64,000 nt of DNA from a bacterium (GTDB lineage Bacteria > UBA8248), in assembly GCA_965221165.1 (NCBI GenBank), contig CBDCRP010000002.1:832001-896000 (forward strand). Reading direction: 5' to 3'. Within the stretch, counting starts at the first letter, position 1. Each line of letters opens with the position of its first letter. A program made the translations under genes and the position numbers. Under the pieces are notes generated by a model that had not been told where the DNA came from, made no database searches, and saw only the letters and a list, made by a program, of their open reading frames with translations. Shown one piece after another: positions 1 to 64,000 of the stretch.

Positions 1-2
1 GG

Positions 3-731
3 GGCGGGACGCTTAAGACCAACGGCCGGCCCGTGGCGCTCGAGTCCGTCAAACTGCTCGCGCCGGTGGCGACGCTCGCGCGGCCCGTCATCGCCGTGGG
101 CCTCAACTACAAGAAACACGCCGATGAGGGTGCGCGCAAATATGGACGCCCGGTGGGCGTCTACCCCGAGATTCCGGTGTTCTTCTGCAAGTGGTCGGGT
201 TCTCACAACAGGCCCGATGGGGAAATCATCCTCCACGGGAACGTGAACGAACTCGACTATGAGTGCGAACTCGCCATCGTGATCGGCAAGGAGGGGATCA
301 ACATCCCGCTCGAACAGGCCATGGATCACGTATACGGCTACACCATCATGAACGAGGTCTCCGCGCGGGACGTGCAGCGCGCCCATAACCAGTGGTTCAA
401 GGGCAAGGCGCTCGACAGCTTCGGCCCCCTGGGGCCGTGGATCGTCACCAAGGACGAGACGGGCGACGGGAACAACCTGGCCGTGATCACGCGCGTGAAC
501 GGCGAGACGCGGCAGAACTCGAACACGAACGACATGATTTTCGATATCGCCACCGTCGTTTCCGTGCTCTCGGAGAGTATGACGCTCGTGCCCGGCGACA
601 TTATCGCCACGGGCACGCCCGAGGGCGTGGGCTTCGCCATGGACCCGCCGGGGCTCCTGAACGTGGGCGACGTGGTGGAGTGTGAAATCGAGAACATCGG
701 CGTGCTCAGGAGCACCGTCGTCGCGCCGTGA
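3..731 (+). CDS. Fumarylacetoacetate hydrolase (FAH) family protein, probably 5'-partial
   Basis: Motifs VGLNYKKH, LDYECELAIVIGK, NEVSARDVQ, GKALDSFGPLGPW, GDIIATGTPEGVG; frame is open to the window edge upstream of GTG 33. Confidence 0.9.
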   Translation, partial: GGTLKTNGRPVALESVKLLAPVATLARPVIAVGLNYKKHADEGARKYGRPVGVYPEIPVFFCKWSGSHNRPDGEIILHGNVNELDYECELAIVIGKEGINIPLEQAMDHVYGYTIMNEVSARDVQRAHNQWFKGKALDSFGPLGPWIVTKDETGDGNNLAVITRVNGETRQNSNTNDMIFDIATVVSVLSESMTLVPGDIIATGTPEGVGFAMDPPGLLNVGDVVECEIENIGVLRSTVVAP

Positions 732-834
732 CAAGACGCGCGGCGCGAGAGCACCCGCGCGCTCATCACATAAAAGAGCGATTCAGGCGGCTCGTTCGAT
801 GACGCCGAAATCGGAACTCCGGGCGGATGGGGCT

Positions 835-1335
835 TTACGTCAGCGTTTGCTTGAGATAGGGCACGAGGCCGCCCGCCTTCACCATGTCCATGATGTGATC
901 GGGCAGGGGTTCGGCTTGTAAGGTCTGGCCCTTGGTCAGGTTCTCGACCCTTCCCGCAATCGGATCGACGCGCACGCGGTCGCCTTGTTCTATCGAGTCC
1001 GCATCGGCGCAGATGAGCACGGGCAGCCCGATGCACAGCGAATTCCTGAAAAAATTCCGGGCGAACGTCCGCGCGATGACCGCGCCCACGCCCGCGCGCT
1101 TGATGCCCCGGGGGGCCGTCTCCCGGCTCGAGCCGCAGCCGAAGTTTCCTCCGCCGATTATCACGTCGCCCGCCTGCACGTTTTTGGGGAAATCGGGGTC
1201 GATCCCCTCCATCGCGTGAGCGGCCAGTTCCTCATCCGGCAGGCTCGCATACTTGGACGGCATGATGTAGCCCGTATCCACGTTGTCGCCGAACACCCAG
1301 GCGCCGCCCTCGATGGTTTGCGTCTCGTTGCTCAT
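835..1335 (-). CDS. Isopropylmalate/homoaconitate dehydratase-like small subunit (LeuD/HacB/DmdB type)
   Basis: WVFGDNVDTG, GGNFGCGSSRE, FARNFFRN; ATG 1335 overlaps large-subunit stop (ATGA). Confidence 0.9.
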   Translation of the reverse strand: MSNETQTIEGGAWVFGDNVDTGYIMPSKYASLPDEELAAHAMEGIDPDFPKNVQAGDVIIGGGNFGCGSSRETAPRGIKRAGVGAVIARTFARNFFRNSLCIGLPVLICADADSIEQGDRVRVDPIAGRVENLTKGQTLQAEPLPDHIMDMVKAGGLVPYLKQTLT

Positions 1336-2615
1336 GAGATGAACTCCCTCGGGTCGGCCACGCGGCCCTGGACGGCGCTCGCCGCCACCGTGGCGGCCGA
1401 GGCCAGGTATATCGACGCCTCGAGGCTTCCCATGCGTCCCTTGTAATTGCGGTTGGCCGAGGAGATGCACACCTCCCCGTCTCCGAGTTGCCCGGCTCCC
1501 CTGCCCGCGCAGATGCCGCACGTGGTGGGCAGGAGGACGCCGCCCGCGTCGAGGATAGCCGCAAGCGTCCCGTCCGCCATGGCCTTGCTCATGATGTCCT
1601 TGCTCGCGGGCGCGATGAGAAGCTGGAGCCCGTGGGCGACCCGCCTTCCCTTCAGGACCGCCGCCGCCGCCTGTAAGTCGAGAAGCTTCGCCCCCGTGCA
1701 CGAGCCGATGTGCGCGCGCTGGAGAGGAGGCGATTCCACCTCCTCCACCGGGTAGACGTTGTCCATCCTGTGGGGACACGCCACCCGGGGCGATAAATCG
1801 GTCACGTCGTATTCGTAGGATTCGGCGTAGGTTGCATCCGGGTCGGAGCGCACGGCCTCCCAGCCGTCTTCCACGCCTGCGTTTTTGAGATATTCCGCCG
1901 TCGCTTCATCTACGTCTATGATGGAGCTCTTGGCGCTGAACTCGGCCGCCATGTTGGAGAGCGTCATGCGGTCCTCGACGGGCAGCGCCATGAGCGCCTC
2001 GCCCTCGAACTGGAGCACCTTGTATTCCGCCCCGTCTACTTTCAAGTCCTTGAGCGCGAGCAGCGCCATGTCCTTGCCGTATATCCCTTCGGGAACCCGT
2101 CCCTTGAAGTGGACCCGTATCGTCTCTGGCACGCGGAGCCAGACCTCTCCCTTGGCGAGCACGCCGATGCTCTCCGTCGGCCCGATAGCTACGCCCAGCG
2201 CGCCCAGCGCGCCCGTGTTGGTGGTGTGGCTGTCCGTGCCGGTGACGAGAACGCCCGGACGCACGAAGCCTTTCTCGGCCATGAGAATGTGGCAGATGCC
2301 CTCTGCGTCGTAAAAATGGGAGAGCTCCTGCTCGGCCGCCCAGGCTCTGGTGACGTTCAGCACCCTGGACTGCGAATCGTCGGTGGGCGGATTGTGGTGG
2401 TCGGCCGTGAGCATGAAGCGATTCTTGTTCCAGATGGGAAGACCCAGTTCGGCGAAGTCCTTCCCCATGCGGAACGGCCCCTGGTTGTCGTGCATGACGT
2501 GGGCGTCGACCTTCGCCCAGACGATGTCGCCCACGTCCACGCGCTCGCGCCCGCTGGCGCGGGCCAGGATTTTCTGTGTGGCTGTATCCCCGGACAAGAG
2601 GTTCTCCTTCAACAT
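1332..2615 (-). CDS. Aconitase-family dehydratase large subunit (LeuC/HacA/DmdA type)
   Basis: DHHNP, GICH, GTDSHT, IGSCTG, CGICAG, SSANRNYKGRMG [4Fe-4S] aconitase motifs. Confidence 0.9.
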   Translation of the reverse strand: MLKENLLSGDTATQKILARASGRERVDVGDIVWAKVDAHVMHDNQGPFRMGKDFAELGLPIWNKNRFMLTADHHNPPTDDSQSRVLNVTRAWAAEQELSHFYDAEGICHILMAEKGFVRPGVLVTGTDSHTTNTGALGALGVAIGPTESIGVLAKGEVWLRVPETIRVHFKGRVPEGIYGKDMALLALKDLKVDGAEYKVLQFEGEALMALPVEDRMTLSNMAAEFSAKSSIIDVDEATAEYLKNAGVEDGWEAVRSDPDATYAESYEYDVTDLSPRVACPHRMDNVYPVEEVESPPLQRAHIGSCTGAKLLDLQAAAAVLKGRRVAHGLQLLIAPASKDIMSKAMADGTLAAILDAGGVLLPTTCGICAGRGAGQLGDGEVCISSANRNYKGRMGSLEASIYLASAATVAASAVQGRVADPREFIS

Positions 2616-2701
2616 AGGGGGATGCGGAAACGCGACAGTCTTGTATACTCGCCTTGTCGCACACTATCGAACGCGAAGCAAGACTTGGGCATGGAGACGA
2701 T

Positions 2702-3307
2702 ATGGCCGGAGACAAGGAAATCGACCGCAAGGCGTTCTTCAAGGAGGGCCCGCTCTCCTTCATGCGCTCCTTCATGCAGGGGATGCAGCAGGGGGAAACC
2801 AGGCTCCAGCGATCGAACCTCGAGGGGCCTGTACTGCGTCCTCCGGGCGCGGCGGCGGAAGCCGATTTCCTGAACCTCTGCACGGGCAGCGCGCAATGCG
2901 CGCTCGCGTGTCCGGCCGACGCCATATTGATGCTCCCCCGCGAGGACGGTTCGGGGCTCGAGGCTCCCCGCATCATCCCCGTCGACGGAGCCTGCGTGGT
3001 TTGTGACGACCTCTCCTGCATGAAGGTCTGCCCCACGGGAGCGCTCACCCTCGTGCCCCGCGAGGAGATTCGCGTCGGCCTGGCGAAAGTGAACCACGAG
3101 ACGTGCTTCTCCTGGAACAAGCTGGATGAGGAGTGCAACTACTGCGTGACGCGCTGCCCCATCGGGGAGAGCGCGATACGCATCGAGGAGCGGGAAGACG
3201 GAAAAGGCCCCGTCATCGGTGAGACCTGCGTGGGTTGCGGCACCTGTGAGCAGCACTGCCCCGAATACCCGGGCGCCGTTCGCGTGTTTCCCATCGAATC
3301 TTCCTAG
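2702..3307 (+). CDS. NapG/MauM-like polyferredoxin
   Basis: LRPPGA followed by four Cys clusters (CTGSAQCALACP, CVVCDDLSCMKVCP, CNYCVTRCP, CVGCGTCEQHCP); GGAGA upstream of ATG 2702. Confidence 0.8.
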   Translation: MAGDKEIDRKAFFKEGPLSFMRSFMQGMQQGETRLQRSNLEGPVLRPPGAAAEADFLNLCTGSAQCALACPADAILMLPREDGSGLEAPRIIPVDGACVVCDDLSCMKVCPTGALTLVPREEIRVGLAKVNHETCFSWNKLDEECNYCVTRCPIGESAIRIEEREDGKGPVIGETCVGCGTCEQHCPEYPGAVRVFPIESS

Positions 3308-3385
3308 AGCGCAAAATCCCGGAAAACACCCACCTCCCGCATCAGAGCCAGGAGTGCGAATTACACCGAAGGTGCGCGGTGCCGA

Positions 3386-3886
3386 TTAGGAAAATTCCTC
3401 TTTCAGGATTTCGTGGATGAACCGCTGAACGGCGAGGGGGTAGAACCGGATGTCCGGCGTGCAGACCACGGCGGTGTCCGTGGTTTCCAGGCGCGCGAGT
3501 TCGTTCAGCACCTTTTCCACCAGAACCTCCGGGCTCCACTCGTGGTGGGTGATTTTCAGGTGCTCGTTCTCGATGTCGAAATTACCCGCCGCGACGGCGG
3601 GAAACGCGAACACGCGGCCGATGAGGTCGGAATCCATCATTTCGGAATCCTTGAAAATCTCGCCGAACGTCTTCTGCGCCTCGGCCGGCGTCCACACCAG
3701 CTTGGGAGACACCAGGAGTTTGCCGGATATCTGGACCGAGCCCGCCTGCTCTTCCATCTCCGGCCCCAGCACCCGGTAGCCGAGTTCATGATAGCCCGAC
3801 ACGATGCCCACGTAAGGCTTCTGGATGATGCGGATTTCCTCGCTCACCTGCCTGTGGAAATCGCGCTGCATGTCGTCGTCGAACAT
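3386..3886 (-). CDS. Hypothetical protein
   Basis: Acidic, globular-looking 166-aa ORF with GGAG before ATG 3886; lies downstream of hemY on the same strand. Confidence 0.7.
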   Translation of the reverse strand: MFDDDMQRDFHRQVSEEIRIIQKPYVGIVSGYHELGYRVLGPEMEEQAGSVQISGKLLVSPKLVWTPAEAQKTFGEIFKDSEMMDSDLIGRVFAFPAVAAGNFDIENEHLKITHHEWSPEVLVEKVLNELARLETTDTAVVCTPDIRFYPLAVQRFIHEILKEEFS

Positions 3887-4017
3887 CAAGACATCTCCGT
3901 CAAAATCCAAACCCTGCAAACAGAAACACGAAACAGCAGTTGATACCAAATGCGAACCCGCGCGGTCAAACGACGCCGCCCCGATAGCGAGCCGCCTCCC
4001 TATTCTCTTCTTTTTTC

Positions 4018-5445
4018 TTAAGGATTGATAGTCCGCAAATCATCGAGAATTTTATCCGCCGCCTCGTTCGCCGATTTCACGCAGTCGGGAATCCCCACGC
4101 CGTGGTAGGCGTTTCCGGCGAGAGCAAGGCCCCGCGTCGCCGCGAGTTCGCTCTCGATGCGCCGCACCTTCTCCAGGTGGCCCACCAGATAATGCGGGAG
4201 CGATTCCTCATAGCGATAAAAGACTTCTCCTTCGGGCTCTCCGGTGATCCCCAGAATCGGGCGAAGCTCATCCATCAGTCTAAGGGTCAGCTCCGCATCC
4301 GTCAGGGAATCGCCCTCTCCTCCCGCGAACGCGCGGATGAGCACTTTCCCCTCGGGCGTTCTTCCGACGAACTTCGTACTCGAAAACGAGCACGCAAGAA
4401 GCGTTTTGTTCTCTATCGCCGGCACCACGAAACCCATGGCGTTAAGCGGATTCGCCACCTGATCGGCGCGATACGTCAGGTTGAGCGTCGCCAGAGAACC
4501 ACTGGGTATGCGCATCAACTCCTCTGATAGATTAGGCGATACCTGCTCCAGCATCCGTCCCGAGGCGCGGGGCGGCAGGGTGATGCAAACCGCGTCTGCA
4601 TCCACCCCCTCGCCACCCTGAAGGCGAACGACCCAGCCTTTTTCTTTTTTCTCGAGCGCTTCCGCCCTGCATCCGGTGCGAACCGAGGCGGCGGAGATTT
4701 TCCCGGCCAGGGCGTCCACCAGCGCGCCCATGCCGCGCTCGAAACTGACGAACAGGCCGTACCTCGGGCCGCTCGCCGAGACGCCCTCGCCCGAACCTCT
4801 TTTCTGCATCCGTATTCTGAGTCCCAGGATGAGGCTCCCGTGCTCGCGCTCTATCTCGTGAAACTGCGGCATGGTGGCTTTCAGGCTCAGCTTTTCCGGG
4901 TCGGCCGAGTAAATACCCGCCACCATGGGCTCGGCCATTCTCTCCAGCGCCTCGCGCCCGAAACGCCTGCGCACGAAATCGGCCAGGGATTCATCCGCAT
5001 CCCCCTTCCGGCGGGGCAGAAGAACGTCCATCGCCATCCTGAGCTTGCCGAGCGGGCTGAAGATGGGCGACATCAGGAACGGACCGATTCGGTACGGCGC
5101 CAAAAGGTAAAACCCCTGTGGCACGGGGAGCAGTTCCTCACCCCTTAAGACGAAACTGCGCCGGTGGCGCTCGTTCGTGCCGATGAGTTGACTTTCAAGC
5201 CCCAGCTCCTCGCAGAGCTCGACGCCATCGGGCTTTGAGGTGAGAAAACAGTCCGGGCCTTTCTCCATCAGGACGCCGTCGACGAATTCGGTCTCGATGA
5301 CGCCGCCGAGCCTGGGGGATGCCTCGATGAGATGGACTTCCAGTGGCAGATTTCGCGCCTCGGAAGCACGCAAGAGCCGGTAGCAGACGGTGAGCCCCGT
5401 CACCCCTCCGCCAAGCACGACCACCCGCCCGGCACGTGAGATCAA
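4018..5445 (-). CDS. hemY: HemY protoporphyrinogen/coproporphyrinogen III oxidase
   Basis: GGGVTGL FAD motif, EKGPDCF, GIYSADPEKLS, AGNAYHGVGIPDCV. Confidence 0.92.
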   Translation of the reverse strand: MISRAGRVVVLGGGVTGLTVCYRLLRASEARNLPLEVHLIEASPRLGGVIETEFVDGVLMEKGPDCFLTSKPDGVELCEELGLESQLIGTNERHRRSFVLRGEELLPVPQGFYLLAPYRIGPFLMSPIFSPLGKLRMAMDVLLPRRKGDADESLADFVRRRFGREALERMAEPMVAGIYSADPEKLSLKATMPQFHEIEREHGSLILGLRIRMQKRGSGEGVSASGPRYGLFVSFERGMGALVDALAGKISAASVRTGCRAEALEKKEKGWVVRLQGGEGVDADAVCITLPPRASGRMLEQVSPNLSEELMRIPSGSLATLNLTYRADQVANPLNAMGFVVPAIENKTLLACSFSSTKFVGRTPEGKVLIRAFAGGEGDSLTDAELTLRLMDELRPILGITGEPEGEVFYRYEESLPHYLVGHLEKVRRIESELAATRGLALAGNAYHGVGIPDCVKSANEAADKILDDLRTINP

Positions 5446-6404
5446 CTTCCGCTCCCCGTCATTTTGGCGCGAATCAGTTCACACAGCATTTGGATGAAGG
5501 AAGGATGCGTGCCCACCGTGGGCGCGCGGTAAAAGCGAAGCCCCGCTTCTTCGGCCGCTTCTCGCGCCTCGATGTCGAGGTCGAAGAGCACCTCCACGTG
5601 GTCGCATATGAAGCCCACGGGAACCAGCAGGACGGTCTTTGCGCCACCGGCGGCGGCCTCGCGTATAACGTCCACCACGTCCGGGCCGAGCCATGTGCCG
5701 GGGGGAACGTCGGGACTGCTCTGGAAACCGACCTCATAGCTTCTCAAGCCCAACTTTTGCGCCGCGAGAGCCGCCGTCTCGCGGAATTCCTCCTCATAAG
5801 AAGAGGCCCTGGCCATGGAAACGGGTATCGAATGGGCCGTAAAGATGACTTTGGCGTCATCCAGGCCCCCTTCTTCCGGGACGGTCTGATGCACCCGCTC
5901 GGCGATGGCGTCGATGAAGCCCGGATGCTCGTGCCAGGGCGTTTCCAGGAACTCGGCTTCGGGCGCATCGCCGCCCAATTTTTCTCGCGCCGAGGCGGCG
6001 GCTCCCCGGTATGCCTCCCAGCTTATTTTCGTGCGGTGAGGGGCCAGTATGACGCCCAGAGCGCGCCGCAAGCCGCGCCTGCCCATCTCGGCCAGCGTCT
6101 CTTCCACGTATGGCGTCCAGAACCGGTAGCCCGTATAGACGGGGACGCCCACGCCCGCTTGTTCGAGCGCCATCTCGAGCGCGCCCGCTTGTTTTTGAGA
6201 AAAAAACGTGAACGGAGAGACGCCGCCGAAGTGTTCATAGTGCGCGGCCACCTCCCGGATGCGCTCGGGGCCGCCCGCCCTCTGGCCGACGATGCTCTCC
6301 ACGTAGCAATACGCCTCGCCCGGACATTCCTCGTACCGGCGGCAACAACCCCGCGTGGGACCGCCGAAGCCGATCATGATGATGGAATCAAACTCGCCCT
6401 TCAT
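5442..6404 (-). CDS. hemH: Ferrochelatase (coproporphyrin III type likely)
   Basis: GGVSP, IFTAHSIP, FQS..WLGP, PVGFICDHVEVLFDLD; ATG 6404 overlaps hemE stop. Confidence 0.92.
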   Translation of the reverse strand: MKGEFDSIIMIGFGGPTRGCCRRYEECPGEAYCYVESIVGQRAGGPERIREVAAHYEHFGGVSPFTFFSQKQAGALEMALEQAGVGVPVYTGYRFWTPYVEETLAEMGRRGLRRALGVILAPHRTKISWEAYRGAAASAREKLGGDAPEAEFLETPWHEHPGFIDAIAERVHQTVPEEGGLDDAKVIFTAHSIPVSMARASSYEEEFRETAALAAQKLGLRSYEVGFQSSPDVPPGTWLGPDVVDVIREAAAGGAKTVLLVPVGFICDHVEVLFDLDIEAREAAEEAGLRFYRAPTVGTHPSFIQMLCELIRAKMTGSGS

Positions 6405-7468
6405 TCGGCCCCCACTTCCCATTCCTGAACGAACGCAACCAGTCTCTTGACGTTGTCGACCGGAGTGCCCGGCAGAATCCCGTGCCCGAGATTAAAGACG
6501 TGGCCCGGGCGTCCGGCTCCCTGGCGCAGGATGTCCTCCGCTCGCTCAAAAATCTGCTCAGGCGCTGCGAACAAAACGCACGGGTCGAGGTTTCCCTGAA
6601 TCGCCATATCGCCCAGACGCTCCCGGGCGCTGGAAAGTTCCACGCGAAAATCGACCCCCACTACGTCGCCGCCCGCTCCAGCGAACGCTTCCAGATAAGG
6701 CGCTGTTCCCGTACCGAAGTGGATGATGGGCGCGTCCTTCGCGATCCCCGCAATCAGCGCGCGGCTGTGCGGCAGGACGAACTCCCTGAAATCCCCGGGC
6801 GAGAGACAACCCACCCAGCTATCGAAAATCTGCACCACCTGCGCGCCTGCGCGAATCTGTTCGTTCAGATATACGATCAGCCCACGCACCAGCTTTTCCA
6901 TCAGCGCATGCCACGCACCCGAATCAGCATACATGAATTTTTTGGTGTTCTCGAAATTGCGCGAGCCGCCGCCCTCGATCATGTACGACGCCAGCGTGAA
7001 GGGCGCGCCGCAAAAGCCGATGAGCGGAAGGGCGGGATTCATCTCGGCCCTGGTTTTCCGGACCGCCTCGAACACGAAGGCGAGGCTCTCCCGAGGCTCC
7101 GCCTCTCTCAGGCGCTCCACGTCCGCCGCCGCGCGAACCGGGTTGTGGAGAACGGGGCCGTCGCCTTTTGCGTATTCCAGGTCCATGCCCATCGGTTGTA
7201 AGATGAGCAGAATGTCCGAGAACAGGATGGCTGCGTCCGCGCCGATTTCATCGAGCGCCGTGATGGCGACCTCGGCGGCCAGATCGGGCGTGCGGCACAG
7301 TTCGATAAAGGAAACCTTCTCACGAACGGCGCGGTACTCGCGCATGTATCTGCCCGCCTGACGCATGAGCCAGATGGGCGTCCTGGCGTTGGGCAGTCCC
7401 CGGCAGGCGCGCATGAAGGCGGAATCCGCATACGCGGGCGCGTTTCCCGGCGATGATTGCGCCGACAT
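6401..7468 (-). CDS. hemE: Uroporphyrinogen decarboxylase
   Basis: PIWLMRQAGRY, ILFSDIL, GFCGAPFTLASY, FNLGHGI. Confidence 0.96.
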   Translation of the reverse strand: MSAQSSPGNAPAYADSAFMRACRGLPNARTPIWLMRQAGRYMREYRAVREKVSFIELCRTPDLAAEVAITALDEIGADAAILFSDILLILQPMGMDLEYAKGDGPVLHNPVRAAADVERLREAEPRESLAFVFEAVRKTRAEMNPALPLIGFCGAPFTLASYMIEGGGSRNFENTKKFMYADSGAWHALMEKLVRGLIVYLNEQIRAGAQVVQIFDSWVGCLSPGDFREFVLPHSRALIAGIAKDAPIIHFGTGTAPYLEAFAGAGGDVVGVDFRVELSSARERLGDMAIQGNLDPCVLFAAPEQIFERAEDILRQGAGRPGHVFNLGHGILPGTPVDNVKRLVAFVQEWEVGAE

Positions 7469-7664
7469 GGAACCCCTCCCGTAAAACGTATGAGAACCCG
7501 TCCTCCCGGGCGGGCCAGATGAGCCAGTCTAATCCAAAAAGCGCGCGCGCGCCTATCGGGCGAGCCGTATGAACATCAAGAGGAAGAGCGTCGCTCGCTG
7601 GACAACGCCGCTTCAGGTAGGATAATAAAGATTCTTGATTTCGGGCATCATGCCCCGACACCCC

Positions 7665-7739
7665 GGCGCCATAGCCAAGTGGTAAGGCAGAGGACTGCAA
7701 ATCCTTTATTCCCCGGTTCAAATCCGGGTGGCGCCTCCA
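7665..7739 (+). tRNA. tRNA-Cys(GCA)
   Basis: GGCGCCA acceptor stem pairs with TGGCGCC, anticodon GCA at 7697-7699, GGTTCAAATCC T-arm, encoded CCA. Confidence 0.97.
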
Positions 7740-7764
7740 ACGTCCCTTGGAGGGAGACGATTCG

Positions 7765-8394
7765 ATGGAGCAAACGAAGACAGCGCCGAAGATACAAACC
7801 AAAGAAAAGCTTCGCGAGTTCTACGGCCCGCCCAACGAGCGCAGCGCCAAGAAACAGATGGCGAAGCTCGACGAGCACGCCAAGAATTTTATCGCGCTCT
7901 CTCCATTCATGGTCATCTCCTCCGCCACGGCGGACGGCGCGGACGCATCCCCCAAAGGGGACCCGCCCGGATTCGTCAAGGTAATCGACGACAATACCCT
8001 GCTCATCCCGGACAGGCCGGGCAACAACCGCGTCGACACCATGAGCAACATCGTGGAGAACAACCACGTCGGCCTCCTCTTCCTGGTGCCCGGCATGTGC
8101 GAGACGCTGCGCGTGAACGGGCGCGCGCGCATCACGACGGACCCTGAAGTTCTCGAACCGCTCTCGGTGAAGGGCAGGCTCCCCGTATCGGCGATGATCA
8201 TCGACGTGGACGATGTATATCTCCACTGCGGCAAGGCCCTCATCCGCGCAAATCTCTGGGATCCGGAAAAATACATCGAGAGAAAATCGTTCCCCTCGAT
8301 GGGGCAGATGCTCGCCGATCAGATAGACGACTACGACGACGGAGAGGAACTCGACAAGGGCATTCAGGCGAGATACAAGACGGGCCTGTATTAG
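7765..8394 (+). CDS. Pyridoxamine 5'-phosphate oxidase-like (split beta-barrel, MSMEG_1061-type) flavin-binding protein
   Basis: DASPKGDPPGFV, IPDRPGNNRVD, LFLVPG..ETLRVNG, HCGKALIRANLW. Confidence 0.88.
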   Translation: MEQTKTAPKIQTKEKLREFYGPPNERSAKKQMAKLDEHAKNFIALSPFMVISSATADGADASPKGDPPGFVKVIDDNTLLIPDRPGNNRVDTMSNIVENNHVGLLFLVPGMCETLRVNGRARITTDPEVLEPLSVKGRLPVSAMIIDVDDVYLHCGKALIRANLWDPEKYIERKSFPSMGQMLADQIDDYDDGEELDKGIQARYKTGLY

Positions 8395-8457
8395 CGCAGG
8401 GCCGAAAACACGCTCACCGCTCAAAATCGCAGTCCCGCCCTCTCCGGTCGGAACCGC

Positions 8458-10374
8458 CTAATGCGTCTCCCTTAAATAAACGACCGCGAGCGGGGGCAGC
8501 GTCACCTCTATCGAATAGGGCTGGTCGTTCAAGGGCGCTGCAACGGCATGGCAGCCATCCGGATTCCCCACACCGCTGCCTCCGTAGATTTCCGCATCGC
8601 TGTTCAGCAACTCGACCCACTCGCCGGCGGCGGGAACGCCCATCCGGTAGTCCATCCTGGGCACGGGCGTCAGATTCGCCGCCACGAGCAGCATGGGTTC
8701 ATCCTCCGTGGCGACCCGCACGAACCCCAAAACGCTCTCCGCCGCCGCGTCCGCAGTCACCCACATGAAGCCGCTGGTGTCGTAATCCCGCCGGAACAGG
8801 GCGCGCTCCTGATGGTACAAGGCATTGAGATCGCGCACCCATTTCATCAGCCCCGCCCGCAAGGGCTCCTGGGTGAGGTCCCAATCGAGCGCGCCGTCAT
8901 GGTTCCATTCGCGCCATTGGCCGAATTCCCCGCCCATGAACAGGAGTTTCTTGCCCGGCTGGGCGAACATCAGCCCGTAGAGCGCGCGCAGATTCGAGAA
9001 TTTCCGACCGCTGTCTCCCGGCATCTTCCCGAGCAGGGAACTCTTGCCGTGCACCACCTCGTCGTGGGAGAGCGGCAGCACGAAATTCTCGTTATAGGCG
9101 TAGAGCATCCGGAACGTGAGCAGGTTGTGGTGAAATTTCCGGTGAACGGGGTCCTTTTTCATGTACTCGAGTGAATCGTGCATCCAGCCCATGTCCCATT
9201 TCATGCCGAAACCCAGGCCACCCGCATCGACGGGTCTGGATACCATGGGCCAGGCGGTGGATTCTTCCGCGATAGTCTGCACGTCGGGAAACCGGCGATA
9301 GACTTCCGTGTTCAGGCGCTTCAAGAAAGAGATGGCCTCAAGATTCTCCCGGCCCCCCTCTTCGTTGGGAAGCCACTCTCCCTCTTTTCTCGAATAATCG
9401 AGATAGAGCATCGAGGCCACGCCGTCCACGCGCAGCCCGTCAGCGTGGAAAGTCTCCAGCCAGTACAAGGCGTTGCTTATCAGGAAGGCGGCGACTTCGT
9501 TTCGCCCGTAATTGAAAATATAGCTTCGCCAATCGGGGTGAAAACCCCGCCGGGGATCGGCGTGCTCGTAGAGATGTGTTCCGTCGAAAAAGCCCAGCCC
9601 GTGCCCGTCCGTGGGAAAATGCGAGGGCACCCAGTCCAGAATCACGCCCAGGCTGCGCTGATGGAGATAATCGATCAGATACATAAAATCCTGCGGGGAG
9701 CCGTAGCGGCTCGTGGGGGAGAAGTAGCCCGTTACCTGATATCCCCAGGAACCGTTGAAGGGGTGTTCCATCACCGGAAGGAACTCGACGTGGGTGAACC
9801 CCATGTGAAGCATGTGTTCGGCGAGTTGGGGCGCCAGTTCTCTATATGTGAGGGGGCGATTCTCCTCGTGCGGCGCCCGCCGCCAGGAGCCGATATGAAG
9901 CTCATAGATGGAAATGGGCGCTTCGCGGCCGTTGCACGCGCCCCGGCATTCCATCCAGTTTTCATCCCCCCATTCGTAATCCAGATTCCAGACGACCGAG
10001 CCGCTCTTCGGAGGAACCTCGCTGTAGAACCCGAAAGGATCCGCCTTGTCCACCCGATAATCCCCGACACGTGAGTGAACCAGATACTTGTATACTTCAC
10101 CCGCTCCCATACCCGGGATGAACCCCGCCCAGATCCCCGAGCTCTCCACCGGAGCCAACGGGTGGCCTTCCTCATTCCAGTCGTTGAAATCTCCGATGAC
10201 GCTCACACGCTTCGCGTTCGGCGCCCATACGGCGAAATGAACGCCGGCCTCGCCGTCCACCGTCATGGGGTGCGCGCCCATTTTTTCGTACAAGGTGAAA
10301 TGGGACCCCTGGTTGAACAGATACACATCGTAATCCGTGATATAGGAAAACGCAGGGTAGTGGACCACATTCAT
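8458..10374 (-). CDS. glgB: 1,4-alpha-glucan branching enzyme
   Basis: [52 protein letters not shown]. Confidence 0.96.
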
Positions 10375-12509
10375 GAGGCTGTCTCCTCCTGCGCCGCAGG
10401 TGATTCTTCATGACGTCCCAGCAAGGCCAACGACTCTCCGGCGAGAAGATAGGAATCGCCCGAGTGAATCCGCCAAGTCCACCCTTTTTCATCGACTTGG
10501 GATGTATCCAACACCACCGTCCATCTCTTCTTTCTGTCTTCCTCGAGGAAAACGAAGGGTATCGCTTCATGATGCGCGTTCATGAGCACCAGGAAAGTAT
10601 CACGATTCCTGCCCCCATGCCGAGAAAAAAGATCGCCTCTTGCCGCCTCCCTCAGCCTGAAGCCGAAACACTTCATGTAATGCACATCCCACTCGTGCGC
10701 CCTTAGTTCATGCCCCGAATGGTGAAGCCAGATGACCTCGGCTTTTTCCGGCCCGACCGGGCTTTGTTGCGGGAAAAACTCCGTGCGCCGGAAGGCCGGC
10801 CGGGCCCTGGTCCAGCGGATGAGGTTTTTGACGAAAGAAAGCAGACTCTCGTTCTTTTCCGCCAGTTCCCAGTCCACCCAGGAAGTCTCGTTGTCCTGGC
10901 AATAAGCGTTGTTGTTCCCCGACTGCGTGCGGCCGAACTCGTCTCCCGCCTGGAGCATCGGCACTCCCTGGGCGAAAAACAGGCTCGCGAGCAGATTCTT
11001 CTTGCGCCGCGCGCGCATGGTCGATACGAAGGAGTCGTCCGTCGGACCCTCCACCCCGCCGTTCCAGCTATGGTTTTCATCCGCGCCGTCCTTGTCGCCC
11101 TCCCCGTTCGCATCATTTTGCTTATGCTGAAAACTCACCAGATCCTCGAGCGTGAACCCGTCATGACAGGCGATGAAATTAAGGCCGGCCTGGGGCGCGC
11201 GTCCCCCGGTCTCGAAAATATCGCTGCTTCCCGTCAGGCGGGTGGCGAACTCCGCCGCCTGGCTGAAATCCGCGCGCCAGAACCGGCGCGCCGCATCCCG
11301 GAACTTACCGTTCCACTCCGTCCAGCCTTCAGGGAAATTCCCCAGTTGATAGCCCCTCCCGCCCAAATCCCAGGGTTCGGCGATGAGCTTGCGCTTCGAG
11401 AGAACCGGGTCGTCCGCGATGACCCTGAAAAACGTTGATTTAGAGTCGAAGCCCCTCTCGGTTCGCGCGAGGGAGGGAGCGAGGTCGAACCGGAAACCAT
11501 CCACGTGAAATTCCTCCGCCCAGTAGCGCAGGCTGTCCACGATGAGGCGCAGGACCATCGGGTGTGAGGCGTTCAGTGAATTTCCGCAGCCGGTCGTGTC
11601 GACGTAGCGGGTCTCATCCTTAGGCTCCACGCGGTAATAGACCCGGTTGTCGAGGCCGCGAAACGAGATGTGCGGCCCCCTGAAATCTCCCTCCCCTGTG
11701 TGATTGTAGACCACGTCCAGAATCACCTCGATGCCCGCCCGGTGATACGCCTTCACCATTTCCTTGAACTCATCGACCTGCCCGCCCCTGTCGCCTCGGC
11801 TGGAAAAGCGCGCATCGGGGGCGAAAAAGCCGATCGTCGCGTACCCCCAATAGTTGGAAAGACCCAGTTCGTGGAGACGATGCTCCGAGACCCGGTGATG
11901 AACGGGCAAAAGCTCGATAGCCGTCACGCCCAAATCTTTCAGGTATTCGACCACGGCCGGGTGGCGCAAACCCGAATACGTGCCCCTGAGCTCTTCGGGC
12001 ACGTCGGGATGCCTCATGGTGAAGCCTTTGACGTGCAGCTCATAGATGAGGGTTTCCGCCCAGGGTGTTCGGGGCCGGGCGACGCCCTCCCAATCGAAAG
12101 AAGAATCCACGAGCACGCTCCTGGGGGTCGCATGGGCGTTGTCTCTCGTATCGATGAGGTGGATATCCCCACCCCTGTAGCCATACATCTCCCCGCACCA
12201 GTGGAGATGGCCCGCAATCGCCCGCGCATACGGGTCCAGCAGCACCTTGTGGGGGTTGAAGCGATGCCCCTGCGCGGGCGCATAGGGGCCGTGGGCGCGG
12301 AATCCATAGGGCCGGCCCGCTTCGAGGTCTCCCATCTCCACGCGCCACACGTCGCCTTCCCGAGCAAGAGGAACCCGGGCCGTCTCCTTGCGGTGGTCAT
12401 CCGCTTCGAACAGGCAAAGTTCGACCGCCTCCGCGTTCTCCGAAAAAAGAGAAAACCGCACGCCCCCGTCAATCCACTCGGCGCCCAGGCGCCCTTCCGG
12501 TCGGATCAT
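10371..12509 (-). CDS. glgX: Glycogen debranching enzyme
   Basis: [45 protein letters not shown]. Confidence 0.96.
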
Positions 12510-12906
12510 CTTTCTCCCGCTTCCATCAGCGAAAACACTTCGAGAGTCTCCTCTCCCCTGACGTGGTGAAAAAGAGGCTTTTCGCTAAAACACAACTTTT
12601 TTAATCGCCCGCGACAAATAAAAACCGCGAGCCAACGGAACTCATCCGCCCCGCCTCGCCGAACACACCCCGCAATGACCCATCATACGCGAACTTTGTT
12701 GTGGTTTTGTTACACAGATTCGACTCGTGCGCGAACCTCCGCTTTTTCTCTTTCTCGCGCGACGCCCGCAAAATAGAGTCTGGGCGCTCACCCGTCAATT
12801 TCAACGCCTTTCTCGTAACCGGTCCGGTTTCACCTTTTTCCCGGATAGGCTATAGAATCCTCCCGTCCATCAGAAGTTTGTCATCCACCCGAAACGGGAG
12901 AGAATC

Positions 12907-14076
12907 TTGAAGATCATCGACATCCGCGAGACGGTGGTTCCCATTCAATCGGATCTCAGAAACGCGTTCATCGACTTTTCCCTGATGACGGTGAGCGTCG
13001 CCGCGCTCGTCACGGACGTGGTGCGCGATGGGGGGCGCGTCGTCGGCTTCGGCTTCAACTCGAACGGCCGCTACGCCCAGCAGGGGCTTTTGCGCGAGCG
13101 CTTCATCCCCAGGCTCAAGGAAGCGGACCAAGAATCGTTGCTGAACGAGGAGGGGTCGAACTTCGAGCCCGAAAAAATCTGGGACTGCATGATGAAAAAC
13201 GAAAAGCCCGGCGGGCACGGCGATCGCTCCGTCGCCGTGGGCATCATCGACATGGCCGTATGGGACATGGTGGCCAAAATCGAGGGGAAACCGCTCTACC
13301 GCCATCTCGCGGATGCTTATCGCGGCGGCCGCTGCGACGAGAAGGTATCCGTCTACGCCGCCGGGGGCTATTACTACCCGGGCAAGGACATGAAATCCCT
13401 CCAGAACGAGATGCGAAGCTATCTCGATCGCGGCTACACCACCGTCAAGATGAAGATAGGCGGCGAATCGCTCGATGACGACATCAGGAGAATCGAGGCG
13501 GTGCTCGAGGTCGTGGGCGATGGCCGGAACCTGGCGGTGGACGCCAACGGAAAATTCGACTTAGAAACCGCCATTGCCTACGCGGAGGCGCTCACGCCCT
13601 ACGGCCTCCACTGGTACGAGGAGGCGGGCGACCCGCTCGATTACGCCCTTCAGGCCGAACTCGCCCGGCACTACGACAAGCCCATGGCGACGGGGGAGAA
13701 CCTCTTCTCCACCCAGGACGCGAGAAACCTGATTCGCTACGGGGGGATGCGGCCGGGCGTGGATATCCTGCAGTTTGACTGCGCGCTCAGCTACGGCCTG
13801 GTGGAATACCTGAGAACGCTGGATATGGCGGAAGAACACGGCTGGTCGTCCCGTTCGTTCATCCCCCACGGCGGACACCAGCTTTCGCTCAACATCGCGG
13901 GGGGCTTAAGTCTCGGAGGCAGCGAATCCTACCCCGACGTGTTCAAGCCCTTCAACGGCTTCGCCGACGGCGTGGCGGTGGAAGACGGCTGCGTCGGCTT
14001 TCCCGACCTGCCCGGCCTCGGCATCGAGGACAAGGCCGCTCTCAAGGACGTGCTGAAGGAGTTGTCCGAAACCTAG
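12907..14076 (+). CDS. tarD: D(-)-tartrate dehydratase-like enolase-superfamily enzyme
   Basis: Closely resembles, from memory, the Bradyrhizobium D-tartrate dehydratase (GFNSNGRY, EKPGGHG, VKMKIGG, QFDCALSYGL, IPHGGHQ). Confidence 0.8.
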   Translation: MKIIDIRETVVPIQSDLRNAFIDFSLMTVSVAALVTDVVRDGGRVVGFGFNSNGRYAQQGLLRERFIPRLKEADQESLLNEEGSNFEPEKIWDCMMKNEKPGGHGDRSVAVGIIDMAVWDMVAKIEGKPLYRHLADAYRGGRCDEKVSVYAAGGYYYPGKDMKSLQNEMRSYLDRGYTTVKMKIGGESLDDDIRRIEAVLEVVGDGRNLAVDANGKFDLETAIAYAEALTPYGLHWYEEAGDPLDYALQAELARHYDKPMATGENLFSTQDARNLIRYGGMRPGVDILQFDCALSYGLVEYLRTLDMAEEHGWSSRSFIPHGGHQLSLNIAGGLSLGGSESYPDVFKPFNGFADGVAVEDGCVGFPDLPGLGIEDKAALKDVLKELSET

Positions 14077-15077
14077 ACGAACTCGGGCATCACCTCTTTG
14101 GCGAAGCGCTCGAGCGTCCTCAGGACGAGTTCCTGCGGCATCCCCGGCCACTGGACCCGGAACGCCATGTGGTCCACGCCCAACTCGTCGCGGTGGCGTC
14201 TGATGTCCTCGGCCACGTCCTCCGCCGAGCCGATGAGGAACCTGTCGGAGCGCAACTCGTCGAGCGGCATCCTGAGCGTATCGCTCTCGGGCAGCGCCTC
14301 GCTCTGGCCCCACTTCACGTAGACGTTGTATTTCACCGCCAGATAATCCGCGCATTCGCGAAAGGCGCTCTCCCTGTCATCGCCGATGAACATCTCCTTG
14401 ATGACGGGCGTCGCATCGGGCGCGCCCTTGCCCGCGGCTTCGCGTTCTGCGTGAAACATCTCCATCTGACGCTTGAGCGTGTCGAAGCGCGCATGGGGAT
14501 TCAGGAACCAGGCTTCGCTCATTCTGGCGGCTCGCTTCACTGCGCCGTCTCCGTTCGCCGCTATCCAGATGGGCGGCCTGGGCTTCTGGATGGGCCGCAT
14601 GGTGAGCGTGACGTCCTCTAACTGGACGACTTCGCCCGCATAGTTGAGCGTCTCCCCTTCGAGCAGGCGCGTGAGGGCTTCCAGTTTTTCCTCGAACGCT
14701 TTTACGCGGTAGGGTTTTGCGAGTCCGAACGCGCGGTATTCGGGCTCGCGGTAACCGAGCCCCACGCCGAGCACGAAGCGGCCCTTCGTCATGGCGTCTA
14801 GCGTGGCGACCTGCTCGGCCACGTCCACCGGATTGTGAAGCGCCAAAAGCAGAATGCCCGTGCCGACGGTCATATCGCCCGCGTGGGCCGCCACCTGGGC
14901 GACGCTCGGCCAGGTCTGCATCATCCACACGCCCTCGGTGAGGTAGTGCTGGCCGCACCACACGCTGTGAAAGCCCAAATCCCGGATGAGGCGCACCTGT
15001 TCGAGATGCTCCTCCCAGCGTTCTGCGGGGTCATCCTCCAAAGAGTGCTGGTTCATGACGAACATGCCGAATTTCAT
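14073..15077 (-). CDS. LLM-class (luciferase-like) flavin/F420-dependent oxidoreductase
   Basis: MKFGMF start, NPVDVAEQVATLD, GRFVLGVGLGYR, PIQKPRPPIWIAA. Confidence 0.9.
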   Translation of the reverse strand: MKFGMFVMNQHSLEDDPAERWEEHLEQVRLIRDLGFHSVWCGQHYLTEGVWMMQTWPSVAQVAAHAGDMTVGTGILLLALHNPVDVAEQVATLDAMTKGRFVLGVGLGYREPEYRAFGLAKPYRVKAFEEKLEALTRLLEGETLNYAGEVVQLEDVTLTMRPIQKPRPPIWIAANGDGAVKRAARMSEAWFLNPHARFDTLKRQMEMFHAEREAAGKGAPDATPVIKEMFIGDDRESAFRECADYLAVKYNVYVKWGQSEALPESDTLRMPLDELRSDRFLIGSAEDVAEDIRRHRDELGVDHMAFRVQWPGMPQELVLRTLERFAKEVMPEFV

Positions 15078-15096
15078 ATCACCCTCTCGTTTTGTC

Positions 15097-16005
15097 TTAG
15101 GAATCCTTCGTTCCGAAATCATCGGCCAGGGCGATCACTTTTTCCGCCGCCTCGACCACGGGATAGTCGATCATGCGTCCCCCCACGGAGACGCTCGCCT
15201 CCCCGCGCGCCGTCGCCTCCTCGAAGGCGACCACAACCTCGCGCGCCTTTTCGACCTCTTCTTTCGTCGGCGTGAACGCGTGGTTCACGATTTCCACCTG
15301 CCGGGGGTGGATACAGAACTTGCCGAACATGCCGAGCGCGCGGCACCGCTCCGCGCTTACCGCGAGACCTTCCTGATCGTCTAAGGCAATCCACACCGTG
15401 TCGAGGGGTTTCTCGAGGCCTGCGGCGCGCGAAGCCACCGCGATGCGCGAGCGCGGATAGTCGAAGGTGAACTCATCGCGCGGCCAATCGATGTCCAGAT
15501 CGTTGGTATAATCCCCCGCCCCGAAAGCGAGCCCGAAACGCCGCTCCCCCGTATCTGCGGAGGCGATGGCAAAAGCATCCTCCACGCCCCTGGCGTTCTC
15601 GAGGATGGCGAGCAAATGCACGCTCCCCGCCGCACAGCCCGCCTTTCTTTCCGCATCGCGAAGAAGGCGGTCGGCCACGAGTATCTGGCCTGCGTTCTCC
15701 GCCTTGGGCAGCACGATGCCCCGAAGCGCGGGCCCCACCACGGCCCCGATGTCCTCCGCTCCGCAGGCGATGGAAAAGCCCGTCACGTCATCCAGCGGAT
15801 TCACGCGCACGAAAACGTCCGCCCCGTCTTCTTCGGCTATCGTTTTCACAGCCGCCCCGAGCGCATCGCGCGTGGCCGTCTTCTCATCCGCAGGCACCGC
15901 GTCTTCCAGATCCAAAACGACGGTGTCGGCCCCGGCCTTGCCCACCTTGGCGAGCATCCTCTCCCTGTTTCCGGGGGCGAAGAGAATCGTCCGGTAGAGC
16001 TTCAT
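15097..16005 (-). CDS. CitE/HpcH family CoA-ester lyase
   Basis: RTILFAPGN, LDLEDAV, VRVN, LPKAE, GKFCIHPRQV, GRMIDYP. Confidence 0.9.
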   Translation of the reverse strand: MKLYRTILFAPGNRERMLAKVGKAGADTVVLDLEDAVPADEKTATRDALGAAVKTIAEEDGADVFVRVNPLDDVTGFSIACGAEDIGAVVGPALRGIVLPKAENAGQILVADRLLRDAERKAGCAAGSVHLLAILENARGVEDAFAIASADTGERRFGLAFGAGDYTNDLDIDWPRDEFTFDYPRSRIAVASRAAGLEKPLDTVWIALDDQEGLAVSAERCRALGMFGKFCIHPRQVEIVNHAFTPTKEEVEKAREVVVAFEEATARGEASVSVGGRMIDYPVVEAAEKVIALADDFGTKDS

Positions 16006-16455
16006 GAAAAATCTCCTCTTTCTTTCATCGTTTAAGATAATGTGTTTTTACCCCCGATGGCGGCGCTTGCCAAGCCGTAGAGCCCTGCGATGGATTATCA
16101 GGTGTACGCGAAAACCGAAGCCGAGTCGGTCGGAGAGGCGGTTGCGCCACTGTCCAAGAACGTCGTGGCGCTCTTCCAAACCCGGCACGTTATGACAGTG
16201 CGTACTGCGCTCCCCGCGCCAATGCGGTCTCGCGTACGCCACGGCCTAACCATCCTCCGCCTCACGATTGTATCCACCCGGTGGATGCCGTAGAGTGGGT
16301 TTACCGCTGTATGTGTGGCTAGGGTTTCGCTACGGGTCTGGACCGAGCGCCACGTAAAGCCGCAAAAAACGGCAGACACCTTAAGGGATAAAAGACCAGG
16401 GGGGATACACGGGTGTGGGTTTGTACGCCCGTCATGCAAATCTTGAGGTGTCCCC

Positions 16456-17313
16456 ATGACGTTTTTCGCCCTGGCGTTGGTGCTCACCGCTGCTCTTAGC
16501 CACGCCATCTGGAACTTGCTGGTCAAACGCATCAACGGCGGGCCGGAGTTGGTCTGGCTGTTTTCCTCTCTCTCGGTCTTGATATATTTGCCGGTCGCGG
16601 TGGGCGTTTATCTGATAGAGCGCCCCCTCCTGGATTGGCGCGAGGTCGGGTTCTGTATCGGCAGCGCCTTGCTGCATTTGGCCTATTTCCTGCTTCTCCA
16701 GCAGGGCTACCGCAAGGGCGAGTTATCCCTGGTCTATCCGGTTGCGCGGGCGACCGGACCGTTCCTCTCGACCCTGTTTGCCGTCTTTATCCTGGGCGAG
16801 AATCTGAGCCTCCCGATTGTCGGCGGCGGCTTGGCTATCATCGCCGGAGTAGTGTTCCTCACCGGCGGCTTCGGCCGGGCCGCCACGCGGCGCAGAAGTT
16901 CGCTGATGTTCGGGGTCGCAGTCGGCGTACTGATCGGGAGCTACACGGTCTGGGACGCCTTTACGGTCAGCGCTCTCGCCGTACCGCCAATCCTGCTTAA
17001 CTACGCATCGTGCCTTGCGCGAGTTGCATTTCTGGCGCCCTACGCGGTGGGGCGCAAGGAGGTGATGGCGAAGCACTGGCGGGAACACAAAGTCGCCGTG
17101 ATCGGCATTGCCGTGTTCAGCCCACTCGCCTATATCCTGGTGCTGACGGCCCTCGTCTTCACGCCCATCGTATACGTTGCGCCGGCGCGCGAGGTCAGCG
17201 TTCTTATCACCGTGGCGATGGGGTCGATCCTGCTGGGCGAGGGCGAGTTGCGCCAACGCATGGGGTGGGCCTGCCTGATTCTCCTGGGCATGGTGATGCT
17301 GGTGCTGAACTAG
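16456..17313 (+). CDS. DMT/EamA family transporter
   Basis: About 10 hydrophobic segments; HAIWN, LSLVYPVARATGP, VAPAREVS. Confidence 0.88.
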   Translation: MTFFALALVLTAALSHAIWNLLVKRINGGPELVWLFSSLSVLIYLPVAVGVYLIERPLLDWREVGFCIGSALLHLAYFLLLQQGYRKGELSLVYPVARATGPFLSTLFAVFILGENLSLPIVGGGLAIIAGVVFLTGGFGRAATRRRSSLMFGVAVGVLIGSYTVWDAFTVSALAVPPILLNYASCLARVAFLAPYAVGRKEVMAKHWREHKVAVIGIAVFSPLAYILVLTALVFTPIVYVAPAREVSVLITVAMGSILLGEGELRQRMGWACLILLGMVMLVLN

Positions 17314-17614
17314 CGCCACGGCGGGTTTATTCCAGAAGCCCGCCGCCGCCGGCATGAAAGACGCGGCTGTACCATATCTCCCCTGCCTCCGGTGCTACCG
17401 CTCGGGCTGAATTCCGGGATGCGCAACGGTTTGCGCCCCCCGGGCGCTGGAGCGGCTCGGAAACACGATGCGGACGCCCATTGGCCGTTGGTTCTCATCA
17501 CTGAAGCACCAGTGGTCTCATCACACATTGGGATGAACGCTCTCCTTCGTTTCGATCCGCCCGCCACCTGGAATATAATCTCCCCAAACATGACCCCACT
17601 TTCGGAGCCACCCC

Positions 17615-19288
17615 ATGAATCCAGAAGAACTGCTGCACCGCCCCATCACGGAACTGGCCGCCCTCATCGAGGCAGGCGATGCGAAGCCGAGCGAGGTGAT
17701 AGAGGCCCACATCGCCAGAACCGAGGGGCTGGACGCCACCATCAACGCCTTCACGAGAACCACCTTCGAACTCGCGAGAGAACAGGCGGGTCGGCTCGAT
17801 GACGAACTCGCCCGGGGAAACTACCGGGGGCCGCTCCACGGGATTCCCGTAGCGCTCAAGGATTTGCTCGACCTGAAAGGCCACCCGACCACGGCGGGCA
17901 GCAGGATTTTGGGGAAAAGCGCGGCGGGCGAAACGGCGGAGTGCGTGCGCAGGCTCACCGAAGCGGGGGCGGTGATTATCGGAAAAACGAACTTGCAGGA
18001 ATTCGCGCGCGGCGGCACCGGGGCGAACAGCGCTTTCGGCCCGGCGCGAAACCCCTGGAATCTGGATCGCACGCCCGGCGGAAGCAGCAGCGGCTCGGCC
18101 GCCTGCGTGGCGGCGGGGATGGCGGCCGCGGCCTTGGGATCGGACACCGGCGGTTCGGTGCGCCTGCCCGCTTCATTTTGCAATCTGGTGGGCATCCGCT
18201 CCACGTATGGCCGGGTGAGCAGGGCCGGGGCCGTGCCGCTTGGCTTGAGTTTCGACAACGTGGGTCCCCTCGCGCGAACGGTGGAGGATGCCGCCCTCAT
18301 CTTACAGGCCATCGCAGGCCCCGACCCCAAAGACCCGACGACGGGGAACACGCCCCCGCCCGATTTTCTCAAGAGCGTGAACGAGGGCGTACACGGCATG
18401 ACGCTGGGCGTCCCGACCAACCACTTCTGGCCGGGTGAGGACCCGGAAGCGGAGGCCGTCGTCCGCGAAGCCATCGCGCTATTCGAGAAGTTGGGGGCAA
18501 GGCTCATTGAGGTGGAAATCCCCTGGGCGAGGCTCGGCCAGGTCGCCTACGCCGCGACAGTGGGGCCTGAGGCTGCGGAATACCACCGGAAATATCTTGA
18601 AAATCATCGGGGGGAGTACGTCTCCCCCGGAGCTGATTTCTTCGAGTACAGCCTCTTCATTCCGGGCTGGCGGTACGTGCAGGCGCAAAAGGCGAGAACC
18701 TTCTTCATCCGCCAGGCGGCGGAGGTTTTCAGAAGCGTGGACGCCGTGCTCACGCCCACCGTCGCTATCGCGCCCCCAACCATCGCGGATTGTCTGGACG
18801 GCATGAAGATGTGGCCGGTGGTGAGCGACAACACGGCCGCTTTCAGCACCATCGGCAACCCCGTGCTTCAGATACCGTGTGGGTTCACGAAAGCGCGCCT
18901 GCCCGTCGGTCTTCAGATTGCGGGCAGATGGGGGGATGAGGCGCGCCTGTTCCGCATAGGAAAGGCGCTGGAAGACGAGAATCCGCTGTGGAAGATGAGA
19001 CCGCCCGAAATCGACGAACAGCCGACACCCAAAGAATTTTCGGAAGCCTCCGCCCCGCCATCACAAGACGCAGAGGACACAGCGGCGGCGAGCTACATTC
19101 TGGCCATGTCGAAAAGCATGGGCTATGAGCTTGGCGTAGATAAAATCTCGCCGGAGAACCTCGCGCAGGGTGTGGCGAACATGCTCTCAGGTCTCAAGAA
19201 ACTCGACGATCTCGATCTCGATGGTTGCGAGCGCGCGGAAACGCTCAACCTTCTCGAAATGGATTTCGACTCGATCCCGAATCCGTGA
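17615..19288 (+). CDS. Amidase-signature enzyme (GatA/AtzE-like) with C-terminal extension
   Basis: GIPVALKD, PGGSSSGSAA, GSDTGGSVRLPA catalytic motifs. Confidence 0.9.
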   Translation: MNPEELLHRPITELAALIEAGDAKPSEVIEAHIARTEGLDATINAFTRTTFELAREQAGRLDDELARGNYRGPLHGIPVALKDLLDLKGHPTTAGSRILGKSAAGETAECVRRLTEAGAVIIGKTNLQEFARGGTGANSAFGPARNPWNLDRTPGGSSSGSAACVAAGMAAAALGSDTGGSVRLPASFCNLVGIRSTYGRVSRAGAVPLGLSFDNVGPLARTVEDAALILQAIAGPDPKDPTTGNTPPPDFLKSVNEGVHGMTLGVPTNHFWPGEDPEAEAVVREAIALFEKLGARLIEVEIPWARLGQVAYAATVGPEAAEYHRKYLENHRGEYVSPGADFFEYSLFIPGWRYVQAQKARTFFIRQAAEVFRSVDAVLTPTVAIAPPTIADCLDGMKMWPVVSDNTAAFSTIGNPVLQIPCGFTKARLPVGLQIAGRWGDEARLFRIGKALEDENPLWKMRPPEIDEQPTPKEFSEASAPPSQDAEDTAAASYILAMSKSMGYELGVDKISPENLAQGVANMLSGLKKLDDLDLDGCERAETLNLLEMDFDSIPNP

Positions 19289-19295
19289 GAGACGC

Positions 19296-20420
19296 CTAGT
19301 CCGGCTTCAGGAGAACCTTCAGGCACTCCCCCGTTCCCGTGACCTCGATGCCCGCCTGCACCTGGGAGAGCGGCAGGCGATGGGTGAAGATGTCGTCAAT
19401 CGGCAGGTCCGTTCTCAGGAGCATGTCCATCGCCGGTTCGAACTGCACTTGGGGATACGCCCATGAGCCGCAGATATCCACGTCCTTGTTGCACACCTGG
19501 TGGGGCCTGATCTCCACTCCGCCAGGGTCGCCGTAATGCCCGACTTCCACCAGCTTCCCGCCCCGGCGGACGATGTCCAGCCCCTCGGCGAAGGCGGCGG
19601 GAACGCCCGCCGCCTCGATGACCACGTCGGGTCCCACGCCGTCCGTCCAGGAGAGAATCTGCTCTTTTCTCTCCTCTTGGGTGAGCGCGGCGAGGCTCAC
19701 CGTCTTCGTGGCTCCGAACTTTTTCGAGAACGCGAGTCTTTTTTCGGTCATGTCCACCGCGATGATCTCGCCCGCACCCATCGTCTTTAAGGCCGCCACT
19801 ACCAACAATCCGATGGGGCCGACGCCCATGACGGCGCACCGCGCGCCCACGCCGAACCCCTCCCCCGCGTAGGGGATGCCCGGTGAGAGCGAGCGCCCGG
19901 CCGCCCTCTGGGCCACCGCCAGGGGTTCGCAAAGCGTGGCCCGCTCGAGCGAGAGACCCTCGGGCAGCTTCAGGACGAAGGAATTTCCCGGAATGTACAT
20001 ATACTCCGAATACGCCCCGAAAAGGTGCGGCGCCTCGGCGGAGGTGCGAAACCCGAAAACCGTGCGGTTCGGACACAACTGGGGCCGGTGCGGGGTATGA
20101 ACGCAATACCAGCACCTACCGCAAGCCTGGCTGCCCGGCGCCACGGTGATGGCGTCGCCCTCCTTGATGGGGCCGCCCACGATCTTCATGGCCGAATTCG
20201 CCAGAGGCCCCATCTTCTCGACGATGCCGCTGAACTCATGCCCCGGAATCACCGGCCACGTCACGTTCAGGTTGCCTCCGTACATGTGCTTGTCCGAACC
20301 GCAGACGCCCACGGCGGCCACCCGCATCAAAAGGGTGTCATCCTCAATCTCGGGCATGGGATATTCGCGCAGGGCGATTTCGCCCGGCTGTAGAATCGTG
20401 GCGGCCTGAACGGTGGACAT
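19296..20420 (-). CDS. Zn-dependent (MDR) alcohol/sugar dehydrogenase
   Basis: CGSD, GHE, CGRCWYC..C, GVGPIG; AGGAGG before ATG 20420. Confidence 0.9.
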   Translation of the reverse strand: MSTVQAATILQPGEIALREYPMPEIEDDTLLMRVAAVGVCGSDKHMYGGNLNVTWPVIPGHEFSGIVEKMGPLANSAMKIVGGPIKEGDAITVAPGSQACGRCWYCVHTPHRPQLCPNRTVFGFRTSAEAPHLFGAYSEYMYIPGNSFVLKLPEGLSLERATLCEPLAVAQRAAGRSLSPGIPYAGEGFGVGARCAVMGVGPIGLLVVAALKTMGAGEIIAVDMTEKRLAFSKKFGATKTVSLAALTQEERKEQILSWTDGVGPDVVIEAAGVPAAFAEGLDIVRRGGKLVEVGHYGDPGGVEIRPHQVCNKDVDICGSWAYPQVQFEPAMDMLLRTDLPIDDIFTHRLPLSQVQAGIEVTGTGECLKVLLKPD

Positions 20421-20571
20421 CGAATATGCCTCCTGAGAGTGAAAACTTGAACACATGAAAAACCGACGCGAAGCGTCTCGGGAAGTTGTTATCAGAGCTA
20501 CTTTAGCGTATCTCTGATTCCCGCCACAACGAAGGTGACGAAGGCGAACCGGAACCTTTTGAGGAAAATCC

Positions 20572-21435
20572 ATGACGCTCGAGAAGACGCTCGCCATTTT
20601 CGGCTATCCCCTGGGGCATACGCTCTCGCCCGTCATGCACAACGCGGCGGCGCAGGCGCTTGATTTGCCCTACCGCTTCCTGGCGTATGAGGTGCATCCG
20701 GACAAGTACGAAGAAGCGGTTCGCGGCGCAGGCGCGATGGGTTTCGCCGGTTTTTGCGTCACCATCCCCCACAAGGTGGCCACCTTCCGGCTCGTGGATG
20801 AAGTAAGCGAGGATGCGAGGCTCATGGGCGCGGTGAACATGGTGACGTTTGAGAGCGGCGGCAGGCTCAAGGGCCACAACACCGACGGCTCGGGCTGGCT
20901 CCGCTCCCTGGAAGAGGAAACGGGCGTCTCTCCTCAAGGGAAAAGATGTCTTTTGCTGGGCGCAGGCGGAGCCGCGCGGGCCATCGCCATCAAGATCGCT
21001 CAATCAGGAGCGGCGCGCGTCGAGATTCGAAACCGCACGGCGGAGAAGGCCATATCCCTGGCGCGTGAGGTGAAATCGCATTTCCCAAAAGCCGAAATCC
21101 ACGGAGGCGGCCTCGATGCGCTTGAATCCGCCGCCCGGGGGCGGGATATTATCGTCAACACGACGAGCCTGGGGATGTCCGGCGATAAAGAAAGGGAGGC
21201 GGCCTGCTGTCTTCCCGAGGAATATATACCGTCTGATAGCATTTGCGCCGACGCGGTCTACAGCCCGCTCGACACCCCGTTCTTGAAGGCGGCCCGGAGA
21301 AAAGGGGCGCGCGCCGTCTCGGGCATCGGATGGCTTTTGCACCAGGGAGCCCTGGGCTGGGAGCTTTGGACGGGCACGCAGATGCCCATCGAGCATGTCC
21401 GGGTGAAGATGCTCGAAGCCCTACAGAGCCGATAG
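20572..21435 (+). CDS. aroE: Shikimate dehydrogenase
   Basis: HTLSPVMHN, VTIPHK, GHNTDG, GAGGAARA, NRT. Confidence 0.88.
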   Translation: MTLEKTLAIFGYPLGHTLSPVMHNAAAQALDLPYRFLAYEVHPDKYEEAVRGAGAMGFAGFCVTIPHKVATFRLVDEVSEDARLMGAVNMVTFESGGRLKGHNTDGSGWLRSLEEETGVSPQGKRCLLLGAGGAARAIAIKIAQSGAARVEIRNRTAEKAISLAREVKSHFPKAEIHGGGLDALESAARGRDIIVNTTSLGMSGDKEREAACCLPEEYIPSDSICADAVYSPLDTPFLKAARRKGARAVSGIGWLLHQGALGWELWTGTQMPIEHVRVKMLEALQSR

Positions 21436-21468
21436 AATCCACCAAAAGAAAGGAGCCTGAGAAATTTC

Positions 21469-22659
21469 ATGAGTATGCCGCTTGAGGGGATTCGCGTCCT
21501 CGATCTTTCCAGAATTCTGGCGGGCCCATTCTGCGCGATGATGCTCGGCGACATGGGTGCCGAGGTCATCAAAGTCGAAAACCCCGTCGGCGGGGACGAC
21601 ACGCGCGGCTGGCCGCCTTTTTACGAGGGAGGCGAGAGCAGCTATTTCCAGTCCGTGAACAGGAACAAGAAAAGCCTCACGCTCAATCTTAAAGCCGAGG
21701 AGGGAAAAGAGGTTTTAAGGGCGCTCGTCCAGAAATCGGACATCCTCATCCAGAATTTCAGGCCCGGCGCCATCGAGCGGCTCGGCTTCGACTGGGAAAC
21801 CTGCCACGCGCTCAACCCCCGGCTCATCTACGCCGGCGTCTCGGGCTACGGCCAGAGCGGCCCTTCGAGAGCGCGGCCCGCCTACGACATTCTGCTGCAA
21901 GGGGAAGGCGGCCTCATGAGCATCACGGGCGCGGAGGGAGGCGGGGGCTTCAAGACGGGCATCGCCATCGCCGACCTCACCACCGCCATGTTCGCTACCC
22001 AGGGGATTCTGCTCGCCATCATCGCGCGGGAGAAGACGGGAAAGGGCCAATACGTCGACACGGCGATACAGGACGGACAGGCGGCGCTCATGAGTCACGC
22101 CGCGGGAAACTACTTCGCCACGGGCGCCCCGCCCGGACGGCTGGGGAACCGCCACCCGAGCATCGCGCCGTACCGGGATTTTCCCTGCTCGGACGGGGAA
22201 CTCATCGTCGCGGCGGCGAACGATTCCTTGTGGCAGAGGTTCGCCCGCGCCATCGACAGGGAAGACCTGGCGGACGACCCCAAATGGGAGAAAAACGCGG
22301 CGCGCGTCGCAGGGCGTGATGAACTCGAAGCGGAAATCGAGCAGACCATGCGGGCCAAAACCCGCGCGGAGTGGGCCGAAATCGTATCGGGCGCCGGGGT
22401 GCCCTGCGGGCCGGTGCGAACAATCGAGGAATTGTGCGCCGACCCGCAGATCCACCACCGCGAGATGGTCGTCGAGATGGAGCACGCGAGAACCGGCGTC
22501 CTGAAGGTGATGGGCAACCCCATGAAGCTCTCGGATACGCCCGGCGAACTCCGCATGCCCCCTCCCCTGCTGGGTGAGCACACCGAAGAAATTCTCTCCG
22601 GCCTGCTCGGCAAGTCGGGTGGAGAGATCGCCGCGTTAAAAGAAAAGGGCGTCGCGTAG
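21469..22659 (+). CDS. CaiB/BaiF (family III) CoA transferase
   Basis: LDLSRILAGP, GAEVIKVE, NRNKKS, NFRPG, PPLLGEHT. Confidence 0.93.
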   Translation: MSMPLEGIRVLDLSRILAGPFCAMMLGDMGAEVIKVENPVGGDDTRGWPPFYEGGESSYFQSVNRNKKSLTLNLKAEEGKEVLRALVQKSDILIQNFRPGAIERLGFDWETCHALNPRLIYAGVSGYGQSGPSRARPAYDILLQGEGGLMSITGAEGGGGFKTGIAIADLTTAMFATQGILLAIIAREKTGKGQYVDTAIQDGQAALMSHAAGNYFATGAPPGRLGNRHPSIAPYRDFPCSDGELIVAAANDSLWQRFARAIDREDLADDPKWEKNAARVAGRDELEAEIEQTMRAKTRAEWAEIVSGAGVPCGPVRTIEELCADPQIHHREMVVEMEHARTGVLKVMGNPMKLSDTPGELRMPPPLLGEHTEEILSGLLGKSGGEIAALKEKGVA

Positions 22660-22753
22660 CGTTCATGGCGGGACGCGCCTTGTCAGACATGGCGCTCGCC
22701 GATAGGATGCGGGAGAAATCGTGGACTTTACTCGATAAACACGGAGAAGCGTC

Positions 22754-23755
22754 CTGAGAACGGTCACGTATTCATTCAACTTCACCTTGCCCATCACGAA
22801 CTGGTGCGTGAACCACTGCGGCTATTGCAGTTTTCGCAGCAACGTTCCCATCCTGCTCTCCCTGCACGAGTGCGAACGGCTCGCGAAGCAGGCCTATGCG
22901 CAAGGAGTCGTCGAAGCGCTCGTGATGACGGGAGAGGGCATCGACAGACACAAGGGTCTCATAAACCAGTTGAAAGCCTGGGGGTATGACTCCTACGCCG
23001 CCTACACGGCCGAAGTGTGCAAGATGTGCCTGGATATCGGCCTGCTCCCCCACGCCAACATCGGCACGCTGGAAGAGTGGGAATACGAGATTTTGAAGCC
23101 GTATAACGTCTCGATGGGCATGATGATGGAGACCGTGAGCCCCGAGGCCACGCGGGTCGCCCACCGGACGGCGCCGACGAAAACGCCCGAGGTCAGGCTC
23201 GCCTCCCTCGAGGCGGCGGGAAAACTCGGGGTCGCGTTCACGACGGGGATACTCGTCGGAATCGGGGAATCACCCGCCGAGCGGGTCGAGACGCTTGCGG
23301 CCATCGCCGAGGTGCACCGGCGATACGGGCACATCCAGGAGATTATCTTACAACCCTTGAACCCCCAGCCCATGACGCCCATGGCCAAATGGACCCGGCC
23401 GCCGGATGAGGATATCGCGGCGCTGATCCCCGAGGCGCAAAGGCTCATGCCGGGCGTGCACATCCAGGTTCCACCGAACCTGGTGGATGACCTGCTCGGC
23501 CTCATCATGGCGGGTGCGGACGACATCGGGGGCATCGCGCCCGAGCCGGACCACATCAACCCGAACCGCGGCTGGCCCAAGCTCGGCAACCTGGATCAGT
23601 CCCTTCACCGGGAGGACATATCGCTGCGCCTGCGGATGCCGGTGTACGATGAATTCATCGAGGCGGGCTGGTGTCCGCCCGAAACCCTGCCTGCGCTCCA
23701 CCGGATGCTCGAAAGACGTGAAGCGCAAGAAGCCCTGCCCATGGAGATCGCATGA
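22754..23755 (+). CDS. cofG: FO synthase subunit 1 (radical SAM)
   Basis: VTYS..CVNHCGYC, FTTGILVGIGE, GHIQEIILQ, QVPPNL, DHINP..WP; proposed CTG start at 22754. Confidence 0.9.
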   Translation: MRTVTYSFNFTLPITNWCVNHCGYCSFRSNVPILLSLHECERLAKQAYAQGVVEALVMTGEGIDRHKGLINQLKAWGYDSYAAYTAEVCKMCLDIGLLPHANIGTLEEWEYEILKPYNVSMGMMMETVSPEATRVAHRTAPTKTPEVRLASLEAAGKLGVAFTTGILVGIGESPAERVETLAAIAEVHRRYGHIQEIILQPLNPQPMTPMAKWTRPPDEDIAALIPEAQRLMPGVHIQVPPNLVDDLLGLIMAGADDIGGIAPEPDHINPNRGWPKLGNLDQSLHREDISLRLRMPVYDEFIEAGWCPPETLPALHRMLERREAQEALPMEIA

Positions 23756-25005
23756 ACGCCCTTTACCCTCACGAAATTCTCGACGCCTTCGAGGCGGGCG
23801 AGGAAATCTCGCGCGACGGCGCGACCGCCCTGCTCGCCGAGACGGACAGTGAATTCACCGAGCGCCTTTATGAGGCGGCGAACGCGGAAAGAGAAAAAGC
23901 CGTCGGTGATGAGGTGAGCTACGTCATCAACGCGAACGTGAATTTCACGAACGTGTGCTACACGGATTGCAAATACTGCGGCTTCTGGCGGCGGCCGAAC
24001 GCCCCGGACGCCTATACGCACGACGATGGCGTGTTGCGCGAAAAATTCGAGCGCGCGAGGAATTTCGGCGTGCGTGAAATCTGCATGCAGGGGGGGCTGA
24101 ACCCCCAGATATCGATTGATCGTTACGAGGAGGTGCTCAGGCTCGCCCGCGAGGTCATCCCGGGCGTCCACATGCACGCGTACTCGCCTGCGGAAGTCGA
24201 CCACATCCAGCGAAAAACCAGGCTACCGCTCGAAGTGGTGCTCACACGCCTGAAAGATGCCGGGCTCGGCTCCATCCCCGGAACGGCAGCCGAGATACTC
24301 GTGGAAAGGGTGAAGAAGCTCATCAGCCCGGGGAGAATCCCCGTCGAAAGATGGTGCGAGATCATCCGAACCGCCCATGCCGTGGGCATCCCGACGACGT
24401 CCACCGTCATGTACGGCCACATCGAGAGCAGCGCCGACCTCGCCGAACACATGGACATTTTGAGAAAGATGCAAAAAGACTCCCTCGAAACGAACCGGGA
24501 GGCCCGGTTCACGGAGTTCGTTCCCCTGCCCTTCATCCCGTATGACAACAAGATGGGCGAGGAGTTCGGCATCACGGAGATGGCGGACCTCGATACCATT
24601 TTCAGGCTTCATGCCGTCGCCCGGCTCTTCTTCCGGGGGACGATAGCCAACATTCAGGTGGCGTGGCCCAAAATCGGAATCGACGCCGCCCAGAAGGCGC
24701 TCTCCCTCGGGGTGAACGACCTGGGCGGAACACTGATCGAGGAGAACATCTCCCGTGAGTCGGGTTCTGAATACGGACAGAGCCTGAGCCCCCGGCAGTT
24801 CAACGACGCCATCCTGGGGGCGGGACGCATTCCCGTTCAGCGCACGACCACATACGACATCATTAGAGAAGACGACCCGAGATACCGCCGCCCGCGCCTG
24901 GATGACGAGGCGCTGCTCGGCGCCGGCTTCTCGGGCGGGAGAAAAACGGGCGACTTCATCCCGGAAAATCACCTGGGCGCATTGAACCCGGAGCTCCCTC
25001 GCTAA
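23752..25005 (+). CDS. cofH: FO synthase subunit 2 (radical SAM)
   Basis: NVNFTNVCYTDCKYC, PGTAAEIL, TSTVMYGHIE, FTEFVPLPF, NDLGGTLIEENISR. Confidence 0.92.
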   Translation: MNALYPHEILDAFEAGEEISRDGATALLAETDSEFTERLYEAANAEREKAVGDEVSYVINANVNFTNVCYTDCKYCGFWRRPNAPDAYTHDDGVLREKFERARNFGVREICMQGGLNPQISIDRYEEVLRLAREVIPGVHMHAYSPAEVDHIQRKTRLPLEVVLTRLKDAGLGSIPGTAAEILVERVKKLISPGRIPVERWCEIIRTAHAVGIPTTSTVMYGHIESSADLAEHMDILRKMQKDSLETNREARFTEFVPLPFIPYDNKMGEEFGITEMADLDTIFRLHAVARLFFRGTIANIQVAWPKIGIDAAQKALSLGVNDLGGTLIEENISRESGSEYGQSLSPRQFNDAILGAGRIPVQRTTTYDIIREDDPRYRRPRLDDEALLGAGFSGGRKTGDFIPENHLGALNPELPR

Positions 25006-25024
25006 ACGACCGGAGAGAAAACCC

Positions 25025-26467
25025 TTGAACGAACTTCACCACCCCTCCTTCAAAGACATGATGAACGACGTGGTGGATGCGGGCAGTTGTTGCGAGTGCG
25101 GCAGTTGCGTTCTCGTCTGTCCCCACAACGTCATCGAGTACATCGACGCGAAACCCAAGCAGACGGCCAAGGCGAAAGCCGATTTCGATTATTGCGGCAT
25201 CAGCGAGGGGGTGGGCTGCGACGTATGCGCATCGGTGTGCCCGAGGCTCTGGCCGAGGGAAATCCACTTAAAAGACGCCACCTTCGGAGAGAAGAGAAGC
25301 GAAACGTACGAGGGCATTTTCGGCGCCTACCAGCACATCTTCATGGCGAGAACCAAGCGCGACGACGTGATGGAGCGCGCCCAGGACGGCGGCATCGTCA
25401 CGGCGCTGCTCGCATGGGCGCTCGAGCAAGGCGTCATCGACGGGGCGGTGGTCTCCGCCGTCGGGGAAGACGACCCGCCGTGCGACCCGAGCCCCAAGGT
25501 CGCTACCACCTATGAGGAGATTCGGGCGAGTGCGGGGAGTTGGTACACCTACTGCGCGAACAACCTCGCGCTCGAGGAAGTAAAAGAAAAAGACCTGAAG
25601 AAGGTGGGCTTCGTGGGCGTTCCCTGCCAGATCACGCCGCTGCGCAAAATGGAACTCATCGACCCCGCCTTTCTGGTGTCGCACAAGAAAAGGCCCCAGC
25701 ACATCGATAAACAACGCGGCTTCCTGAGAGGCTTCTCCGAGCGCGTGGCGTTTCAAATCGGCCTGTTCTGCACGGAAGTCTTCACCTTCGACTTGATGAC
25801 CGAAAAAATCGAAAAAGGGCTGGGCATCCCCCTCACGGATGTGGCGAAATTCAACGTGAAGGGCGAGGTGCTCGTCTATAAAAAAGACGGGGAACTCGTC
25901 ACCTTCTCGCTCCAGGAGGCGATGGAGAACTACCAGCGCCCCGAATGCCAGCATTGCGCCGATTTTTCCGCCGAACTCGCGGACATCGCCTGTGGCGGTG
26001 TGGGCACGCGGGGCTGGACTATCGTCGTTTTGCGAACCGAGAAGGGCAAGGAGATCTGGAACGCATTCGAAAAAGAAGGCCTCGTGGAGATTCAGCCGAT
26101 ACAGGAGAACAGGCGGGCCTGGAACATCCTGCACATTCTGGCGCGAAGACAGCACAACCGCGTACCGACGATGGGGCCCAAGAGCGGGACGCCGGCCGGC
26201 CTCCCCCAGTACGATCCCTCCGAGGGCGCCGGCATCGCCGGGCAAAAAATGGTCGATAGCCCCAAAACACCCGAGGAACTAGAAGAATGCCTCGCCACGG
26301 CCTATGGGGAGGAGGCGCGTCCCGACGGCGTGCGCGGCTTCCTCGCGGGCCAGCCGATTCCCGGTGACCCGGGAGCTCCTCCCCCCGGGGAGAAGCGCAA
26401 ACTTCCTCCGCCCCCGAGCCCGGCCCAGGGCGGCGCGCCGCCGGGCTGGGAGGTTTCAGGGTCCTGA
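25025..26467 (+). CDS. F420 hydrogenase/dehydrogenase beta-subunit (FrhB/FpoF-like) protein with ferredoxin domain
   Basis: CCECGSCVLVCP, AQDGGIVTALL, VGVPCQI, IGLFCTE, CQHCADFSAELADIACG. Confidence 0.88.
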   Translation: MNELHHPSFKDMMNDVVDAGSCCECGSCVLVCPHNVIEYIDAKPKQTAKAKADFDYCGISEGVGCDVCASVCPRLWPREIHLKDATFGEKRSETYEGIFGAYQHIFMARTKRDDVMERAQDGGIVTALLAWALEQGVIDGAVVSAVGEDDPPCDPSPKVATTYEEIRASAGSWYTYCANNLALEEVKEKDLKKVGFVGVPCQITPLRKMELIDPAFLVSHKKRPQHIDKQRGFLRGFSERVAFQIGLFCTEVFTFDLMTEKIEKGLGIPLTDVAKFNVKGEVLVYKKDGELVTFSLQEAMENYQRPECQHCADFSAELADIACGGVGTRGWTIVVLRTEKGKEIWNAFEKEGLVEIQPIQENRRAWNILHILARRQHNRVPTMGPKSGTPAGLPQYDPSEGAGIAGQKMVDSPKTPEELEECLATAYGEEARPDGVRGFLAGQPIPGDPGAPPPGEKRKLPPPPSPAQGGAPPGWEVSGS

Positions 26468-26468
26468 G

Positions 26469-27104
26469 TTGGATACCCCAGATCTTATAGACACAAAACC
26501 AGCGCTCTCCATTCCGCTCGATGAGGCCTTGCGCAAAAGACGCTCCATCCGCCACTTCAACTCCGACCCCGTCCCGATGGAGATACTAAAAACCGCCCTG
26601 TCCGCCGCTTGCCTTGCTCCCAGTCCGCACGGGACGAGTCCCTGGCGGTTTTGCATTCTCGATTCCAAAGAGGCGAAAGAGACCTTAGCTGCCGAGATGG
26701 GGAAAGACTTTCTCCGTGACATGGAGGCCGAAGGCGTTCCCGAAGAAGAGCGGGCGCGCAGGCACCAGGGAAGCATCCGCCTGCTAACCGGCGCGCCCGC
26801 GCTCATCATGGCATCGCTCTCCTTCGCGGACCTGGATAAATACGAGGAGCCAGAAAAACAGGCCAACGAATGGATGATGGCTGAACACAGCCTGGGAGGC
26901 GCTCTGCAAAACCTGATGCTCGCCCTCTCGGCCCAGGGGGTAGGCTCCGTGTGGCGCTGCGCTCCCTTGTTTTGTCCCGAAACGGCCCGCAAGGCCCTGG
27001 ACTTACCCGCCGACTGGGCGCCAAGGGCCCTCATCGTAGCCGGCTATCCATCGCAGCAGCCCGCCCCCAAAGAATCACTCCAACCGGTGCTGATCGTCCG
27101 ATGA
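26469..27104 (+). CDS. Stand-alone nitroreductase (FbiB C-terminal/FbiE-like)
   Basis: RRSIRHF, APSPHGTSPWRF, QNLMLALSAQGVGSVW; inside the F420 operon; TTG start inferred. Confidence 0.85.
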   Translation: MDTPDLIDTKPALSIPLDEALRKRRSIRHFNSDPVPMEILKTALSAACLAPSPHGTSPWRFCILDSKEAKETLAAEMGKDFLRDMEAEGVPEEERARRHQGSIRLLTGAPALIMASLSFADLDKYEEPEKQANEWMMAEHSLGGALQNLMLALSAQGVGSVWRCAPLFCPETARKALDLPADWAPRALIVAGYPSQQPAPKESLQPVLIVR

Positions 27105-28057
27105 GTTTTTCCGGCCCGGTCGTTGCGCTTGCAGGCGGTGTAGGGGGCGCCAAACTCGCCGTCGGCCTCGCCCATGCGCTCCCCGAGAACAAGCTCACCG
27201 TCGTCGTGAACACGGCGGACGACCTGGTGCTCCACGGCCTGCACATCAGCCCGGACATCGACACCGTGATGTACAACCTGGCGGGCATGTCGAACCCCGA
27301 AACGGGCTGGGGCATCGACGGCGACCGAACGAGCGCCCTCGACCTGCTCGGGCGCTACGGGGGGCCGACCTGGTTCCGGCTGGGCGATCGGGATCTCGCG
27401 ACCCACATCCGGCGAACCCAGCGCCTGGCCGAGGGCGCGCGCCTGACGGAGGTGACGCGCGAACTCGCAGCCTCTCTGGGAATCAAGGCGAACATATTGC
27501 CCATGACGGACTCTTCCATCGCCACCCGGGTGAAGACGCCCGAGGGAGAACTCGAGTTTCAGGATTATTTCGTCGCCAGAGGAACGAGGCCGAGCGTATG
27601 CGGCGTGCGTTTTCAGGGGGCGGATGAGGCGAAAGCCACGCCGGAGGTCATGCGCGCGTTCGATGAGGCGCGCGCCATCGTTTTTTGTCCGTCCAATCCG
27701 ATTGTGAGCATCGGCCCCATTCTCGCGCTCTCGGACATCCACGAGCGGCTCCGCAGCGCTTCCGCGCCGCGCGTGGGGGTGAGCCCCATCATCGGGGGCG
27801 CAGCTTTGCGGGGTCCCGCCGCCGAGATGCTCAGTAGTCTGGGGCATGAGGTGTCGGCCTTGGGGGTAGCCCGGATTCTCGAAGACGTGCTCGACGGGTT
27901 CGTCGTGGACACCGAGGATGAGGCCCTGGTTTCATCCATCGAAGAAATGGGGCTCAGAAGCATCGCGCTGCCCAGCATCATGTCGGACGTTGCTTCCAAG
28001 AAAAAGCTGGCGCAAGGCGTTTTGGCGTTCGCCTCATCGGTGCAAAAGATGGCATAA
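27101..28057 (+). CDS. cofD: 2-phospho-L-lactate/PEP transferase
   Basis: LAGGVGGAKL, VNTADD, PDIDTVMY, WFRLGDRD, FQDYFV, PSNPIVSIGPIL. Confidence 0.95.
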   Translation: MSFSGPVVALAGGVGGAKLAVGLAHALPENKLTVVVNTADDLVLHGLHISPDIDTVMYNLAGMSNPETGWGIDGDRTSALDLLGRYGGPTWFRLGDRDLATHIRRTQRLAEGARLTEVTRELAASLGIKANILPMTDSSIATRVKTPEGELEFQDYFVARGTRPSVCGVRFQGADEAKATPEVMRAFDEARAIVFCPSNPIVSIGPILALSDIHERLRSASAPRVGVSPIIGGAALRGPAAEMLSSLGHEVSALGVARILEDVLDGFVVDTEDEALVSSIEEMGLRSIALPSIMSDVASKKKLAQGVLAFASSVQKMA

Positions 28058-28108
28058 GAAAATTCAGGTATACTCAAAACACATTTTCTCTTGCACACTC
28101 CGGGATGA

Positions 28109-28765
28109 ATGATGAATTTTTCGAGCCATTGCGTCGCCCTGATACCCGTTCGCGATTTTAGAACCGGAAAGTCGAGGCTCTCGCAAACCCTGGATGAGAA
28201 CGCCAGAAATCAACTGGGCCGCTGGATGCTCGAGCGCGTCTTAAAGGCAGTCGGCGCCGCGAACCGCGTCGATGAAATTGCAGTGCTGAGCGATTCCGCC
28301 GAAGTCCTGACCCTGGCCGGGGAATACGGCTCCATCGGCCTGCTCGAAAAATCAGGCGGCCTCAACAACGATCTGGAAATCGGACGCTCGTGGGCGAAAC
28401 AAAAAAATGCCCGCTCTTTATTCATCGTGCATGGAGATTTGCCGTTTTTAACCACCGAAGAGGTGAACGCATTTCTGGAAGGGCGCGAATCGCCGGAAAA
28501 CGTCGAGCGCGAGGTACGCATCGCCAAATCGAAGGACAACGGCACGACCGCTCTGTTCATACAGCCAATCGACGCGATTCCCTTCCTGTTCGGAGAGCAG
28601 AGTTTCGAGAAACACCGCGCCGCCGCGCGAAAGAAGGGCTGTGAGGCGCAATCTTGTGAATCTTTCGGCTTCGCGCACGACATAGACTCTCCCGAGGACC
28701 TGGAATTCCTGCTCTCTCATGAGGGAGAAGCGCCCGGGTGGCTCGCTTCCGCTCCCATGAGATGA
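28109..28765 (+). CDS. cofC: 2-phospho-L-lactate/PEP guanylyltransferase
   Basis: IPVR..GKSRL, GLN, HGDLP, FGEQSFEKH, DIDSPEDL. Confidence 0.9.
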   Translation: MMNFSSHCVALIPVRDFRTGKSRLSQTLDENARNQLGRWMLERVLKAVGAANRVDEIAVLSDSAEVLTLAGEYGSIGLLEKSGGLNNDLEIGRSWAKQKNARSLFIVHGDLPFLTTEEVNAFLEGRESPENVEREVRIAKSKDNGTTALFIQPIDAIPFLFGEQSFEKHRAAARKKGCEAQSCESFGFAHDIDSPEDLEFLLSHEGEAPGWLASAPMR

Positions 28766-29523
28766 ACAGCGTCGAAATCATACCCCTCACCGGGTTGCCG
28801 GAAATTCAGGAAGGGGATGCGTTAGCGCCCCTGATCCTGGCGGCAATTGAGGCGAGCGGCGCGAAAATTCGGGATCGGGACATCCTCGTCCTCGCCCAGA
28901 AGATCATCAGCAAGGCGGAAGGCAGACTCCTGGACTTGAACAGCGTCGAACCATCCCGGGAAGCCCTGATCATTGCGAACCGAGACGGACGCGACCCGAG
29001 GCTGGTGGAGGCGGTGCTACGGGAGTCGAACGAAATCGTCGTCGCCTCAGAGCGCGCACTCATCGTGGAGCACCGCACGGGCGCGGTGTGCGCCCACGCG
29101 GGGATAGACCGCTCGAACGTCGAGGGGGGAGAGGATCAGGTGCTGTTGCTGCCCCGCGACGCCGACCTCTCCGCCCGAAAACTTCATGACGAGGTGAAGC
29201 GCGCGACGAACGCTTCCGTTCCCGTCCTCATCGCCGACACCCAGGGACGCGCCTTTCGCCGGGGCGTCGTCGGCGTGGCGATAGGCTGCGCCGGCCTCGA
29301 ACCCCTGGTGGACTTGAGGGGAGAGAAAGACCGCACGGGCCGCGCTCTCGAGATCACCATACTCGCGCATGCGGACGAAATCGCGGCGGCGGCGAGCCTG
29401 GTGATGGGACAGGACAAGCAGGGGGTTCCCGCCGTCCTGATTCGCGGTCTTGATTATCATGAGGGAAACGCTCCTGCGCGGGCTCTTTACCGCACGAAAG
29501 AAGAAGATCTGTTTCGCCCGTGA
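28762..29523 (+). CDS. cofE: F420-0:gamma-glutamyl ligase
   Basis: KIISKAEGR, AGIDRSN, LLPRDAD, IADTQGRAFRRG, ADEIAAAASLVMG, DLFR. Confidence 0.94.
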   Translation: MNSVEIIPLTGLPEIQEGDALAPLILAAIEASGAKIRDRDILVLAQKIISKAEGRLLDLNSVEPSREALIIANRDGRDPRLVEAVLRESNEIVVASERALIVEHRTGAVCAHAGIDRSNVEGGEDQVLLLPRDADLSARKLHDEVKRATNASVPVLIADTQGRAFRRGVVGVAIGCAGLEPLVDLRGEKDRTGRALEITILAHADEIAAAASLVMGQDKQGVPAVLIRGLDYHEGNAPARALYRTKEEDLFRP

Positions 29524-29553
29524 AACCACGACTCTTGATATGAGGATGCGCCC

Positions 29554-29886
29554 ATGGCCATATTTCACTGGAACGACGTCGAGAATAGACAACTGAACGA
29601 CATCATCCGGGGCAGAATCGTCAAGACGGACAACGTGATGGCGTGCAGGATCACGGCGAGCGCCGGAAAGCCCATCAAAACCCATACCCACGAATTCGAC
29701 CAGATAACCCACATGATTCGCGGAAAACTGAAGTTCCACTCCGGAGACGGGGAGCATCAAGTCGTTCAGGCGGGAGACGTGATGGTGTTCCCGGCGGGCA
29801 CCCCGCACGGAGGCGAAGTTCTCGAAGAAGCGGAATACATCGACATGTTCTCGCCGCCGAATCCGGATTTCCAGTGGGATAAATAG
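29554..29886 (+). CDS. Cupin domain protein
   Basis: HTHEFDQ and GDVMVFPAGTPH cupin motifs. Confidence 0.88.
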   Translation: MAIFHWNDVENRQLNDIIRGRIVKTDNVMACRITASAGKPIKTHTHEFDQITHMIRGKLKFHSGDGEHQVVQAGDVMVFPAGTPHGGEVLEEAEYIDMFSPPNPDFQWDK

Positions 29887-29940
29887 GCTCATCCTACGGC
29901 GCTGAAAACTCCCTCCCTGGGGGATATTCAACGTCCGATC

Positions 29941-29980
29941 AGAAAACCGGCCCTCACAGGATCAGGAGAGCCGGCTTTCT
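29941..29980 (-). terminator. Intrinsic terminator closing the minus-strand tail operon
   Basis: Minus strand AGAAAGCCGGCTCTC...GAGGGCCGGTTTTCT stem (G-U pairs), starting at the stop of ORF 29979. Confidence 0.6.
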
Positions 29981-30179
29981 AGTTCTTGAATCGTTTGAGA
30001 CTCGTGTTTTTCCCCGGCTCCCGTCGGCTCATCCGCTCCAAGGCCAGACCGGCTTCCAGCGCCTCCTGGTTGAAGCGAAACTCCTCCCAGGAACACCGGG
30101 CGAGAAGATGCGGGGGGAGGCCGTAGGTCCTGGCCTGAAAATGAATCATCGCCAGAAGTTCTTTTCTATGCCGCCGGAA
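29979..30179 (-). CDS. Tail assembly chaperone 'T'-like segment, probably reached by frameshift
   Basis: +1 frame overlapping the end of the chaperone ORF; TYGLPPHLL resembles gpT-like segments. Confidence 0.5.
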   Translation of the reverse strand, partial: FRRHRKELLAMIHFQARTYGLPPHLLARCSWEEFRFNQEALEAGLALERMSRREPGKNTSLKRFKN

Positions 30180-30558
30180 ACTTATCGCCTCCCGGCGCGC
30201 CCTCCCCGGAGGCAGGGGCCGAAGCTTCCTCTTGTAAAGACGTGACGGCAGTGAAAATCGCATCCGCATCCGCCGGAGCGAGTTCATGGATGCTGAGTTC
30301 ATCCGGCAGGCAGCGCCCGGGCTCTTTTTCCGTCATCGAGCCGCGCTCGGGAACGAAGCAGCGCCTTAGTATGCAGTGCACCCACTCCCCCGTAAGCGCG
30401 TATCGCTCCTCTTCGCCCGCCGCGCCGTTCGATACGCCTGCGAACAACTTCGGATACGCAGCCATGTCCAGAAGATTGGGCGCGCGGACAAAACCCTTGA
30501 GCCCCGAGGGCAGGGTGATGGGCCTGCGGCCATGGTTTCTGTATTCTGATATTTCCAC
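30166..30558 (-). CDS. Phage tail assembly chaperone (gpG-like)
   Basis: 130 aa directly after the tail tube gene; ITLPSG..VR N-terminus; overlapping downstream frame. Confidence 0.6.
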   Translation of the reverse strand: MEISEYRNHGRRPITLPSGLKGFVRAPNLLDMAAYPKLFAGVSNGAAGEEERYALTGEWVHCILRRCFVPERGSMTEKEPGRCLPDELSIHELAPADADAIFTAVTSLQEEASAPASGEGAPGGDKFPAA

Positions 30559-30632
30559 GATATCTCCCGTTCGGTTTTCTCTGAATCGAGACTTAATTGT
30601 GGGAAAAAAGAATCCGCCCCTTTGAACGGCGG

Positions 30633-31772
30633 CTAGGTGAAGACGATAGAAATTTCGTCATCACCCGCATCGCGCGCCAGGCGAAACGGCGCATCGTAGG
30701 TCAACAGGCCGTCCCGGTCCCCGAAACCCAGATCCGTGTACTGGCACTTAGGCGCGGTGATCGTGCAGATGTTCCCGGCCCTCTGTCCGACCTGCACGCT
30801 CAGGGGAAGCTGCGCGCCGTTTTCCCAATCGCCGAACACGTCATCGCTGGCCTTGAGCACGGCTTCGGGGTCGAACGAGCCCGACGGAGCGCGACCCGTC
30901 ACCATGGCGTTCACGTGTCCGCCGGATGCGTTGGCGCTCTGGCGCAGAACCACGCTGTTGTTCATGGCGAAGCGGATGTTCGCCGCGTCGAAGTGAAACC
31001 CGCCGAACGAGAAGCCGCTCATGAGGACGGGTTCGGGGGTCTGGGCGTCGTAGGAATCTCCATGGAGCAGGGCTGCATCGCTCACTTCGAAATCGGCCGC
31101 CTCGAACTCCCAATCCACCGTGGGAACGCCATCCAGAGGACAATTGACCGAAAAACTCCCCATGCAGCCCAGATACATGATTCGCAGGCCGTCGATGTAT
31201 GTCGTCAGGCATATTTTCGTGTAGTTCGACTTATCGGATGCGGGCGCATAGGAGACGGAAGTGCCGGGGGTGATGGTCTCCGTCATCGCGCACGCCTTGA
31301 ACAACAGGCCGTAATCCGGCGCGACTCCCGCTACACCTGAACCGCGCAGCTCGGTGGAGAAGGAAACCTGGGCGGAGCGCTTCCCGGGAATCGACGGGAA
31401 GGGCGAGATGCTCGCATCCTTCACCGCGCGTTCTAGCTGCTCCACGCTGACCTCGTGCGCGAAGTTGCCCGCCCGGAACAATTCAGCGGCCACCGCCGGC
31501 CGATCCAGAAGATAAGCCGTGCCCGAAGCGGGCTCAGGATCCCAGGCGTCGTCTAGCGTAATCGTGTCCGATGCCGAGTCGAACTCCTGCACCCTTCTTT
31601 TCTGGCCGAGGCCCATGCCCCGGATCGTGCGCAGCACCGAGCCGTTCCAGAAATCATCTCCTTCTGAGAGCGCGGCGTCCACCAGAGTGGAAGCGTCGGC
31701 GGAATCCGCCACCAGTTCCCTCTCTTCCGTCGCGCCGATGGTTTGTAGATCCATCAATATCGTATCGCCCAT
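30633..31772 (-). CDS. Phage tail tube protein (non-contractile type) with inserted beta domain
   Basis: FSTELRGSGVAGVAPDYGLLFKAC, GCMGSFSV, RAPSGSFDPE, GDRDGLLTY, GDDEISIVFT C-terminus. Confidence 0.8.
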   Translation of the reverse strand: MGDTILMDLQTIGATEERELVADSADASTLVDAALSEGDDFWNGSVLRTIRGMGLGQKRRVQEFDSASDTITLDDAWDPEPASGTAYLLDRPAVAAELFRAGNFAHEVSVEQLERAVKDASISPFPSIPGKRSAQVSFSTELRGSGVAGVAPDYGLLFKACAMTETITPGTSVSYAPASDKSNYTKICLTTYIDGLRIMYLGCMGSFSVNCPLDGVPTVDWEFEAADFEVSDAALLHGDSYDAQTPEPVLMSGFSFGGFHFDAANIRFAMNNSVVLRQSANASGGHVNAMVTGRAPSGSFDPEAVLKASDDVFGDWENGAQLPLSVQVGQRAGNICTITAPKCQYTDLGFGDRDGLLTYDAPFRLARDAGDDEISIVFT

Positions 31773-31844
31773 TCTCTATTCTCCTCCTTCAGGTTTTTGA
31801 AGCGAAGGCGCATCCTTCGCCGGTTTTCATTCCCCGTTATCGAG

Positions 31845-32378
31845 TCAATCCCGCCGGATCCGCTCTATCGCCCGAACCCGGATTTCTGTGTAATGGCAAA
31901 GCACGTTTCCAAACGTTCTCAGTTCGATCAGGTCCACCTGCGGAGGCTGAAGACGCTCCAGGGAGCGAACGCGCGGCGCGCCTGATTCATCGAGGAGGCG
32001 GAGCGTCTTGTCGTCCCTGAAACGATCGCAAATCTCCTCGACCAAATCCTGAAACGCCACTTCGCTGCCCACCGCGTCCTCGGCGCTCATGATTCCAAAC
32101 AGCAAGAACGTGTGGATTCTCCTGGCAAGACCTGCAGGCGTGAAGCCGCCGGGCGCATTCGAGCCGATGGATGCGGCTTCCTCCCCGGCCCTCTCGCGCG
32201 TCAGCACCCAGCCCCTGATTTGGGCGAGGCCATCGCTTGCCTCCCACCGGAAAAGGTCGAGGTATTTTCCCAGGTCGGCCGACCAGCGCTGATAGCTGTG
32301 CACCCGCCCCGCTCCCGCCACACTCGATATTTCCGCCAAAATGGCGTCGCCAATTGCTCTGTATTGTGATTTAGCCAC
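31845..32378 (-). CDS. Phage tail terminator/completion-like protein
   Basis: Lies between the HK97 gp10-like gene and the tail tube; GRVHSYQRW, FQDLVEEICDRF, FGNVLCH; GTG 32378 with GAGGAG. Confidence 0.65.
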   Translation of the reverse strand: MAKSQYRAIGDAILAEISSVAGAGRVHSYQRWSADLGKYLDLFRWEASDGLAQIRGWVLTRERAGEEAASIGSNAPGGFTPAGLARRIHTFLLFGIMSAEDAVGSEVAFQDLVEEICDRFRDDKTLRLLDESGAPRVRSLERLQPPQVDLIELRTFGNVLCHYTEIRVRAIERIRRD

Positions 32379-32880
32379 CGATTCTCCTCGCAATCTCATC
32401 AAGCAGTTCACGAATGCGCCCCTCGATGCGGCTTTGGTTTTCCTCGAAAGCGCGCGCGAACATGCGGCGTCCCGGTATCCCGCGCCGGGCGATCGCTCGA
32501 GCAACGAGGAAGGACACCCTTTCGATATGCCCATCGGGCGGGTCCAGTTTGTGGACCACCCAGCGATACAGAGACGAACCCTCCCTCCAGGGCGGAATTC
32601 TGCCGCCCGGCCGGCGTCCGAATTCCACGTACCTGGCGTAAGGGGTGCGCGAGGCGACCACGCCGCGCAACGCGCCTCGGCCCTCTCCTCTGATTTCGGT
32701 GTAAATACTGCCCCTGAGGTTTCCGCTCGCGCCGATGGGCGTTCGCGTCATTACCTCGCGTCTGAGCATTTCGGTGACCTCGGCCATCGCCTCGTGCGCA
32801 AGGCGAAAAATTTCCGCCTCCTCCCGGCCTCCGGACGGCAATTCCGCCAGGGCTTCAAGCGTTATATATCTACGAAACAC
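32371..32880 (-). CDS. HK97 gp10-like neck/tail-completion protein
   Basis: TPIGASGNLRGSI, PYARYVEFGRRPG, IARRGIPGRRMF. Confidence 0.8.
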   Translation of the reverse strand: MFRRYITLEALAELPSGGREEAEIFRLAHEAMAEVTEMLRREVMTRTPIGASGNLRGSIYTEIRGEGRGALRGVVASRTPYARYVEFGRRPGGRIPPWREGSSLYRWVVHKLDPPDGHIERVSFLVARAIARRGIPGRRMFARAFEENQSRIEGRIRELLDEIARRIGG

Positions 32881-32898
32881 TTCGCCTCTCCTCCCCGC

Positions 32899-33609
32899 CT
32901 AGCGATCCCCGGACGCGCCGTGCGTGAAGTATTCGCCGCGCCTCATCGAGAGGAGCCCGTCCCAATCGAGAGATGCGCCCGTGGGGCCCGCCACTTCGCC
33001 CTCCTTTTGGCCGATATGGGTTTGGTACTTGCGCTCGAGTTCTCGCGCGAGGCGCGTGTATTCCCTGGCCTTGTTCGGGTAATCCACCGAATCCGCCGCG
33101 AGGGTCGGGTTCGAGGATTGGGCGAAGCGGCGGGCCAGAAGGTGACAGCCCTCCGAGGCCGCCAGCCACGCCACGGCGGTCAAATCGTTTCCGGGAACGC
33201 TCGTCCGGGCGTCACCGGCCGTGTGCCCCAGCGTGTAGAACAGGCGAAGCTTCTTGCCCTTTTGCGGGGTGTGGTACAAAAGCCTGAACTTCTCCGCCGG
33301 TGTTCCTTTCCCGTAGATGGTCCAATAACTTCTTCTGAGATAGGAGGGCTTTCTCTCGCCCTGGGGGTATTCCACCGCCCGGACGATAGAAAGAGAATCG
33401 TCCCAGTCCCCGGGCAAGGGAAAATCAAAGGTGACGCCATCGCCTGCGAAATCGGCGAAAGAAGTCAGCGGCCTGTCCTTGCTGTAGCGCGCGAGCGCGG
33501 CGCTCACCAAATCGGCGTAATCCGCCTCCTCGACCCCGAACTCCTGGGGCAGCGCGCCCGCCTTCAACAAAATCTTCACCTCTTTGATGATCGTCTGCCT
33601 GCTGGCCAT
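32899..33609 (-). CDS. Phage head-tail adaptor-like protein
   Basis: Neck position; ALARYSKDRP, VEYPQG, LAADSVDY..KAREY. Confidence 0.6.
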   Translation of the reverse strand: MASRQTIIKEVKILLKAGALPQEFGVEEADYADLVSAALARYSKDRPLTSFADFAGDGVTFDFPLPGDWDDSLSIVRAVEYPQGERKPSYLRRSYWTIYGKGTPAEKFRLLYHTPQKGKKLRLFYTLGHTAGDARTSVPGNDLTAVAWLAASEGCHLLARRFAQSSNPTLAADSVDYPNKAREYTRLARELERKYQTHIGQKEGEVAGPTGASLDWDGLLSMRRGEYFTHGASGDR

Positions 33610-33650
33610 TTCTGCTTCTCCTTTGCTCGCTCACCCGATATGGGCGGGTT

Positions 33651-33992
33651 CTAAGTCTTGAGCGTGAGCCTGGCCTCGAACGTGAACGAAGGCTCCTCAC
33701 CCCCCACCGACCACGCGAGCCTGAGCCAGGGGCCGATGTTCGCGAGCTTGACGAGGGTTTTTCCCACCGAGGTGATCTGCGCGGGCCTGGTATGGACGAA
33801 AAGGGGTCCATCGTCCGCCGGCCCGGCTTCCACCGCGAAATCAAGCGTGGGCGATGCTCCCGCAACCGCCGTCACGTCGATGAACAACAGCGCCTCGGTG
33901 AAGCGGCTCACCTCGAACGCCGTGCTGCCTCCCGCCGCGCCGCGTACCGCCGAGGGAGCGAGAACTATCGTGTGGGTTCGCCTGTCGGACAT
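33651..33992 (-). CDS. Small beta-sandwich virion protein (capsid decoration/spike-base-like)
   Basis: Directly after the capsid gene; beta-rich (IDVTAVAGASPTLDF, WLRLAWSVGG..SFTF); GGAG before ATG 33992. Confidence 0.6.
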   Translation of the reverse strand: MSDRRTHTIVLAPSAVRGAAGGSTAFEVSRFTEALLFIDVTAVAGASPTLDFAVEAGPADDGPLFVHTRPAQITSVGKTLVKLANIGPWLRLAWSVGGEEPSFTFEARLTLKT

Positions 33993-34026
33993 GGCTTCTC
34001 CTTTGAATGCGCAAACGGCCCGCGAA

Positions 34027-36159
34027 CTACGCGGGCGCTCCGCGATAGAAGCCGCGAAAGTCCAGGACGGCGCCGCCATAGACGTGTCTGATCTTGTAGC
34101 GAATCTTGTCGGCGCTGAATCCGCTGCCGGCAGAAGGGTTGTCCTCGATGAACAACTCGGGCTCCCGCATATCGTCCATGAAGCCGATTTCGATAGTGTC
34201 CATCAGGCTCGGGTCGGCGATCATGTACCAATCGTTCGCGTCGGTGAGTTCGGGCACCCACAAAGGCTCCATACCCAGGCGGTTGATGACGCTCGGCTGC
34301 GTGGAGTTCTCGCCCGCGACGACCTTGACGGACGACTGGGTGACGTCGAACGCCTCCTCGAGCAGTTCCGTGGGGTGAACCAGATATTTGGGCCGCGCCT
34401 GCGCCGCTGTCTCGACGCCCTCTTCCCCGTAAAACGTCTGCTGGCCCATCGCCTTGATCCCGGCGATGACGTTGTCATACGTCAGCGCGTTCGTGGAGGT
34501 GTTATTGTGGTTGGCGTGGAACAGCGCGTCCCCATCGTATATGTCCGTGTTGGCCGTGAGGAAATCGAACACGAAGCTGTTCAGGGTGCGCTGGGCCGCG
34601 CGGGCGAGGCGCTGGGGAATCATGCGAATCGCGCCCATGTCGTCGTTCTGGATCATCTCCCAGGTGAGGTCCTCCACCCCGCCGCGCTTGGCCACGGCGT
34701 AGGTCACCTCCTCATCCGTCGGGGAGGTCAGCGCCGGATAGGTGGCCTGTTCGGCGACCTTTTGCAAATCGCCGTAGCCGCCGACGCGCACCCGGCGATT
34801 CGTCCTGAAATCCTTGACGGGCGTCACGGAGGAGACGATTTTTTTCCACTGGTGGAATCTCTCGTCCCGGAAATCGCGCAACATGGCGCGGCGGATCGAA
34901 TCCCCGAACGCCTCTCCCCACGTGCTCGTCTGCAAGGAGGCCGAGAGGCGGCGCACTCCGTTCCAGTTCTCGGCGGCGCGATGATAGTGGAACGTCTCGG
35001 CAAAGAACTGGCGCGGGGTGAGCCGATGGCCCGTGAAATCCTGAAACGCCTCGCTCATGAAGCGATAGGGCCGCTCCCCGTCGACTACCTGATCGCGGGA
35101 ATTCCAAAGCCCGTCGAGGGCCGCCTTTTTCCTGTCCGCCTCATCGCGCATCACTTCCGCGCGTGCGCCGAACCCCCGAAGCGCGCCGCTCGCCGTGAGT
35201 TTTTCCAGCGTGGACGCCTCGATGCGAATCGCTTCTTCGATTTCCTCCTCCGTGAAGCTCCCGCCCCCGAATTGCGCGCGCATTTTCTCCTGAACCGCCT
35301 CGGGCAGTGTGGACGCCGCAAGTTTTTGCGCGAGCACCCGGCGCGACGCGGCCCCCTGGGTACTGGTTTCATTCTTCATGGCGCCTCCTCCATTTTCCTT
35401 GAAGTCCAGTTCGAGGCCCGCGTCTTCACAGGCCGCGAGGAGTTGTTGCGGCGTCCATCTGTCGCCGAGCCTATCGGCCGATGCGGGCGCCACGCTTTTG
35501 AGTTTTTTCCCCAGTTTTTCGAACATCTTCACCTCCGATACAGTGGAATGATTGGCGGCGAGACCCAGAATCCCGCCCCCGAGCTTGCCTTTGTGCACGA
35601 TGTCGACGGAATGGACCGCCAGAATTTTCTCGAAATGCAAAACGAGCCCCTCGCCCTCCTCTCGAAACTCCGCCCGGGCCATCACATCGAACGAAAACCC
35701 GAACGGCTCCTCGAGACCCCGGGCCAGCGCATCGTGCGCCAGCTTCTGGAACCACGCCGCCGAGCGCGAAACCGCGAACGTGCTCAAAAGCCCCTCCTCG
35801 CCCATGCGGACCTCGCGGTGCCAGCCGACCAGATCCTTGATGTCGGGGCCGCCCGACCCGGTGTGGTTCGCGAACGCCTGCGCGCCCTCGAACAAGGGAG
35901 CGGCCTCACGCAGAACATCCCGGGGCAGGAACCACTCCCCGTCCCTCGAATAGCCGGCCCGGGCGATCAGCACGTCGAAATCCCAGGCTTCACCCGGCGG
36001 CTGGGCTTCTTGCCCGATGGCGCGGATGAGGTGGCCATGCAGCCTGACGGGGTGAGAATCTTTTTGCGCTTCCGCGCCCGCCCATATGCGATTCATCCAT
36101 CTTTTCAAGGGAAACTCCTTTTCTCGTTGGTCTTTTCGGATTCCGGTTTCCGGCGGCAT
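34027..36159 (-). CDS. Fused prohead protease-scaffold-major capsid protein (Mu gpT-like capsid)
   Basis: N-terminal protease-like motifs (ANH, DLVGW, GFSFD, SVDIV), helical linker, C-terminal capsid motifs (LTWEMIQNDD, ARAAQRT, LFHANHNN, PKYLVHP, IEIGF..REPELF, YKIRHVYGGAVLDFRG); start uncertain. Confidence 0.88.
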   Translation of the reverse strand: MPPETGIRKDQREKEFPLKRWMNRIWAGAEAQKDSHPVRLHGHLIRAIGQEAQPPGEAWDFDVLIARAGYSRDGEWFLPRDVLREAAPLFEGAQAFANHTGSGGPDIKDLVGWHREVRMGEEGLLSTFAVSRSAAWFQKLAHDALARGLEEPFGFSFDVMARAEFREEGEGLVLHFEKILAVHSVDIVHKGKLGGGILGLAANHSTVSEVKMFEKLGKKLKSVAPASADRLGDRWTPQQLLAACEDAGLELDFKENGGGAMKNETSTQGAASRRVLAQKLAASTLPEAVQEKMRAQFGGGSFTEEEIEEAIRIEASTLEKLTASGALRGFGARAEVMRDEADRKKAALDGLWNSRDQVVDGERPYRFMSEAFQDFTGHRLTPRQFFAETFHYHRAAENWNGVRRLSASLQTSTWGEAFGDSIRRAMLRDFRDERFHQWKKIVSSVTPVKDFRTNRRVRVGGYGDLQKVAEQATYPALTSPTDEEVTYAVAKRGGVEDLTWEMIQNDDMGAIRMIPQRLARAAQRTLNSFVFDFLTANTDIYDGDALFHANHNNTSTNALTYDNVIAGIKAMGQQTFYGEEGVETAAQARPKYLVHPTELLEEAFDVTQSSVKVVAGENSTQPSVINRLGMEPLWVPELTDANDWYMIADPSLMDTIEIGFMDDMREPELFIEDNPSAGSGFSADKIRYKIRHVYGGAVLDFRGFYRGAPA

Positions 36160-36207
36160 GCCGGAGGCCGCCGCCTCGGCGAAAAAGCCGGCGGATGCGA
36201 CGGCGAC

Positions 36208-36259
36208 AATCTAGGGCAAGGGGTCGTAAACACGGGCAGCGCAAATGCGGGGAAATGCG
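36208..36259 (-). promoter_or_regulatory. Shared phage-module promoter element, copy 1 (head-tail operon)
   Basis: Plus strand AATCTA 36208-13, AAATGCG 36243-49 and 36253-59; 29-nt gap. Confidence 0.8.
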
Positions 36260-36469
36260 TATTAGACGTGTTTTTATGCGGAATTTTTATTTTTGCTAAT
36301 TGTAAATTTTAAGTAAATGCGGTAACATACGGAAAATTCTGGAGTTGCGGACGATGCGGGTGGTCCCGGCGTCTACCAATTCTGGATTCTTCGCCCGCCA
36401 CTCGGAAATTCCCGGATTCGCCGAGCGACAAAGACCGCCCCTAATACGACGTGGACGAGGGTGCATATC

Positions 36470-37765
36470 ATGTGGGGCGTCGCTCAACCGGCCTTGAATT
36501 TCATCCAGAACCTCTCCTGGAACCATGTGATCGACATCGGGATCATGTGGTTTCTGCTCTATCAGGTCTACATCCGCTTCAAGGGCACCCAGGCGATGCG
36601 CCTTCTCGTGCGCGTGTTCGCGGTATGGCTCATCTACCTCGCCTCCCAAGCCGCGGGCCTACACCTGACCTCATTCCTGCTTTGGGCCATCTGGATCGCC
36701 GTGCTCATCCTGTTTCTCATCAATTTCCACGGAGAAATCCAAAAGATATTCTTTCAACTCAACCCGGTGCGCAGAATCTCCACCCTGCTGCGCCGGGCGA
36801 TGCGCATCCGCCTGCCGGACGAGAGGGTCGCCACCATCGCCGAATCCGCATTCTCCCTCGCCTCCAAGAGTCTGGGCGCCATCATCGTCGTGGAACGCCG
36901 GGATTTGACCGAAGCGCTGCTGAGCAGCCCGGGCGAGGAGATTGAGGCGGATATCCGGCCGGCGCTGCTTGAAACCATTTTCTTCAAGGGAGCGCCCTAC
37001 CACGACGGCGCCGCCGTGGTCCGCGAGAACAAGGTCTCGCGCGTGGGCTGCCTTTTGCCTCTTTCCGAGAACCGCGCCCTGCCGCCGGAGTTCGGCACCC
37101 GCCACAGGGCGGCGGTGGGCATCACGGAGCGCTGCGACGCCCTGGCGATCGTCATATCCGAGGAGCGGGGGGAGATCACCTGCGTGGAAGGCAGCCATGT
37201 AAAGACGATAGAACATGAGGAGGAACTCGCCTCCTGGCTCACCACGCGCCTGCGCGCGGCCCGCGAAGCGGGGCAAACGAAAGGACGCATATCGCTCGCG
37301 CAGGTTTTCGAGAACTGGAAGCCCAAGCTCGCCGCCCTGGCCGCCGTCATCTTCCTTTGGTCGCTCGGCGGGCAGGAACGTCAAAATCCGCAGAATTTTT
37401 TCCCGCAACTCGAAAGCAAAGTGGAAGAGGAGTTCCGGGTTCCGCTCCATTATTACAACATTCCCAGTGGCGTCATCCTGCCGGACGATTTGGCGAAAAA
37501 CATCAAAATTCGCATCAGGGGCAGGCGCGACCTGCTGAACTACATCGACGCCACCCGCCTGCGCATGAATGTGAACCTTGCCAAAATGACGCCCGGAGCG
37601 CATTCGCGCACGTTCTCCGGACGCGATATCGACCTGCCGAGCGGCCTCGAATTCCTGAGCGCGGAGCCAAAAACCATCCAGTTGAACCTCGCCAAAGCGC
37701 CTAGACCTGAGAAAATGACGAAATCGAGCGCTTCCGCTGAAACAAAAGAATCCTCGAATTTCTAA
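36470..37765 (+). CDS. cdaA: Diadenylate cyclase CdaA fused to a YbbR (CdaR-like) domain
   Basis: Three N-terminal TMs, HDGA and GTRHRAA DAC motifs, ENWKPKLAAL TM then YbbR-like repeat. Confidence 0.88.
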   Translation: MWGVAQPALNFIQNLSWNHVIDIGIMWFLLYQVYIRFKGTQAMRLLVRVFAVWLIYLASQAAGLHLTSFLLWAIWIAVLILFLINFHGEIQKIFFQLNPVRRISTLLRRAMRIRLPDERVATIAESAFSLASKSLGAIIVVERRDLTEALLSSPGEEIEADIRPALLETIFFKGAPYHDGAAVVRENKVSRVGCLLPLSENRALPPEFGTRHRAAVGITERCDALAIVISEERGEITCVEGSHVKTIEHEEELASWLTTRLRAAREAGQTKGRISLAQVFENWKPKLAALAAVIFLWSLGGQERQNPQNFFPQLESKVEEEFRVPLHYYNIPSGVILPDDLAKNIKIRIRGRRDLLNYIDATRLRMNVNLAKMTPGAHSRTFSGRDIDLPSGLEFLSAEPKTIQLNLAKAPRPEKMTKSSASAETKESSNF

Positions 37766-38198
37766 GACCATTTTTTTCAGCCACTTAAATTTTCTGCATT
37801 TGAAAATTTGCTTTTTTCACTCAAAGAACCCATATTGAACCTACCGGATCATGGCCGCCGAAACGCTCAGATCGCTTTGATGAGCGGCATGGGCGAACCA
37901 TCTCAGATGGTGCTTGGCCTGGCCGAGTGAGGCGGGAAGGAGCCGACGCAGCAAGCGGTTCCGGTCCGGTTTAAGGGAGCCCTCAAAACAAAGGGGGATG
38001 CGATGATATCCACGATAAATCGCTTCAGCCGTGCGGAGACGCCATCCTCCCCGGCCCCATCGCATCAGCCGGGCGGGGAGGAAACCTCAAGGCTGATGCC
38101 TTTATAAAGGCGACAGAACGCCTTTTTGAGGTGAGATGAATTCTCACCCTGGAAAAAAGACAAAAGAGAGCGGGGCGCAATGTCCCGCTCTTCTTTTT

Positions 38199-38411
38199 TT
38201 ACGAACCTCCGGCGACCTGGTTCTTCGCGTCGAGTTTCCGCATCTCGATTTCCAGTTGCTGGAGTCTGTTCTTGATCATGTTGAAGTCGTACTCGAATCC
38301 CTCGGCGAGCAACATGAGACCCCGATACAACTGGTGTTTCTCCGGCTCTTCTTCCTCGCTCACCGAATCGAGCATTTCGACGAAAACCTCTCTCGCATGA
38401 TGAAAGCTCAA
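38199..38411 (-). CDS. Hypothetical 70-aa coiled-coil protein
   Basis: Helical heptad pattern, AGGGGG upstream of TTG. Confidence 0.55.
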   Translation of the reverse strand: MSFHHAREVFVEMLDSVSEEEEPEKHQLYRGLMLLAEGFEYDFNMIKNRLQQLEIEMRKLDAKNQVAGGS

Positions 38412-38552
38412 AACGCTTTCCCCCTTTTCGAATGAGAACGCACACTACGAAGCAATAAACCTTTTCGCGGGAAGAAATCCCCCCCCCCCGCATCCCTGCT
38501 AGAATCCATCGCATCGACAAATAAACCACAACGCTTTCAAGGAGTCATCTTC

Positions 38553-39047
38553 ATGCCGGAAAGACCGAACACGCCGCAAGTCATCCTGCGCCACATTCAG
38601 GGCACTCAGCTTCAGATGCTCACCACCACGGGAAAACACTCCTACGTGCTCGATGAACCCGAGACCCGGGGAGGCACGGACCTCGCCGCCACGCCGTTTG
38701 AGTTCTTCATCGCGGGCCACGCGGGCTGAGGCCTCTATACGCTGCTGGGAGCAGCGCAGGCCAAGGGCATCCACATCGAGGACGTGGAAGTCCACGCGGA
38801 GTTCAAGCGAAACATCTCACCAAAGTTTCACGCGGATTATCACGCAGACCCCGAGCGAAGAAAACTGGCCATCGGCGTCATTCGCACAAGTTATTATATT
38901 CACGGCGACGTAACAGAAGAGCAAAAGGCGGAACTTCTCGATGAACTCGCTAACTGCCCCATCCACAACACGTTGATGACGCCGCCCAGGCTCGAGGAGC
39001 GAATCGTCGTTTTAGGAGAAGACCAAACCACGCCTGAGAAAGTTTGA
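38553..39047 (+). CDS. OsmC-family selenoprotein (Sec at TGA 38727-38729)
   Basis: DEPETRGGTD..TPFE..AG-TGA at the OsmC catalytic Cys position; frame continues to CPIHNTL; AAGGAG SD; hairpin follows the TGA. Confidence 0.88.
38730..38762 (+). promoter_or_regulatory. Bacterial SECIS-like hairpin
   Basis: GGCCT-ctata-CGCTGCT-ggg-AGCAGCG-c-AGGCC directly 3' of the in-frame TGA. Confidence 0.75.
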
Positions 39048-39162
39048 TACCGGCAGGGAAGGAAGCCACTTTTCAATAATTAGAGCCTTGAACGCGATAG
39101 AAGCCACCTTCCAGGAAGTTTGATGCCGGCAGGGAGGGAGCACCTTCTTACAGAATCGGGAG

Positions 39163-39690
39163 CTAATAAGAAATTTTATTGTCCATCTGCTCCCATAATC
39201 TGAAAGACTCGAGCGCTTCATTCTCCAGAAACCGCGTTGATTCCAGCTTTCTTTCGTGGACCGGCAACGCAATTTCCTTGTAGAGAAATTCATCGGAAAA
39301 CCCGATCGCATCGGCCTCGACGATGGTGTTTCCATAAAACATGTGCTCGATTTTCGCCCAGTAAATGGCGCTCAGACACATCGGGCACGGCTCGCAACTC
39401 GTATATATCTCACACCCGGACAAATCGAAATTTTTCAGTTTCGCGCTGGCCGCCCGTATGGCGAGCATCTCGGCGTGAGCGGTGGGATCGCAAGAAGACG
39501 TCACCCGGTTCGTGCCCTCGCCGATGATCTCGCCGTCCTTGACGACGACGGACCCGAAAGGTCCGCCCAGTTTGTCCATCACATTTTGAGAAGCGAGCGA
39601 TATCGCCCTTCTCATGAAAGATTCCCGAGTCGTCATTTTCTTAATCTCCCGTGTGGCTCCACTATTCCGCCGTTGTTTTCTGTTCATCAC
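39163..39690 (-). CDS. guaD: Guanine/nucleoside deaminase (GuaD, cytidine-deaminase fold)
   Basis: GGPFG, DPTAHAE, SCEPCPMCLSAIYWA. Confidence 0.88.
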   Translation of the reverse strand: MMNRKQRRNSGATREIKKMTTRESFMRRAISLASQNVMDKLGGPFGSVVVKDGEIIGEGTNRVTSSCDPTAHAEMLAIRAASAKLKNFDLSGCEIYTSCEPCPMCLSAIYWAKIEHMFYGNTIVEADAIGFSDEFLYKEIALPVHERKLESTRFLENEALESFRLWEQMDNKISY

Positions 39691-39842
39691 GTATCAAGTA
39701 TTTCTCCAGATTCCCTTCATCTTAACTTGTTTTTGGAATGGTTTACATTTATTTTACAGGTTCTTCTTTTATAGTCTCCAAAACCGGGGTCTGGAACGAG
39801 AGAGATACAACTCCGCGAAATTCGCAACCCAAAAAGGGACAG

Positions 39843-40748
39843 ATGATGAAAATCGGATTTATCGGACTGGGAAACATGGGGGCGGGCATGGCGGCCAACC
39901 TCCAGAAAGCGGGCTATGAGCTCATCGTTCACGACATCGTCCGCGAGGCCGCGGCGGATCACATCGAGCGAGGCGCACTCTGGGCGGACACTCCCGAAGA
40001 AGTGGCCCGCGCGAGTGAGATCGTCTTCACCTCGCTGCCGGGTCCCAAGGAGGTGGAGAGCGTCGCCACGGGACCGAACGGCATTCTCGCAGGCGTCAGC
40101 GGGGGGAAAGTCTATGTAGACTTGAGCACGGTATATCCTTCCGTCGTCCGCCGCATCCACGAAAAGTTCACGGAAGCCGGCGCACATATGCTCGAAGCCC
40201 CCGTGAGCGGCTCCACCATAGGCGCGAACACGGGGCGTCTGGCCATCATGGCGGGAGGTGAGAAGGAGGTGTATGAGCGCTGCAAGCCCCTTCTCGACGC
40301 CATGGGAGACCGACCCTCCTATACCGGCCCTATCGGCACCGGCGCCGTGTGCAAGCTCGCCCACAATTGCCTGAGCTACGGCATTCAGGCCATCGCGGCG
40401 GAATGCTTTACCCTGGGCGTCAAGGCGGGGGCGGACCCCGCGGTATTGGCCGAAGTGATCCGAAACGGCGCGGTGGGCCGGGCCGTGCACTTCAACTTCG
40501 TCTTCTACGAGACATTCTTCAAGGGGAAATTCGACGAGCCCCATTTTCCCATCAAGGGCGCGGTAAAAGACGTAGGGCTCGCGCTCGAACTCGCCCGCGA
40601 ACACGACGTTCCCATGACGATAGGCAACATCGCCTACGGGGAACTCATTTCAGGTCTCAACCGCGGCTGGGGGGATGATGACGCGAGGCGCGCCATGACG
40701 CTCCAGGAAGAACGCGCGGGCGGCGTGCAGGTGAGAATTTCAGAATAG
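39843..40748 (+). CDS. NAD(P)-dependent beta-hydroxyacid dehydrogenase (3-hydroxyisobutyrate DH family)
   Basis: IGFIGLGNMG, EAPVSG, CKLAHN, KDV. Confidence 0.9.
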   Translation: MMKIGFIGLGNMGAGMAANLQKAGYELIVHDIVREAAADHIERGALWADTPEEVARASEIVFTSLPGPKEVESVATGPNGILAGVSGGKVYVDLSTVYPSVVRRIHEKFTEAGAHMLEAPVSGSTIGANTGRLAIMAGGEKEVYERCKPLLDAMGDRPSYTGPIGTGAVCKLAHNCLSYGIQAIAAECFTLGVKAGADPAVLAEVIRNGAVGRAVHFNFVFYETFFKGKFDEPHFPIKGAVKDVGLALELAREHDVPMTIGNIAYGELISGLNRGWGDDDARRAMTLQEERAGGVQVRISE

Positions 40749-40760
40749 AAGATAATACGC

Positions 40761-41765
40761 GTGAAACACGGAATCGCCATGCTGCCTCCTGCGCCGGAGA
40801 CCTACGCGCACTGGTGCCGACTCTCAGAAGAAGCGGGCTTCGACGTCATCTGGGTGCCGGATTCACAATCCCTCTACAGGGAGCTTTATGTTTCGTGCGC
40901 CATCTGCGCGGCGAACACCTCGCGCGTCCTGCTGGGACCAAACGTCACCAACCCGCTTACGCGGCATCCTGCAACGGCGGCGAGCGCCATCGCCACGGTG
41001 GATGAGTTCTCGGGCGGGCGCGCGCTGTTCGGGATCGCAACGGGCGACAGCGCCGTCCTGAATCTGGGCCTGCGCCCCGGACGCGTGGACGACATGCGCG
41101 ATTACGTGCTCGCCATGCGCGGAATGCTCGAAGAGGGCGCGGTGCACTACCGGGGAAAACCCTGCACGCTTAAATGGCGCAAAAAGCGCATCCCGCTCTA
41201 CGTCGCCGCCGAGGGGCCGCGCACCATCCGCCTTGCGGGCGAGATTGCCGACGGCGTCACCATCGGCACAGGTCTCACGCCGGAAGTGGTGGCGGATTCC
41301 CTCACCTGGCTCGAGGAGGGCGCGAGAAAATCGGGCCGCAAGGTGAACGATCTGGACGTCTGGTGGCTGGCGAAGGTGAACGTACGCGAAGACGGCGAGA
41401 CCGCGCGTGAGGAGATTCGCATGGCCCTTGCAGCGAGCGCGCACCATGCTTTTCGCTTCACGCTCGAGGGCAAACGAATCCCCAAGGAACTGCTTTCCGC
41501 CGTCGAAACCCTGAAAAAAGAATACGCATTCCACGAACACGAGATGGTGGACAAGCAGACGAACGCCGAACTCGTGGACAGGCTCGACCTTCGCGAGTAT
41601 CTACTCGATCGCTTCGCCATCGCGGGCTCGCCCGCCGAATGCAGGCAGAAGATCGAGGACATGAAAGCGACTGGTGTCGAGAACTTGAGAATCGCCGCCC
41701 ACGTGCACGACAAACCCGCCTTCATCCGGGCGTGGGGCCGTGAGATTATCAGCCAAATCAAGTAA
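40761..41765 (+). CDS. LLM-class Mer-like (likely F420-dependent) oxidoreductase
   Basis: WVPDSQ, VTNPLTRHP, GIATGDS, YVAAEGPRT..AGEIADG. Confidence 0.88.
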   Translation: MKHGIAMLPPAPETYAHWCRLSEEAGFDVIWVPDSQSLYRELYVSCAICAANTSRVLLGPNVTNPLTRHPATAASAIATVDEFSGGRALFGIATGDSAVLNLGLRPGRVDDMRDYVLAMRGMLEEGAVHYRGKPCTLKWRKKRIPLYVAAEGPRTIRLAGEIADGVTIGTGLTPEVVADSLTWLEEGARKSGRKVNDLDVWWLAKVNVREDGETAREEIRMALAASAHHAFRFTLEGKRIPKELLSAVETLKKEYAFHEHEMVDKQTNAELVDRLDLREYLLDRFAIAGSPAECRQKIEDMKATGVENLRIAAHVHDKPAFIRAWGREIISQIK

Positions 41766-41782
41766 CGAAAGAGGACATCTTC

Positions 41783-42784
41783 ATGAGACACGGCATTTCA
41801 TTCAGACCGCCCGACACGGATTCATTCGCCCATTGGTGTAAGTGCGCGGAAGAACTCGGCTTCGATGCGGTATTCATCCCCGATACCCAGTCCCTTTACC
41901 GGGAGGTCTACGTCTCGAGCGCGATATGCGCGATGGAGACGAGCGAGATCATCTTCGGCCCTTGCGTCACGAACCCCGTCACGAGGCACCCGGCGGTTGC
42001 CGCGAGCGCCATCGGCACCATCAGCGAGCTATCCGGCGGGCGCGCCTTCTGGGGTATCGCCACGGGCGACAGCGCGGTTTTGAACTTGGGTCTCAGGCCC
42101 GCGAAGCTCGCCGAGATGCGCGAATACATCCTCGCCGTGCGGGGCATGCTCGAAGAAGGAAGCGCCCGGTTCAAGGGTAAGAACACCCGGCTGAGCTGGC
42201 ACAAATCCCACGTGCCCATCCACATCGCCGCCGAAGGCCCCAAAACCTTAAGCCTGGCGGGCGAGGTGGCCGACGGCGTCATCATCGGAACCGGCCTCAT
42301 CCCCGAGGTCATCGCGGATACGCTCGGGTTCATCGACGAGGGCGCCAAGAAATCAGGCAAAAGGGTGGAAGATCTGGATCTCTGGTGGCTGGTGGACGCC
42401 CACGTGGACGCAGACGGCGAGCGCGCCCGCGAGGACATCCGCACCGCTCTCGCCGCGAGCGCGCATCACTCCTTCGCCTTCACGATGGAGAACAAGCGAA
42501 TCCCCAAGGAACTCGAATCCGCCATCCGCGCGCTGAGAGACGGCTACCAGACTTCGGAGCACGGCTTCATGGACAAGTCGAACAATGCAGGCCTAGTCGA
42601 TGAGTTCGGGCTGAGAGATTACCTCGCCGAGCGTTTCGCCATCGTCGGCACGCCTGAAGAATGCCAGAAGAGACTCCAGGACCTCGAAAACCTGGGCGTC
42701 AAGGGGCTTCGCATCAACAACAACCTGCCCGACAGAACCGTCTTCATGAACGCCTGGGCCAAGGAGGTGCGGGGGAGAGTTTGA
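41783..42784 (+). CDS. LLM-class Mer-like oxidoreductase, tandem paralog
   Basis: Same motifs as 40761-41765 (PDTQSLYRE, VTNPVTRHP, GIATGDSAVLNLG). Confidence 0.88.
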   Translation: MRHGISFRPPDTDSFAHWCKCAEELGFDAVFIPDTQSLYREVYVSSAICAMETSEIIFGPCVTNPVTRHPAVAASAIGTISELSGGRAFWGIATGDSAVLNLGLRPAKLAEMREYILAVRGMLEEGSARFKGKNTRLSWHKSHVPIHIAAEGPKTLSLAGEVADGVIIGTGLIPEVIADTLGFIDEGAKKSGKRVEDLDLWWLVDAHVDADGERAREDIRTALAASAHHSFAFTMENKRIPKELESAIRALRDGYQTSEHGFMDKSNNAGLVDEFGLRDYLAERFAIVGTPEECQKRLQDLENLGVKGLRINNNLPDRTVFMNAWAKEVRGRV

Positions 42785-42937
42785 GGAACCAAAATTCCAG
42801 GTGATCGAAGCGCCAAAGTCCTACTGGATGGATATTAACGGGAGATTTCCCTAAGGCCTTGCCTTCGGTTAGAATGGGGCAAATTCTAAAGACGGGTGAA
42901 TTCGACCTCCCCGTACAATCTCTTACTGGAGGATGAC

Positions 42938-43492
42938 ATGAACGAAATGACGAAGGAAAAGGAGAAAATTCTCGTCTACGAACCCGTGGCGGAGGCTCCG
43001 GGCGCGAGCGCCGTCATGGCCGAGCGGCCCGAGAGCTTAAACGGCAAGAGCGTCGGTCTCATCAACAACACCAAGGATTTCACCGATGAGATTTTCGATG
43101 TGATGGGCGCCGCGCTTGAAAAACAGTTCCCCGGCGTGCGCGTCGTGCGCTACCGGAAAGAATCCGTGAGCGGCGCATCGCCCGCCCTCATGGAGCAGGT
43201 GGAAGGAGAGTGCGACGCCGTCGTATCCGCACTCGGCGACTGAGGCTCGTGCACGTCGTGGAGTATCCACGACAGCGTTGCTCTCGAGAAAAGAGGGCTG
43301 GCCACGGTCACCATCGTCACCGACGCATTCGAGAATTACGCGAAGCAGCTCACCAAGCTGCACAAGATGAACGAGCTTCCCCTCGTCGCACTTCCCCATC
43401 CCATTGCGGGCAGAAAGCGCGAGGAGGTGGATGAGATGTCGGCGAGAGCGAGCGAATTTCTGGCGCACGCCCTCACACAGGCGAGCGGCTGA
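42938..43492 (+). CDS. UGSC-family selenoprotein (Sec at TGA 43241-43243)
   Basis: ALGD-TGA-GSCTSWSIHD..LEKRG continues in frame to TGA 43490; GGAGG SD. Confidence 0.9.
43255..43273 (+). promoter_or_regulatory. Bacterial SECIS-like hairpin
   Basis: GTCGTGGA-gta-TCCACGAC starting 11 nt after the TGA. Confidence 0.7.
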
Positions 43493-43499
43493 TATCGGC

Positions 43500-44600
43500 A
43501 TGAGTTCGCCACAGCCTGCCCGCCAGATAGCGCTCGATGAAGACCCAGGCGCGATATTCGAGCACTTCTACGAAGAAGGCTGGACGGACGGGCTGCCCAT
43601 CATCCCACCGACGGAAGAGCGCGTCGCTGAGACCTTACGCTTCACGGACTATGCGCCGCATGACGTCATCGCCAACGTTCCGCCGAGAAACGCGCCCGCC
43701 ACGTTGGAGAACATCGCCATAAACGCCGTGATGGCGGGCTGCAGACCGGAGTATCTGCCCGTGCTCATCGCCGCAGTAGGGGCCATGACGGAACCCGCCT
43801 ACAACCTCTACGGCCGCCAGACGACCACCCACCCCGGCGCGCACCTGATGATAGTCCACGGGCCGGTACGAAACGAACTGGAAGTCAACTGCCGCCAGAA
43901 CGCCTTCGGCCAGGGCCGACGCGCGAACGCGACGCTCGGGCGCGCGGTGAGGCTCCTGATGATGAACGCCGGCGGCGGCATCCCCGGCGTGACGGACATG
44001 GCCACCCACGGGCATCCGGGAAAATACTCCTACACCATCGGTGAGGACGAGGAGGGAAGCCCCTGGCAGCCATTTCATGTCGACAGGGGTTTCTCGCCCG
44101 ATACTTCCGCCGTCACCATGCTCTGCGCCGAGTCGCCCCACAACGTGAACGATCTGGTGAGCAAGACGACCCATAAGTATCTCGGCACCGCGGCTTCGGC
44201 CATGAGTCACTTAGGCGCCAACGGCGTCTACCGGAGCGGGCTGCCGAGCGAGCAGATGCTGGTGCTGACCGCCGAGGCGGCGACGTGGCTGTCGGATCAG
44301 GGGTGGACGAAGGCCGACGTATCCCAGTTCATCTACGAAACGGCGCGCCAGCCGATTCGCCTCATGCGCGACCGCGGCGGCTTCGACATGACGCCGCTCG
44401 CTCCTTTCGTGAACCTCGATGAGGATGAGGACATGGCCCCCATCGTCCCGAGACCCGAAGACATCCTCATCGTGGTCGCAGGCGGCCACGGCCGCCACAT
44501 GCAGGCCGTCCTCACGGCGAGCTACAACCTGAGCGTCACCAAGCCCATCACCAGAAAAGACGGAACGCCGGTTGGGTCGGTAAGGGAGTTTGTGGAGTAG
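43500..44600 (+). CDS. UGSC-associated conserved protein
   Basis: GWTDGLPIIPPT, IAINAVMAGCRPEY, RANATLGRA, GHPGKY motifs recalled from UGSC partner proteins. Confidence 0.8.
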   Translation: MSSPQPARQIALDEDPGAIFEHFYEEGWTDGLPIIPPTEERVAETLRFTDYAPHDVIANVPPRNAPATLENIAINAVMAGCRPEYLPVLIAAVGAMTEPAYNLYGRQTTTHPGAHLMIVHGPVRNELEVNCRQNAFGQGRRANATLGRAVRLLMMNAGGGIPGVTDMATHGHPGKYSYTIGEDEEGSPWQPFHVDRGFSPDTSAVTMLCAESPHNVNDLVSKTTHKYLGTAASAMSHLGANGVYRSGLPSEQMLVLTAEAATWLSDQGWTKADVSQFIYETARQPIRLMRDRGGFDMTPLAPFVNLDEDEDMAPIVPRPEDILIVVAGGHGRHMQAVLTASYNLSVTKPITRKDGTPVGSVREFVE

Positions 44601-44611
44601 AGCGCACCCCC

Positions 44612-45988
44612 CTACCTCTCGAGGTTCATGCCGAACTGGCCCGCGATGTGGGTGATGAGCTTGCCTGCGGCATCGTCGCTCATCCAGCCGCGCGTGGTGG
44701 CCGTCTCAAGCGCCGTGCTCACGCGCAAAAGGGCCTGGGATATCTTCTCGGTATCGCGCACGGATATCTCCGGCAGAACGGGCGAGACGCCCGAGCGCAG
44801 CGCCTCTTCAGACAATGCGCCCGCACGGTGGGCTTCTTCGAGTTGTTTGTCGGCTATGGCTTGCAGAATGTGGCGCACGGTGCGCTGGCACCGCGTCATC
44901 TTCTTGAGCGTGGGCTGATCCATCGACTCGGCCGAGGCGCGGTTCACGTCCTCCCCCTGGGCGAACCAGTGGGAAGGGATGCCCACGCCGCCCAGGAGAA
45001 GCCCCCGCATCATCTTGGCGATTCCCTGAGCGCCGGTTTCTCCGCCTTTCAAGTCGGGCGAGACGGCCTGCCACTCCTCCTTCTCGTTATGCACGCGCAC
45101 GCTCGAGGGCTTGGGCGCGACGCCGTTCTCAGACAGCCACTCGGCTATCTTCTCGGGGCCTGCGCCCTTTAAGGTGACGTCGTAGATGAAGCTGTTCTGC
45201 AGACGCGCGCGCTCCACGGCGTCGAAGATGAAGCGCTCATAGGTGTCTATCCAGTCGATGGCGGCGAGCAAATCAGAAGCCCCCCGCGCCGCGTCACTCG
45301 CCTTGTTGATCTGGAACAAGAACGCCTCCCCGTCCGTGAAGCGCGCGCGCTCCTTCTGGGCGGATGCGCTCAGATAACCGCGCGGGTCGCCCCCCAGAAC
45401 CGTTTTGATTCTCTTGCCCTTGCGCGCCGCTCCGCTTGGGCCTTGGGCGCGCAGGACGACCCCGATGGGCAGGGCGCAGTTGTCCGGGTCCATCACCACC
45501 TCTTCTATCAGGCGGGGGCTGACGTAGCCCAGGCGAACACGCCCCTCGAAGCGCGAGACGGCGACCGGCAGAATGAGTTCCCCGAAAATGCCGAGTTCCG
45601 AGACCAGCCGCTCGAAGCGGATGTCCATCTGGTTCACGGGGTCGCTCCAGAACGCCTCTACCGCGCGCAGGGCGCGCTCGTCCTCCGCATACCAGCTCAC
45701 CCCCTCGCCCACGACGTGATCCGTCACGATTTCGATCAGGCGCTGGCCCATGAGGTTCGTGAGCCACAACTCGTGCGCCAAGGCCTGCATGCGCGCGTGG
45801 GTGTGGGGAGCGACCCCGCTCCGCCCCTCGCCCAGGGGCCGCCAGATTCTCTCATCCGGGTCAATCTCCGCGCTCATTCGCCCGGAACGCTGCGCGGCCG
45901 CTTTTACTCGCGCCGCAACGTCCCCTTTTCTCTTGAGTCCCGTCCTCCGACCGGGAGCCTTCACGCTCTTTGCTTTCTCCATTCTCAT
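44612..45988 (-). CDS. Phage portal protein
   Basis: 458 aa directly after the terminase; IFGELILPV, RGASDL, RVHNEKEEW, GVGIPSHWF..DVNRASA. Confidence 0.82.
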   Translation of the reverse strand: MRMEKAKSVKAPGRRTGLKRKGDVAARVKAAAQRSGRMSAEIDPDERIWRPLGEGRSGVAPHTHARMQALAHELWLTNLMGQRLIEIVTDHVVGEGVSWYAEDERALRAVEAFWSDPVNQMDIRFERLVSELGIFGELILPVAVSRFEGRVRLGYVSPRLIEEVVMDPDNCALPIGVVLRAQGPSGAARKGKRIKTVLGGDPRGYLSASAQKERARFTDGEAFLFQINKASDAARGASDLLAAIDWIDTYERFIFDAVERARLQNSFIYDVTLKGAGPEKIAEWLSENGVAPKPSSVRVHNEKEEWQAVSPDLKGGETGAQGIAKMMRGLLLGGVGIPSHWFAQGEDVNRASAESMDQPTLKKMTRCQRTVRHILQAIADKQLEEAHRAGALSEEALRSGVSPVLPEISVRDTEKISQALLRVSTALETATTRGWMSDDAAGKLITHIAGQFGMNLER

Positions 45989-46632
45989 CTCCTCCTGAGC
46001 ATCCGCTGATCCAAAGTCTGCGGAACCACCGTTCCCCCGGCGAGGGGGGCCAGCATTCCCTCGCTCTGCGCCAGGGATTCGGCCAGCCGCGCATAGGCGC
46101 AGGCGAACCCGAAGTGGTTCTCGTTTCGCTCATACGCCAGCACCGTCTCCCCGGAGGAGCGGATGCGCGGCTTTTTCCTCAAATTCATCAGATGACGCTC
46201 CACCTCGCTCAAAAGCGCCTCCTCCCCGGTATCCTTAGGACCCGGCAGCAAGACCCGCCCGGCTCCCTCGTGAAACTCCTCCACCAGGTGATCGAGAAGG
46301 TCCTCGCGGTTCATCCGCACGTGGCGGCGCTCCACCCCCAGGAACGAGACCCCCTTGGTCTGCATCTCCCCTTCGGTATGCCGCCAGATGAAGCCGCCAT
46401 CGGGATTCAGGTCGTACACCGCGCGCGCGGCCTGGGTGTGGGGTCCGCCGTCGACCACGAACGCCTCGACGCCCAGACTCGAGAATATCACGCAGCACCG
46501 CTCGCTGAGCCGCTCGACCGGCGGGGCTTCAAAATAAATCCACCGGACGGGCCGGCCTCCCTCGCCCTCGCGCACCGCAACCGCGCAAACATCGCCCGTG
46601 TCGATTCCGCAGAAGCGATGGGGCGCGCTCAT
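45985..46632 (-). CDS. Terminase large subunit, C-terminal nuclease part
   Basis: RNase-H-like FCGIDTG, VVDGGP, NHFGFA; own GGAGG SD and ATG overlapping the upstream TGA. Confidence 0.78.
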   Translation of the reverse strand: MSAPHRFCGIDTGDVCAVAVREGEGGRPVRWIYFEAPPVERLSERCCVIFSSLGVEAFVVDGGPHTQAARAVYDLNPDGGFIWRHTEGEMQTKGVSFLGVERRHVRMNREDLLDHLVEEFHEGAGRVLLPGPKDTGEEALLSEVERHLMNLRKKPRIRSSGETVLAYERNENHFGFACAYARLAESLAQSEGMLAPLAGGTVVPQTLDQRMLRRR

Positions 46633-47687
46633 GCGGGCGCCTCCACCAAACGATAGGGTGCGGCATCGCGCAGAATTCTGAGCAGTTCCCTGGAAATCGG
46701 CTGGACGTCCCCCGCATCCGGGGTGGCGAGCGTCGAGCAGCGAAACCGCGCCTTCTCGCTCGGAAGCGTGGCGGCGGCCCATTTCGCCGCGATGCGATCG
46801 AGACGCACCGCGCCGATTGCGAGCTGGGAGAGGCGGTAGCTCCTGTTCCGCCGACCCGCCCGCGCGGCCTCCCACCGTCCGGCTCCCCGGTCGAGCGCGC
46901 CGCCGCAGGCCGGACACGCGAGGCCGCCTGCACACAGGATTCGCGGCCAGTTCTCCTCTAATACGCTCTCCGCACGACACTTTGGACAAGTCACATGCCA
47001 GCGCCTCTGGTCGCCCGCCTCGTACATGGCGTGAATGCCCGCGCCCGGGCTTCGTCCCACGGCGAGGTTCAGCGTCAGGGCGAGCGGTGAGGCGTCGATG
47101 CGGTCGTTCGACCATTTGAGATTATCCGGCGGGAGGTCGTCCACCTCGTCGCGGACAAGGACGTCGAGCGGGATAGATATGGCGTTGCCCACGTCTCTAA
47201 GGCCCAGTATGTACAAAAAACGCGAACCCCCGGAGCAGGGGAACTCCTTGAGTCCCTTGGGCGATGCGCCCTTGTATTTCCCGTCGCGCATGATCGAAGC
47301 GATTTTTTCGTTCCGAAGCGCCGGGCGCACCCGCGTCTGATCGAAGCGGTCGGCGAAATCCTGATCGGGCAAAAAATAGCCCACGTTCAGGCGGTGGACG
47401 ATGACGCCGTACAGCGCGAGGCCAATCGCGAGGGTGGTCATGCCCACCTGCGCGCCCTTCAAGACGCTGATGGTCTGATCGGGCGTGCGTTTTTCGAGAA
47501 TATCGTCGAGCGCGGCGGTGGGCTCCAGGAGCGCTTCACGGCCCTTAAACGCGAACGAGCCGGTATCGGTCCTTATCTCGCTCGTCAGAAACCGAGCCAG
47601 CCCGCGCGCCTCGCCCGAGAAGCGGGACGCCCCGCCGGCAACCAAAGTGATGCCGGGCGTTCGGATGATTTTTCGGGAACTGCGCAA
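46629..47687 (-). CDS. Terminase large subunit (GpA-like), N-terminal ATPase part
   Basis: Walker A KGAQVGMT, YFLP, Walker B DEVD, DQRRWHVTCPKC..CPAC zinc ribbon. Confidence 0.88.
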   Translation of the reverse strand: MRSSRKIIRTPGITLVAGGASRFSGEARGLARFLTSEIRTDTGSFAFKGREALLEPTAALDDILEKRTPDQTISVLKGAQVGMTTLAIGLALYGVIVHRLNVGYFLPDQDFADRFDQTRVRPALRNEKIASIMRDGKYKGASPKGLKEFPCSGGSRFLYILGLRDVGNAISIPLDVLVRDEVDDLPPDNLKWSNDRIDASPLALTLNLAVGRSPGAGIHAMYEAGDQRRWHVTCPKCRAESVLEENWPRILCAGGLACPACGGALDRGAGRWEAARAGRRNRSYRLSQLAIGAVRLDRIAAKWAAATLPSEKARFRCSTLATPDAGDVQPISRELLRILRDAAPYRLVEAPA

Positions 47688-47738
47688 AGCCTGTATTCCT
47701 CCATACCGAGGATGCCGCGCGCATCCTCACGGGGGAGG

Positions 47739-47790
47739 AATATAGGGGAGCAAAGCGGGGAACCATGACACGCAAATGCGGGGAAATGCG
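47739..47790 (-). promoter_or_regulatory. Shared phage-module promoter element, copy 2 (terminase-portal)
   Basis: Plus strand AATATA 47739-44, AAATGCG 47774-80 and 47784-90; 29-nt gap. Confidence 0.8.
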
Positions 47791-47818
47791 CGCTCGGACG
47801 CGCCGGGGGCGCGCGCCT

Positions 47819-48052
47819 CTAATCACGCATGTTCTCGAACTGGAGCGCGAGCCTTAAGTTCAGCCCCCGGCAGAGGGACATCACCTGCTGTAAGTCGTCT
47901 CGCTTCTTGCCGCTCACTCTCAGCTGATCCCCTTGAACCGCGACCTGAACCTTCATTTTCGCCGCCTTCACCTTCTTGACGATCTCGCGCGCCGAATCCT
48001 GATCCACCCCTTGTTTCACGAGGAGGGTTTGTCTGAGCGCGCCGCCCGAGGC
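47819..48052 (-). pseudogene. yajQ: 3' half of yajQ (c-di-GMP/nucleotide-binding protein)
   Basis: ASGG..RQ..KQG..KVQVAVQGDQLRVSGKKRDDLQ..LQFENMRD; N-terminal half absent. Confidence 0.8.
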
Positions 48053-48283
48053 GTATTCGTCGCCAAGGGATTCGGCGGCGTTGGCTTTGCCGAGGGCGTC
48101 GGCATGGGCGGACAGGTCTGGATCCAGACCGTGAGCGTCGTCGCCACGCTCGTCTATTCGGGCGTCGTCTCCTTCCTCATCCTGAAAATAGTGGACGCCA
48201 TGGTGGGCTTGAGAGCCGACGCCAACGAGGAATCGGGCGGTCTCGACCTCATGATGCACAACGAATCGGCCTACGAACGCTAG
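48050..48283 (+). pseudogene. amtB: 3' end of ammonium transporter
   Basis: GVF..GGVG..QVWIQ..ILKIVDAMVGLR..EESGGLDLMMHNESAY is the Amt C-terminus; the rest is absent. Confidence 0.8.
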
Positions 48284-48292
48284 GCCGTACAG

Positions 48293-48345
48293 AAAAAGAC
48301 CCCGGGGCGCGTCCCCGGGGTTGCACGTTCCCGTGAACGTGCAAC
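48293..48345 (-). terminator. Tandem hairpins/terminator between the amtB fragment and the cyclase
   Basis: ACCCCGGGG/CCCCGGGGT (48299-48321) with a T-tract on the minus strand, and GTTGCACGTTC/GAACGTGCAAC (48320-48345). Confidence 0.6.
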
Positions 48346-48441
48346 TTCCCCGAGAAGGGGAGGCGCGAAAAACCCTCTACGGAATTCCGATTGAAAAGAT
48401 GATTCCCGGCGGCGGCCAGAAGCCGCAACGGACGCCTCGGT

Positions 48442-50289
48442 TTACGCCGAGGCGGCGGATTCCCTGATTCGCTCGAAATACGCCTTGGCGTCATCGGGCA
48501 AAGAAGTGAAGCGAAGCATCAATCTGTTGCCGTCCGATTCCACGACTTTCGCGTAGATATCGGAAAGGTCCGCTACTTCCGCCACGCGAAGCATGAGGTT
48601 CGCGTTCCTCTCGAAGGGGGATTCCGCTTCCACGTCCATGCAATTCTCCGAGGCGCGCTTGATTTCCGCGCCCACCGCTTCGTCCGACACCGTCTTGCCC
48701 TCGACCGCGAACATCCGCACTTCGACCGGCGAAGAGAGGTCCACAAACACCTCGGGCGCGGCTTCGGGCATCTCGCACGCATAAGGCCCCGACATCCCCC
48801 GCACCTCATAGACGCGGACAGGCTCCTCCAGCCCCTTGAAGCGCAGGTTCTGGGTTTCGCCTACCTGAACGACTTCCGCCATCTTCTGATAAGTATCGAC
48901 GCTGATGAGCACCTGCCCGCTCACGGTGTAGGACTCGATGCGGTAGGCCATGTTGATGGCCGTGCCCATCGCCCCGTATTTCGTGCGCTTCTCCGAACCG
49001 ATGTTGCCGACGATCACCTCGCCCGTGTTGATGGCGATCCCCATGTGAAGATCGGGCATGCCGCGCGCGCGCTGCTCTTGGTTGATCTCGACGAGCGCGC
49101 GCTGCATCTCCACGGCGCAGGCCACCGCCCGGGCCGAGTCGTCGGGGGCGGCGAGCGGCGCTCCGAAGAACGCGAGAATCCCGTCTCCCTGGAACTCGTC
49201 CACCGTGCCCCTGTACTTGGTGATGATCTCCACCATCGGCTCGAGAAAACGGTTCACGACATCGATGACCTCCGCAGGCTCAAGGCGTGAGGAAAGCGCG
49301 GTGAACCCCCGCAAGTCAGAGACCAGAAACGTCACCTCGCGCACCTCGCCGCCGAGCTTCAGCCCGTCGGGCGAGTTCAAGAGCTCATCCACGATCTCCT
49401 TGCTGATGTAGCGCCCGAAGGTGTCGCGGATGAAATCGCGCTGCTTCAAGCCCTCGATCATGCCCTCGAACGAGGTGGCCAAGCGGCCCACCTCGTCGTG
49501 GCTCCTCTTCGCGGGAACCGTGACGTCGAGGTTGCCCTGGCTCACTTCTTCCGCCGCGGACGTCAAGTTTCTGAGCAGGCGCAGCATTCTCGTTGAAGCC
49601 ACCCAGAAGAGGATGAGGCCCAGGGCGATCAGGATGACCGTGAAGCGGAGCAGTTTGAAGGTGTTCGTCCTCACCTGTTCGGCCACGGGGTTCGCAAGCT
49701 TGTTGAGCGTCAGGATGGCCACCACTTTGCCGTTCAACTTGAGCGGCGCGTTGAGCTGCAGGAACTTGTCGAACTCCCGGTCCCCCACCTTTCCGCCGAA
49801 AAGTCGGGAGCGCATCATCTCGCCGCGATTCCAGGTGTCGTTCGTGGCCTTGTAGGTGGCCGGAAAGAGCCGGTGAATGTGGGCGTCCTGGCCGATGCGG
49901 AATCCGTCGTGCGCGGCGGCGACGTATTCGTAGCTGCCGCCCGGCCGCCTGCGCAAGATGATGGCGTTGTCCACGCCCGAGATTTTCTTGATGCGCCGAA
50001 GCGCGGCGAGCACTTCCCGGTAGGCGTCGGTTCTCTTGTCCCCGGGCTGTCTTAAGCTGTGGACGGCTTCTGCGTCTATCGAAGAGGAACCGCGCTCGGC
50101 GATGAACTCGAGCTTGGCCGCCAGCACGTTGAGCTCGTAATTGTAACTCGATTGAAAATAGCGGAACGACATCGGAACGATGGCGACGATGAGAATAATC
50201 AGAACAAGGATAAGGCTCTTGAAGACGATGGAACAGTAAAACCCCTGCTTACCTCGGGTGCTTGACTCCGGACTGCTCGGTTGGGACAT
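48442..50289 (-). CDS. Membrane class III adenylate/guanylate cyclase (sensor-HAMP-cyclase)
   Basis: Two TMs, HAMP (DEVGRLA), SDLRGFT, FQGDG, GNIGSEKRTKY, NMAYRIES. Confidence 0.92.
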   Translation of the reverse strand: MSQPSSPESSTRGKQGFYCSIVFKSLILVLIILIVAIVPMSFRYFQSSYNYELNVLAAKLEFIAERGSSSIDAEAVHSLRQPGDKRTDAYREVLAALRRIKKISGVDNAIILRRRPGGSYEYVAAAHDGFRIGQDAHIHRLFPATYKATNDTWNRGEMMRSRLFGGKVGDREFDKFLQLNAPLKLNGKVVAILTLNKLANPVAEQVRTNTFKLLRFTVILIALGLILFWVASTRMLRLLRNLTSAAEEVSQGNLDVTVPAKRSHDEVGRLATSFEGMIEGLKQRDFIRDTFGRYISKEIVDELLNSPDGLKLGGEVREVTFLVSDLRGFTALSSRLEPAEVIDVVNRFLEPMVEIITKYRGTVDEFQGDGILAFFGAPLAAPDDSARAVACAVEMQRALVEINQEQRARGMPDLHMGIAINTGEVIVGNIGSEKRTKYGAMGTAINMAYRIESYTVSGQVLISVDTYQKMAEVVQVGETQNLRFKGLEEPVRVYEVRGMSGPYACEMPEAAPEVFVDLSSPVEVRMFAVEGKTVSDEAVGAEIKRASENCMDVEAESPFERNANLMLRVAEVADLSDIYAKVVESDGNRLMLRFTSLPDDAKAYFERIRESAASA

Positions 50290-50435
50290 CCTTACGCCTC
50301 CGGGGCGGCTCCAGAGGCCAGTATACACCACCGGAACGGTAGGAAAAGCCGAAAGCGAGGAGGATAGCCACCCCTTGAAACGGGCGGCGGGGCGGGCACT
50401 TCTCTACACACAAGAACGCCGCAGGGAGGCCCGTC

Positions 50436-51446
50436 TTACGCCGTGCGCTTTTTCCCCACGTAGTCGAGCAGCACCGCCAGGATGATGATCGCCCCCACCG
50501 CCAGCAGTTGCCAGTCGGCGGCGATGCCCAGCAGATTCAGGCCGTTTCTGATACACGCGATGATGAGCGTGCCGATGACGGTGCCGATAACGCGCCCCTC
50601 GCCGCCCAGCAGCGAGGCGCCGCCGATGACGACCGCGGCGATGACGTCCATCAAATCGAACATGCCCATGATGGCCTGGGCGGCCATCAGGCGCGAGGCC
50701 ATTACCACGCCCGCGAGCGCGCCGCAGAAACCGCTGAAGACGAGCACGAACAGCTTGACGGCGAATACGTTCACGCCGGCGACGCGGGCGGCCTCCTTGT
50801 TGCCGCCCACGGCGTAGATGTTCGTGCCCAAAACGGTGCGCGAGAGGATGAGGTGCGCGGCCAGAAAGACGACGGCCATGATGACGGCGGCCATGGGAAA
50901 CGGACCCAAGTAGCCCTGCCCCACTACGCTGAACGCCTCGGGCAGGCCGAAGATGGACTGCTCGCCCGTCAGGATGAGCGCGCCCCCGCGCGCGAGGCTG
51001 TCCATCGCCAGCGTGAGGATGAAGGCGGGAATCGCGAACCAGCCCACGAACACCCCGCTGACCCCGCCCAGAATCACTCCAAGAAGCAGGGTGGCGAGCA
51101 CGGCCGGCACGATGGGCACGCCGTAGTTCTTGAGCAACAGGGCGACGACGACTGCGCCCATCGACTGGATGGAGGCCACCGAGAGGTCGATCTCCGCACA
51201 GATGATGACGAGCGTGAGACCCGCCGCCATGATGCCGATGTTGGCAGACTGGAGCAGGATGTTCATCATGTTCGAGACGGTGAAGAAGTTCTCCGCCGTG
51301 ATGGAGAGAAAGACGATCAACAAGATGAGCGCGAGGTTGAGGCCGTATTTGGAAAAACCAGAGGCGATGAGAGAGGAGATGCCGTATCCCCCACTCGCAC
51401 CGGCGGCGGGGCCTCGCCCGCTATCCGATTTCACCTCATTGCTCAT
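50436..51446 (-). CDS. Sugar ABC transporter permease (RbsC-like)
   Basis: IDLSV, YAVGGNKEAARVAG, IAAVVIGGASLLGGEG. Confidence 0.92.
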   Translation of the reverse strand: MSNEVKSDSGRGPAAGASGGYGISSLIASGFSKYGLNLALILLIVFLSITAENFFTVSNMMNILLQSANIGIMAAGLTLVIICAEIDLSVASIQSMGAVVVALLLKNYGVPIVPAVLATLLLGVILGGVSGVFVGWFAIPAFILTLAMDSLARGGALILTGEQSIFGLPEAFSVVGQGYLGPFPMAAVIMAVVFLAAHLILSRTVLGTNIYAVGGNKEAARVAGVNVFAVKLFVLVFSGFCGALAGVVMASRLMAAQAIMGMFDLMDVIAAVVIGGASLLGGEGRVIGTVIGTLIIACIRNGLNLLGIAADWQLLAVGAIIILAVLLDYVGKKRTA

Positions 51447-51473
51447 GGTTTCTCTCCCCCGCAGGCGCGCCCC

Positions 51474-53066
51474 TTACGCCGCTGTGCTCGTCGCGTAGCG
51501 CATGATCGTTTCGGCGTCGGCGTCTTCGCGAAGAACCTCGCCGGTGATGCGGCCCTCGTTCATCACGATTATCCGGTTGCAAATCGCCGTGACCTCGGGC
51601 AATTCCGAGGAAATCACGATAATCGCCACCCCGAGCTGCGCCAACTCCTCGAGTATCCCGTAGATCTCCACCTTGGCGCCCGCGTCGACGCCCTTGGTCG
51701 GCTCATCGAGAATGACGATTCGCGCTCCCGTGGATATCCCCCGCGCGAGCAGCACCTTCTGCTGGTTCCCGCCGCTGAGCTGAGCGATCTGATCCGTCAG
51801 GGAGGCGACCTTGATCCGGAGCCTCTCCACGTAGCCGCGCGATAGGCTATCTGCGCCCGAGCCGTTGATGTAGCCCATCAGGCGCGTGAGTTTTCGAGAG
51901 CGGCTCTCTCTACCGAAGTTGAACAGGGTGATCAGCAGATTCTCCAGCACCGAGAGGAGCGGGAACACGCCCTGGTTCTTGCGATCCTCGGTCAGGAAGG
52001 AGAGCCCGTAGCGTATGGCGTCGCGGGGCTTGCGGATTCTCGCCCTTTTCTGATCGATGAACACCTCGCCACCGTCGGGCCGCTCGAGACCGAAGAGCGC
52101 GCGGAGCAGGTCCGTCCTCCCCGCGCCGACAAGTCCAGCAAAACCGAGAATCTCACCCTGCCTGATACGGAAACTCACGTCGCTGAACACGCCGCTTTTC
52201 GTGAAATTCCTGACCTCGAGAACCTCTTGGCCTATCTTTCCTGAAATCCTGGGATAGCGCTCGCTGAAGGTGCGCCCCGTCATCATCCGGATCAGGGTGT
52301 CGATGTCGGTGTTTTGGGCGGGGATCGTCCCGACGTGGCGTCCGTCGCGCAGCACGGAAATCCGGTCGCCAATCGCGAGGCAATCCTCCAGGGTGTGGGA
52401 GACGTAGACGACCCCGATGCCCCGCGCCTTCAACCGTTCGATGACGCCGAAGAGCGCTTCCTTTTCCCCGGGGCCTAAGGAGGTGGTGGGCTCGTCCATC
52501 AGGATGACCCTCGCATCGAACGCCACCGCCTTGGCGATCTCGAGAAACTGCATGTCCGACAAACTCAAACCCGATACCCCGGCGTCGGGGTCTATATCTA
52601 TCCCGAGTTCTGCGAATATCTCCCGGCAGCGCCGGTCCATCGCCGCCTCGTCACGCACGCCCAGCCGCCCGAGCAACCGGTTCTTCACTCTCAAATCGCG
52701 GCCCAGGAAAAGATTGCTCTTCACGTCCATCAGCCGCACGAGGCTCAACTCCTGATGGATCACGCTGATCCCGAGTTCCCGCGTGAGGGCGGGGGAGCAT
52801 CTCTCGACGGCCCGGCCCTCGAACACCATCTCGCCCGCATCTTTTTCGACGACGCCCGAGATAATCTTGATGAGAGTCGACTTGCCGGCCCCGTTCTCGC
52901 CCAGGAGTACATGGACCTCGCCGGGCCGCACGTTGAAATCCACGTCATCGAGCGCCACGACGCCCGGAAACTCCTTGCCGACTCCGCGCATATCGAAGAT
53001 GAGCGGATCGTGCTCGCTCCCGCCCTCTGGCGGAGACTCCGGTGGGTTGTGGGGGAATGACGTCAT
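51474..53066 (-). CDS. Sugar ABC transporter ATP-binding protein (RbsA-like)
   Basis: GENGAGKST, DEPT, LSGGNQQK, DEPTKGVDAGAK. Confidence 0.94.
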   Translation of the reverse strand: MTSFPHNPPESPPEGGSEHDPLIFDMRGVGKEFPGVVALDDVDFNVRPGEVHVLLGENGAGKSTLIKIISGVVEKDAGEMVFEGRAVERCSPALTRELGISVIHQELSLVRLMDVKSNLFLGRDLRVKNRLLGRLGVRDEAAMDRRCREIFAELGIDIDPDAGVSGLSLSDMQFLEIAKAVAFDARVILMDEPTTSLGPGEKEALFGVIERLKARGIGVVYVSHTLEDCLAIGDRISVLRDGRHVGTIPAQNTDIDTLIRMMTGRTFSERYPRISGKIGQEVLEVRNFTKSGVFSDVSFRIRQGEILGFAGLVGAGRTDLLRALFGLERPDGGEVFIDQKRARIRKPRDAIRYGLSFLTEDRKNQGVFPLLSVLENLLITLFNFGRESRSRKLTRLMGYINGSGADSLSRGYVERLRIKVASLTDQIAQLSGGNQQKVLLARGISTGARIVILDEPTKGVDAGAKVEIYGILEELAQLGVAIIVISSELPEVTAICNRIIVMNEGRITGEVLREDADAETIMRYATSTAA

Positions 53067-53161
53067 GGACGAGTTCTTTCCGTCGGGTCAGTGGAGCGAC
53101 GTAAGCGGCCGCCGCGTTCGCTTTGCCTGAGCGCGCAAATCCACCGGCCCCGCCCGCGCCG

Positions 53162-54367
53162 CTATATCTCGAGCGGCTCCTTGGGGAAGGCCGTAAAGGA
53201 AACACCGCCGTCCTTCGTCACGTGCACCATGTCCTCGTTGCCGAACAGATAGGTGTCGTCGACGGCGATGCGCGGCTCGACCGCGAGCACCATGTTCTCC
53301 TCCAGCGGCAGTTCCTCGATTCCCATGTCCGGGCGTTCGTGAATGTCCCATCCCAGGCCGTGGCCCAGGAACCTGTCCCACAAATCGAACCCGGCTTCAC
53401 GGGCCATATCCTCGGCCAGATCGACGAGTTTGCTGGCCAGGATCCCCGGCTTCGCCGCGTCGATGACCGCGCTCTGAACATCCAGTATCGTCTCGTAGGC
53501 GCGCCGGTGGGCTTCCGTCACCGGCCCCATGGCGCGGGTGCGCGAGGAGTCGACCGGATAGCCCTCGAAGCGCATGCAGATGTCCCAATGCACGACGTTG
53601 CCGCGCTCGATCGCCTTGGACGGACTGGGCATGTGCAACAGCGCGCCGGCCACCGGATAGCCGCTGCAGATGAGGCTCGGCGAAGAGCTGCACGAATCTT
53701 CATAAATCGGGTCGGCGGAGCGCATCGCGTGCTCGGCGGCGCGGATGAGTTCGAGTTCGGTCGTGCCGACGCTCTCCGTACCCAGGATGGCGGCGACGGT
53801 CTCATGCCCCAAATCCGCGACACGGCCCGCCTTGCGCATCATCTCGAGATCAAAATCGCTCTTCACCATCCGGAGTTCTTCGACGATGGTCGAGCGCACG
53901 ATCTCCAGGTTCGGGAACGTCTCCCTCATCCCGACGTAGAGCGGCGCCGGAAACTTATCGAAGGTCTCGATACCGACGCGGCGCACGTTCCCTGCGTCGA
54001 GAATCAGCATCTCCAGGTTCTCGACGGACAGCCCGTCGCCCTTTTTCGCCGAAAACCCCTCCCCGGCCACGATGCGCGGGACGCAGACTTCGCGCGTCGG
54101 CATGAGGCCCGGATCGACCAGGAGCGCGGGCTCGTCCTTTTGCGTGATGAAGACCGCCCCCCCGTCGACGATGGCGGTCTCCGTGCGCGTGAGGCTAATC
54201 CACCCCGCCCGGTCGGGGAAGTAATCGGTGAGGTAGCGCAGGCTGCCGGAGAGCTTGTTGTTCCCGTAGACGATGAGGGCGTCGTATTCGCGCTCCGCCA
54301 TCATCTGCCGGGTCTTCGCCAGCCGCCTGTCGATTTCGGCCTGAAGCACGTCGCGTGGAATGGGCAT
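53162..54367 (-). CDS. M24 family (Xaa-Pro peptidase-like) metallohydrolase
   Basis: D..DSSRT, GHGLGWDIHE, EP, NED metal ligands. Confidence 0.85.
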   Translation of the reverse strand: MPIPRDVLQAEIDRRLAKTRQMMAEREYDALIVYGNNKLSGSLRYLTDYFPDRAGWISLTRTETAIVDGGAVFITQKDEPALLVDPGLMPTREVCVPRIVAGEGFSAKKGDGLSVENLEMLILDAGNVRRVGIETFDKFPAPLYVGMRETFPNLEIVRSTIVEELRMVKSDFDLEMMRKAGRVADLGHETVAAILGTESVGTTELELIRAAEHAMRSADPIYEDSCSSSPSLICSGYPVAGALLHMPSPSKAIERGNVVHWDICMRFEGYPVDSSRTRAMGPVTEAHRRAYETILDVQSAVIDAAKPGILASKLVDLAEDMAREAGFDLWDRFLGHGLGWDIHERPDMGIEELPLEENMVLAVEPRIAVDDTYLFGNEDMVHVTKDGGVSFTAFPKEPLEI

Positions 54368-54447
54368 GTCGTCCCCCCGGCGAGTGGACGCGCGAGGAGA
54401 CGGGGAATCAAAACCCCGCCTCCGCCGCGCGGCGTCGCGCGTGATTC

Positions 54448-55404
54448 CTATTTGACCCCGGCTTTTAAGCTCTTACCGACCGCCTGGAGCAGCTTCGTCT
54501 CGAGCGGAATCGTTCCGGTGTCTATCGTGTACTTGGATTTATCGTCCCGATCCATCGCCACGTCGACGCCCGTGCGGACGAGTTGTTTGCCGACGGAATC
54601 GCAAAAAGTCAGCACGGTCGCCAGCATGTTTCCGCGATAGACTTCCTGCACCGCCTCTTCGACGCCGTTGAAACCCGTAACGATGATCTTGCCCAGCTTG
54701 CCGCGCGCCTTGACGGCCTGGAGCGCGCCCAGCGCCATGTCGTCGTTCACGGCGATGATGGCCGAGATATCCGGATGCGCCGTCAGGATGTCCTCCGCTT
54801 TCTTGAGTCCCTGCGCGCGGTCCCAGTTGGCCGCCCAGGTGCCGACCACCTTGATGCCCTTGTACTTGGCCAGCGTGTCTTTCGCGCCCCTTTTCCGCAG
54901 GATGCTGGACATGTTGCCCGGCACGCCTTCCATGAGCGCGACCTTGCCCTTGCCGCCCAATTCCTCGGCGGCGGCCCTGGCGACCGCGGACTGCCCGTAA
55001 TACTGATCCGGGCCGACGAAATGCCGCGCTACCTGCTTGGCCAAATCGTCGGAATGAATCAGCACGCGGATGCCGCTTTTCTGCACCTTCTTGACCGTCT
55101 GCACCATCGCGTTCGGGTCGATGGCGCTGAAGGCGAGAACGTGCACTCGCTTCTGGATCATGTCGTCGATCATCTTGGTCACGCCGATCAAGTCGGTGCC
55201 CAGGGCGCCGCTCAATACCGTGAGCTTGACGTTGGGATTTTTCTTGGCTTCCGCCTCGGCGGAGCGTTTGAGACACGCGAAGTAGGGGTTCCCCAGCGTT
55301 TCCACCACGATGCCAATCTTGATGTCCTTCGCGAACGCGGGCGATGTGAACCCGGCGAACGTGACCGCCACTGCTACGATAACGATGCCGATCATGCGCT
55401 TCAT
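54448..55404 (-). CDS. Sugar ABC substrate-binding protein
   Basis: Signal peptide ending in AFA, NPYF, ANWDR, NDDMALGA. Confidence 0.9.
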   Translation of the reverse strand: MKRMIGIVIVAVAVTFAGFTSPAFAKDIKIGIVVETLGNPYFACLKRSAEAEAKKNPNVKLTVLSGALGTDLIGVTKMIDDMIQKRVHVLAFSAIDPNAMVQTVKKVQKSGIRVLIHSDDLAKQVARHFVGPDQYYGQSAVARAAAEELGGKGKVALMEGVPGNMSSILRKRGAKDTLAKYKGIKVVGTWAANWDRAQGLKKAEDILTAHPDISAIIAVNDDMALGALQAVKARGKLGKIIVTGFNGVEEAVQEVYRGNMLATVLTFCDSVGKQLVRTGVDVAMDRDDKSKYTIDTGTIPLETKLLQAVGKSLKAGVK

Positions 55405-55558
55405 AGACTTTCCTCCCCGGTTAGATCTATGGACCAGTGTGCAATCGTATTCTCTGAAATGTATTGATGGGAAAATCATCACACACAGGCTTCGGCCCGT
55501 CAAGAAAGGAGACCGGCGGCGGGCGTGAGTGGACAACCCGCCGCCGGTGGAAAACTCC

Positions 55559-57304
55559 CTACTTCGGCGGAATGATCGGCAAGAGCACGTGGGAGGGATA
55601 CTCGGGACCGGTGTGGACCGTCACCTCGCCGCCGAACACCTCAGGCGGCCTGTCGAGTGGATCGTTGTGCCTAAAGGGTCCCACGCCCGAGAAGACGGCG
55701 GGCATGTTCGGAAGCCCCTTGGCGACGCCGCCCGGGTAGACGTAATCACACCCCCGGATGCTGAGAGCGAGGCGATGGCCCCTGGGAATCACGATGCAGG
55801 TGGGCCAAATCTCGACGTCCAGTTCGTATATCTCGCCGGGTGTCAAGGGCTGCGCCTCGTCGTGCGTGTGGTAGGGCCGATAGGGCAGCGTGCGATTTTC
55901 ATCCAGCTTTCGGTGCGAGGCCCTGAGCCAGCCCTGGGCGACCGGTGTTTTGGGGTCGAGCGCGCCCTGAAAGGTGACCTCCTTGAAATCGGGCGTGAAG
56001 AGCCTTAAAACCAGGAACAGGTCGGCGTCTTCGGTGGCGGAAGACACCCACAGCCTGGACGCCAGGGGGCCCGTGATCTCGGTTTCACTCTTCAAGGGAG
56101 GCGAGACGAACGTCACCCCGTCGCCCAGGCCCGAATAGGTGGCGGAACCCGCCTCGGCGGGCGCGGCCTCGCCGAGCAGGTGGCCCTCGCTCTGGAGAAA
56201 GAGCTTCGTCCACTGCGTGCGCGCGATGGGCCACTCGTTCTCCGCGCGCTCCACGAATTTCTCTCCCGGGTGGCGCACCTGGAGCAGGACTCTGGGCTGA
56301 TCCTTCCAGCCCGTGTCCTCATCTTTCAGGAAATGACCAAAGAATTTCTTCTGTAGCATCACGCCGTAATCGGTGTAAAACTCCGTCCAGTGCTCGATGC
56401 CGTGGCTCTCGAGCCATTTTTCTTCCGAGGCCGCGTTCATGAAGGCCTCGCAGTTCCCGCGCGGGTGAAGACCCTGGCCGCCCCAGTTGTTCGAGGAGAG
56501 AAACGGAACCTCGATTTGGGACCAGTCGGGGGTTTTCCCCTTCCAGTATTCATCATCGAGCGGGTGCGCGCGCATCTCCGCTCCCAGGCGGCAGCGGTTA
56601 GCACCCAACTCCTCCTCGCTCAGGGTGTCCGGCCCCGAGACCCAGTCGCCCGTCACCCTGCTCCTGTAGCCGCGCTCACCCAGGCCATGCTGTTTGGAGC
56701 GCGCCCTTCGCTCGTACCAGTTCTCCGTGAACGTGCAGTAAATGCCCCCGTGGTAGTTCATGTCGCGATAGAAATCCGCCGCCCCCTCCCAGGCGCACAT
56801 GGCGACGAGATGCGGCGGCTTCAAGCACGCGACCTGCCACTGGTTGATGGCGTAATACGAGATGCCGTTGATACCCACCTTCCCGTTGCTCCAGGGCTGC
56901 ACGCCCGCCCACTCGATGCAGTCGTAGAAATCCCTGGTTTCGCGATCCGAGAAGGGATCCATATATCCCGGCGAGCGGCCAGCGCCCCTCGAGTCCACGC
57001 GCAGGCATACGTAGCCCTCGGGCACCCATTTTTCCGGGTCCACGACCTCCCAGTTCTGGTACTTGTTGGAGGAGCCGGCGGCGACGTCGGGGTGTTGCTC
57101 CACCATGCGCCGCCACTGTTCGGGATAGCCGTCCTCGAAGTGGAGCCACTTCCCGTAAATCCCGTAAGTGATCAGGACGGGATAGCGTCCCTCGCCGGTG
57201 GGCCGGTAGACGTCGCAGCGCAGCACGACGCCGTCGTCCATCTCGATGGGAACTTCCCAGTCGATCCGCATGCCGTCGGCTATTTCAGATTTACGCCCTC
57301 TCAT
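55559..57304 (-). CDS. CocE/NonD family hydrolase
   Basis: MDDGVVLRCDVYRP, DSRGAGRSPG, WSNGKVGINGISYYA, GWLRASHR. Confidence 0.92.
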   Translation of the reverse strand: MRGRKSEIADGMRIDWEVPIEMDDGVVLRCDVYRPTGEGRYPVLITYGIYGKWLHFEDGYPEQWRRMVEQHPDVAAGSSNKYQNWEVVDPEKWVPEGYVCLRVDSRGAGRSPGYMDPFSDRETRDFYDCIEWAGVQPWSNGKVGINGISYYAINQWQVACLKPPHLVAMCAWEGAADFYRDMNYHGGIYCTFTENWYERRARSKQHGLGERGYRSRVTGDWVSGPDTLSEEELGANRCRLGAEMRAHPLDDEYWKGKTPDWSQIEVPFLSSNNWGGQGLHPRGNCEAFMNAASEEKWLESHGIEHWTEFYTDYGVMLQKKFFGHFLKDEDTGWKDQPRVLLQVRHPGEKFVERAENEWPIARTQWTKLFLQSEGHLLGEAAPAEAGSATYSGLGDGVTFVSPPLKSETEITGPLASRLWVSSATEDADLFLVLRLFTPDFKEVTFQGALDPKTPVAQGWLRASHRKLDENRTLPYRPYHTHDEAQPLTPGEIYELDVEIWPTCIVIPRGHRLALSIRGCDYVYPGGVAKGLPNMPAVFSGVGPFRHNDPLDRPPEVFGGEVTVHTGPEYPSHVLLPIIPPK

Positions 57305-57336
57305 CGCACACCTCACGTCTTTTATGAGAAATTTAC

Positions 57337-59082
57337 TTATTTTTCAGGAATCACCGGCAGCAACACGTGCGATGGATGCGCCGGGCCGGTGTGAAGCGTC
57401 ACCTTTCCGCCGAACAACTCCGTCGGCCTGTCTTCTTTCAAATCATGCTTGAAGGGCCCCACGCCGTAATAGATGCGGCCCGATATTTTGGGTGCTGTCG
57501 GCTCGTAGCCCGGCCAGACGTAATCGCGCCCGCGAACGCTCAAGGCGAGGCGGTATTCCTTGGGGATCACGATGGAAGTCGGCCAGATTTCTACGTCCAG
57601 TTCGTATATCTCGCCCGGCGTCAGGGGCTGAATCTCATCGTGCGTGTGGTAGGGCCGATAGGGCAGCGTGAGCGCCTCATCGAGCTTTCTGTGCGAGGCC
57701 CTGAGCCAGCCGATGGCCACGGGCGTGTGCGGGTCGTTCGCACCCCGGTAGAGGATCTCCGTCATGTCCGGCGAGAAGACGCGCAGGGTGAGGAACAAAT
57801 CCGCGTCTTCCGTATCCGAGGAGATGAACATCTTGGCCGCCACGGGGCCCGTGATCTCGGTTTCCTCGGCGAAAGGAGACGAGACGTATATAAGCCCGTC
57901 TCCCAGGGCGTCATAGGTCTTCGCCCGTTCGTTGGTCTGGGGTTCCGCCCTGAAGGCGCCGGATCCTGAATGCAGGTAATACTTCGTCCACTGCGTGCGC
58001 GCGATGGGCCACTCGCTCTCCGCGCGCGCCACGAATTTCTCGCCCGGATGACGCACCTGGAGCAGGACTTTCGGCTGCTCCTCCCAGCCCGTATCCTCAC
58101 CTTTTAAGAAATGGCCAAAAAATTTCTTCTGGAGCGCAACGCCGTAATCTGTATAAAAATGCGTGAAATGCTCGAGGCCGTGCATTTCCAGCCATTTCTC
58201 CCCGGTGGCCGATTGCACGAAGCCCTCCGTGTTGCCCCTGGGATGCAGACCCACGCCGCCCCAGTTGCCCGCCGATAAGAGCGGCACGTTGATTTTAGAA
58301 TAATCGGGCATGCGCGCGCGCCAGTAATCATCCACGAGAGGATGATCCAGGATGTCGCGCCCGAAATCGCTCCTGTTCGAAGCGAGTTCTTCTTCGCTCA
58401 GGTTCGCAGGGCCTGATATCCAGTCTCCGTTCAGTCGGCTCTTGATGCCGCGCTCCCCCTTGCCGTACTGCCGGGGCACGACGGCCTCGCGGTACCAGGT
58501 CTCAGAAAACCGACAGGCGATGCCCCCGTGGTGGGCGAGATCGCGGTAGAAATCGGCCGCCCCCTCCCAGACGCACATGGCCGCCAGGTGCGGCGGCTGG
58601 AGCGATGCCACCTGCCACTGGTTCATCCCGTAATAAGAGATGCCGTTCAGCCCCACCTTCCCGTTGCTCCAGGCCTGTACGCCCGCCCACTCGATGCAGT
58701 CATGAAAATCCCGCGCTTCGCGCGGCGACCACACCTCGAGATAGCCCGGCGAACGCCCGGCGCCCCTTGAATCCACCCGCACGCAGGCGTAGCCCTCGGG
58801 CACCCATTTCTCGGGGTCCACCAGTTCCCAGTTCTGGTATTTATTGCTCGTCCCCATGACGGTTTCCGGATAATCGTTCACCATCAGGCTCCACTGGTGG
58901 GGGTAGCCGTCTTGTAGATGAAGCCACTTGGCGTAGGGGCCGTAGCTCATGATGACGGGATATTCCCCATCGTCATCGGGCCGGTAGACGTCGCAGCGCA
59001 GCACCACGCCGTCGTCCATCTCGACCGGCACGTCCCAGTCGATGCGCATCCCGTCTCTTGCCTCGCTCTTGTACTCGCTCAT
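57337..59082 (-). CDS. CocE/NonD family hydrolase, tandem paralog
   Basis: Same motifs (GLNGISYYG). Confidence 0.92.
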   Translation of the reverse strand: MSEYKSEARDGMRIDWDVPVEMDDGVVLRCDVYRPDDDGEYPVIMSYGPYAKWLHLQDGYPHQWSLMVNDYPETVMGTSNKYQNWELVDPEKWVPEGYACVRVDSRGAGRSPGYLEVWSPREARDFHDCIEWAGVQAWSNGKVGLNGISYYGMNQWQVASLQPPHLAAMCVWEGAADFYRDLAHHGGIACRFSETWYREAVVPRQYGKGERGIKSRLNGDWISGPANLSEEELASNRSDFGRDILDHPLVDDYWRARMPDYSKINVPLLSAGNWGGVGLHPRGNTEGFVQSATGEKWLEMHGLEHFTHFYTDYGVALQKKFFGHFLKGEDTGWEEQPKVLLQVRHPGEKFVARAESEWPIARTQWTKYYLHSGSGAFRAEPQTNERAKTYDALGDGLIYVSSPFAEETEITGPVAAKMFISSDTEDADLFLTLRVFSPDMTEILYRGANDPHTPVAIGWLRASHRKLDEALTLPYRPYHTHDEIQPLTPGEIYELDVEIWPTSIVIPKEYRLALSVRGRDYVWPGYEPTAPKISGRIYYGVGPFKHDLKEDRPTELFGGKVTLHTGPAHPSHVLLPVIPEK

Positions 59083-59580
59083 GTCTCGCCTTTCTGAAAA
59101 AAGGTTGGAATCACCGTCGGTGACATATTTAGGGATGGGAGGAATATAACCGAGGGGATGGGGCTAGTCCAGGTATGGAGGGGTGATTCAGCGAGAGCTT
59201 TTATGCCGGAGAATACGCTCTACGACTCTTACCTATTGGCAAAATCGCGCAGATGGGAATGTTGTGGCCAAGTAGATTGCTAAAGACATTTACAACTAAA
59301 TCACACCAATTTAAGAACAATTCCATAAACTGATTAATGCCCAACACAACATTTTGTAGATAAATGAGTTATTTTTGATTTTTATCCACAAAATGTGGTA
59401 TATTTTGAAACTTACTAGCCTTTGGAATGGGGCACCAAAGGATAGTAAGTTTAACGACAGACGAACTAACTGAAAACGTGAAGCAACATAAGATGTGGAT
59501 AAAGATTGAGTGCCTCCGATCTTCACCATCGAAGGCACTCATGCTGATGTGTTGCCGGGAGCATCAGCAACCGGGGGCAG

Positions 59581-59772
59581 ATGGACAGGCCATTTCGCTT
59601 CTATTATCTGTCAACCCCGGCAATAGGAGGAAGGGATATAACCCCTTCCAAAGGCTCTGAAGATTACATTGTGATCTTCAGAAAATCTATTACCCTTCCG
59701 AATGGGAGAGTCATTCATGCCAGCGATTATGGCAAGGTGGCTTTCCCCATTCGAATTAAAAAGAAAGGGTAG
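59581..59772 (+). CDS. Small basic protein (IFRKSITLPNGRVIHASDYGKVAFPI type)
   Basis: AGGAGG at 59625-30 precedes in-frame ATA 59638; followed by a perfect hairpin; start uncertain. Confidence 0.5.
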   Translation: MDRPFRFYYLSTPAIGGRDITPSKGSEDYIVIFRKSITLPNGRVIHASDYGKVAFPIRIKKKG

Positions 59773-59781
59773 TAGATGAGT

Positions 59782-59813
59782 GGGCATCGGGGAGTGGACA
59801 CTCCCCGATGCCC
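59782..59813. terminator. Perfect 15-bp hairpin between convergent small ORFs
   Basis: GGGCATCGGGGAGTG-ga-CACTCCCCGATGCCC. Confidence 0.7.
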
Positions 59814-59816
59814 TAC

Positions 59817-59939
59817 TTATTTCGGAGCAATTTTTTTATCCGCCGCCTTGAACACGGCCTTAGCGATTTGCTGAGCCGTAGCAGGTATCCGTTCTATAAC
59901 GTTTTTTACTGGCCTGCCTGGTGGTTTAGCATTACTCAT
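59817..59939 (-). CDS. 40-aa basic peptide, copy A (not in ORF track)
   Basis: MSNAKPPGRPVKNVIERIPATAQQIAKAVFKAADKKIAPK; paralog at 60811-60933. Confidence 0.6.
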   Translation of the reverse strand: MSNAKPPGRPVKNVIERIPATAQQIAKAVFKAADKKIAPK

Positions 59940-60179
59940 GAGACACCCCCACGTCGAATACCTTTTTTAGATATCCAATGTTCCTTTTATTGTAATTTTT
60001 TGAGGCGGATAGTTACATACGATGCAACGTGTTGCAAATGTAACCGAAATGAAATTTTTGTCAACAATATTTTCACGACTTTTCCACGCCTTATCCACAA
60101 GGCAATGGGTAACTTTCCGCCTAATTAAGTATATAATCCCCCAAATTTTTTTCAGTCGTACGCGGCCACTCGAAGCCAT

Positions 60180-60644
60180 TCAGGCGGCGACGGCTCTTGG
60201 CTCATCCAGCATATTGTGTTGGGCTGTGGGTTTCTTCACCGTCCTTACTTGCACATAGGGCCGATGCTCGTCTGCGTTTTTCTTTTCCATTCCTTCGGCT
60301 TCAATATCCCCTCGGCGCACTGCTTCGACGGCTTCAGCCCATTCTTGTTTCGTCTCTTCGCAGATTTCGTTGAAGAATGTCTCCACTCGCTGTTTGAACA
60401 TCGAGAAATCGTCGGCTTCCTCAGCCATGTCGAACAGGACGGACGTGTAGGTCCGCCGGAACGTGGAGAATGCCTCATCCTCGTTCTGTCCGGTCGCGGC
60501 GATTCCACCCGGCTGTATTCCGTACATCCATGTGGAATCATCCTCTTTCATCCCGAGGAGCGTTCCCATCATTTTCACATTCGCCACGAAGCCGTTTCCT
60601 TCCACCTTGTCCGAGAAGGTAAAAAAGAACGGAAACGCGCTCAT
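60180..60644 (-). CDS. Hypothetical protein with HicB-like segment
   Basis: AAGGAG SD; QPGGIAATGQNEDEAF resembles the HicB partial RNase-H fold motif. Confidence 0.6.
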   Translation of the reverse strand: MSAFPFFFTFSDKVEGNGFVANVKMMGTLLGMKEDDSTWMYGIQPGGIAATGQNEDEAFSTFRRTYTSVLFDMAEEADDFSMFKQRVETFFNEICEETKQEWAEAVEAVRRGDIEAEGMEKKNADEHRPYVQVRTVKKPTAQHNMLDEPRAVAA

Positions 60645-60810
60645 GTCACTCTCCTTTTCGGTTTTTGAAAAACCTTATCTCCAGATAGACTAATCCATCT
60701 GTCTTATCCGTGTTTCAAATTCGTTATGATTGTTCCATTATTTGCCCTGAAGAACTTTTCTGTCAAGGAAGGTAATTTCAGGCGACAACGGGTCCAACCC
60801 TAAAAACTCC

Positions 60811-60933
60811 CTATTTTAATACAAGAATCTTCGTATTCGCCGCTCGATAGATGGCTTTAGCAATTTCTTGTGGCGACGCCGGGGCCGGTTGCACAACGTT
60901 CTTCACCGGACACCCCGGTGATTTGGTACTCAT
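60811..60933 (-). CDS. 40-aa basic peptide, copy B (not in ORF track)
   Basis: MSTKSPGCPVKNVVQPAPASPQEIAKAIYRAANTKILVLK. Confidence 0.5.
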   Translation of the reverse strand: MSTKSPGCPVKNVVQPAPASPQEIAKAIYRAANTKILVLK

Positions 60934-61111
60934 TAGATGCCCCTTTGCCAAGCGAATGAATTCGACCGCCGTCTCACACAGCGCACCCTATTACATAACT
61001 TGTAGCACTTTGCAACTTTTCAGCACACTTTTTTCGCATTTTATCAACACAACCAAAGTTATATATTATTCCCTTTTTTACCAATCCTCCGGAATTTTCC
61101 GCCCCCCCCCA

Positions 61112-61683
61112 TCACTCGATGCGCTCCTCGAGCTTGCGCGTCGCCTCGGCGGTGAGTTCGCATATCTTCTCCATCACCTCGGGATGATCGCGGAGCGATT
61201 CGCGCACCTCGTTGACAATCGCCATCTTGGCGGCGGCGAACCCGTCCTCGTACTGAAGCCTGAGACGCTCGGCCGATATGCGGCTGTTCTCGAGCGTGTT
61301 CACCATCTTCGCGATTTTTTCGGGGGTCAAGCCCTCGAAGGATTTCCGTTCCATGTGCGAGACGGCCTCGACCGCCTGCGCCATCAGCATCCGCCGCGCG
61401 GCGGCGGCCACCTTCTCGCCCGGGTCCCTGCCCTCACCGTCGTAGGCCATGACTTCTTCGATCAGCTCATCCACCATGGCTTCGACCTGCTTACTCTTGC
61501 GGATGCCCTCGAGCAGGCGCCGTTGTGCCTGAATACGGAAGATATCTGCAGCGGCTCCCCGGTGGCGTTCTCGAAGGCCCGCGCCACTTCCTTGTAGGTC
61601 TTCCCCTCGGCGAGCATGGGATCGACGAACTTCTCCGCGTCGTATCGCTCGATTTTCGCACGGCGTCCCCGTCTTCTCTCCAT
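61112..61683 (-). pseudogene. DUF3486 / Mu gp27-like small terminase, frameshifted near 61524
   Basis: N-terminus GRRAKIERY..TYKEVA..ISSVFRH in one frame and helical C-terminus RRLLEGIRK..SAERLR in another; ATG 61683 overlaps the gp26-like stop. Confidence 0.72.
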
Positions 61684-62015
61684 CACAACTCTCCCACGAG
61701 GATGTCGGGCGACCCCGATACGGCTCCCTCGAGCAGGCCCCGCCCCCGGCGGGTGAGGTGGACCTCGTAGTCGGTGAGCAGGCGGCCGAAACCGCCCGGG
61801 GTGCGCTTTTCCACCAAGCCCCGCTCCGCCAGATCGTCCACGAAGGCCTCGAGCGTCTCCCGGCCGATGGGCGCGCCGTCCTCGTGGTGGCCCGCCTCGC
61901 GCAGCGCGCTCCACAGAAGAAGGCTGCCGACGCTCGATTTCTCCTGAAAGGCATCCTGGTAATAAAGCGTCTTCAATATGTCGCCGCGCAGAACGCGGGC
62001 CGCCAACTCGTTCAC
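61683..62015 (-). CDS. Mu gp26-like winged-helix protein
   Basis: LRGDILKTL..LAERGLV..LTRRGRGLLEG..PDI; AGGAGG SD; lies just before DUF3486 as in Mu-like phages. Confidence 0.72.
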   Translation of the reverse strand: MNELAARVLRGDILKTLYYQDAFQEKSSVGSLLLWSALREAGHHEDGAPIGRETLEAFVDDLAERGLVEKRTPGGFGRLLTDYEVHLTRRGRGLLEGAVSGSPDILVGEL

Positions 62016-62152
62016 GCCAAAACACCTCCTGGATAACTTTGACCCTCAAACGCCGGACGCGGCACGCCTGGATTCGGCGTCTCTCGCGGATGATGAAATA
62101 CGCCCCGGGCGTCTCGGCACGCCCCTCCCCCGCGCGCGGCGGGGATTCGGGC

Positions 62153-62204
62153 AATATAGGGTGCGGCGCAGGTTCCGGCGGCCCCGTAAATGCGGGCAAA
62201 TGCG
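62153..62204 (-). promoter_or_regulatory. Shared phage-module promoter element, copy 3 (gp26-terS)
   Basis: Plus strand AATATA 62153-58, AAATGCG 62188-94 and 62198-204; 29-nt gap. Confidence 0.8.
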
Positions 62205-62267
62205 GGGGCCTGTGCGTTGAGAAAAAAAACCAGCAAGCCCACAATGCTCCCCGGGGAGGACGCTTCG

Positions 62268-62666
62268 ATGCGCGCGCGCGACTGGAAAATCACCGCCACG
62301 GCCGCCATCTGCACGCTGTGGTTCTTGTGGCTGCCCGATTCGCCGGCCTCAGGCCACGGGGAGGAGGAAATCCTCCTGTTCGCCTATCTGGCGGAAGAGC
62401 AAAACCTCCTGAGAATCTCGACCGCCATCGTGGGCGGCATCATCCTGGCGATGGGCGCCTTTATCACCCAGCAATCGCGCGCCGAGGCGAGAGAGGGAGC
62501 AGGAGCCGAATACTCGGGCTTCAAGGTGATGGCGCCGGGGCTGCTCGTCACCTGTCTGGGCGTCGGCGTGTTGTTCACGGCCGCCTTCATCCTGCCCGAG
62601 CAGATCAAGATCGTGCACGATCATCCTCTGGGCCAATCCGAGACAAAGGCTCACGAGAGGCGCTGA
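62268..62666 (+). CDS. Hypothetical membrane protein
   Basis: GGAGGA SD, signal-like N-terminus, two TMs (APGLLVTCLGVGVL). Confidence 0.6.
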   Translation: MRARDWKITATAAICTLWFLWLPDSPASGHGEEEILLFAYLAEEQNLLRISTAIVGGIILAMGAFITQQSRAEAREGAGAEYSGFKVMAPGLLVTCLGVGVLFTAAFILPEQIKIVHDHPLGQSETKAHERR

Positions 62667-62720
62667 ACCACCCGCGCCCGGCAAACCGCGCCGGTGAATT
62701 TTCTGCGACCGGGAACCCTC

Positions 62721-63143
62721 TCACCTCGCTTTTCCCGTCAATTTCTCGACGGTGCGCAGAGCGCCGAGACCCAGCATCCCCAGGGTGAGCTCTAAAAGCC
62801 CCTCCGCCGAGACGGGATAGGGAACCAGCGCGCCGCCCATCAGCACCTGCCGCGTCCAGAGCCAGGCGCCCAGGGCGTACTGGGGGATGAAATAAAAGGC
62901 GAGCGACACGCCGCAGGTCCACAATATGAACGGCCTCCCCCCGGCGACGAAGGCGCTGCGGTGCGCCGCCTCGATTTTGTTTATCTCGTTCTGGGCTTCC
63001 AAGGGGCGCATCATCAGCTTTTGTTTTATCGCCTCCGCCGCCCGTCTCTCATCGGGCGTTTCGACGAACTTGTCGATGACGTTGGCGACGCCCTCGGCCG
63101 CCGTAACGACGCCTCCGCCGATGAGTTTTTCGAAAAAAGCCAT
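62721..63143 (-). CDS. 3TM holin (GTA_holin_3TM-like)
   Basis: IDKFVET.DE, INKIEAAHRSAFVAGGRP, LGMLGLGALRTVEK. Confidence 0.85.
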   Translation of the reverse strand: MAFFEKLIGGGVVTAAEGVANVIDKFVETPDERRAAEAIKQKLMMRPLEAQNEINKIEAAHRSAFVAGGRPFILWTCGVSLAFYFIPQYALGAWLWTRQVLMGGALVPYPVSAEGLLELTLGMLGLGALRTVEKLTGKAR

Positions 63144-63556
63144 CACGCGCTCCTCATCATCCCGGCGACCCTGCCCGCCCGGGCGGGCAACTCGCGCGCG
63201 TAATCGGAATCGAGCGCCTCCGCAGCCGCTCCCTCGTAATCGCCCTCCGCAAGCGCCGCCCACATTTTCCTGAAACCAAGAAGGCTCGGCACGCCCATGT
63301 TGTAGGCCATGTTCAAAACCGCGCGCTGTGCGCCGGGCCTTAAATTCGCATATACCCCGTCGACGGAGGAGCGCTCGATTTCTTCGGCCATCAGCCCCAG
63401 GCGATGCCGAAGAAGCAGTTCGGCTTCGGCCTCGGATATACCGTCCTCGATAAGCGTCCCGTAGCCGATGGTCTGCTTGCCCCTGGTGTCCAAATACACC
63501 CTGGGCTTGAAACCCTCCTCTTGCTTGATCTCCTCGATCAGTTCGTCCGTGAGCAT
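63143..63556 (-). CDS. T4-type (GH24) lysozyme/endolysin
   Basis: EEG..YLDTRGKQTIGYG catalytic E-D-T, NMAYNMG, AAAEALDS, RAGR. Confidence 0.9.
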   Translation of the reverse strand: MLTDELIEEIKQEEGFKPRVYLDTRGKQTIGYGTLIEDGISEAEAELLLRHRLGLMAEEIERSSVDGVYANLRPGAQRAVLNMAYNMGVPSLLGFRKMWAALAEGDYEGAAAEALDSDYARELPARAGRVAGMMRSA

Positions 63557-63774
63557 GGCTTCTCCTCATTCATCAGCGAATCCTCGCCGTCATTTGCCTC
63601 TCTCATCAGACGCCGCAGCGACGCCGCTCCCTTGTGAGCGCCCACGCGGCCCGCGTAGGCCTGGCTCGAGGCCAGGATGCGTCCGTTTTTCGCCCTGACG
63701 CGGAAACGATGCCGCCCGGATTCGTCCTCGAAAATCTCGATGGGACGCCGTCCCGATCTTTTCACGGCGCGCAT
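63538..63774 (-). CDS. YegP/DUF1508 family protein
   Basis: EIFEDESGRHRFRVRAKNGRILASSQAY. Confidence 0.78.
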   Translation of the reverse strand: MRAVKRSGRRPIEIFEDESGRHRFRVRAKNGRILASSQAYAGRVGAHKGAASLRRLMREANDGEDSLMNEEKPCSRTN

Positions 63775-63911
63775 GTCGAAACCCCCAGGTAAATCCCCAA
63801 ACCCAAAAGACACGCGGCGACGGCGGCGAGGCGAAAGGCAGCATGCCTGCCGTTCACCCAGCGCCACACAATGGAGCCCGTTCGCTTTTCGAATTCATTT
63901 TTCTCGGACAT
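63762..63911 (-). CDS. 49-aa single-TM protein (not in ORF track)
   Basis: MSEKNEFEKRTGSIVWRWVNGRHAAFRLAAVAACLLGLGIYLGVSTCAP; GAGG SD; overlaps the yegP-like start. Confidence 0.6.
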   Translation of the reverse strand: MSEKNEFEKRTGSIVWRWVNGRHAAFRLAAVAACLLGLGIYLGVSTCAP

Positions 63912-64000
63912 GATTTTCCTCTCTCTTCAGGGGGAATCCCGCGCGCCGCCCTTAGGCTGCGCGCCTCGACCCGGGAGATCCTAGGCCTTGATGACACCGG

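What the first reader, a model, noticed from the sequence alone, without database searches (positions are those of the whole stretch)
29979..63911. Candidate new gene transfer agent: Mu-related virion genes dispersed in three co-regulated islands among host genes
Seen: on the minus strand from 63.9 kb downward the order is endolysin, holin, gp26-like, DUF3486 terS | terL, portal | protease-capsid, decoration, neck genes, tail tube, chaperone. About 13 kb and 8 kb of ordinary host genes separate the islands. Except terS, the ORFs are intact, often with overlapping start/stop codons, and look as GC-rich as the host genes. No integrase, transposase, replication, repressor or att site is visible. 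Known: this is the canonical late-gene order of Mu-like phages, and GTAs such as RcGTA are host-controlled and multi-locus. Inference: a domesticated phage-derived particle with a non-contractile tail (no sheath gene here), whose gene set does not match the RcGTA cluster. Tape measure, baseplate and activator genes are predicted elsewhere in the genome.
Basis: partly seen in the sequence, partly recalled or inferred. Interest (0 to 1): 0.95.

Follow-up and report, generated by a model that had tools for sequence, protein, structure and literature searches.

The report
Domesticated Mu-like phage particle genes
An uncultured soil and sponge bacterial genus keeps a full set of phage head, DNA-packaging, tail and lysis genes scattered in four places among its own genes, which is what a gene transfer agent of independent origin would look like, though no particle has been seen.

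Summary
On the minus strand the window carries three islands of phage late genes: lysozyme, holin, a 110-aa protein and terS; terL and portal; protease-capsid, neck genes, tail tube and two chaperone ORFs. They are separated by 13.4 kb and 8.5 kb of host genes.

In same-genus genomes (Nitrospinota/Tectomicrobia-labelled MAGs) the marker genes of the four islands were found single-copy and without internal stops in 19 to 21 of 22. None was found intact in G008 and G009. Order and host neighbours are the same in the four genomes examined in detail.

dN/dS is 0.04-0.62 and dS equals that of flanking host genes. The element tree and the flanking-host tree nearly agree. G009 is nested inside the genus and shows clean deletions with scars, so it lost the element.

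Every island operon starts behind the same 17-nt tandem motif and a -10-like box.

No integrase, transposase or replication gene was found. The loci lie 0.26-2 Mb apart, so the element cannot package itself.

Caveats: terS has a 1-nt frameshift in this genome only. terL is two overlapping ORFs everywhere. No particle, packaging or expression data could be obtained.

Verdict: a strong in-silico candidate for a new GTA-like viriform derived from a Mu-like siphophage.

The parts
63538..63867 (-). DUF1508 protein, first ORF behind the island C promoter. The motif lies just outside the window at G000:C2:896013-896029. This gene is variable and not core.
   Evidence: Pfam DUF1508 4.3e-9. 59-61% identity and dN/dS 0.53-0.56 in G007 and G020; not detected in G006 or G019.
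63143..63556 (-). Endolysin (GH24 phage lysozyme).
   Evidence: Pfam Phage_lysozyme 1.7e-13. dN/dS 0.20-0.27.
62721..63131 (-). Holin (3-TM, PF11351 family).
   Evidence: Pfam GTA_holin_3TM 1.2e-11. 81-98% identity, dN/dS 0.04-0.15.
62188..62204 (-). Tandem promoter-proximal motif CGCATTTGCCCGCATTT, followed by TATATT, upstream of the 110-aa gene and terS.
   Evidence: It is conserved at the same place in G007 and G020.
61683..62015 (-). 110-aa protein, the most conserved gene of the element. It may be a winged-helix DNA-binding protein, but that is only a weak lead.
   Evidence: 83-95% identity, dN/dS 0.07-0.25. Found in 19 of 22 genus genomes. No Pfam or PHROG match. Atlas leads to wHTH families score 0.85-0.88 only. 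The AF2 model is unusable (pLDDT 53.7).
61112..61683 (-). Small terminase (Mu gp27/DUF3486-like) with an N-terminal HTH. It is broken by a 1-nt frameshift near 61520 in this genome only.
   Evidence: Pfam Phage_Mu_Gp27 0.0055, below the cut-off. Three-frame reading. The N and C parts are in one frame in G007, G020, G006 and G019.
47774..47790 (-). Tandem motif CGCATTTCCCCGCATTT, followed 29 nt later by TATATT, upstream of terL.
   Evidence: G009 keeps a decayed copy next to a portal remnant.
46629..47687 (-). Large terminase, ATPase half (separate ORF, 352 aa).
   Evidence: GpA_ATPase 8.8e-18. phrog_675 8.8e-52. Found in 20 of 22 genus genomes. dN/dS 0.19-0.23.
45985..46632 (-). Large terminase, nuclease half (separate ORF, 215 aa). 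Its ATG overlaps the ATPase stop codon (ATGA).
   Evidence: phrog_675, positions 362-550, 9.5e-11. The frame switch shows in the GC3 profile. The (A/G)TGA junction is conserved in G007, G020, G006, G019 and L035.
44612..45988 (-). Portal protein.
   Evidence: phrog_10963 1.3e-45. 39% identical to the Mae-JY22 portal. 20 full-length matches among 22 genus genomes, plus a remnant in G009.
36243..36259 (-). Tandem motif CGCATTTCCCCGCATTT, followed 29 nt later by TAGATT, upstream of the capsid operon and divergent from cdaA.
34027..36159 (-). Prohead protease-major capsid protein fusion (710 aa).
   Evidence: Phage_capsid_4 8e-46, phrog_29592 7e-135, phrog_4523 'major head and protease protein' 5e-52. 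Found in 20 of 22 genus genomes at 78-95% identity. dN/dS 0.10-0.20.
33651..34079 (-). 142-aa head or neck protein of unknown role.
   Evidence: No Pfam match; a weak PHROG hit at 0.0016. Conserved at 69-83% identity, dN/dS 0.30-0.36.
32899..33609 (-). 236-aa head-tail connector protein.
   Evidence: Homologous to the neck genes of Mae-JY22, G032 and G027 at 29-31% identity. dN/dS 0.19-0.28.
32371..32880 (-). HK97-gp10-like / Neck1 tail-completion protein.
   Evidence: Pfam HK97-gp10_like 8.1e-8; phrog_5 7.4e-17.
31845..32534 (-). 229-aa neck or tail-terminator-position protein. The true start is probably downstream of 32534.
   Evidence: Homologous to neck genes of Mae-JY22, G032 and G027. 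dN/dS 0.23-0.30.
30633..31772 (-). Tail tube protein. No sheath gene lies beside it, which fits a non-contractile tail.
   Evidence: Phage_tube_2 4.5e-11; phrog_290 2.3e-20. dN/dS 0.15-0.21.
29979..30558 (-). Two overlapping ORFs (30166-30558 and 29979-30302) in the position of the tail assembly chaperones G and G/T. A programmed frameshift is plausible but not shown.
   Evidence: Both are conserved in relatives. The conserved part of the second ORF begins just after the first ORF's stop codon. No canonical slippery heptamer was found.

Best explanation
This is the late (virion and lysis) region of an anciently endogenised Mu-like siphophage. The host lineage has kept it as a gene set for a tailed, DNA-packaging particle. 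The only well-documented role of such an element is that of a gene transfer agent (GTA, a viriform).

The roughly 22 core genes sit in four operon-sized loci:
- C: lysis genes, a 110-aa protein and terS.
- B: a two-gene terL and the portal.
- A: protease-capsid, neck genes, tail tube and chaperones.
- D, on another contig: six tail-tip genes and the tape-measure candidate.

Proposed working (inferred, not shown): a dedicated factor binds the tandem CGCAKTT half-sites centred near -50 of each operon and switches on all four loci in a few cells. Proheads assemble on the portal and mature through the fused protease. TerS with the split TerL fills heads with whatever DNA it engages. Non-contractile tails assemble on the relocated tape measure. 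Holin and lysozyme release the particles.

The loci lie up to megabases apart, and no replication, integration or transposition gene remains. The particles therefore cannot carry their own genes and can only move host DNA.

Shown here: gene identities, dispersal, conservation, purifying selection, co-loss and the shared cis motif.

Inferred: expression, particle formation, random packaging and transfer.
For: 1. The structural set looks complete. Head, packaging, neck, tube, chaperone and lysis genes are in the window. Island D on C3 holds D1-D7. D7 has weak tape-measure PHROG hits (5e-7). Its homologue lies between the chaperones and D1, directly upstream of D1, in a contiguous relative, L032. 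D3 gives Atlas leads to Phage-tail_3/TipJ clusters at 0.95-0.97.

2. The element is conserved. Counts among 22 same-genus genomes: capsid 20, terL ATPase 20, D3 20, portal 20 full-length, 110-aa gene 19. Matches in 19 of the 20 bearers are single-copy and free of internal stops; the portal of G015 is the exception, split in three pieces with one TGA.

3. The three window islands and the host genes between them are colinear in G007, G020, G006 and G019. Island D keeps the same order and flanks in all four.

4. Selection is purifying. NG86 dN/dS is 0.04-0.62 for element genes: capsid 0.10-0.20, portal 0.12-0.18, holin 0.04-0.15, D1-D7 0.09-0.48. dS matches that of neighbouring host genes. Two spurious antisense ORFs used as controls give 0.7-3.3.

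5. The trees agree. The concatenated element tree and the flanking-host tree share all major clades across 13 genomes, and pairwise distances correlate at r = 0.98 over 78 pairs.

6. Loss is all-or-none. G008 and G009 lack every locus queried. G009 keeps the host backbone, with each window island excised. A 26-aa portal remnant and a decayed promoter motif remain. G009 is nested in the crown of the genus (94/99).

7. The islands share a cis element. CGCAKTTSCCCGCATTT followed 26-29 nt later by TAnnnT lies upstream of all five island operon starts in G000. It is conserved there in relatives and occurs nowhere else in their 60-kb regions. In G015 and G019, 6 of the 8 sites with at most one mismatch are at island starts. 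The exact motif was found 0 times in G008 and G009.

8. The element cannot transmit itself. Island D lies 0.26-2 Mb from the head locus in 8 closed genomes. No homologue of the early genes of Mae-JY22 was found in G000.

9. No close free-phage relative was found. The best phage capsid is 32% identical and the best IMG/VR match 28%.

10. A multi-locus layout is known for GTAs. RcGTA has at least five loci and VSH-1 two (PMC5026251, passages read).
Against:
- In G000 itself terS carries a 1-nt frameshift. If this is real rather than an assembly error, this strain may be defective.
- TerS keeps its N-terminal HTH. As I recall, RcGTA TerS lacks a specific DNA-binding domain, so sequence-specific packaging is not excluded here.
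- terL is split into two ORFs, an arrangement whose activity is untested.
- No activator gene was found: no Mor-family match. The 110-aa candidate is missing from G001, which still has 24 exact motif copies.
- No spanin was recognised.
- The element tree and host tree conflict on the placement of G000, with strong support on both sides (100/99 against 99/99).
- The host markers used are linked to the element, so congruence with unlinked markers was not tested.
- The element is decaying in other genera (G023, L036, and terL of G041). Retention is therefore not universal.
- In 18 genomes the motif also occurs at dozens of non-element sites, so it is not exclusive to the element there.
Confidence: 0.6

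Rival explanations
1. The element is a domesticated phage particle kept for a purpose other than gene transfer. Examples would be altruistic lysis or eDNA release, killing of competitors by particle adsorption, or defence against related phages. DNA packaging would then be incidental.
For: The same conservation, purifying selection, co-loss and shared promoter evidence supports any host-beneficial use of the particle. The holin is the most constrained gene (dN/dS 0.04-0.15).
Against: Terminase (both halves), terS, portal and capsid are as constrained as the tail and lysis genes. That would not be expected if only lysis or adsorption mattered. Known killer particles (tailocins) lack heads and terminases; this point is from my own knowledge.
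Confidence: 0.2
2. The element is a slowly decaying cryptic prophage remnant with no present function. Its apparent conservation would reflect recent common ancestry or hitch-hiking with neighbouring host genes.
For: terS is frameshifted in G000. Clear decay is seen in G023, L036 and G041. The element is lost entirely in G008 and G009.
Against: At dS of 0.2-1.2 against four relatives, about 22 ORFs stay open with dN/dS of 0.04-0.62, while antisense control ORFs give 0.7-3.3. 17-nt promoter motifs stay exact across species, yet 0 exact copies are found in the genomes that lost the element. All four unlinked or loosely linked loci are retained together or lost together.
Confidence: 0.12
3. The element is an active, self-transmissible prophage, or a contiguous prophage that was misassembled into pieces.
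For: The nearest phage, Mae-JY22, is a complete Mu-like phage with the same late-gene order. Class-level relatives G032 and G027 carry contiguous portal-capsid-neck-tail loci.
Against: The same split layout with the same host genes occurs in independently assembled closed genomes. The host genes between the islands stay in place in G009, which lacks the element. No transposase, integrase or replication homologue was found (one search was uninformative because its control was silent). Island D lies up to about 2 Mb away.
Confidence: 0.02

Closest known systems
RcGTA of Rhodobacter capsulatus and RcGTA-like elements of Alphaproteobacteria
   Same: A phage-derived head-tail particle gene set without replication or integration genes. 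It is encoded at several chromosomal loci, inherited vertically and under purifying selection (PMC5026251, passages read). Lysis genes sit apart from structural genes. The holin belongs to the same Pfam family, PF11351.
   Different: The origin is independent. The capsid is a protease-MCP fusion of the Phage_capsid_4 family, terL is GpA-type and split in two ORFs, and terS is DUF3486/Mu gp27-like with an HTH. The nearest phage is a Mu-like siphophage. The host is a Nitrospinota/Tectomicrobia-labelled lineage. Even the head, packaging and tail genes are separated by host genes. The regulator is unknown, and no function has been demonstrated.
VSH-1 of Brachyspira hyodysenteriae
   Same: A GTA whose genes lie at two separate chromosomal loci (stated in PMC5026251).
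   Different: The proteins and the host phylum are unrelated. Here there are four loci and a shared promoter motif. I made no sequence comparison with VSH-1.
Mu-like transposable siphophages, such as Microcystis phage Mae-JY22. D3112/B3-like Pseudomonas phages and RcapMu are named from recall only.
   Same: The late-gene order is the same: lysis, DUF3486 terS, terL, portal, protease-capsid, three neck genes, tube, two chaperones, tape measure, tail tip. Homologous proteins are the portal (39%), the capsid fusion (32%) and three neck proteins (29-35%). Each module has its own promoter with an upstream activator-type site, as at the Mu late promoters (recalled).
   Different: No homologue of the early genes of Mae-JY22 (repressor, transposase, Gam) was found. 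terL is not similar to that of Mae-JY22. The modules are separated by host genes. The tape-measure gene has moved to the end of the tail-tip operon.
Cryptic or defective prophages
   Same: The element is phage-derived, not self-transmissible, lost in some lineages and decayed in other genera.
   Different: Within the genus the roughly 22 genes stay intact under purifying selection, with conserved promoters, through divergence at dS up to about 1.

Membership tests
Gene transfer agent (functional class) | Cells release tailed phage-like particles. | not testable with these tools
   Only the gene set can be assessed. Head, packaging, neck, tube, chaperone, tape-measure candidate, tail-tip and lysis genes are present.
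Gene transfer agent (functional class) | Particles package more or less random host DNA and transfer it. | not testable with these tools
Gene transfer agent (functional class) | The element cannot transfer all the genes needed for its own production. | tested here: met
   There are four loci. Island D lies on another contig in G000 and 0.26-2 Mb from the head locus in 8 closed genomes. The capsid capacity itself is unknown.
Gene transfer agent (functional class) | No replication, integration or lysogeny module. | tested here: met
   None was found among the annotated ORFs of window 25-64 kb or the flanks of island D. The early proteins of Mae-JY22 gave no hit in G000. The Mu DDE_2 search was uninformative because its control was silent.
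Gene transfer agent (functional class) | Vertical inheritance with the host and purifying selection. | tested here: met
   Synteny. dN/dS of 0.04-0.62 with dS equal to that of host neighbours. Near-congruent trees, with one local conflict. The host markers used were linked ones.
Gene transfer agent (functional class) | Coordinated, host-integrated regulation. | tested here: inconclusive
   A shared tandem motif and -10 box lie at all island operon starts and are conserved across species. The trans factor is not identified, and there are no expression data.
RcGTA-like family (alphaproteobacterial GTAs) | Homology to the RcGTA head-tail cluster genes. | tested here: not met
   The Pfam and PHROG matches are to other families (Phage_capsid_4, GpA_ATPase, phrog_10963, Phage_tube_2). 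Only the holin family PF11351 and an Atlas lead to Phage-tail_3 overlap. I made no direct comparison with RcGTA sequences.
Mu-like transposable phage (as origin) | Mu-type late-gene order with a DUF3486 (gp27) small terminase. | tested here: met
   The order matches Mae-JY22 module by module. The terS Pfam hit is weak (0.0055, below the cut-off), but the N-terminal HTH and C-terminal part are conserved.
Mu-like transposable phage (as origin) | DDE transposase A/B and Mu ends. | tested here: not met
   The early gene products of Mae-JY22 gave no tblastn hit in G000. PF02914 gave no hit, but its control was silent. This fits loss of the early region.
Tailocin / phage tail-like bacteriocin | Tail genes only; no capsid, portal or terminase. 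| tested here: not met
   Capsid, portal, terS and both terL halves are present and constrained.
Phage satellite (PICI / cf-PICI) | A contiguous island with integrase and replication genes that depends on a helper phage. | tested here: not met
   The loci are dispersed, no integrase or primase was found, and the element has its own tail genes.

The most novel reading that the evidence does not exclude
This is an independently evolved gene transfer agent, derived from a Mu-like siphophage, in an uncultured Nitrospinota/Tectomicrobia-related family. Its dedicated operator, tandem CGCAKTT half-sites, has secondarily spread to 18-55 places per genome. Either the particle's regulator now also controls host genes such as aceE, mnmA, tctC and SCO1, or the dispersed motif-plus-repeat cassettes act as chromosome-wide entry sites for the HTH-bearing TerS. 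The second case would give a GTA that packages from defined, dispersed sites rather than at random.
Probability: 0.15. Interest if true: 0.9.

Novelty: new variant of a known kind. Interest (0 to 1): 0.78.

Why it matters
Experimentally known GTAs come from very few independent domestication events (from my own knowledge). How often phages become host-owned gene-exchange devices is an open question. This case would add an origin from a different phage type, a transposable Mu-like siphophage, in an uncultured soil and sponge lineage of a different phylum.

Related genomes preserve a readable series of stages:
- contiguous forms (L028, L032);
- forms partly split by host-gene insertions (L035);
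- the four-locus form, which is stably retained;
- decayed forms (G023, L036);
- cleanly deleted forms (G009).

The split follows operon boundaries, and each piece keeps the same promoter motif. That gives a concrete model of how a prophage late region can be dismantled without losing coordinated expression. It also gives a cis-element handle for finding the regulator.

The conserved two-gene TerL (ATPase plus nuclease) is also unusual for packaging motors.

Tried and rejected
- Tape measure by Pfam PF10145 in the own genome: no hit. The candidate (D7) came instead from homology to the tail genes of the contiguous relatives G032 and G027 and from its position in L032.
- Mor/C-type activator (PF08765): no hit in G000.
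- Mu transposase (PF02914): no hit, but the control genomes were silent too, so this is uninformative.
- PDB sequence searches gave nothing meaningful: the capsid fusion as a single sequence, a D3 profile and a profile of the 110-aa protein.
- The AlphaFold2 model of the 110-aa protein, built from a 5-sequence alignment, had a mean pLDDT of 53.7. I judged it unusable and ran no fold search.
- Rfam on the window found only tRNA-Cys. Rfam on two motif-plus-array cassettes found nothing.
- I first suspected terL was a frameshifted pseudogene. I rejected this because the (A/G)TGA junction is conserved in 5 of 5 other genomes examined and both halves are constrained.
- I first read the shared motif as a general host promoter, because 17 of the 22 exact sites in G000 precede host genes. 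I revised this after finding 0 exact sites in G008 and G009 and near-exclusive island association in G015 and G019.
- I considered the TGAAAA arrays as part of the system. They are specific to G000 (34 pattern matches, against 0-2 in the other 40 genomes), so they are not a conserved component.
- I looked for a canonical slippery heptamer in the chaperone overlap and found none.
- Literature searches pairing 'gene transfer agent' with Nitrospinota returned 1 unrelated paper, seen in the listing only, and with Tectomicrobia 0 papers. Broader GTA searches listed no description of this element. My statement that it is not in print rests on these four searches of the held library only. Supplements were closed.

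Full report
**What is in the window**

A GC3-based gene call and Pfam/PHROG scans confirm three minus-strand islands of phage late genes.

Island C, 61112-63867:
- a DUF1508 protein;
- a GH24 lysozyme (1.7e-13);
- a 3-TM holin of family PF11351 (1.2e-11);
- a 110-aa protein with no family match;
- a DUF3486/Mu gp27-like small terminase (a weak Pfam hit at 0.0055).

The plus-strand gene 62190-62666 lies between the holin and the 110-aa gene.

Island B, 44612-47687:
- a GpA-type large terminase (phrog_675 8.8e-52);
- a portal (phrog_10963 1.3e-45).

Island A, 29979-36159:
- a 710-aa protease-major capsid fusion (Phage_capsid_4 8e-46; phrog_29592 7e-135);
- four small head/neck proteins, one of them HK97-gp10-like;
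- a tail tube (Phage_tube_2 4.5e-11);
- two overlapping ORFs in the chaperone position.

The 13.4-kb and 8.45-kb gaps hold ordinary metabolic and transport genes. Among the annotated ORFs of window 25-64 kb I found no integrase, transposase, replication or repressor gene. The only tRNA is far away, at 7665.

First, terL is two ORFs. The 352-aa ATPase ends in the ATGA that starts a 215-aa nuclease beginning MSAPHRFCGIDTGD. The same (A/G)TGA junction is present in G007, G020, G006, G019 and in another genus, L035. Both halves are under purifying selection. This is a conserved split and not a lesion.

Second, terS is broken in this assembly by a 1-nt deletion between its N-terminal HTH and its C-terminal part. 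In 4 of 4 relatives examined the two parts are in one frame.

**The missing tail genes**

The chaperone ORFs are followed directly by host genes (a cupin and cofE), so the tape measure and tail tip had to be elsewhere. Pfam PF10145 found nothing in the genome.

Class-level relatives G032 and G027 carry contiguous portal-capsid-neck-tail loci. I ran tblastn with their tail-side ORFs against the laid genome, which pointed to G000 C3:1159193-1166085.

That locus has seven co-directional ORFs, D1-D7, of 381, 177, 403, 313, 233, 127 and 563 aa. It is flanked by an M23 peptidase and CinA. None of the seven has a Pfam match.
- D7 has weak PHROG tape-measure hits, the best at 5.4e-7.
- In the contiguous relative L032, the D7 homologue lies between the chaperones and D1, directly upstream of D1, where a tape measure belongs.
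- D3 gives protein-atlas leads to Phage-tail_3/TipJ clusters at 0.95-0.97. These are leads only.

In G000 the tape-measure gene has moved to the end of the tail-tip operon.

**Who carries it**

Relatives with the capsid gene are MAGs labelled Nitrospinota, Nitrospinaceae or Candidatus Tectomicrobia, from soil, sponge and groundwater.

Counts among 22 same-genus genomes:

| Gene | Found in | Identity |
|---|---|---|
| Capsid | 20 | 78-95% |
| terL ATPase | 20 | not noted |
| Portal | 20 full-length, plus a 28-aa remnant in G009 | not noted |
| D3 | 20 | 69-93% |
| 110-aa gene | 19 (missing in G001) | not noted |

Matches in 19 of the 20 bearers are single-copy with no internal stop. The exception is the portal of G015, which is split in three pieces with one internal TGA.

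G008 and G009 lack every one of these. G001 does have terS and the holin.

**Synteny**

I ran tblastn of all window proteins against 60-kb stretches of G007, G020, G006 and G019. All three islands and the host genes between them are completely colinear. The one exception is G006, which lacks the ABC-transporter/peptidase block.

Island D has the same gene order and flanks in all four. It lies 0.26-2 Mb from the head locus in 8 closed genomes (coordinates). In G010, island C lies about 119 kb from island B. Independent closed assemblies with the same layout exclude misassembly.

**Selection and descent**

Nei-Gojobori dN/dS of G000 against the four relatives:

| Gene | dN/dS |
|---|---|
| Capsid | 0.10-0.20 |
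| Portal | 0.12-0.18 |
| terL ATPase | 0.19-0.23 |
| terL nuclease | 0.13-0.31 |
| Tail tube | 0.15-0.21 |
| Holin | 0.04-0.15 |
| 110-aa gene | 0.07-0.25 |
| D1-D7 | 0.09-0.48 |

The highest values, 0.38-0.62, belong to DUF1508 and to 62190-62666.

dS is the same as for neighbouring host genes, for example 0.2-0.5 against G007. Two spurious antisense ORFs, 36296-36649 and 38065-38529, serve as negative controls and give 0.73-3.3.

I built a tree from six concatenated element proteins (1818 columns) and another from eight flanking host proteins (2378 columns), each for 13 genomes. I left out L023 because it lacked six of the 14 genes. The two trees share all major clades, and pairwise distances correlate at r = 0.98 over 78 pairs.

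They conflict on one short branch, the placement of G000 relative to L011 and L027, with strong support in both trees. The host markers are linked to the element, and I did not test unlinked markers.

**Loss**

G009 has the same host backbone at 77-92% protein identity, but each window island is missing.
- The cupin-to-cdaA gap is about 0.7 kb, against 6.5 kb in G000.
- A 26-aa portal C-terminal remnant lies beside the ortholog of 43404-44600.
- Lysozyme, holin, the 110-aa gene and terS are gone.
- 62190-62666 is retained, which marks it as a host gene.

A decayed promoter motif sits just upstream of the portal remnant. In the host-flank tree G009 is nested in the crown of the genus, sister to L021 with support 94/99. 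The element was therefore lost there. All four loci were lost together, which argues that they form one functional unit.

**Other genera show the history**

- L028 (genome G041) has portal, capsid, neck, tube, chaperones, a 485-aa ORF and D1 in one stretch. Its terL ATPase lies about 11 kb away and is in two pieces with a stop.
- L032 has capsid through chaperones, then the D7-like gene, then D1, contiguously.
- L035 has terL (two ORFs) and portal, then a luciferase-like gene and cdaA, then capsid. This is a smaller host insertion at the same place as in G000.
- G023 and L036 show deletions fusing cdaA or a truncated capsid to D2/D3/D4 remnants, with a frameshifted portal. These are decayed copies.

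So a contiguous late region beside cdaA and DUF520 was ancestral in the family. It was broken up at operon boundaries and retained in this genus.

**Origin**

The nearest phage capsid is that of Microcystis phage Mae-JY22, at 31.9% identity over 97% of the query. The other 121 phage records match only the C-terminal capsid half or less.

Mae-JY22 is annotated with a DUF3486 protein and Gam. Its late order is amidase, DUF3486, terL, portal, protease-capsid, three neck genes, tube, two chaperones, tape measure and five tail-tip genes. This is the order of islands C, B, A and D.

It shares with G000 the portal (39%), the capsid fusion (32%) and three neck proteins (29-35%). It does not share terL or any early gene.

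IMG/VR yielded a single relative, at 28% identity, with this single-sequence query.

'Mu-related' is thus supported for the head module and the gene order. terL itself is GpA-type.

**Regulation**

The 17-mer CGCAKTTSCCCGCATTT consists of two CGCAKTT half-sites 10 nt apart. It is followed 26-29 nt later by a TAnnnT box.

In G000 it lies upstream of all five island operon starts:
- capsid, window 36243-36259;
- terL, window 47774-47790;
- the 110-aa gene and terS, window 62188-62204;
- the lysis operon, C2:896013-896029, 13 nt beyond the window's end;
- D1, C3:1159111-1159127.

In G007, G020, G006 and G019 the motif and the -10-like box are conserved at these places while the spacers diverge. 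Within their 60-kb regions the motif occurs only at the island starts. It was not found upstream of terL in G019 or of the 110-aa gene in G006 and G019. It also precedes D7 where a gap separates D6 from D7 (G007, G006).

Genome-wide, G000 has 22 exact copies, against 0 in a reversed-sequence control. The other 17 are intergenic. Of the 10 downstream ORFs I scanned, 6 had Pfam matches: mnmA, aceE, two tctC genes, a cyclase and SCO1. The other 4 had none.

Exact copies across genomes:

| Genomes | Exact copies |
|---|---|
| 18 element-bearing genus members (G000 among them) | 18-55 each |
| G008 and G009 (no element) | 0 |
| G015 (element present) | 0 |
| G019 (element present) | 1 |
| 18 genomes of other genera | 0 each |

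With up to two mismatches, G008 and G009 are near control level. In G015 and G019, 6 of the 8 sites with at most one mismatch are at island starts.

I read the motif as the element's own late-promoter operator. The resemblance to the activator-dependent Mu late promoters is recalled, not tested. On this reading the motif was later amplified in most of the genus.

The trans factor is unknown.
- No Mor-family gene was found.
- The 110-aa protein is only a weak candidate. Its atlas leads to wHTH families score 0.85-0.88, its AF2 model is unusable, and it is absent from G001, which still has 24 exact motif copies.

**Verdict**

All computational tests that could have refuted a domesticated, vertically inherited, host-integrated particle gene set were passed. 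A head, a DNA-packaging motor, a non-contractile tail and lysis genes are kept together under selection, and they cannot package themselves.

Among known systems, only a gene transfer agent fits that combination. The alternatives are another host-serving use of the particle, or slow decay.

What remains untested is expression, particle formation and the nature of the packaged DNA.

The literature searches found no description of such an element in these phyla. RcGTA (at least five loci) and VSH-1 (two loci) are the multi-locus precedents (PMC5026251, passages read).

Noticed in passing
window 45985-47687 (-): The large terminase is encoded as two genes, a 352-aa ATPase and a 215-aa nuclease, with an (A/G)TGA stop/start overlap. 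This is conserved in 5 of 5 other genomes examined, including another genus (L035). Both halves are under purifying selection.
   Followed up: yes
G000 genome-wide, for example C3:1663776-1664000, C2:422918-423330 and C3:1019283-1019741: About 20 intergenic cassettes combine the island promoter motif with an AT-rich array 85-130 nt downstream. The array has 4-7 TGAAAA units at a period of about 10 nt, and a second motif copy sometimes lies beyond it. There are 32 arrays in G000, 19 of them with a motif within 500 nt. The TGAAAA arrays are essentially confined to G000 (34 pattern matches against 0-2 in the other 40 genomes). They have no Rfam match, and their function is unknown.
   Followed up: partly
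L066:13343-13400 (G007) and L067:4980-5039 (G020), just after D7: In relatives the half-site itself is repeated 5-7 times in tandem at a 10-nt period (CCCCGCAAWT units) downstream of the tape-measure gene. This suggests a protein that oligomerises along the DNA.
   Followed up: no
window 59100-61100: A 2-kb low-GC stretch (0.47, against 0.62 around it) lies downstream of terS. It holds a 154-aa ORF (60180-60644, no family match) and two similar peptides of about 40 aa. The 154-aa ORF is shared with G007 but not found in G020, G006 or G019. The stretch looks like a recent accessory insertion and not part of the element.
   Followed up: partly
G000 C3:1164394-1166085 (D7): The tape-measure candidate sits at the end of the tail-tip operon instead of after the chaperones. 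In the contiguous relative L032 it lies between the chaperones and D1, directly upstream of D1. In G007 and G006 a 1-2.3 kb variable gap and a separate motif copy precede it.
   Followed up: partly
window 36160-37765 and 47819-48259: The capsid operon promoter is divergent from cdaA, the diadenylate cyclase gene. terL lies directly downstream of a DUF520/YajQ-family gene on the same strand. Both neighbours are nucleotide-signalling proteins and flank the element in other genera too (L025, L035, L036, G023). A regulatory link is possible but untested.
   Followed up: no
G010:C1:2850488-2852884 against terL at 2730777: In G010 island C (holin, 110-aa gene, terS) lies about 119 kb from island B, against 13 kb in G000. 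Dispersal of the loci is still going on within the genus.
   Followed up: no
window 33658-36312 (+) and 36296-36649 (-): Long ORFs antisense to the capsid gene (884 aa) and to cdaA (117 aa) are artefacts of the high GC content. The latter shows dN/dS of 0.7-3.3.
   Followed up: yes
G001:C1:170727-172278: G001 has the holin and terS but no detectable 110-aa gene in the 750-nt gap between them. It still keeps 24 exact motif copies.
   Followed up: partly

Follow-up and report, generated by a model that had tools for sequence, protein, structure and literature searches.

Three groups of phage-type genes lie on the minus strand of the window, by which we mean the whole 64-kb stretch of DNA analysed here (genes outside the standard ORF lists are crude GC3-based calls):

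34027..36159, minus strand: prohead protease-major capsid fusion (Pfam Phage_capsid_4, 8e-46; PHROG 29592, 133 and 4523)
33651-34079, 32899-33609 and 31845-32534, minus strand: three conserved genes of unit 1, function unknown, syntenic in relatives
30633-31772, minus strand: tail tube gene of unit 1 (Phage_tube_2, 4.5e-11; phrog_290, 2e-20), syntenic in relatives
29979..30558, minus strand: two overlapping ORFs in different frames 3' of the tube gene, an arrangement like that of the tail chaperones G/GT by position only
46629..47687, minus strand: ATPase part of the large terminase, 352 aa (GpA_ATPase, 9e-18; phrog_675, 9e-52)
45985..46632, minus strand: nuclease part of the large terminase, 215 aa, its ATG overlapping the stop of the ATPase part (ATGA)
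44612..45988, minus strand: portal gene (phrog_10963, 1.3e-45)
61683..62015, minus strand: winged-helix DNA-binding protein by predicted structure, 110 aa, first gene of unit 3
61112..61540, minus strand: Mu Gp27-like gene, second of unit 3 (Pfam Phage_Mu_Gp27, below cut-off)

The true start of the capsid fusion is probably a TTG near 36105. ORF 29979-30302 is conserved in relatives, and the RTGA overlap of the split terminase ORFs is kept in four of them. Profile matches bear out the capsid and terL-portal genes named in the first-pass annotation, but its 'gp26-terS' is weakly supported, as the genes there are the winged-helix protein and an ORF whose weak match to Phage_Mu_Gp27 (E 6e-4, 20.6 bits) lies below the Pfam cut-off of 28. 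The C-terminal half of this second gene is a separate conserved frame in relatives, and from its sequence it may possibly be a small terminase. The 110-aa protein is 74-93% identical in relatives and has 31 homologues, which are unnamed or, where named, called 'hypothetical'; its AF2 model (pLDDT 92) matches the folds of TubR, MarR, PadR and SSV1 F-93.

Each of the three units is preceded by the same two elements. The heptad pair CGCATTTNNNCGCATTT (CGCATTT-N3-CGCATTT) has exactly three matches in the window, every one on the minus strand, against an expectation of 0.00 and a maximum of 0 in 100 dinucleotide-preserving shuffles of the window, and a -10-like hexamer follows each match:

36243..36259, minus strand: heptad pair of the capsid unit, CGCATTT-CCC-CGCATTT
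36208..36213, minus strand: -10-like TAGATT of the capsid unit, 29 nt after the heptads
47774..47790, minus strand: heptad pair of the terminase-portal unit, exact match
47739..47744, minus strand: -10-like TATATT of the terminase-portal unit, 29 nt after the heptads and followed by a leader hairpin
62188..62204, minus strand: heptad pair of unit 3, exact match
62153..62158, minus strand: -10-like TATATT of unit 3, 29 nt after the heptads

The gap from heptads to -10 is exactly 29 nt at all three sites, and because the 29-nt spacers have no sequence relation to one another, the sites are not duplicated blocks. A motif search of the window thus agrees with the first-pass annotation both in the plus-strand coordinates it gave (36208-36259, 47739-47790 and 62153-62204) and in its view that a motif, and not a block, has been conserved. 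The heptad copies are co-oriented with the phage genes downstream and lie 83-172 nt 5' of the first ORF as called. They form two 7-bp direct repeats in 10-bp phase, which would occupy about -58 to -42 if transcription starts 7 nt after the -10. A consensus scan of positions 29800-48400, covering two of the three sites, called no sigma-70-type -35/-10 pair at the capsid and terminase sites; a -10-like hexamer that has no -35 and is joined by a conserved upstream site in fixed phase is the make-up of an activator-dependent sigma-70 promoter. GC-rich hairpins lie in the leaders 3' of the -10 boxes, so that control after initiation is also conceivable.

The arrangement has been kept in relatives. 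Of 26 related loci, 15 have exact heptads before the capsid orthologue and another two have heptads with one mismatch, the capsid gene being 59-93% identical across these loci, although such counts overstate independence since the relatives are kin. An alignment of 17 capsid promoters has two invariant islands, the heptads and the block that contains the -10 (CTAGATTGTC.CCGT.GC), with a spacer that drifts in sequence and is constant in length; the islands are invariant although dS is 0.37-1.2. The terminase, holin and tail promoters are kept in four relatives, and the gap of 28-29 nt is constant across five promoters (two of them described below) and the relatives. At the terminase promoter the heptads are exact in G041, G042 and G044 and have two mismatches in G043, CCTATATTCC is conserved at the -10, and the arms of the leader hairpin co-vary. 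Unit-3 heptads are exact in G041 and G042, and a search allowing up to two mismatches found no match in G043 or G044.

The more divergent G045 carries a variant at every unit examined. Half-sites of the CGAATTT type precede its tail, capsid, terminase and unit-3 genes as well as two extra small genes, with the form CGAAAAT/CGAATTT at the terminase; the spacing is unchanged wherever both repeats are present (the portal gene has the proximal half-site only), and downstream of all the half-sites comes a common CCGGTAGTTGGC-type -35-like element. This coordinated change suggests a co-evolving trans factor. It also bears on the reading of the heptads as part of a generic host promoter module, an UP-element-like or global-regulator site present genus-wide and serving no dedicated particle regulon. 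UP elements of RNA polymerase are A/T-rich tracts of low sequence specificity that lie between -40 and -60, and two ATTT tracts 10 bp apart at -58 to -42 presumably fall where the alpha-CTD subsites lie. Position and ATTT phasing fit an UP element, but the flanking CGC is invariant, as strongly conserved as the A/T tract, and one lineage switched C to A at every unit examined, which argues for a specific factor.

One-mismatch copies led to two further units, one of them at the very end of the window:

64013-64029, minus strand: heptads of the fourth promoter, CGCAGTT-GCC-CGCATTT, one mismatch, just beyond the window end
63978..63983, minus strand: -10-like TAGGAT of the fourth promoter, its 29-nt spacing conserved in G041-G044
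63538-63867, minus strand: DUF1508 gene (DUF1508, 4e-9) of the fourth unit, which spans 62721..63867
62721-63146, minus strand: 3-TM holin of the fourth unit (GTA_holin_3TM, 2e-12; phrog_3427, 3e-23)

The other copy lies 5' of a tail/tape-measure-like cluster on contig C3, in which a 563-aa protein matches tape-measure PHROGs (5e-7) and two other proteins resemble viral clusters, including TipJ/Phage-tail_3; these assignments come from weak profile matches and feature similarity. The genome thus has at least five such promoters, before the capsid-tube, terminase-portal, wHTH-Gp27-like, DUF1508-holin and tail/tape-measure-like units.

The first-pass annotation had predicted that additional matches would mark the missing phage loci, and had itself named frequent occurrence before unrelated genes across the genome as grounds for rejecting its reading. 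The prediction holds in part, through the holin and tail/tape-measure-like units, but the motif did prove frequent beside unrelated genes. Sixteen of the 21 exact copies in the genome lie inside a dispersed composite repeat, in which sub-repeats are followed by the heptad pair with its -10 and then by a 10-bp-phased A-tract array with a species-specific unit. Their neighbours are unrelated genes (mnmA and pyruvate dehydrogenase E1, for example), and many of the copies occupy intervals between convergent genes. Since so many copies sit in repeats near housekeeping or convergent genes, there is no private phage regulon; the heptad and -10 module is common to the particle genes and to a family of dispersed composite repeats, which supplies the majority of copies in this genome and in most of the genus. 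Motif conservation before phage genes evidently needs a genome-wide check before a private regulon is claimed.

This spread is what a generic host module has most in its favour. Particle genes follow only 3/21 exact and 2/23 one-mismatch copies, 18 of the 22 genomes of the genus hold 21-65 copies, and one of the one-mismatch copies directly adjoins the -35 of a canonical TTGACT-N17-TAGAAT promoter upstream of two duplicated GntR operons. The 16 copies beside unrelated genes could be accounted for just as well by a general host function, which counts against the activator reading set out below. However, G008 and G009, two genomes of the genus without the capsid gene (99% and 95% complete), carry 0 and 1 copies, and 18 genomes from outside the genus yielded none, which would be odd for a core feature of RNA polymerase. 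Together with the conservation of the CGC and its coordinated change, this makes a generic module, in our judgement, unlikely.

The heptads could also be primarily a functional part of the composite repeat, serving as a transposition or recombination site or as a nucleoid-protein or silencer site, with the copies at the phage units being remnants or domesticated ends that do not activate. The 16 array-linked copies do stand at fixed distances from the A-tract arrays, either 78-89 nt before an array or 173-183 nt past the start of one, and the repeats come and go at orthologous sites and lie near contig ends in fragmented assemblies. Numerous, mostly between called ORFs and variable in presence, these copies constitute a dispersed intergenic repeat of the MITE/REP type. 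The particle-gene copies do not fit that class, however. They are positionally conserved in the genus, with the variant form in more divergent relatives, and their phase relative to a conserved -10 block is fixed, as is their orientation to the genes; none of the 57 arrays lies within the 64-kb window or near the phage-unit copies. Moreover, G019 (the same genome as G043) has a single exact copy genome-wide, and still its capsid, terminase, holin and tail units are each preceded by heptads with one or two mismatches, so that the promoters are independent of the repeat family. We therefore consider a non-activating role as a repeat part decidedly improbable. A site ending 29 nt 5' of the -10 would also be an unusual place for a repressor.

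Are these units simply the remains of a prophage? Their head, packaging, tail and lysis genes are typical of tailed phages, and other families of the class have related capsid genes (42-43% identity). An ordinary decaying or still mobile prophage would have brought along its late promoters, with no function at the level of the host. We find this very hard to reconcile with the rest of the data and give it very little weight. The capsid gene is present in 20 of the 22 genomes of the genus, and the host flanks of unit 1 are unchanged across the same-genus loci with enough flanking DNA. The particle genes have dN/dS of 0.11-0.28 (0.11-0.20 for the capsid fusion) versus 0.14-0.33 for the flanking host DAC gene, and dS is similar, which indicates vertical inheritance under selection. 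The units are separated by host genes, and the tail cluster is found on a different contig, or at least 265 kb away in relatives. No integrase, repressor or replication gene was found by Pfam among the 31 ORFs scanned at 30-64 kb, and identity to the closest phage capsid on deposit is 32%. The first-pass annotation's point that random prophage decay would hardly leave such a pattern is upheld by the preserved synteny and the selection on these genes. Chromosomal head, packaging, tail and lysis genes (the tail/tape-measure cluster being weakly supported), inherited vertically under purifying selection in a conserved chromosomal context, are the hallmarks of a gene transfer agent (GTA), and conserved synteny with low dN/dS argues for a domesticated GTA-like element and not a decaying prophage.

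Our best reading is that these are activator-dependent, -35-less promoters built on a genus-wide cis-module. We hold it somewhat better than an even bet that the heptad copies serve as upstream activating elements in promoters driving scattered, domesticated and vertically inherited units of a GTA-like particle. The heptads at about -58 to -42 would be read together with a TAnnnT -10 that lies 28-29 nt further on; a sequence-specific factor bound to them would recruit RNA polymerase, and the dispersed units would thereby fire together, perhaps under a single activator, to make particles. A candidate for this factor, or for a small-terminase partner, is the conserved 110-aa winged-helix product of the first gene of unit 3; it may be no more than the subunit by which the terminase recognises DNA.

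Several known systems invite comparison. The middle and late promoters of Mu (Mor/C) and those of P2 dependent on Ogr have a poor -35 and are activated from a site just upstream, as we propose for the present promoters. The Mor/C site, however, is dyad-symmetric and overlaps the -35, whereas here a direct repeat ends 29 nt 5' of the -10. The Mor/C family (PF08765) had no match in this genome (G000, 96% complete), while control genomes gave a match. The Mu C/Mor analogy drawn in the first-pass annotation therefore breaks down at family membership, and the missing Mor-family protein and the non-dyad site speak against a Mor/C-dependent promoter. In Pseudomonas aeruginosa, one activator, PrtN, acts through a repeated upstream box, the P-box, on dispersed phage-tail-derived and bacteriocin genes. 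A repeated box before dispersed phage-derived genes is common to both systems, but the sequence and repeat structure differ, and pyocins lack heads and packaging genes. The Correia elements of Neisseria are dispersed repeats bearing promoters; like the repeats described here they are short and intergenic, place promoter-like or protein-binding modules beside unrelated genes and turn over between species. The present repeats differ in their composite structure with an A-tract array of species-specific unit, and neither terminal inverted repeats nor target duplications were established for them.

Characterised GTAs offer a further comparison. In the RcGTA of Rhodobacter capsulatus, GafA, plus CtrA, co-activates a head-tail cluster together with head-spike, tail-fibre and lysis loci that lie apart from it (PMC9638019, PMC6363796). 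Domesticated phage loci are common to both systems, and a dedicated activator at their promoters is proposed here as well; a holin of the GTA_holin_3TM type is also present here. The present system belongs to another bacterial lineage, related MAG records being labelled Nitrospinota or Tectomicrobia, and its structural genes are unrelated in detail (protease-capsid fusion, split terminase). The head and packaging genes are themselves split among host genes, and the cis-element is a 10-bp-phased heptad pair amplified on dispersed repeats. The Caulobacter GTA (GafYZ) and Bartonella BaGTA likewise bring phage-derived loci under one transcription programme (PMC11150451; bioRxiv 10.1101/2024.11.20.624540), as may be the case here; they use antitermination over long operons, whereas here each unit has its own copy of the putative promoter module.

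In this uncultured Nitrospinota/Tectomicrobia-labelled lineage, the system may be an independently domesticated GTA-like one with a dedicated heptad-reading factor, possibly the element's own 110-aa winged-helix protein, whose module has been spread to dozens of host loci by a mobile composite repeat. Capsid gene and motif family are found together in 18 genomes, and the two capsid-less genomes have 0-1 copies, which is consistent with such a spread, but we regard this larger scenario as tentative and on balance rather unlikely. If it is true, inducing the particles would either reprogramme a genus-specific network of additional responsive promoters or be buffered by it.

In summary, the cis-element is precisely defined and, together with five promoters, a candidate DNA-binding protein and naturally occurring variants (genomes of the CGAATTT type and one genome almost without repeats), makes the wiring of this system testable in vitro without culture. 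One module can be common to the regulatory site of a domesticated virus and to a family of dispersed repeats, which bears on how new regulons originate, and the units described here would add a GTA-like, phage-derived particle system outside the few groups characterised so far.

The heptad pair CGCATTTNNNCGCATTT occurs three times in the window, each time on the minus strand and before a group of phage-type genes, and it was matched in none of 100 dinucleotide-preserving shuffles of the window:

36243-36259, minus strand: site 1, before unit 1 (capsid-tube)
47774-47790, minus strand: site 2, before unit 2 (terminase-portal)
62188-62204, minus strand: site 3, before unit 3 (a 110-aa winged-helix gene and a Gp27-like gene)

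Read on the minus strand, the heptads are followed after exactly 29 nt by TAGATT at site 1 and TATATT at sites 2 and 3, confirming the three copies and the fixed distance to TA(T/G)ATT described in the first-pass annotation. Because the three 29-nt stretches show no sequence relation to one another, the copies are not duplicated blocks, and the annotation's reading of motif conservation holds. The heptad unit is really a 10-bp tandem repeat, and the three nucleotides between the heptads are themselves constrained, being nearly always CCC, GCC, CCG, GCG or TCC in this genome (G000) and its relatives. No -35/-10 pair was found at sites 1 and 2 in a sigma-70 consensus scan of 29800-48400, which covers those two sites. 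A sigma-54 or ECF promoter reading was dropped, as no GG/GC or spacer element common to the promoters was seen by eye. Rfam models, run on the window, 18 motif loci and five further loci, returned only a tRNA in the window, a tRNA in one locus and a cspA element, none of them downstream of the motifs.

The genes behind the three sites were assigned as follows:

Behind site 1: prohead protease-major capsid fusion, 710 aa (Phage_capsid_4, 8e-46)
After the capsid fusion in unit 1: three unknown genes, then a tail tube gene (Phage_tube_2, 4.5e-11; phrog_290)
30166-30558 and 29979-30302, after the tube gene: two overlapping ORFs in different frames, placed like the G/GT tail chaperone pair
Behind site 2: large terminase (GpA_ATPase, 9e-18; phrog_675) and portal (phrog_10963, 1e-45)
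Behind site 3: conserved 110-aa ORF, then a gene with a Mu Gp27 match below threshold

The large terminase (45985-47687) is divided into two ORFs, a 352-aa ATPase and a 215-aa nuclease, that meet in an ATGA stop-start overlap (46629-46632). An RTGA overlap is also kept in four relatives, so the split is conserved and is not a recent frameshift. For the small proteins of unit 3 and of unit 4 (DUF1508-holin), NCBIfam and permissive Pfam searches gave nothing usable besides the Gp27 match. Unit 3 is followed downstream by a stretch of low G+C (about 0.53-0.55) at 59100-61100; the 154-aa ORF in this stretch (60180-60644) was found in only one examined relative and is therefore probably a recent insertion outside the conserved unit. 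A terminator-like hairpin (30614-30629) stands between the tube gene and the two chaperone-placed ORFs, and the tape-measure-like gene, which normally comes next after the chaperone pair, sits here on another contig. The terminase leader contains a GC-rich hairpin directly after the -10 (47690-47735) whose arms differ among relatives yet change together (four genomes), and GC-rich leader hairpins are also present at other units.

Host genes lie between the units, among them genes for a diadenylate cyclase, cytidine deaminase, dehydrogenases, luciferase-like oxygenases, an ABC transporter, peptidases and a nucleotide cyclase. The diadenylate cyclase gene and the capsid promoter point away from each other, and the intergenic region between them (36260-36460) contains a strongly conserved block. 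A DUF520/YajQ-like gene (47819-48259) ends 29 nt before the terminase heptads and has a HAMP-nucleotide cyclase gene (48442-50331) just upstream of it, so that cyclic-nucleotide genes adjoin these promoters.

Two further copies, each with one mismatch and lying outside the window, precede phage-type genes. The first, at contig position C2 896013 (64013-64029 in window numbering, just outside it), has TAGGAT after a gap of 29 nt, and behind this come a DUF1508 gene and a holin with three transmembrane segments (GTA_holin_3TM, 2e-12). At the second, C3 1159111, the gap is 28 nt and the box TATATT; seven co-directional genes come next, the tail cluster, none of which has a Pfam match. The tail assignments here are weak: the last gene matches tape-measure PHROGs (5e-7), two other proteins are similar to viral protein clusters including TipJ/Phage-tail_3 (scores 0.95-0.97), and PDB sequence searches with three of the proteins gave no match. 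The annotation had expected additional copies to mark the missing tail, tape-measure and lysis loci; for lysis this came true with the holin unit, and for the tail and tape measure it does so on these weak assignments. The motif pair is real, non-random and phase-locked, and five copies stand before phage-derived units. Beside the holin unit, just past the window end (L048:1366-3053; C2 897366-899053), the genes for an N6/N4 DNA methylase and a SmaI-like endonuclease overlap, probably forming a type II restriction-modification pair.

The assembly of G000 (3.69 Mb, 59% G+C, three contigs), in which the window is C2:832001-896000, has the motif 21 times in exact form and 44 times when up to one mismatch is allowed. 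When the copies were sorted by script after nhmmer iterations seeded from one copy, 12 of the 21 exact copies proved to precede a 10-bp-phased A-tract array (five or six units of (C/G)TGAAAAnnn) by 78-89 nt, and four to follow the start of one by 173-183 nt, leaving the three window promoters and two unclassified copies. Among the 23 one-mismatch copies, 12 were array-linked, two were the promoters of the holin unit and the tail cluster, and nine were other. The genome has 57 A-tract arrays by nhmmer, none of them in the window. Together with the heptads they form a composite repeat in which GGTCGGGaTTGAcc-like sub-repeats are followed by the heptad pair, a TATGNN box (27-29 nt after the pair in most repeat copies read) and A-tract units (five or six, phased by 10 bp); the longer version adds a promoter-like TTCATA-N17-TAAAGT pair and a second heptad pair. 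Two intergenic examples are:

C3 1001607-1001790: composite repeat
C2 423120-423330: composite repeat

The repeats adjoin unrelated housekeeping genes (mnmA, pyruvate dehydrogenase E1, a cyclase, seryl-tRNA synthetase and others), and many lie between convergent genes according to crude ORF calls, genes beyond the ORF lists having been called with a crude GC3-based caller. By the annotation's own criterion, a motif frequent before unrelated genes across the genome, a private phage regulon is refuted by this distribution. Separately, one-mismatch heptad pairs at C2 3658-3674 and C3 106770-106786 (loci L045 and L046) precede two near-identical GntR-led operons, 4 nt upstream of a canonical TTGACT-N17-TAGAAT and 27 nt from its -10; that these two copies might be rRNA promoters was dropped, as both precede the duplicated GntR operons.

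In the main rival explanation, the domesticated genes merely use a heptad module that serves the whole genus as a generic promoter or regulator site. Among 22 other genomes of the genus, 20 carry the exact motif (18 with 21-65 copies, two with a single copy) and two lack it; none of 18 genomes outside the genus has it, and a reversed control pattern is at zero everywhere. The repeat family itself is changeable. At one orthologous site, which precedes a cyclase gene, the repeat is present in G000 and, with another array unit, in G041, partial in G042 and absent from G043 and G045, and the TGAAAA array is specific to G000, with 82 overlapping matches versus 0-3 in 15 other genus genomes. Since the array unit is species-specific and the heptad pair constant across species, the array part is evolving quickly within each genome and the heptad module is being maintained. 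In one relative (G019, the complete genome G043) only a single exact copy is found genome-wide, yet slightly degenerate heptads precede four units, which indicates that the promoters are independent of the repeat family. The capsid gene, too, is present in 20 of the 22 genus genomes, and the two lacking it (99% and 95% complete) have zero and one motif copies; this co-occurrence fits a link between element and repeat family, a lead only, with two related genomes behind it.

At 26 loci, in MAGs whose records carry the label Nitrospinota, Tectomicrobia or 'bacterium', the capsid has homologues of 59-93% identity; the nearest deposited phage capsid is only 32% identical. The heptads upstream of these orthologues are exact at 15 loci, carry one mismatch at two and are variant at three, and they are absent at six, four of which have less than 200 nt of upstream DNA. 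In an alignment of 17 upstream regions the near-invariant islands are the heptad pair and CTAGATTGTC.CCGT.GC, between which the spacer drifts in sequence and keeps its length. Four complete genomes (G041-G044) are, by coordinates, G022, G014, G019 and G006 of the genus count and so add no further evidence. In them, heptads with 0-2 mismatches are retained at a spacing of 28-29 nt before the terminase, holin and tail units; at the unit-3 promoter, two of the genomes have the exact motif and the other two give no match at up to two mismatches. The relatives are kin, and these counts overstate independence. Unit 1 lies between the same host genes in same-genus loci with enough flanking DNA. Against five relatives, dN/dS was 0.11-0.20 for the capsid, 0.13-0.28 for the tube and 0.15-0.28 for an unknown gene, and 0.14-0.33 for the flanking cyclase gene (four of the five), with similar dS (0.37-1.8 overall). 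Values so like those of the host flank point to vertical inheritance under selection, and bear out the annotation's doubt that random prophage decay could explain the arrangement.

Our main argument for a specific binding protein comes from a more divergent relative, G045 (capsid 71% identical), in which a stretch of about 40 kb holds all units, with the tail cluster adjoining unit 1 (L090-L092, G045:C1:3100001-3160000). Here the units for tail and capsid, as well as two additional small genes, are preceded by CGAAWTT-CCC-CGAATTT at the same 29-nt spacing, and the terminase and unit-3 genes by the more degenerate CGAAAAT or CGAAACT, then GCG, then CGAATTT. The portal gene, about 11 kb from the terminase, keeps the proximal half-site alone, the interval including a low-G+C insertion that cut its promoter's distal heptad; all G045 copies then share a -35-like CCGG(T/C)(A/G/C/T)GTTGG(C/G) stretch. 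CGAA-type half-sites also lie 29 nt from TAGATT or TACATT at two other distant loci, one of them (L041, G024 by coordinates) from another genus of the same family, and motif-poor genomes show no expansion of CGAATTT in place of CGCATTT. That one and the same base has changed at every unit examined in G045 is what a co-evolving trans-acting factor would predict, and this coordinated variant suggests that the heptads are read by a specific protein and not just by RNA polymerase. The one ancestral prophage has been broken up at different points in different lineages.

One candidate for this protein lies within the system. The first unit-3 gene (61683-62015) encodes a 110-aa product, 74-93% identical in relatives, with 31 homologues in a large protein collection, one from a Nitrospinota-labelled MAG and none with a name beyond 'hypothetical'. 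Its predicted fold is a winged helix-turn-helix (pLDDT 92), nearest to TubR, MarR/PadR regulators and viral wHTH proteins (Foldseek E 4e-4 to 2e-2, TM 0.5-0.7), and it could be the heptad reader or a DNA-recognition partner of the terminase. Covariation of its residues with the half-sites is a lead only, the EAF/ERF difference being confounded by phylogeny and the gene not being promoter-proximal in distant relatives. The annotation's likening of the activator to Mu C/Mor fails here, as no Mor-family protein was found in G000.

Taken together, motif and genes are conserved over the long term, with a coordinated variant in one lineage, and the module is widely spread on dispersed repeats. In a limited literature collection we found no description of this element in work on gene transfer agents or prophages of Nitrospinota/Tectomicrobia, and the heptad sequence appeared in full texts only in primer lists. 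We infer that the units have promoters without a -35, at which a specific factor acting from about -58 to -42 would switch on transcription. The predicted factor would co-ordinate a GTA-like particle system, a concept that matches known GTA regulons, namely RcGTA, where GafA acts at several loci (PMC9638019; PMC6363796). What is unusual here is that the module is common to particle-gene promoters and a repeat family.
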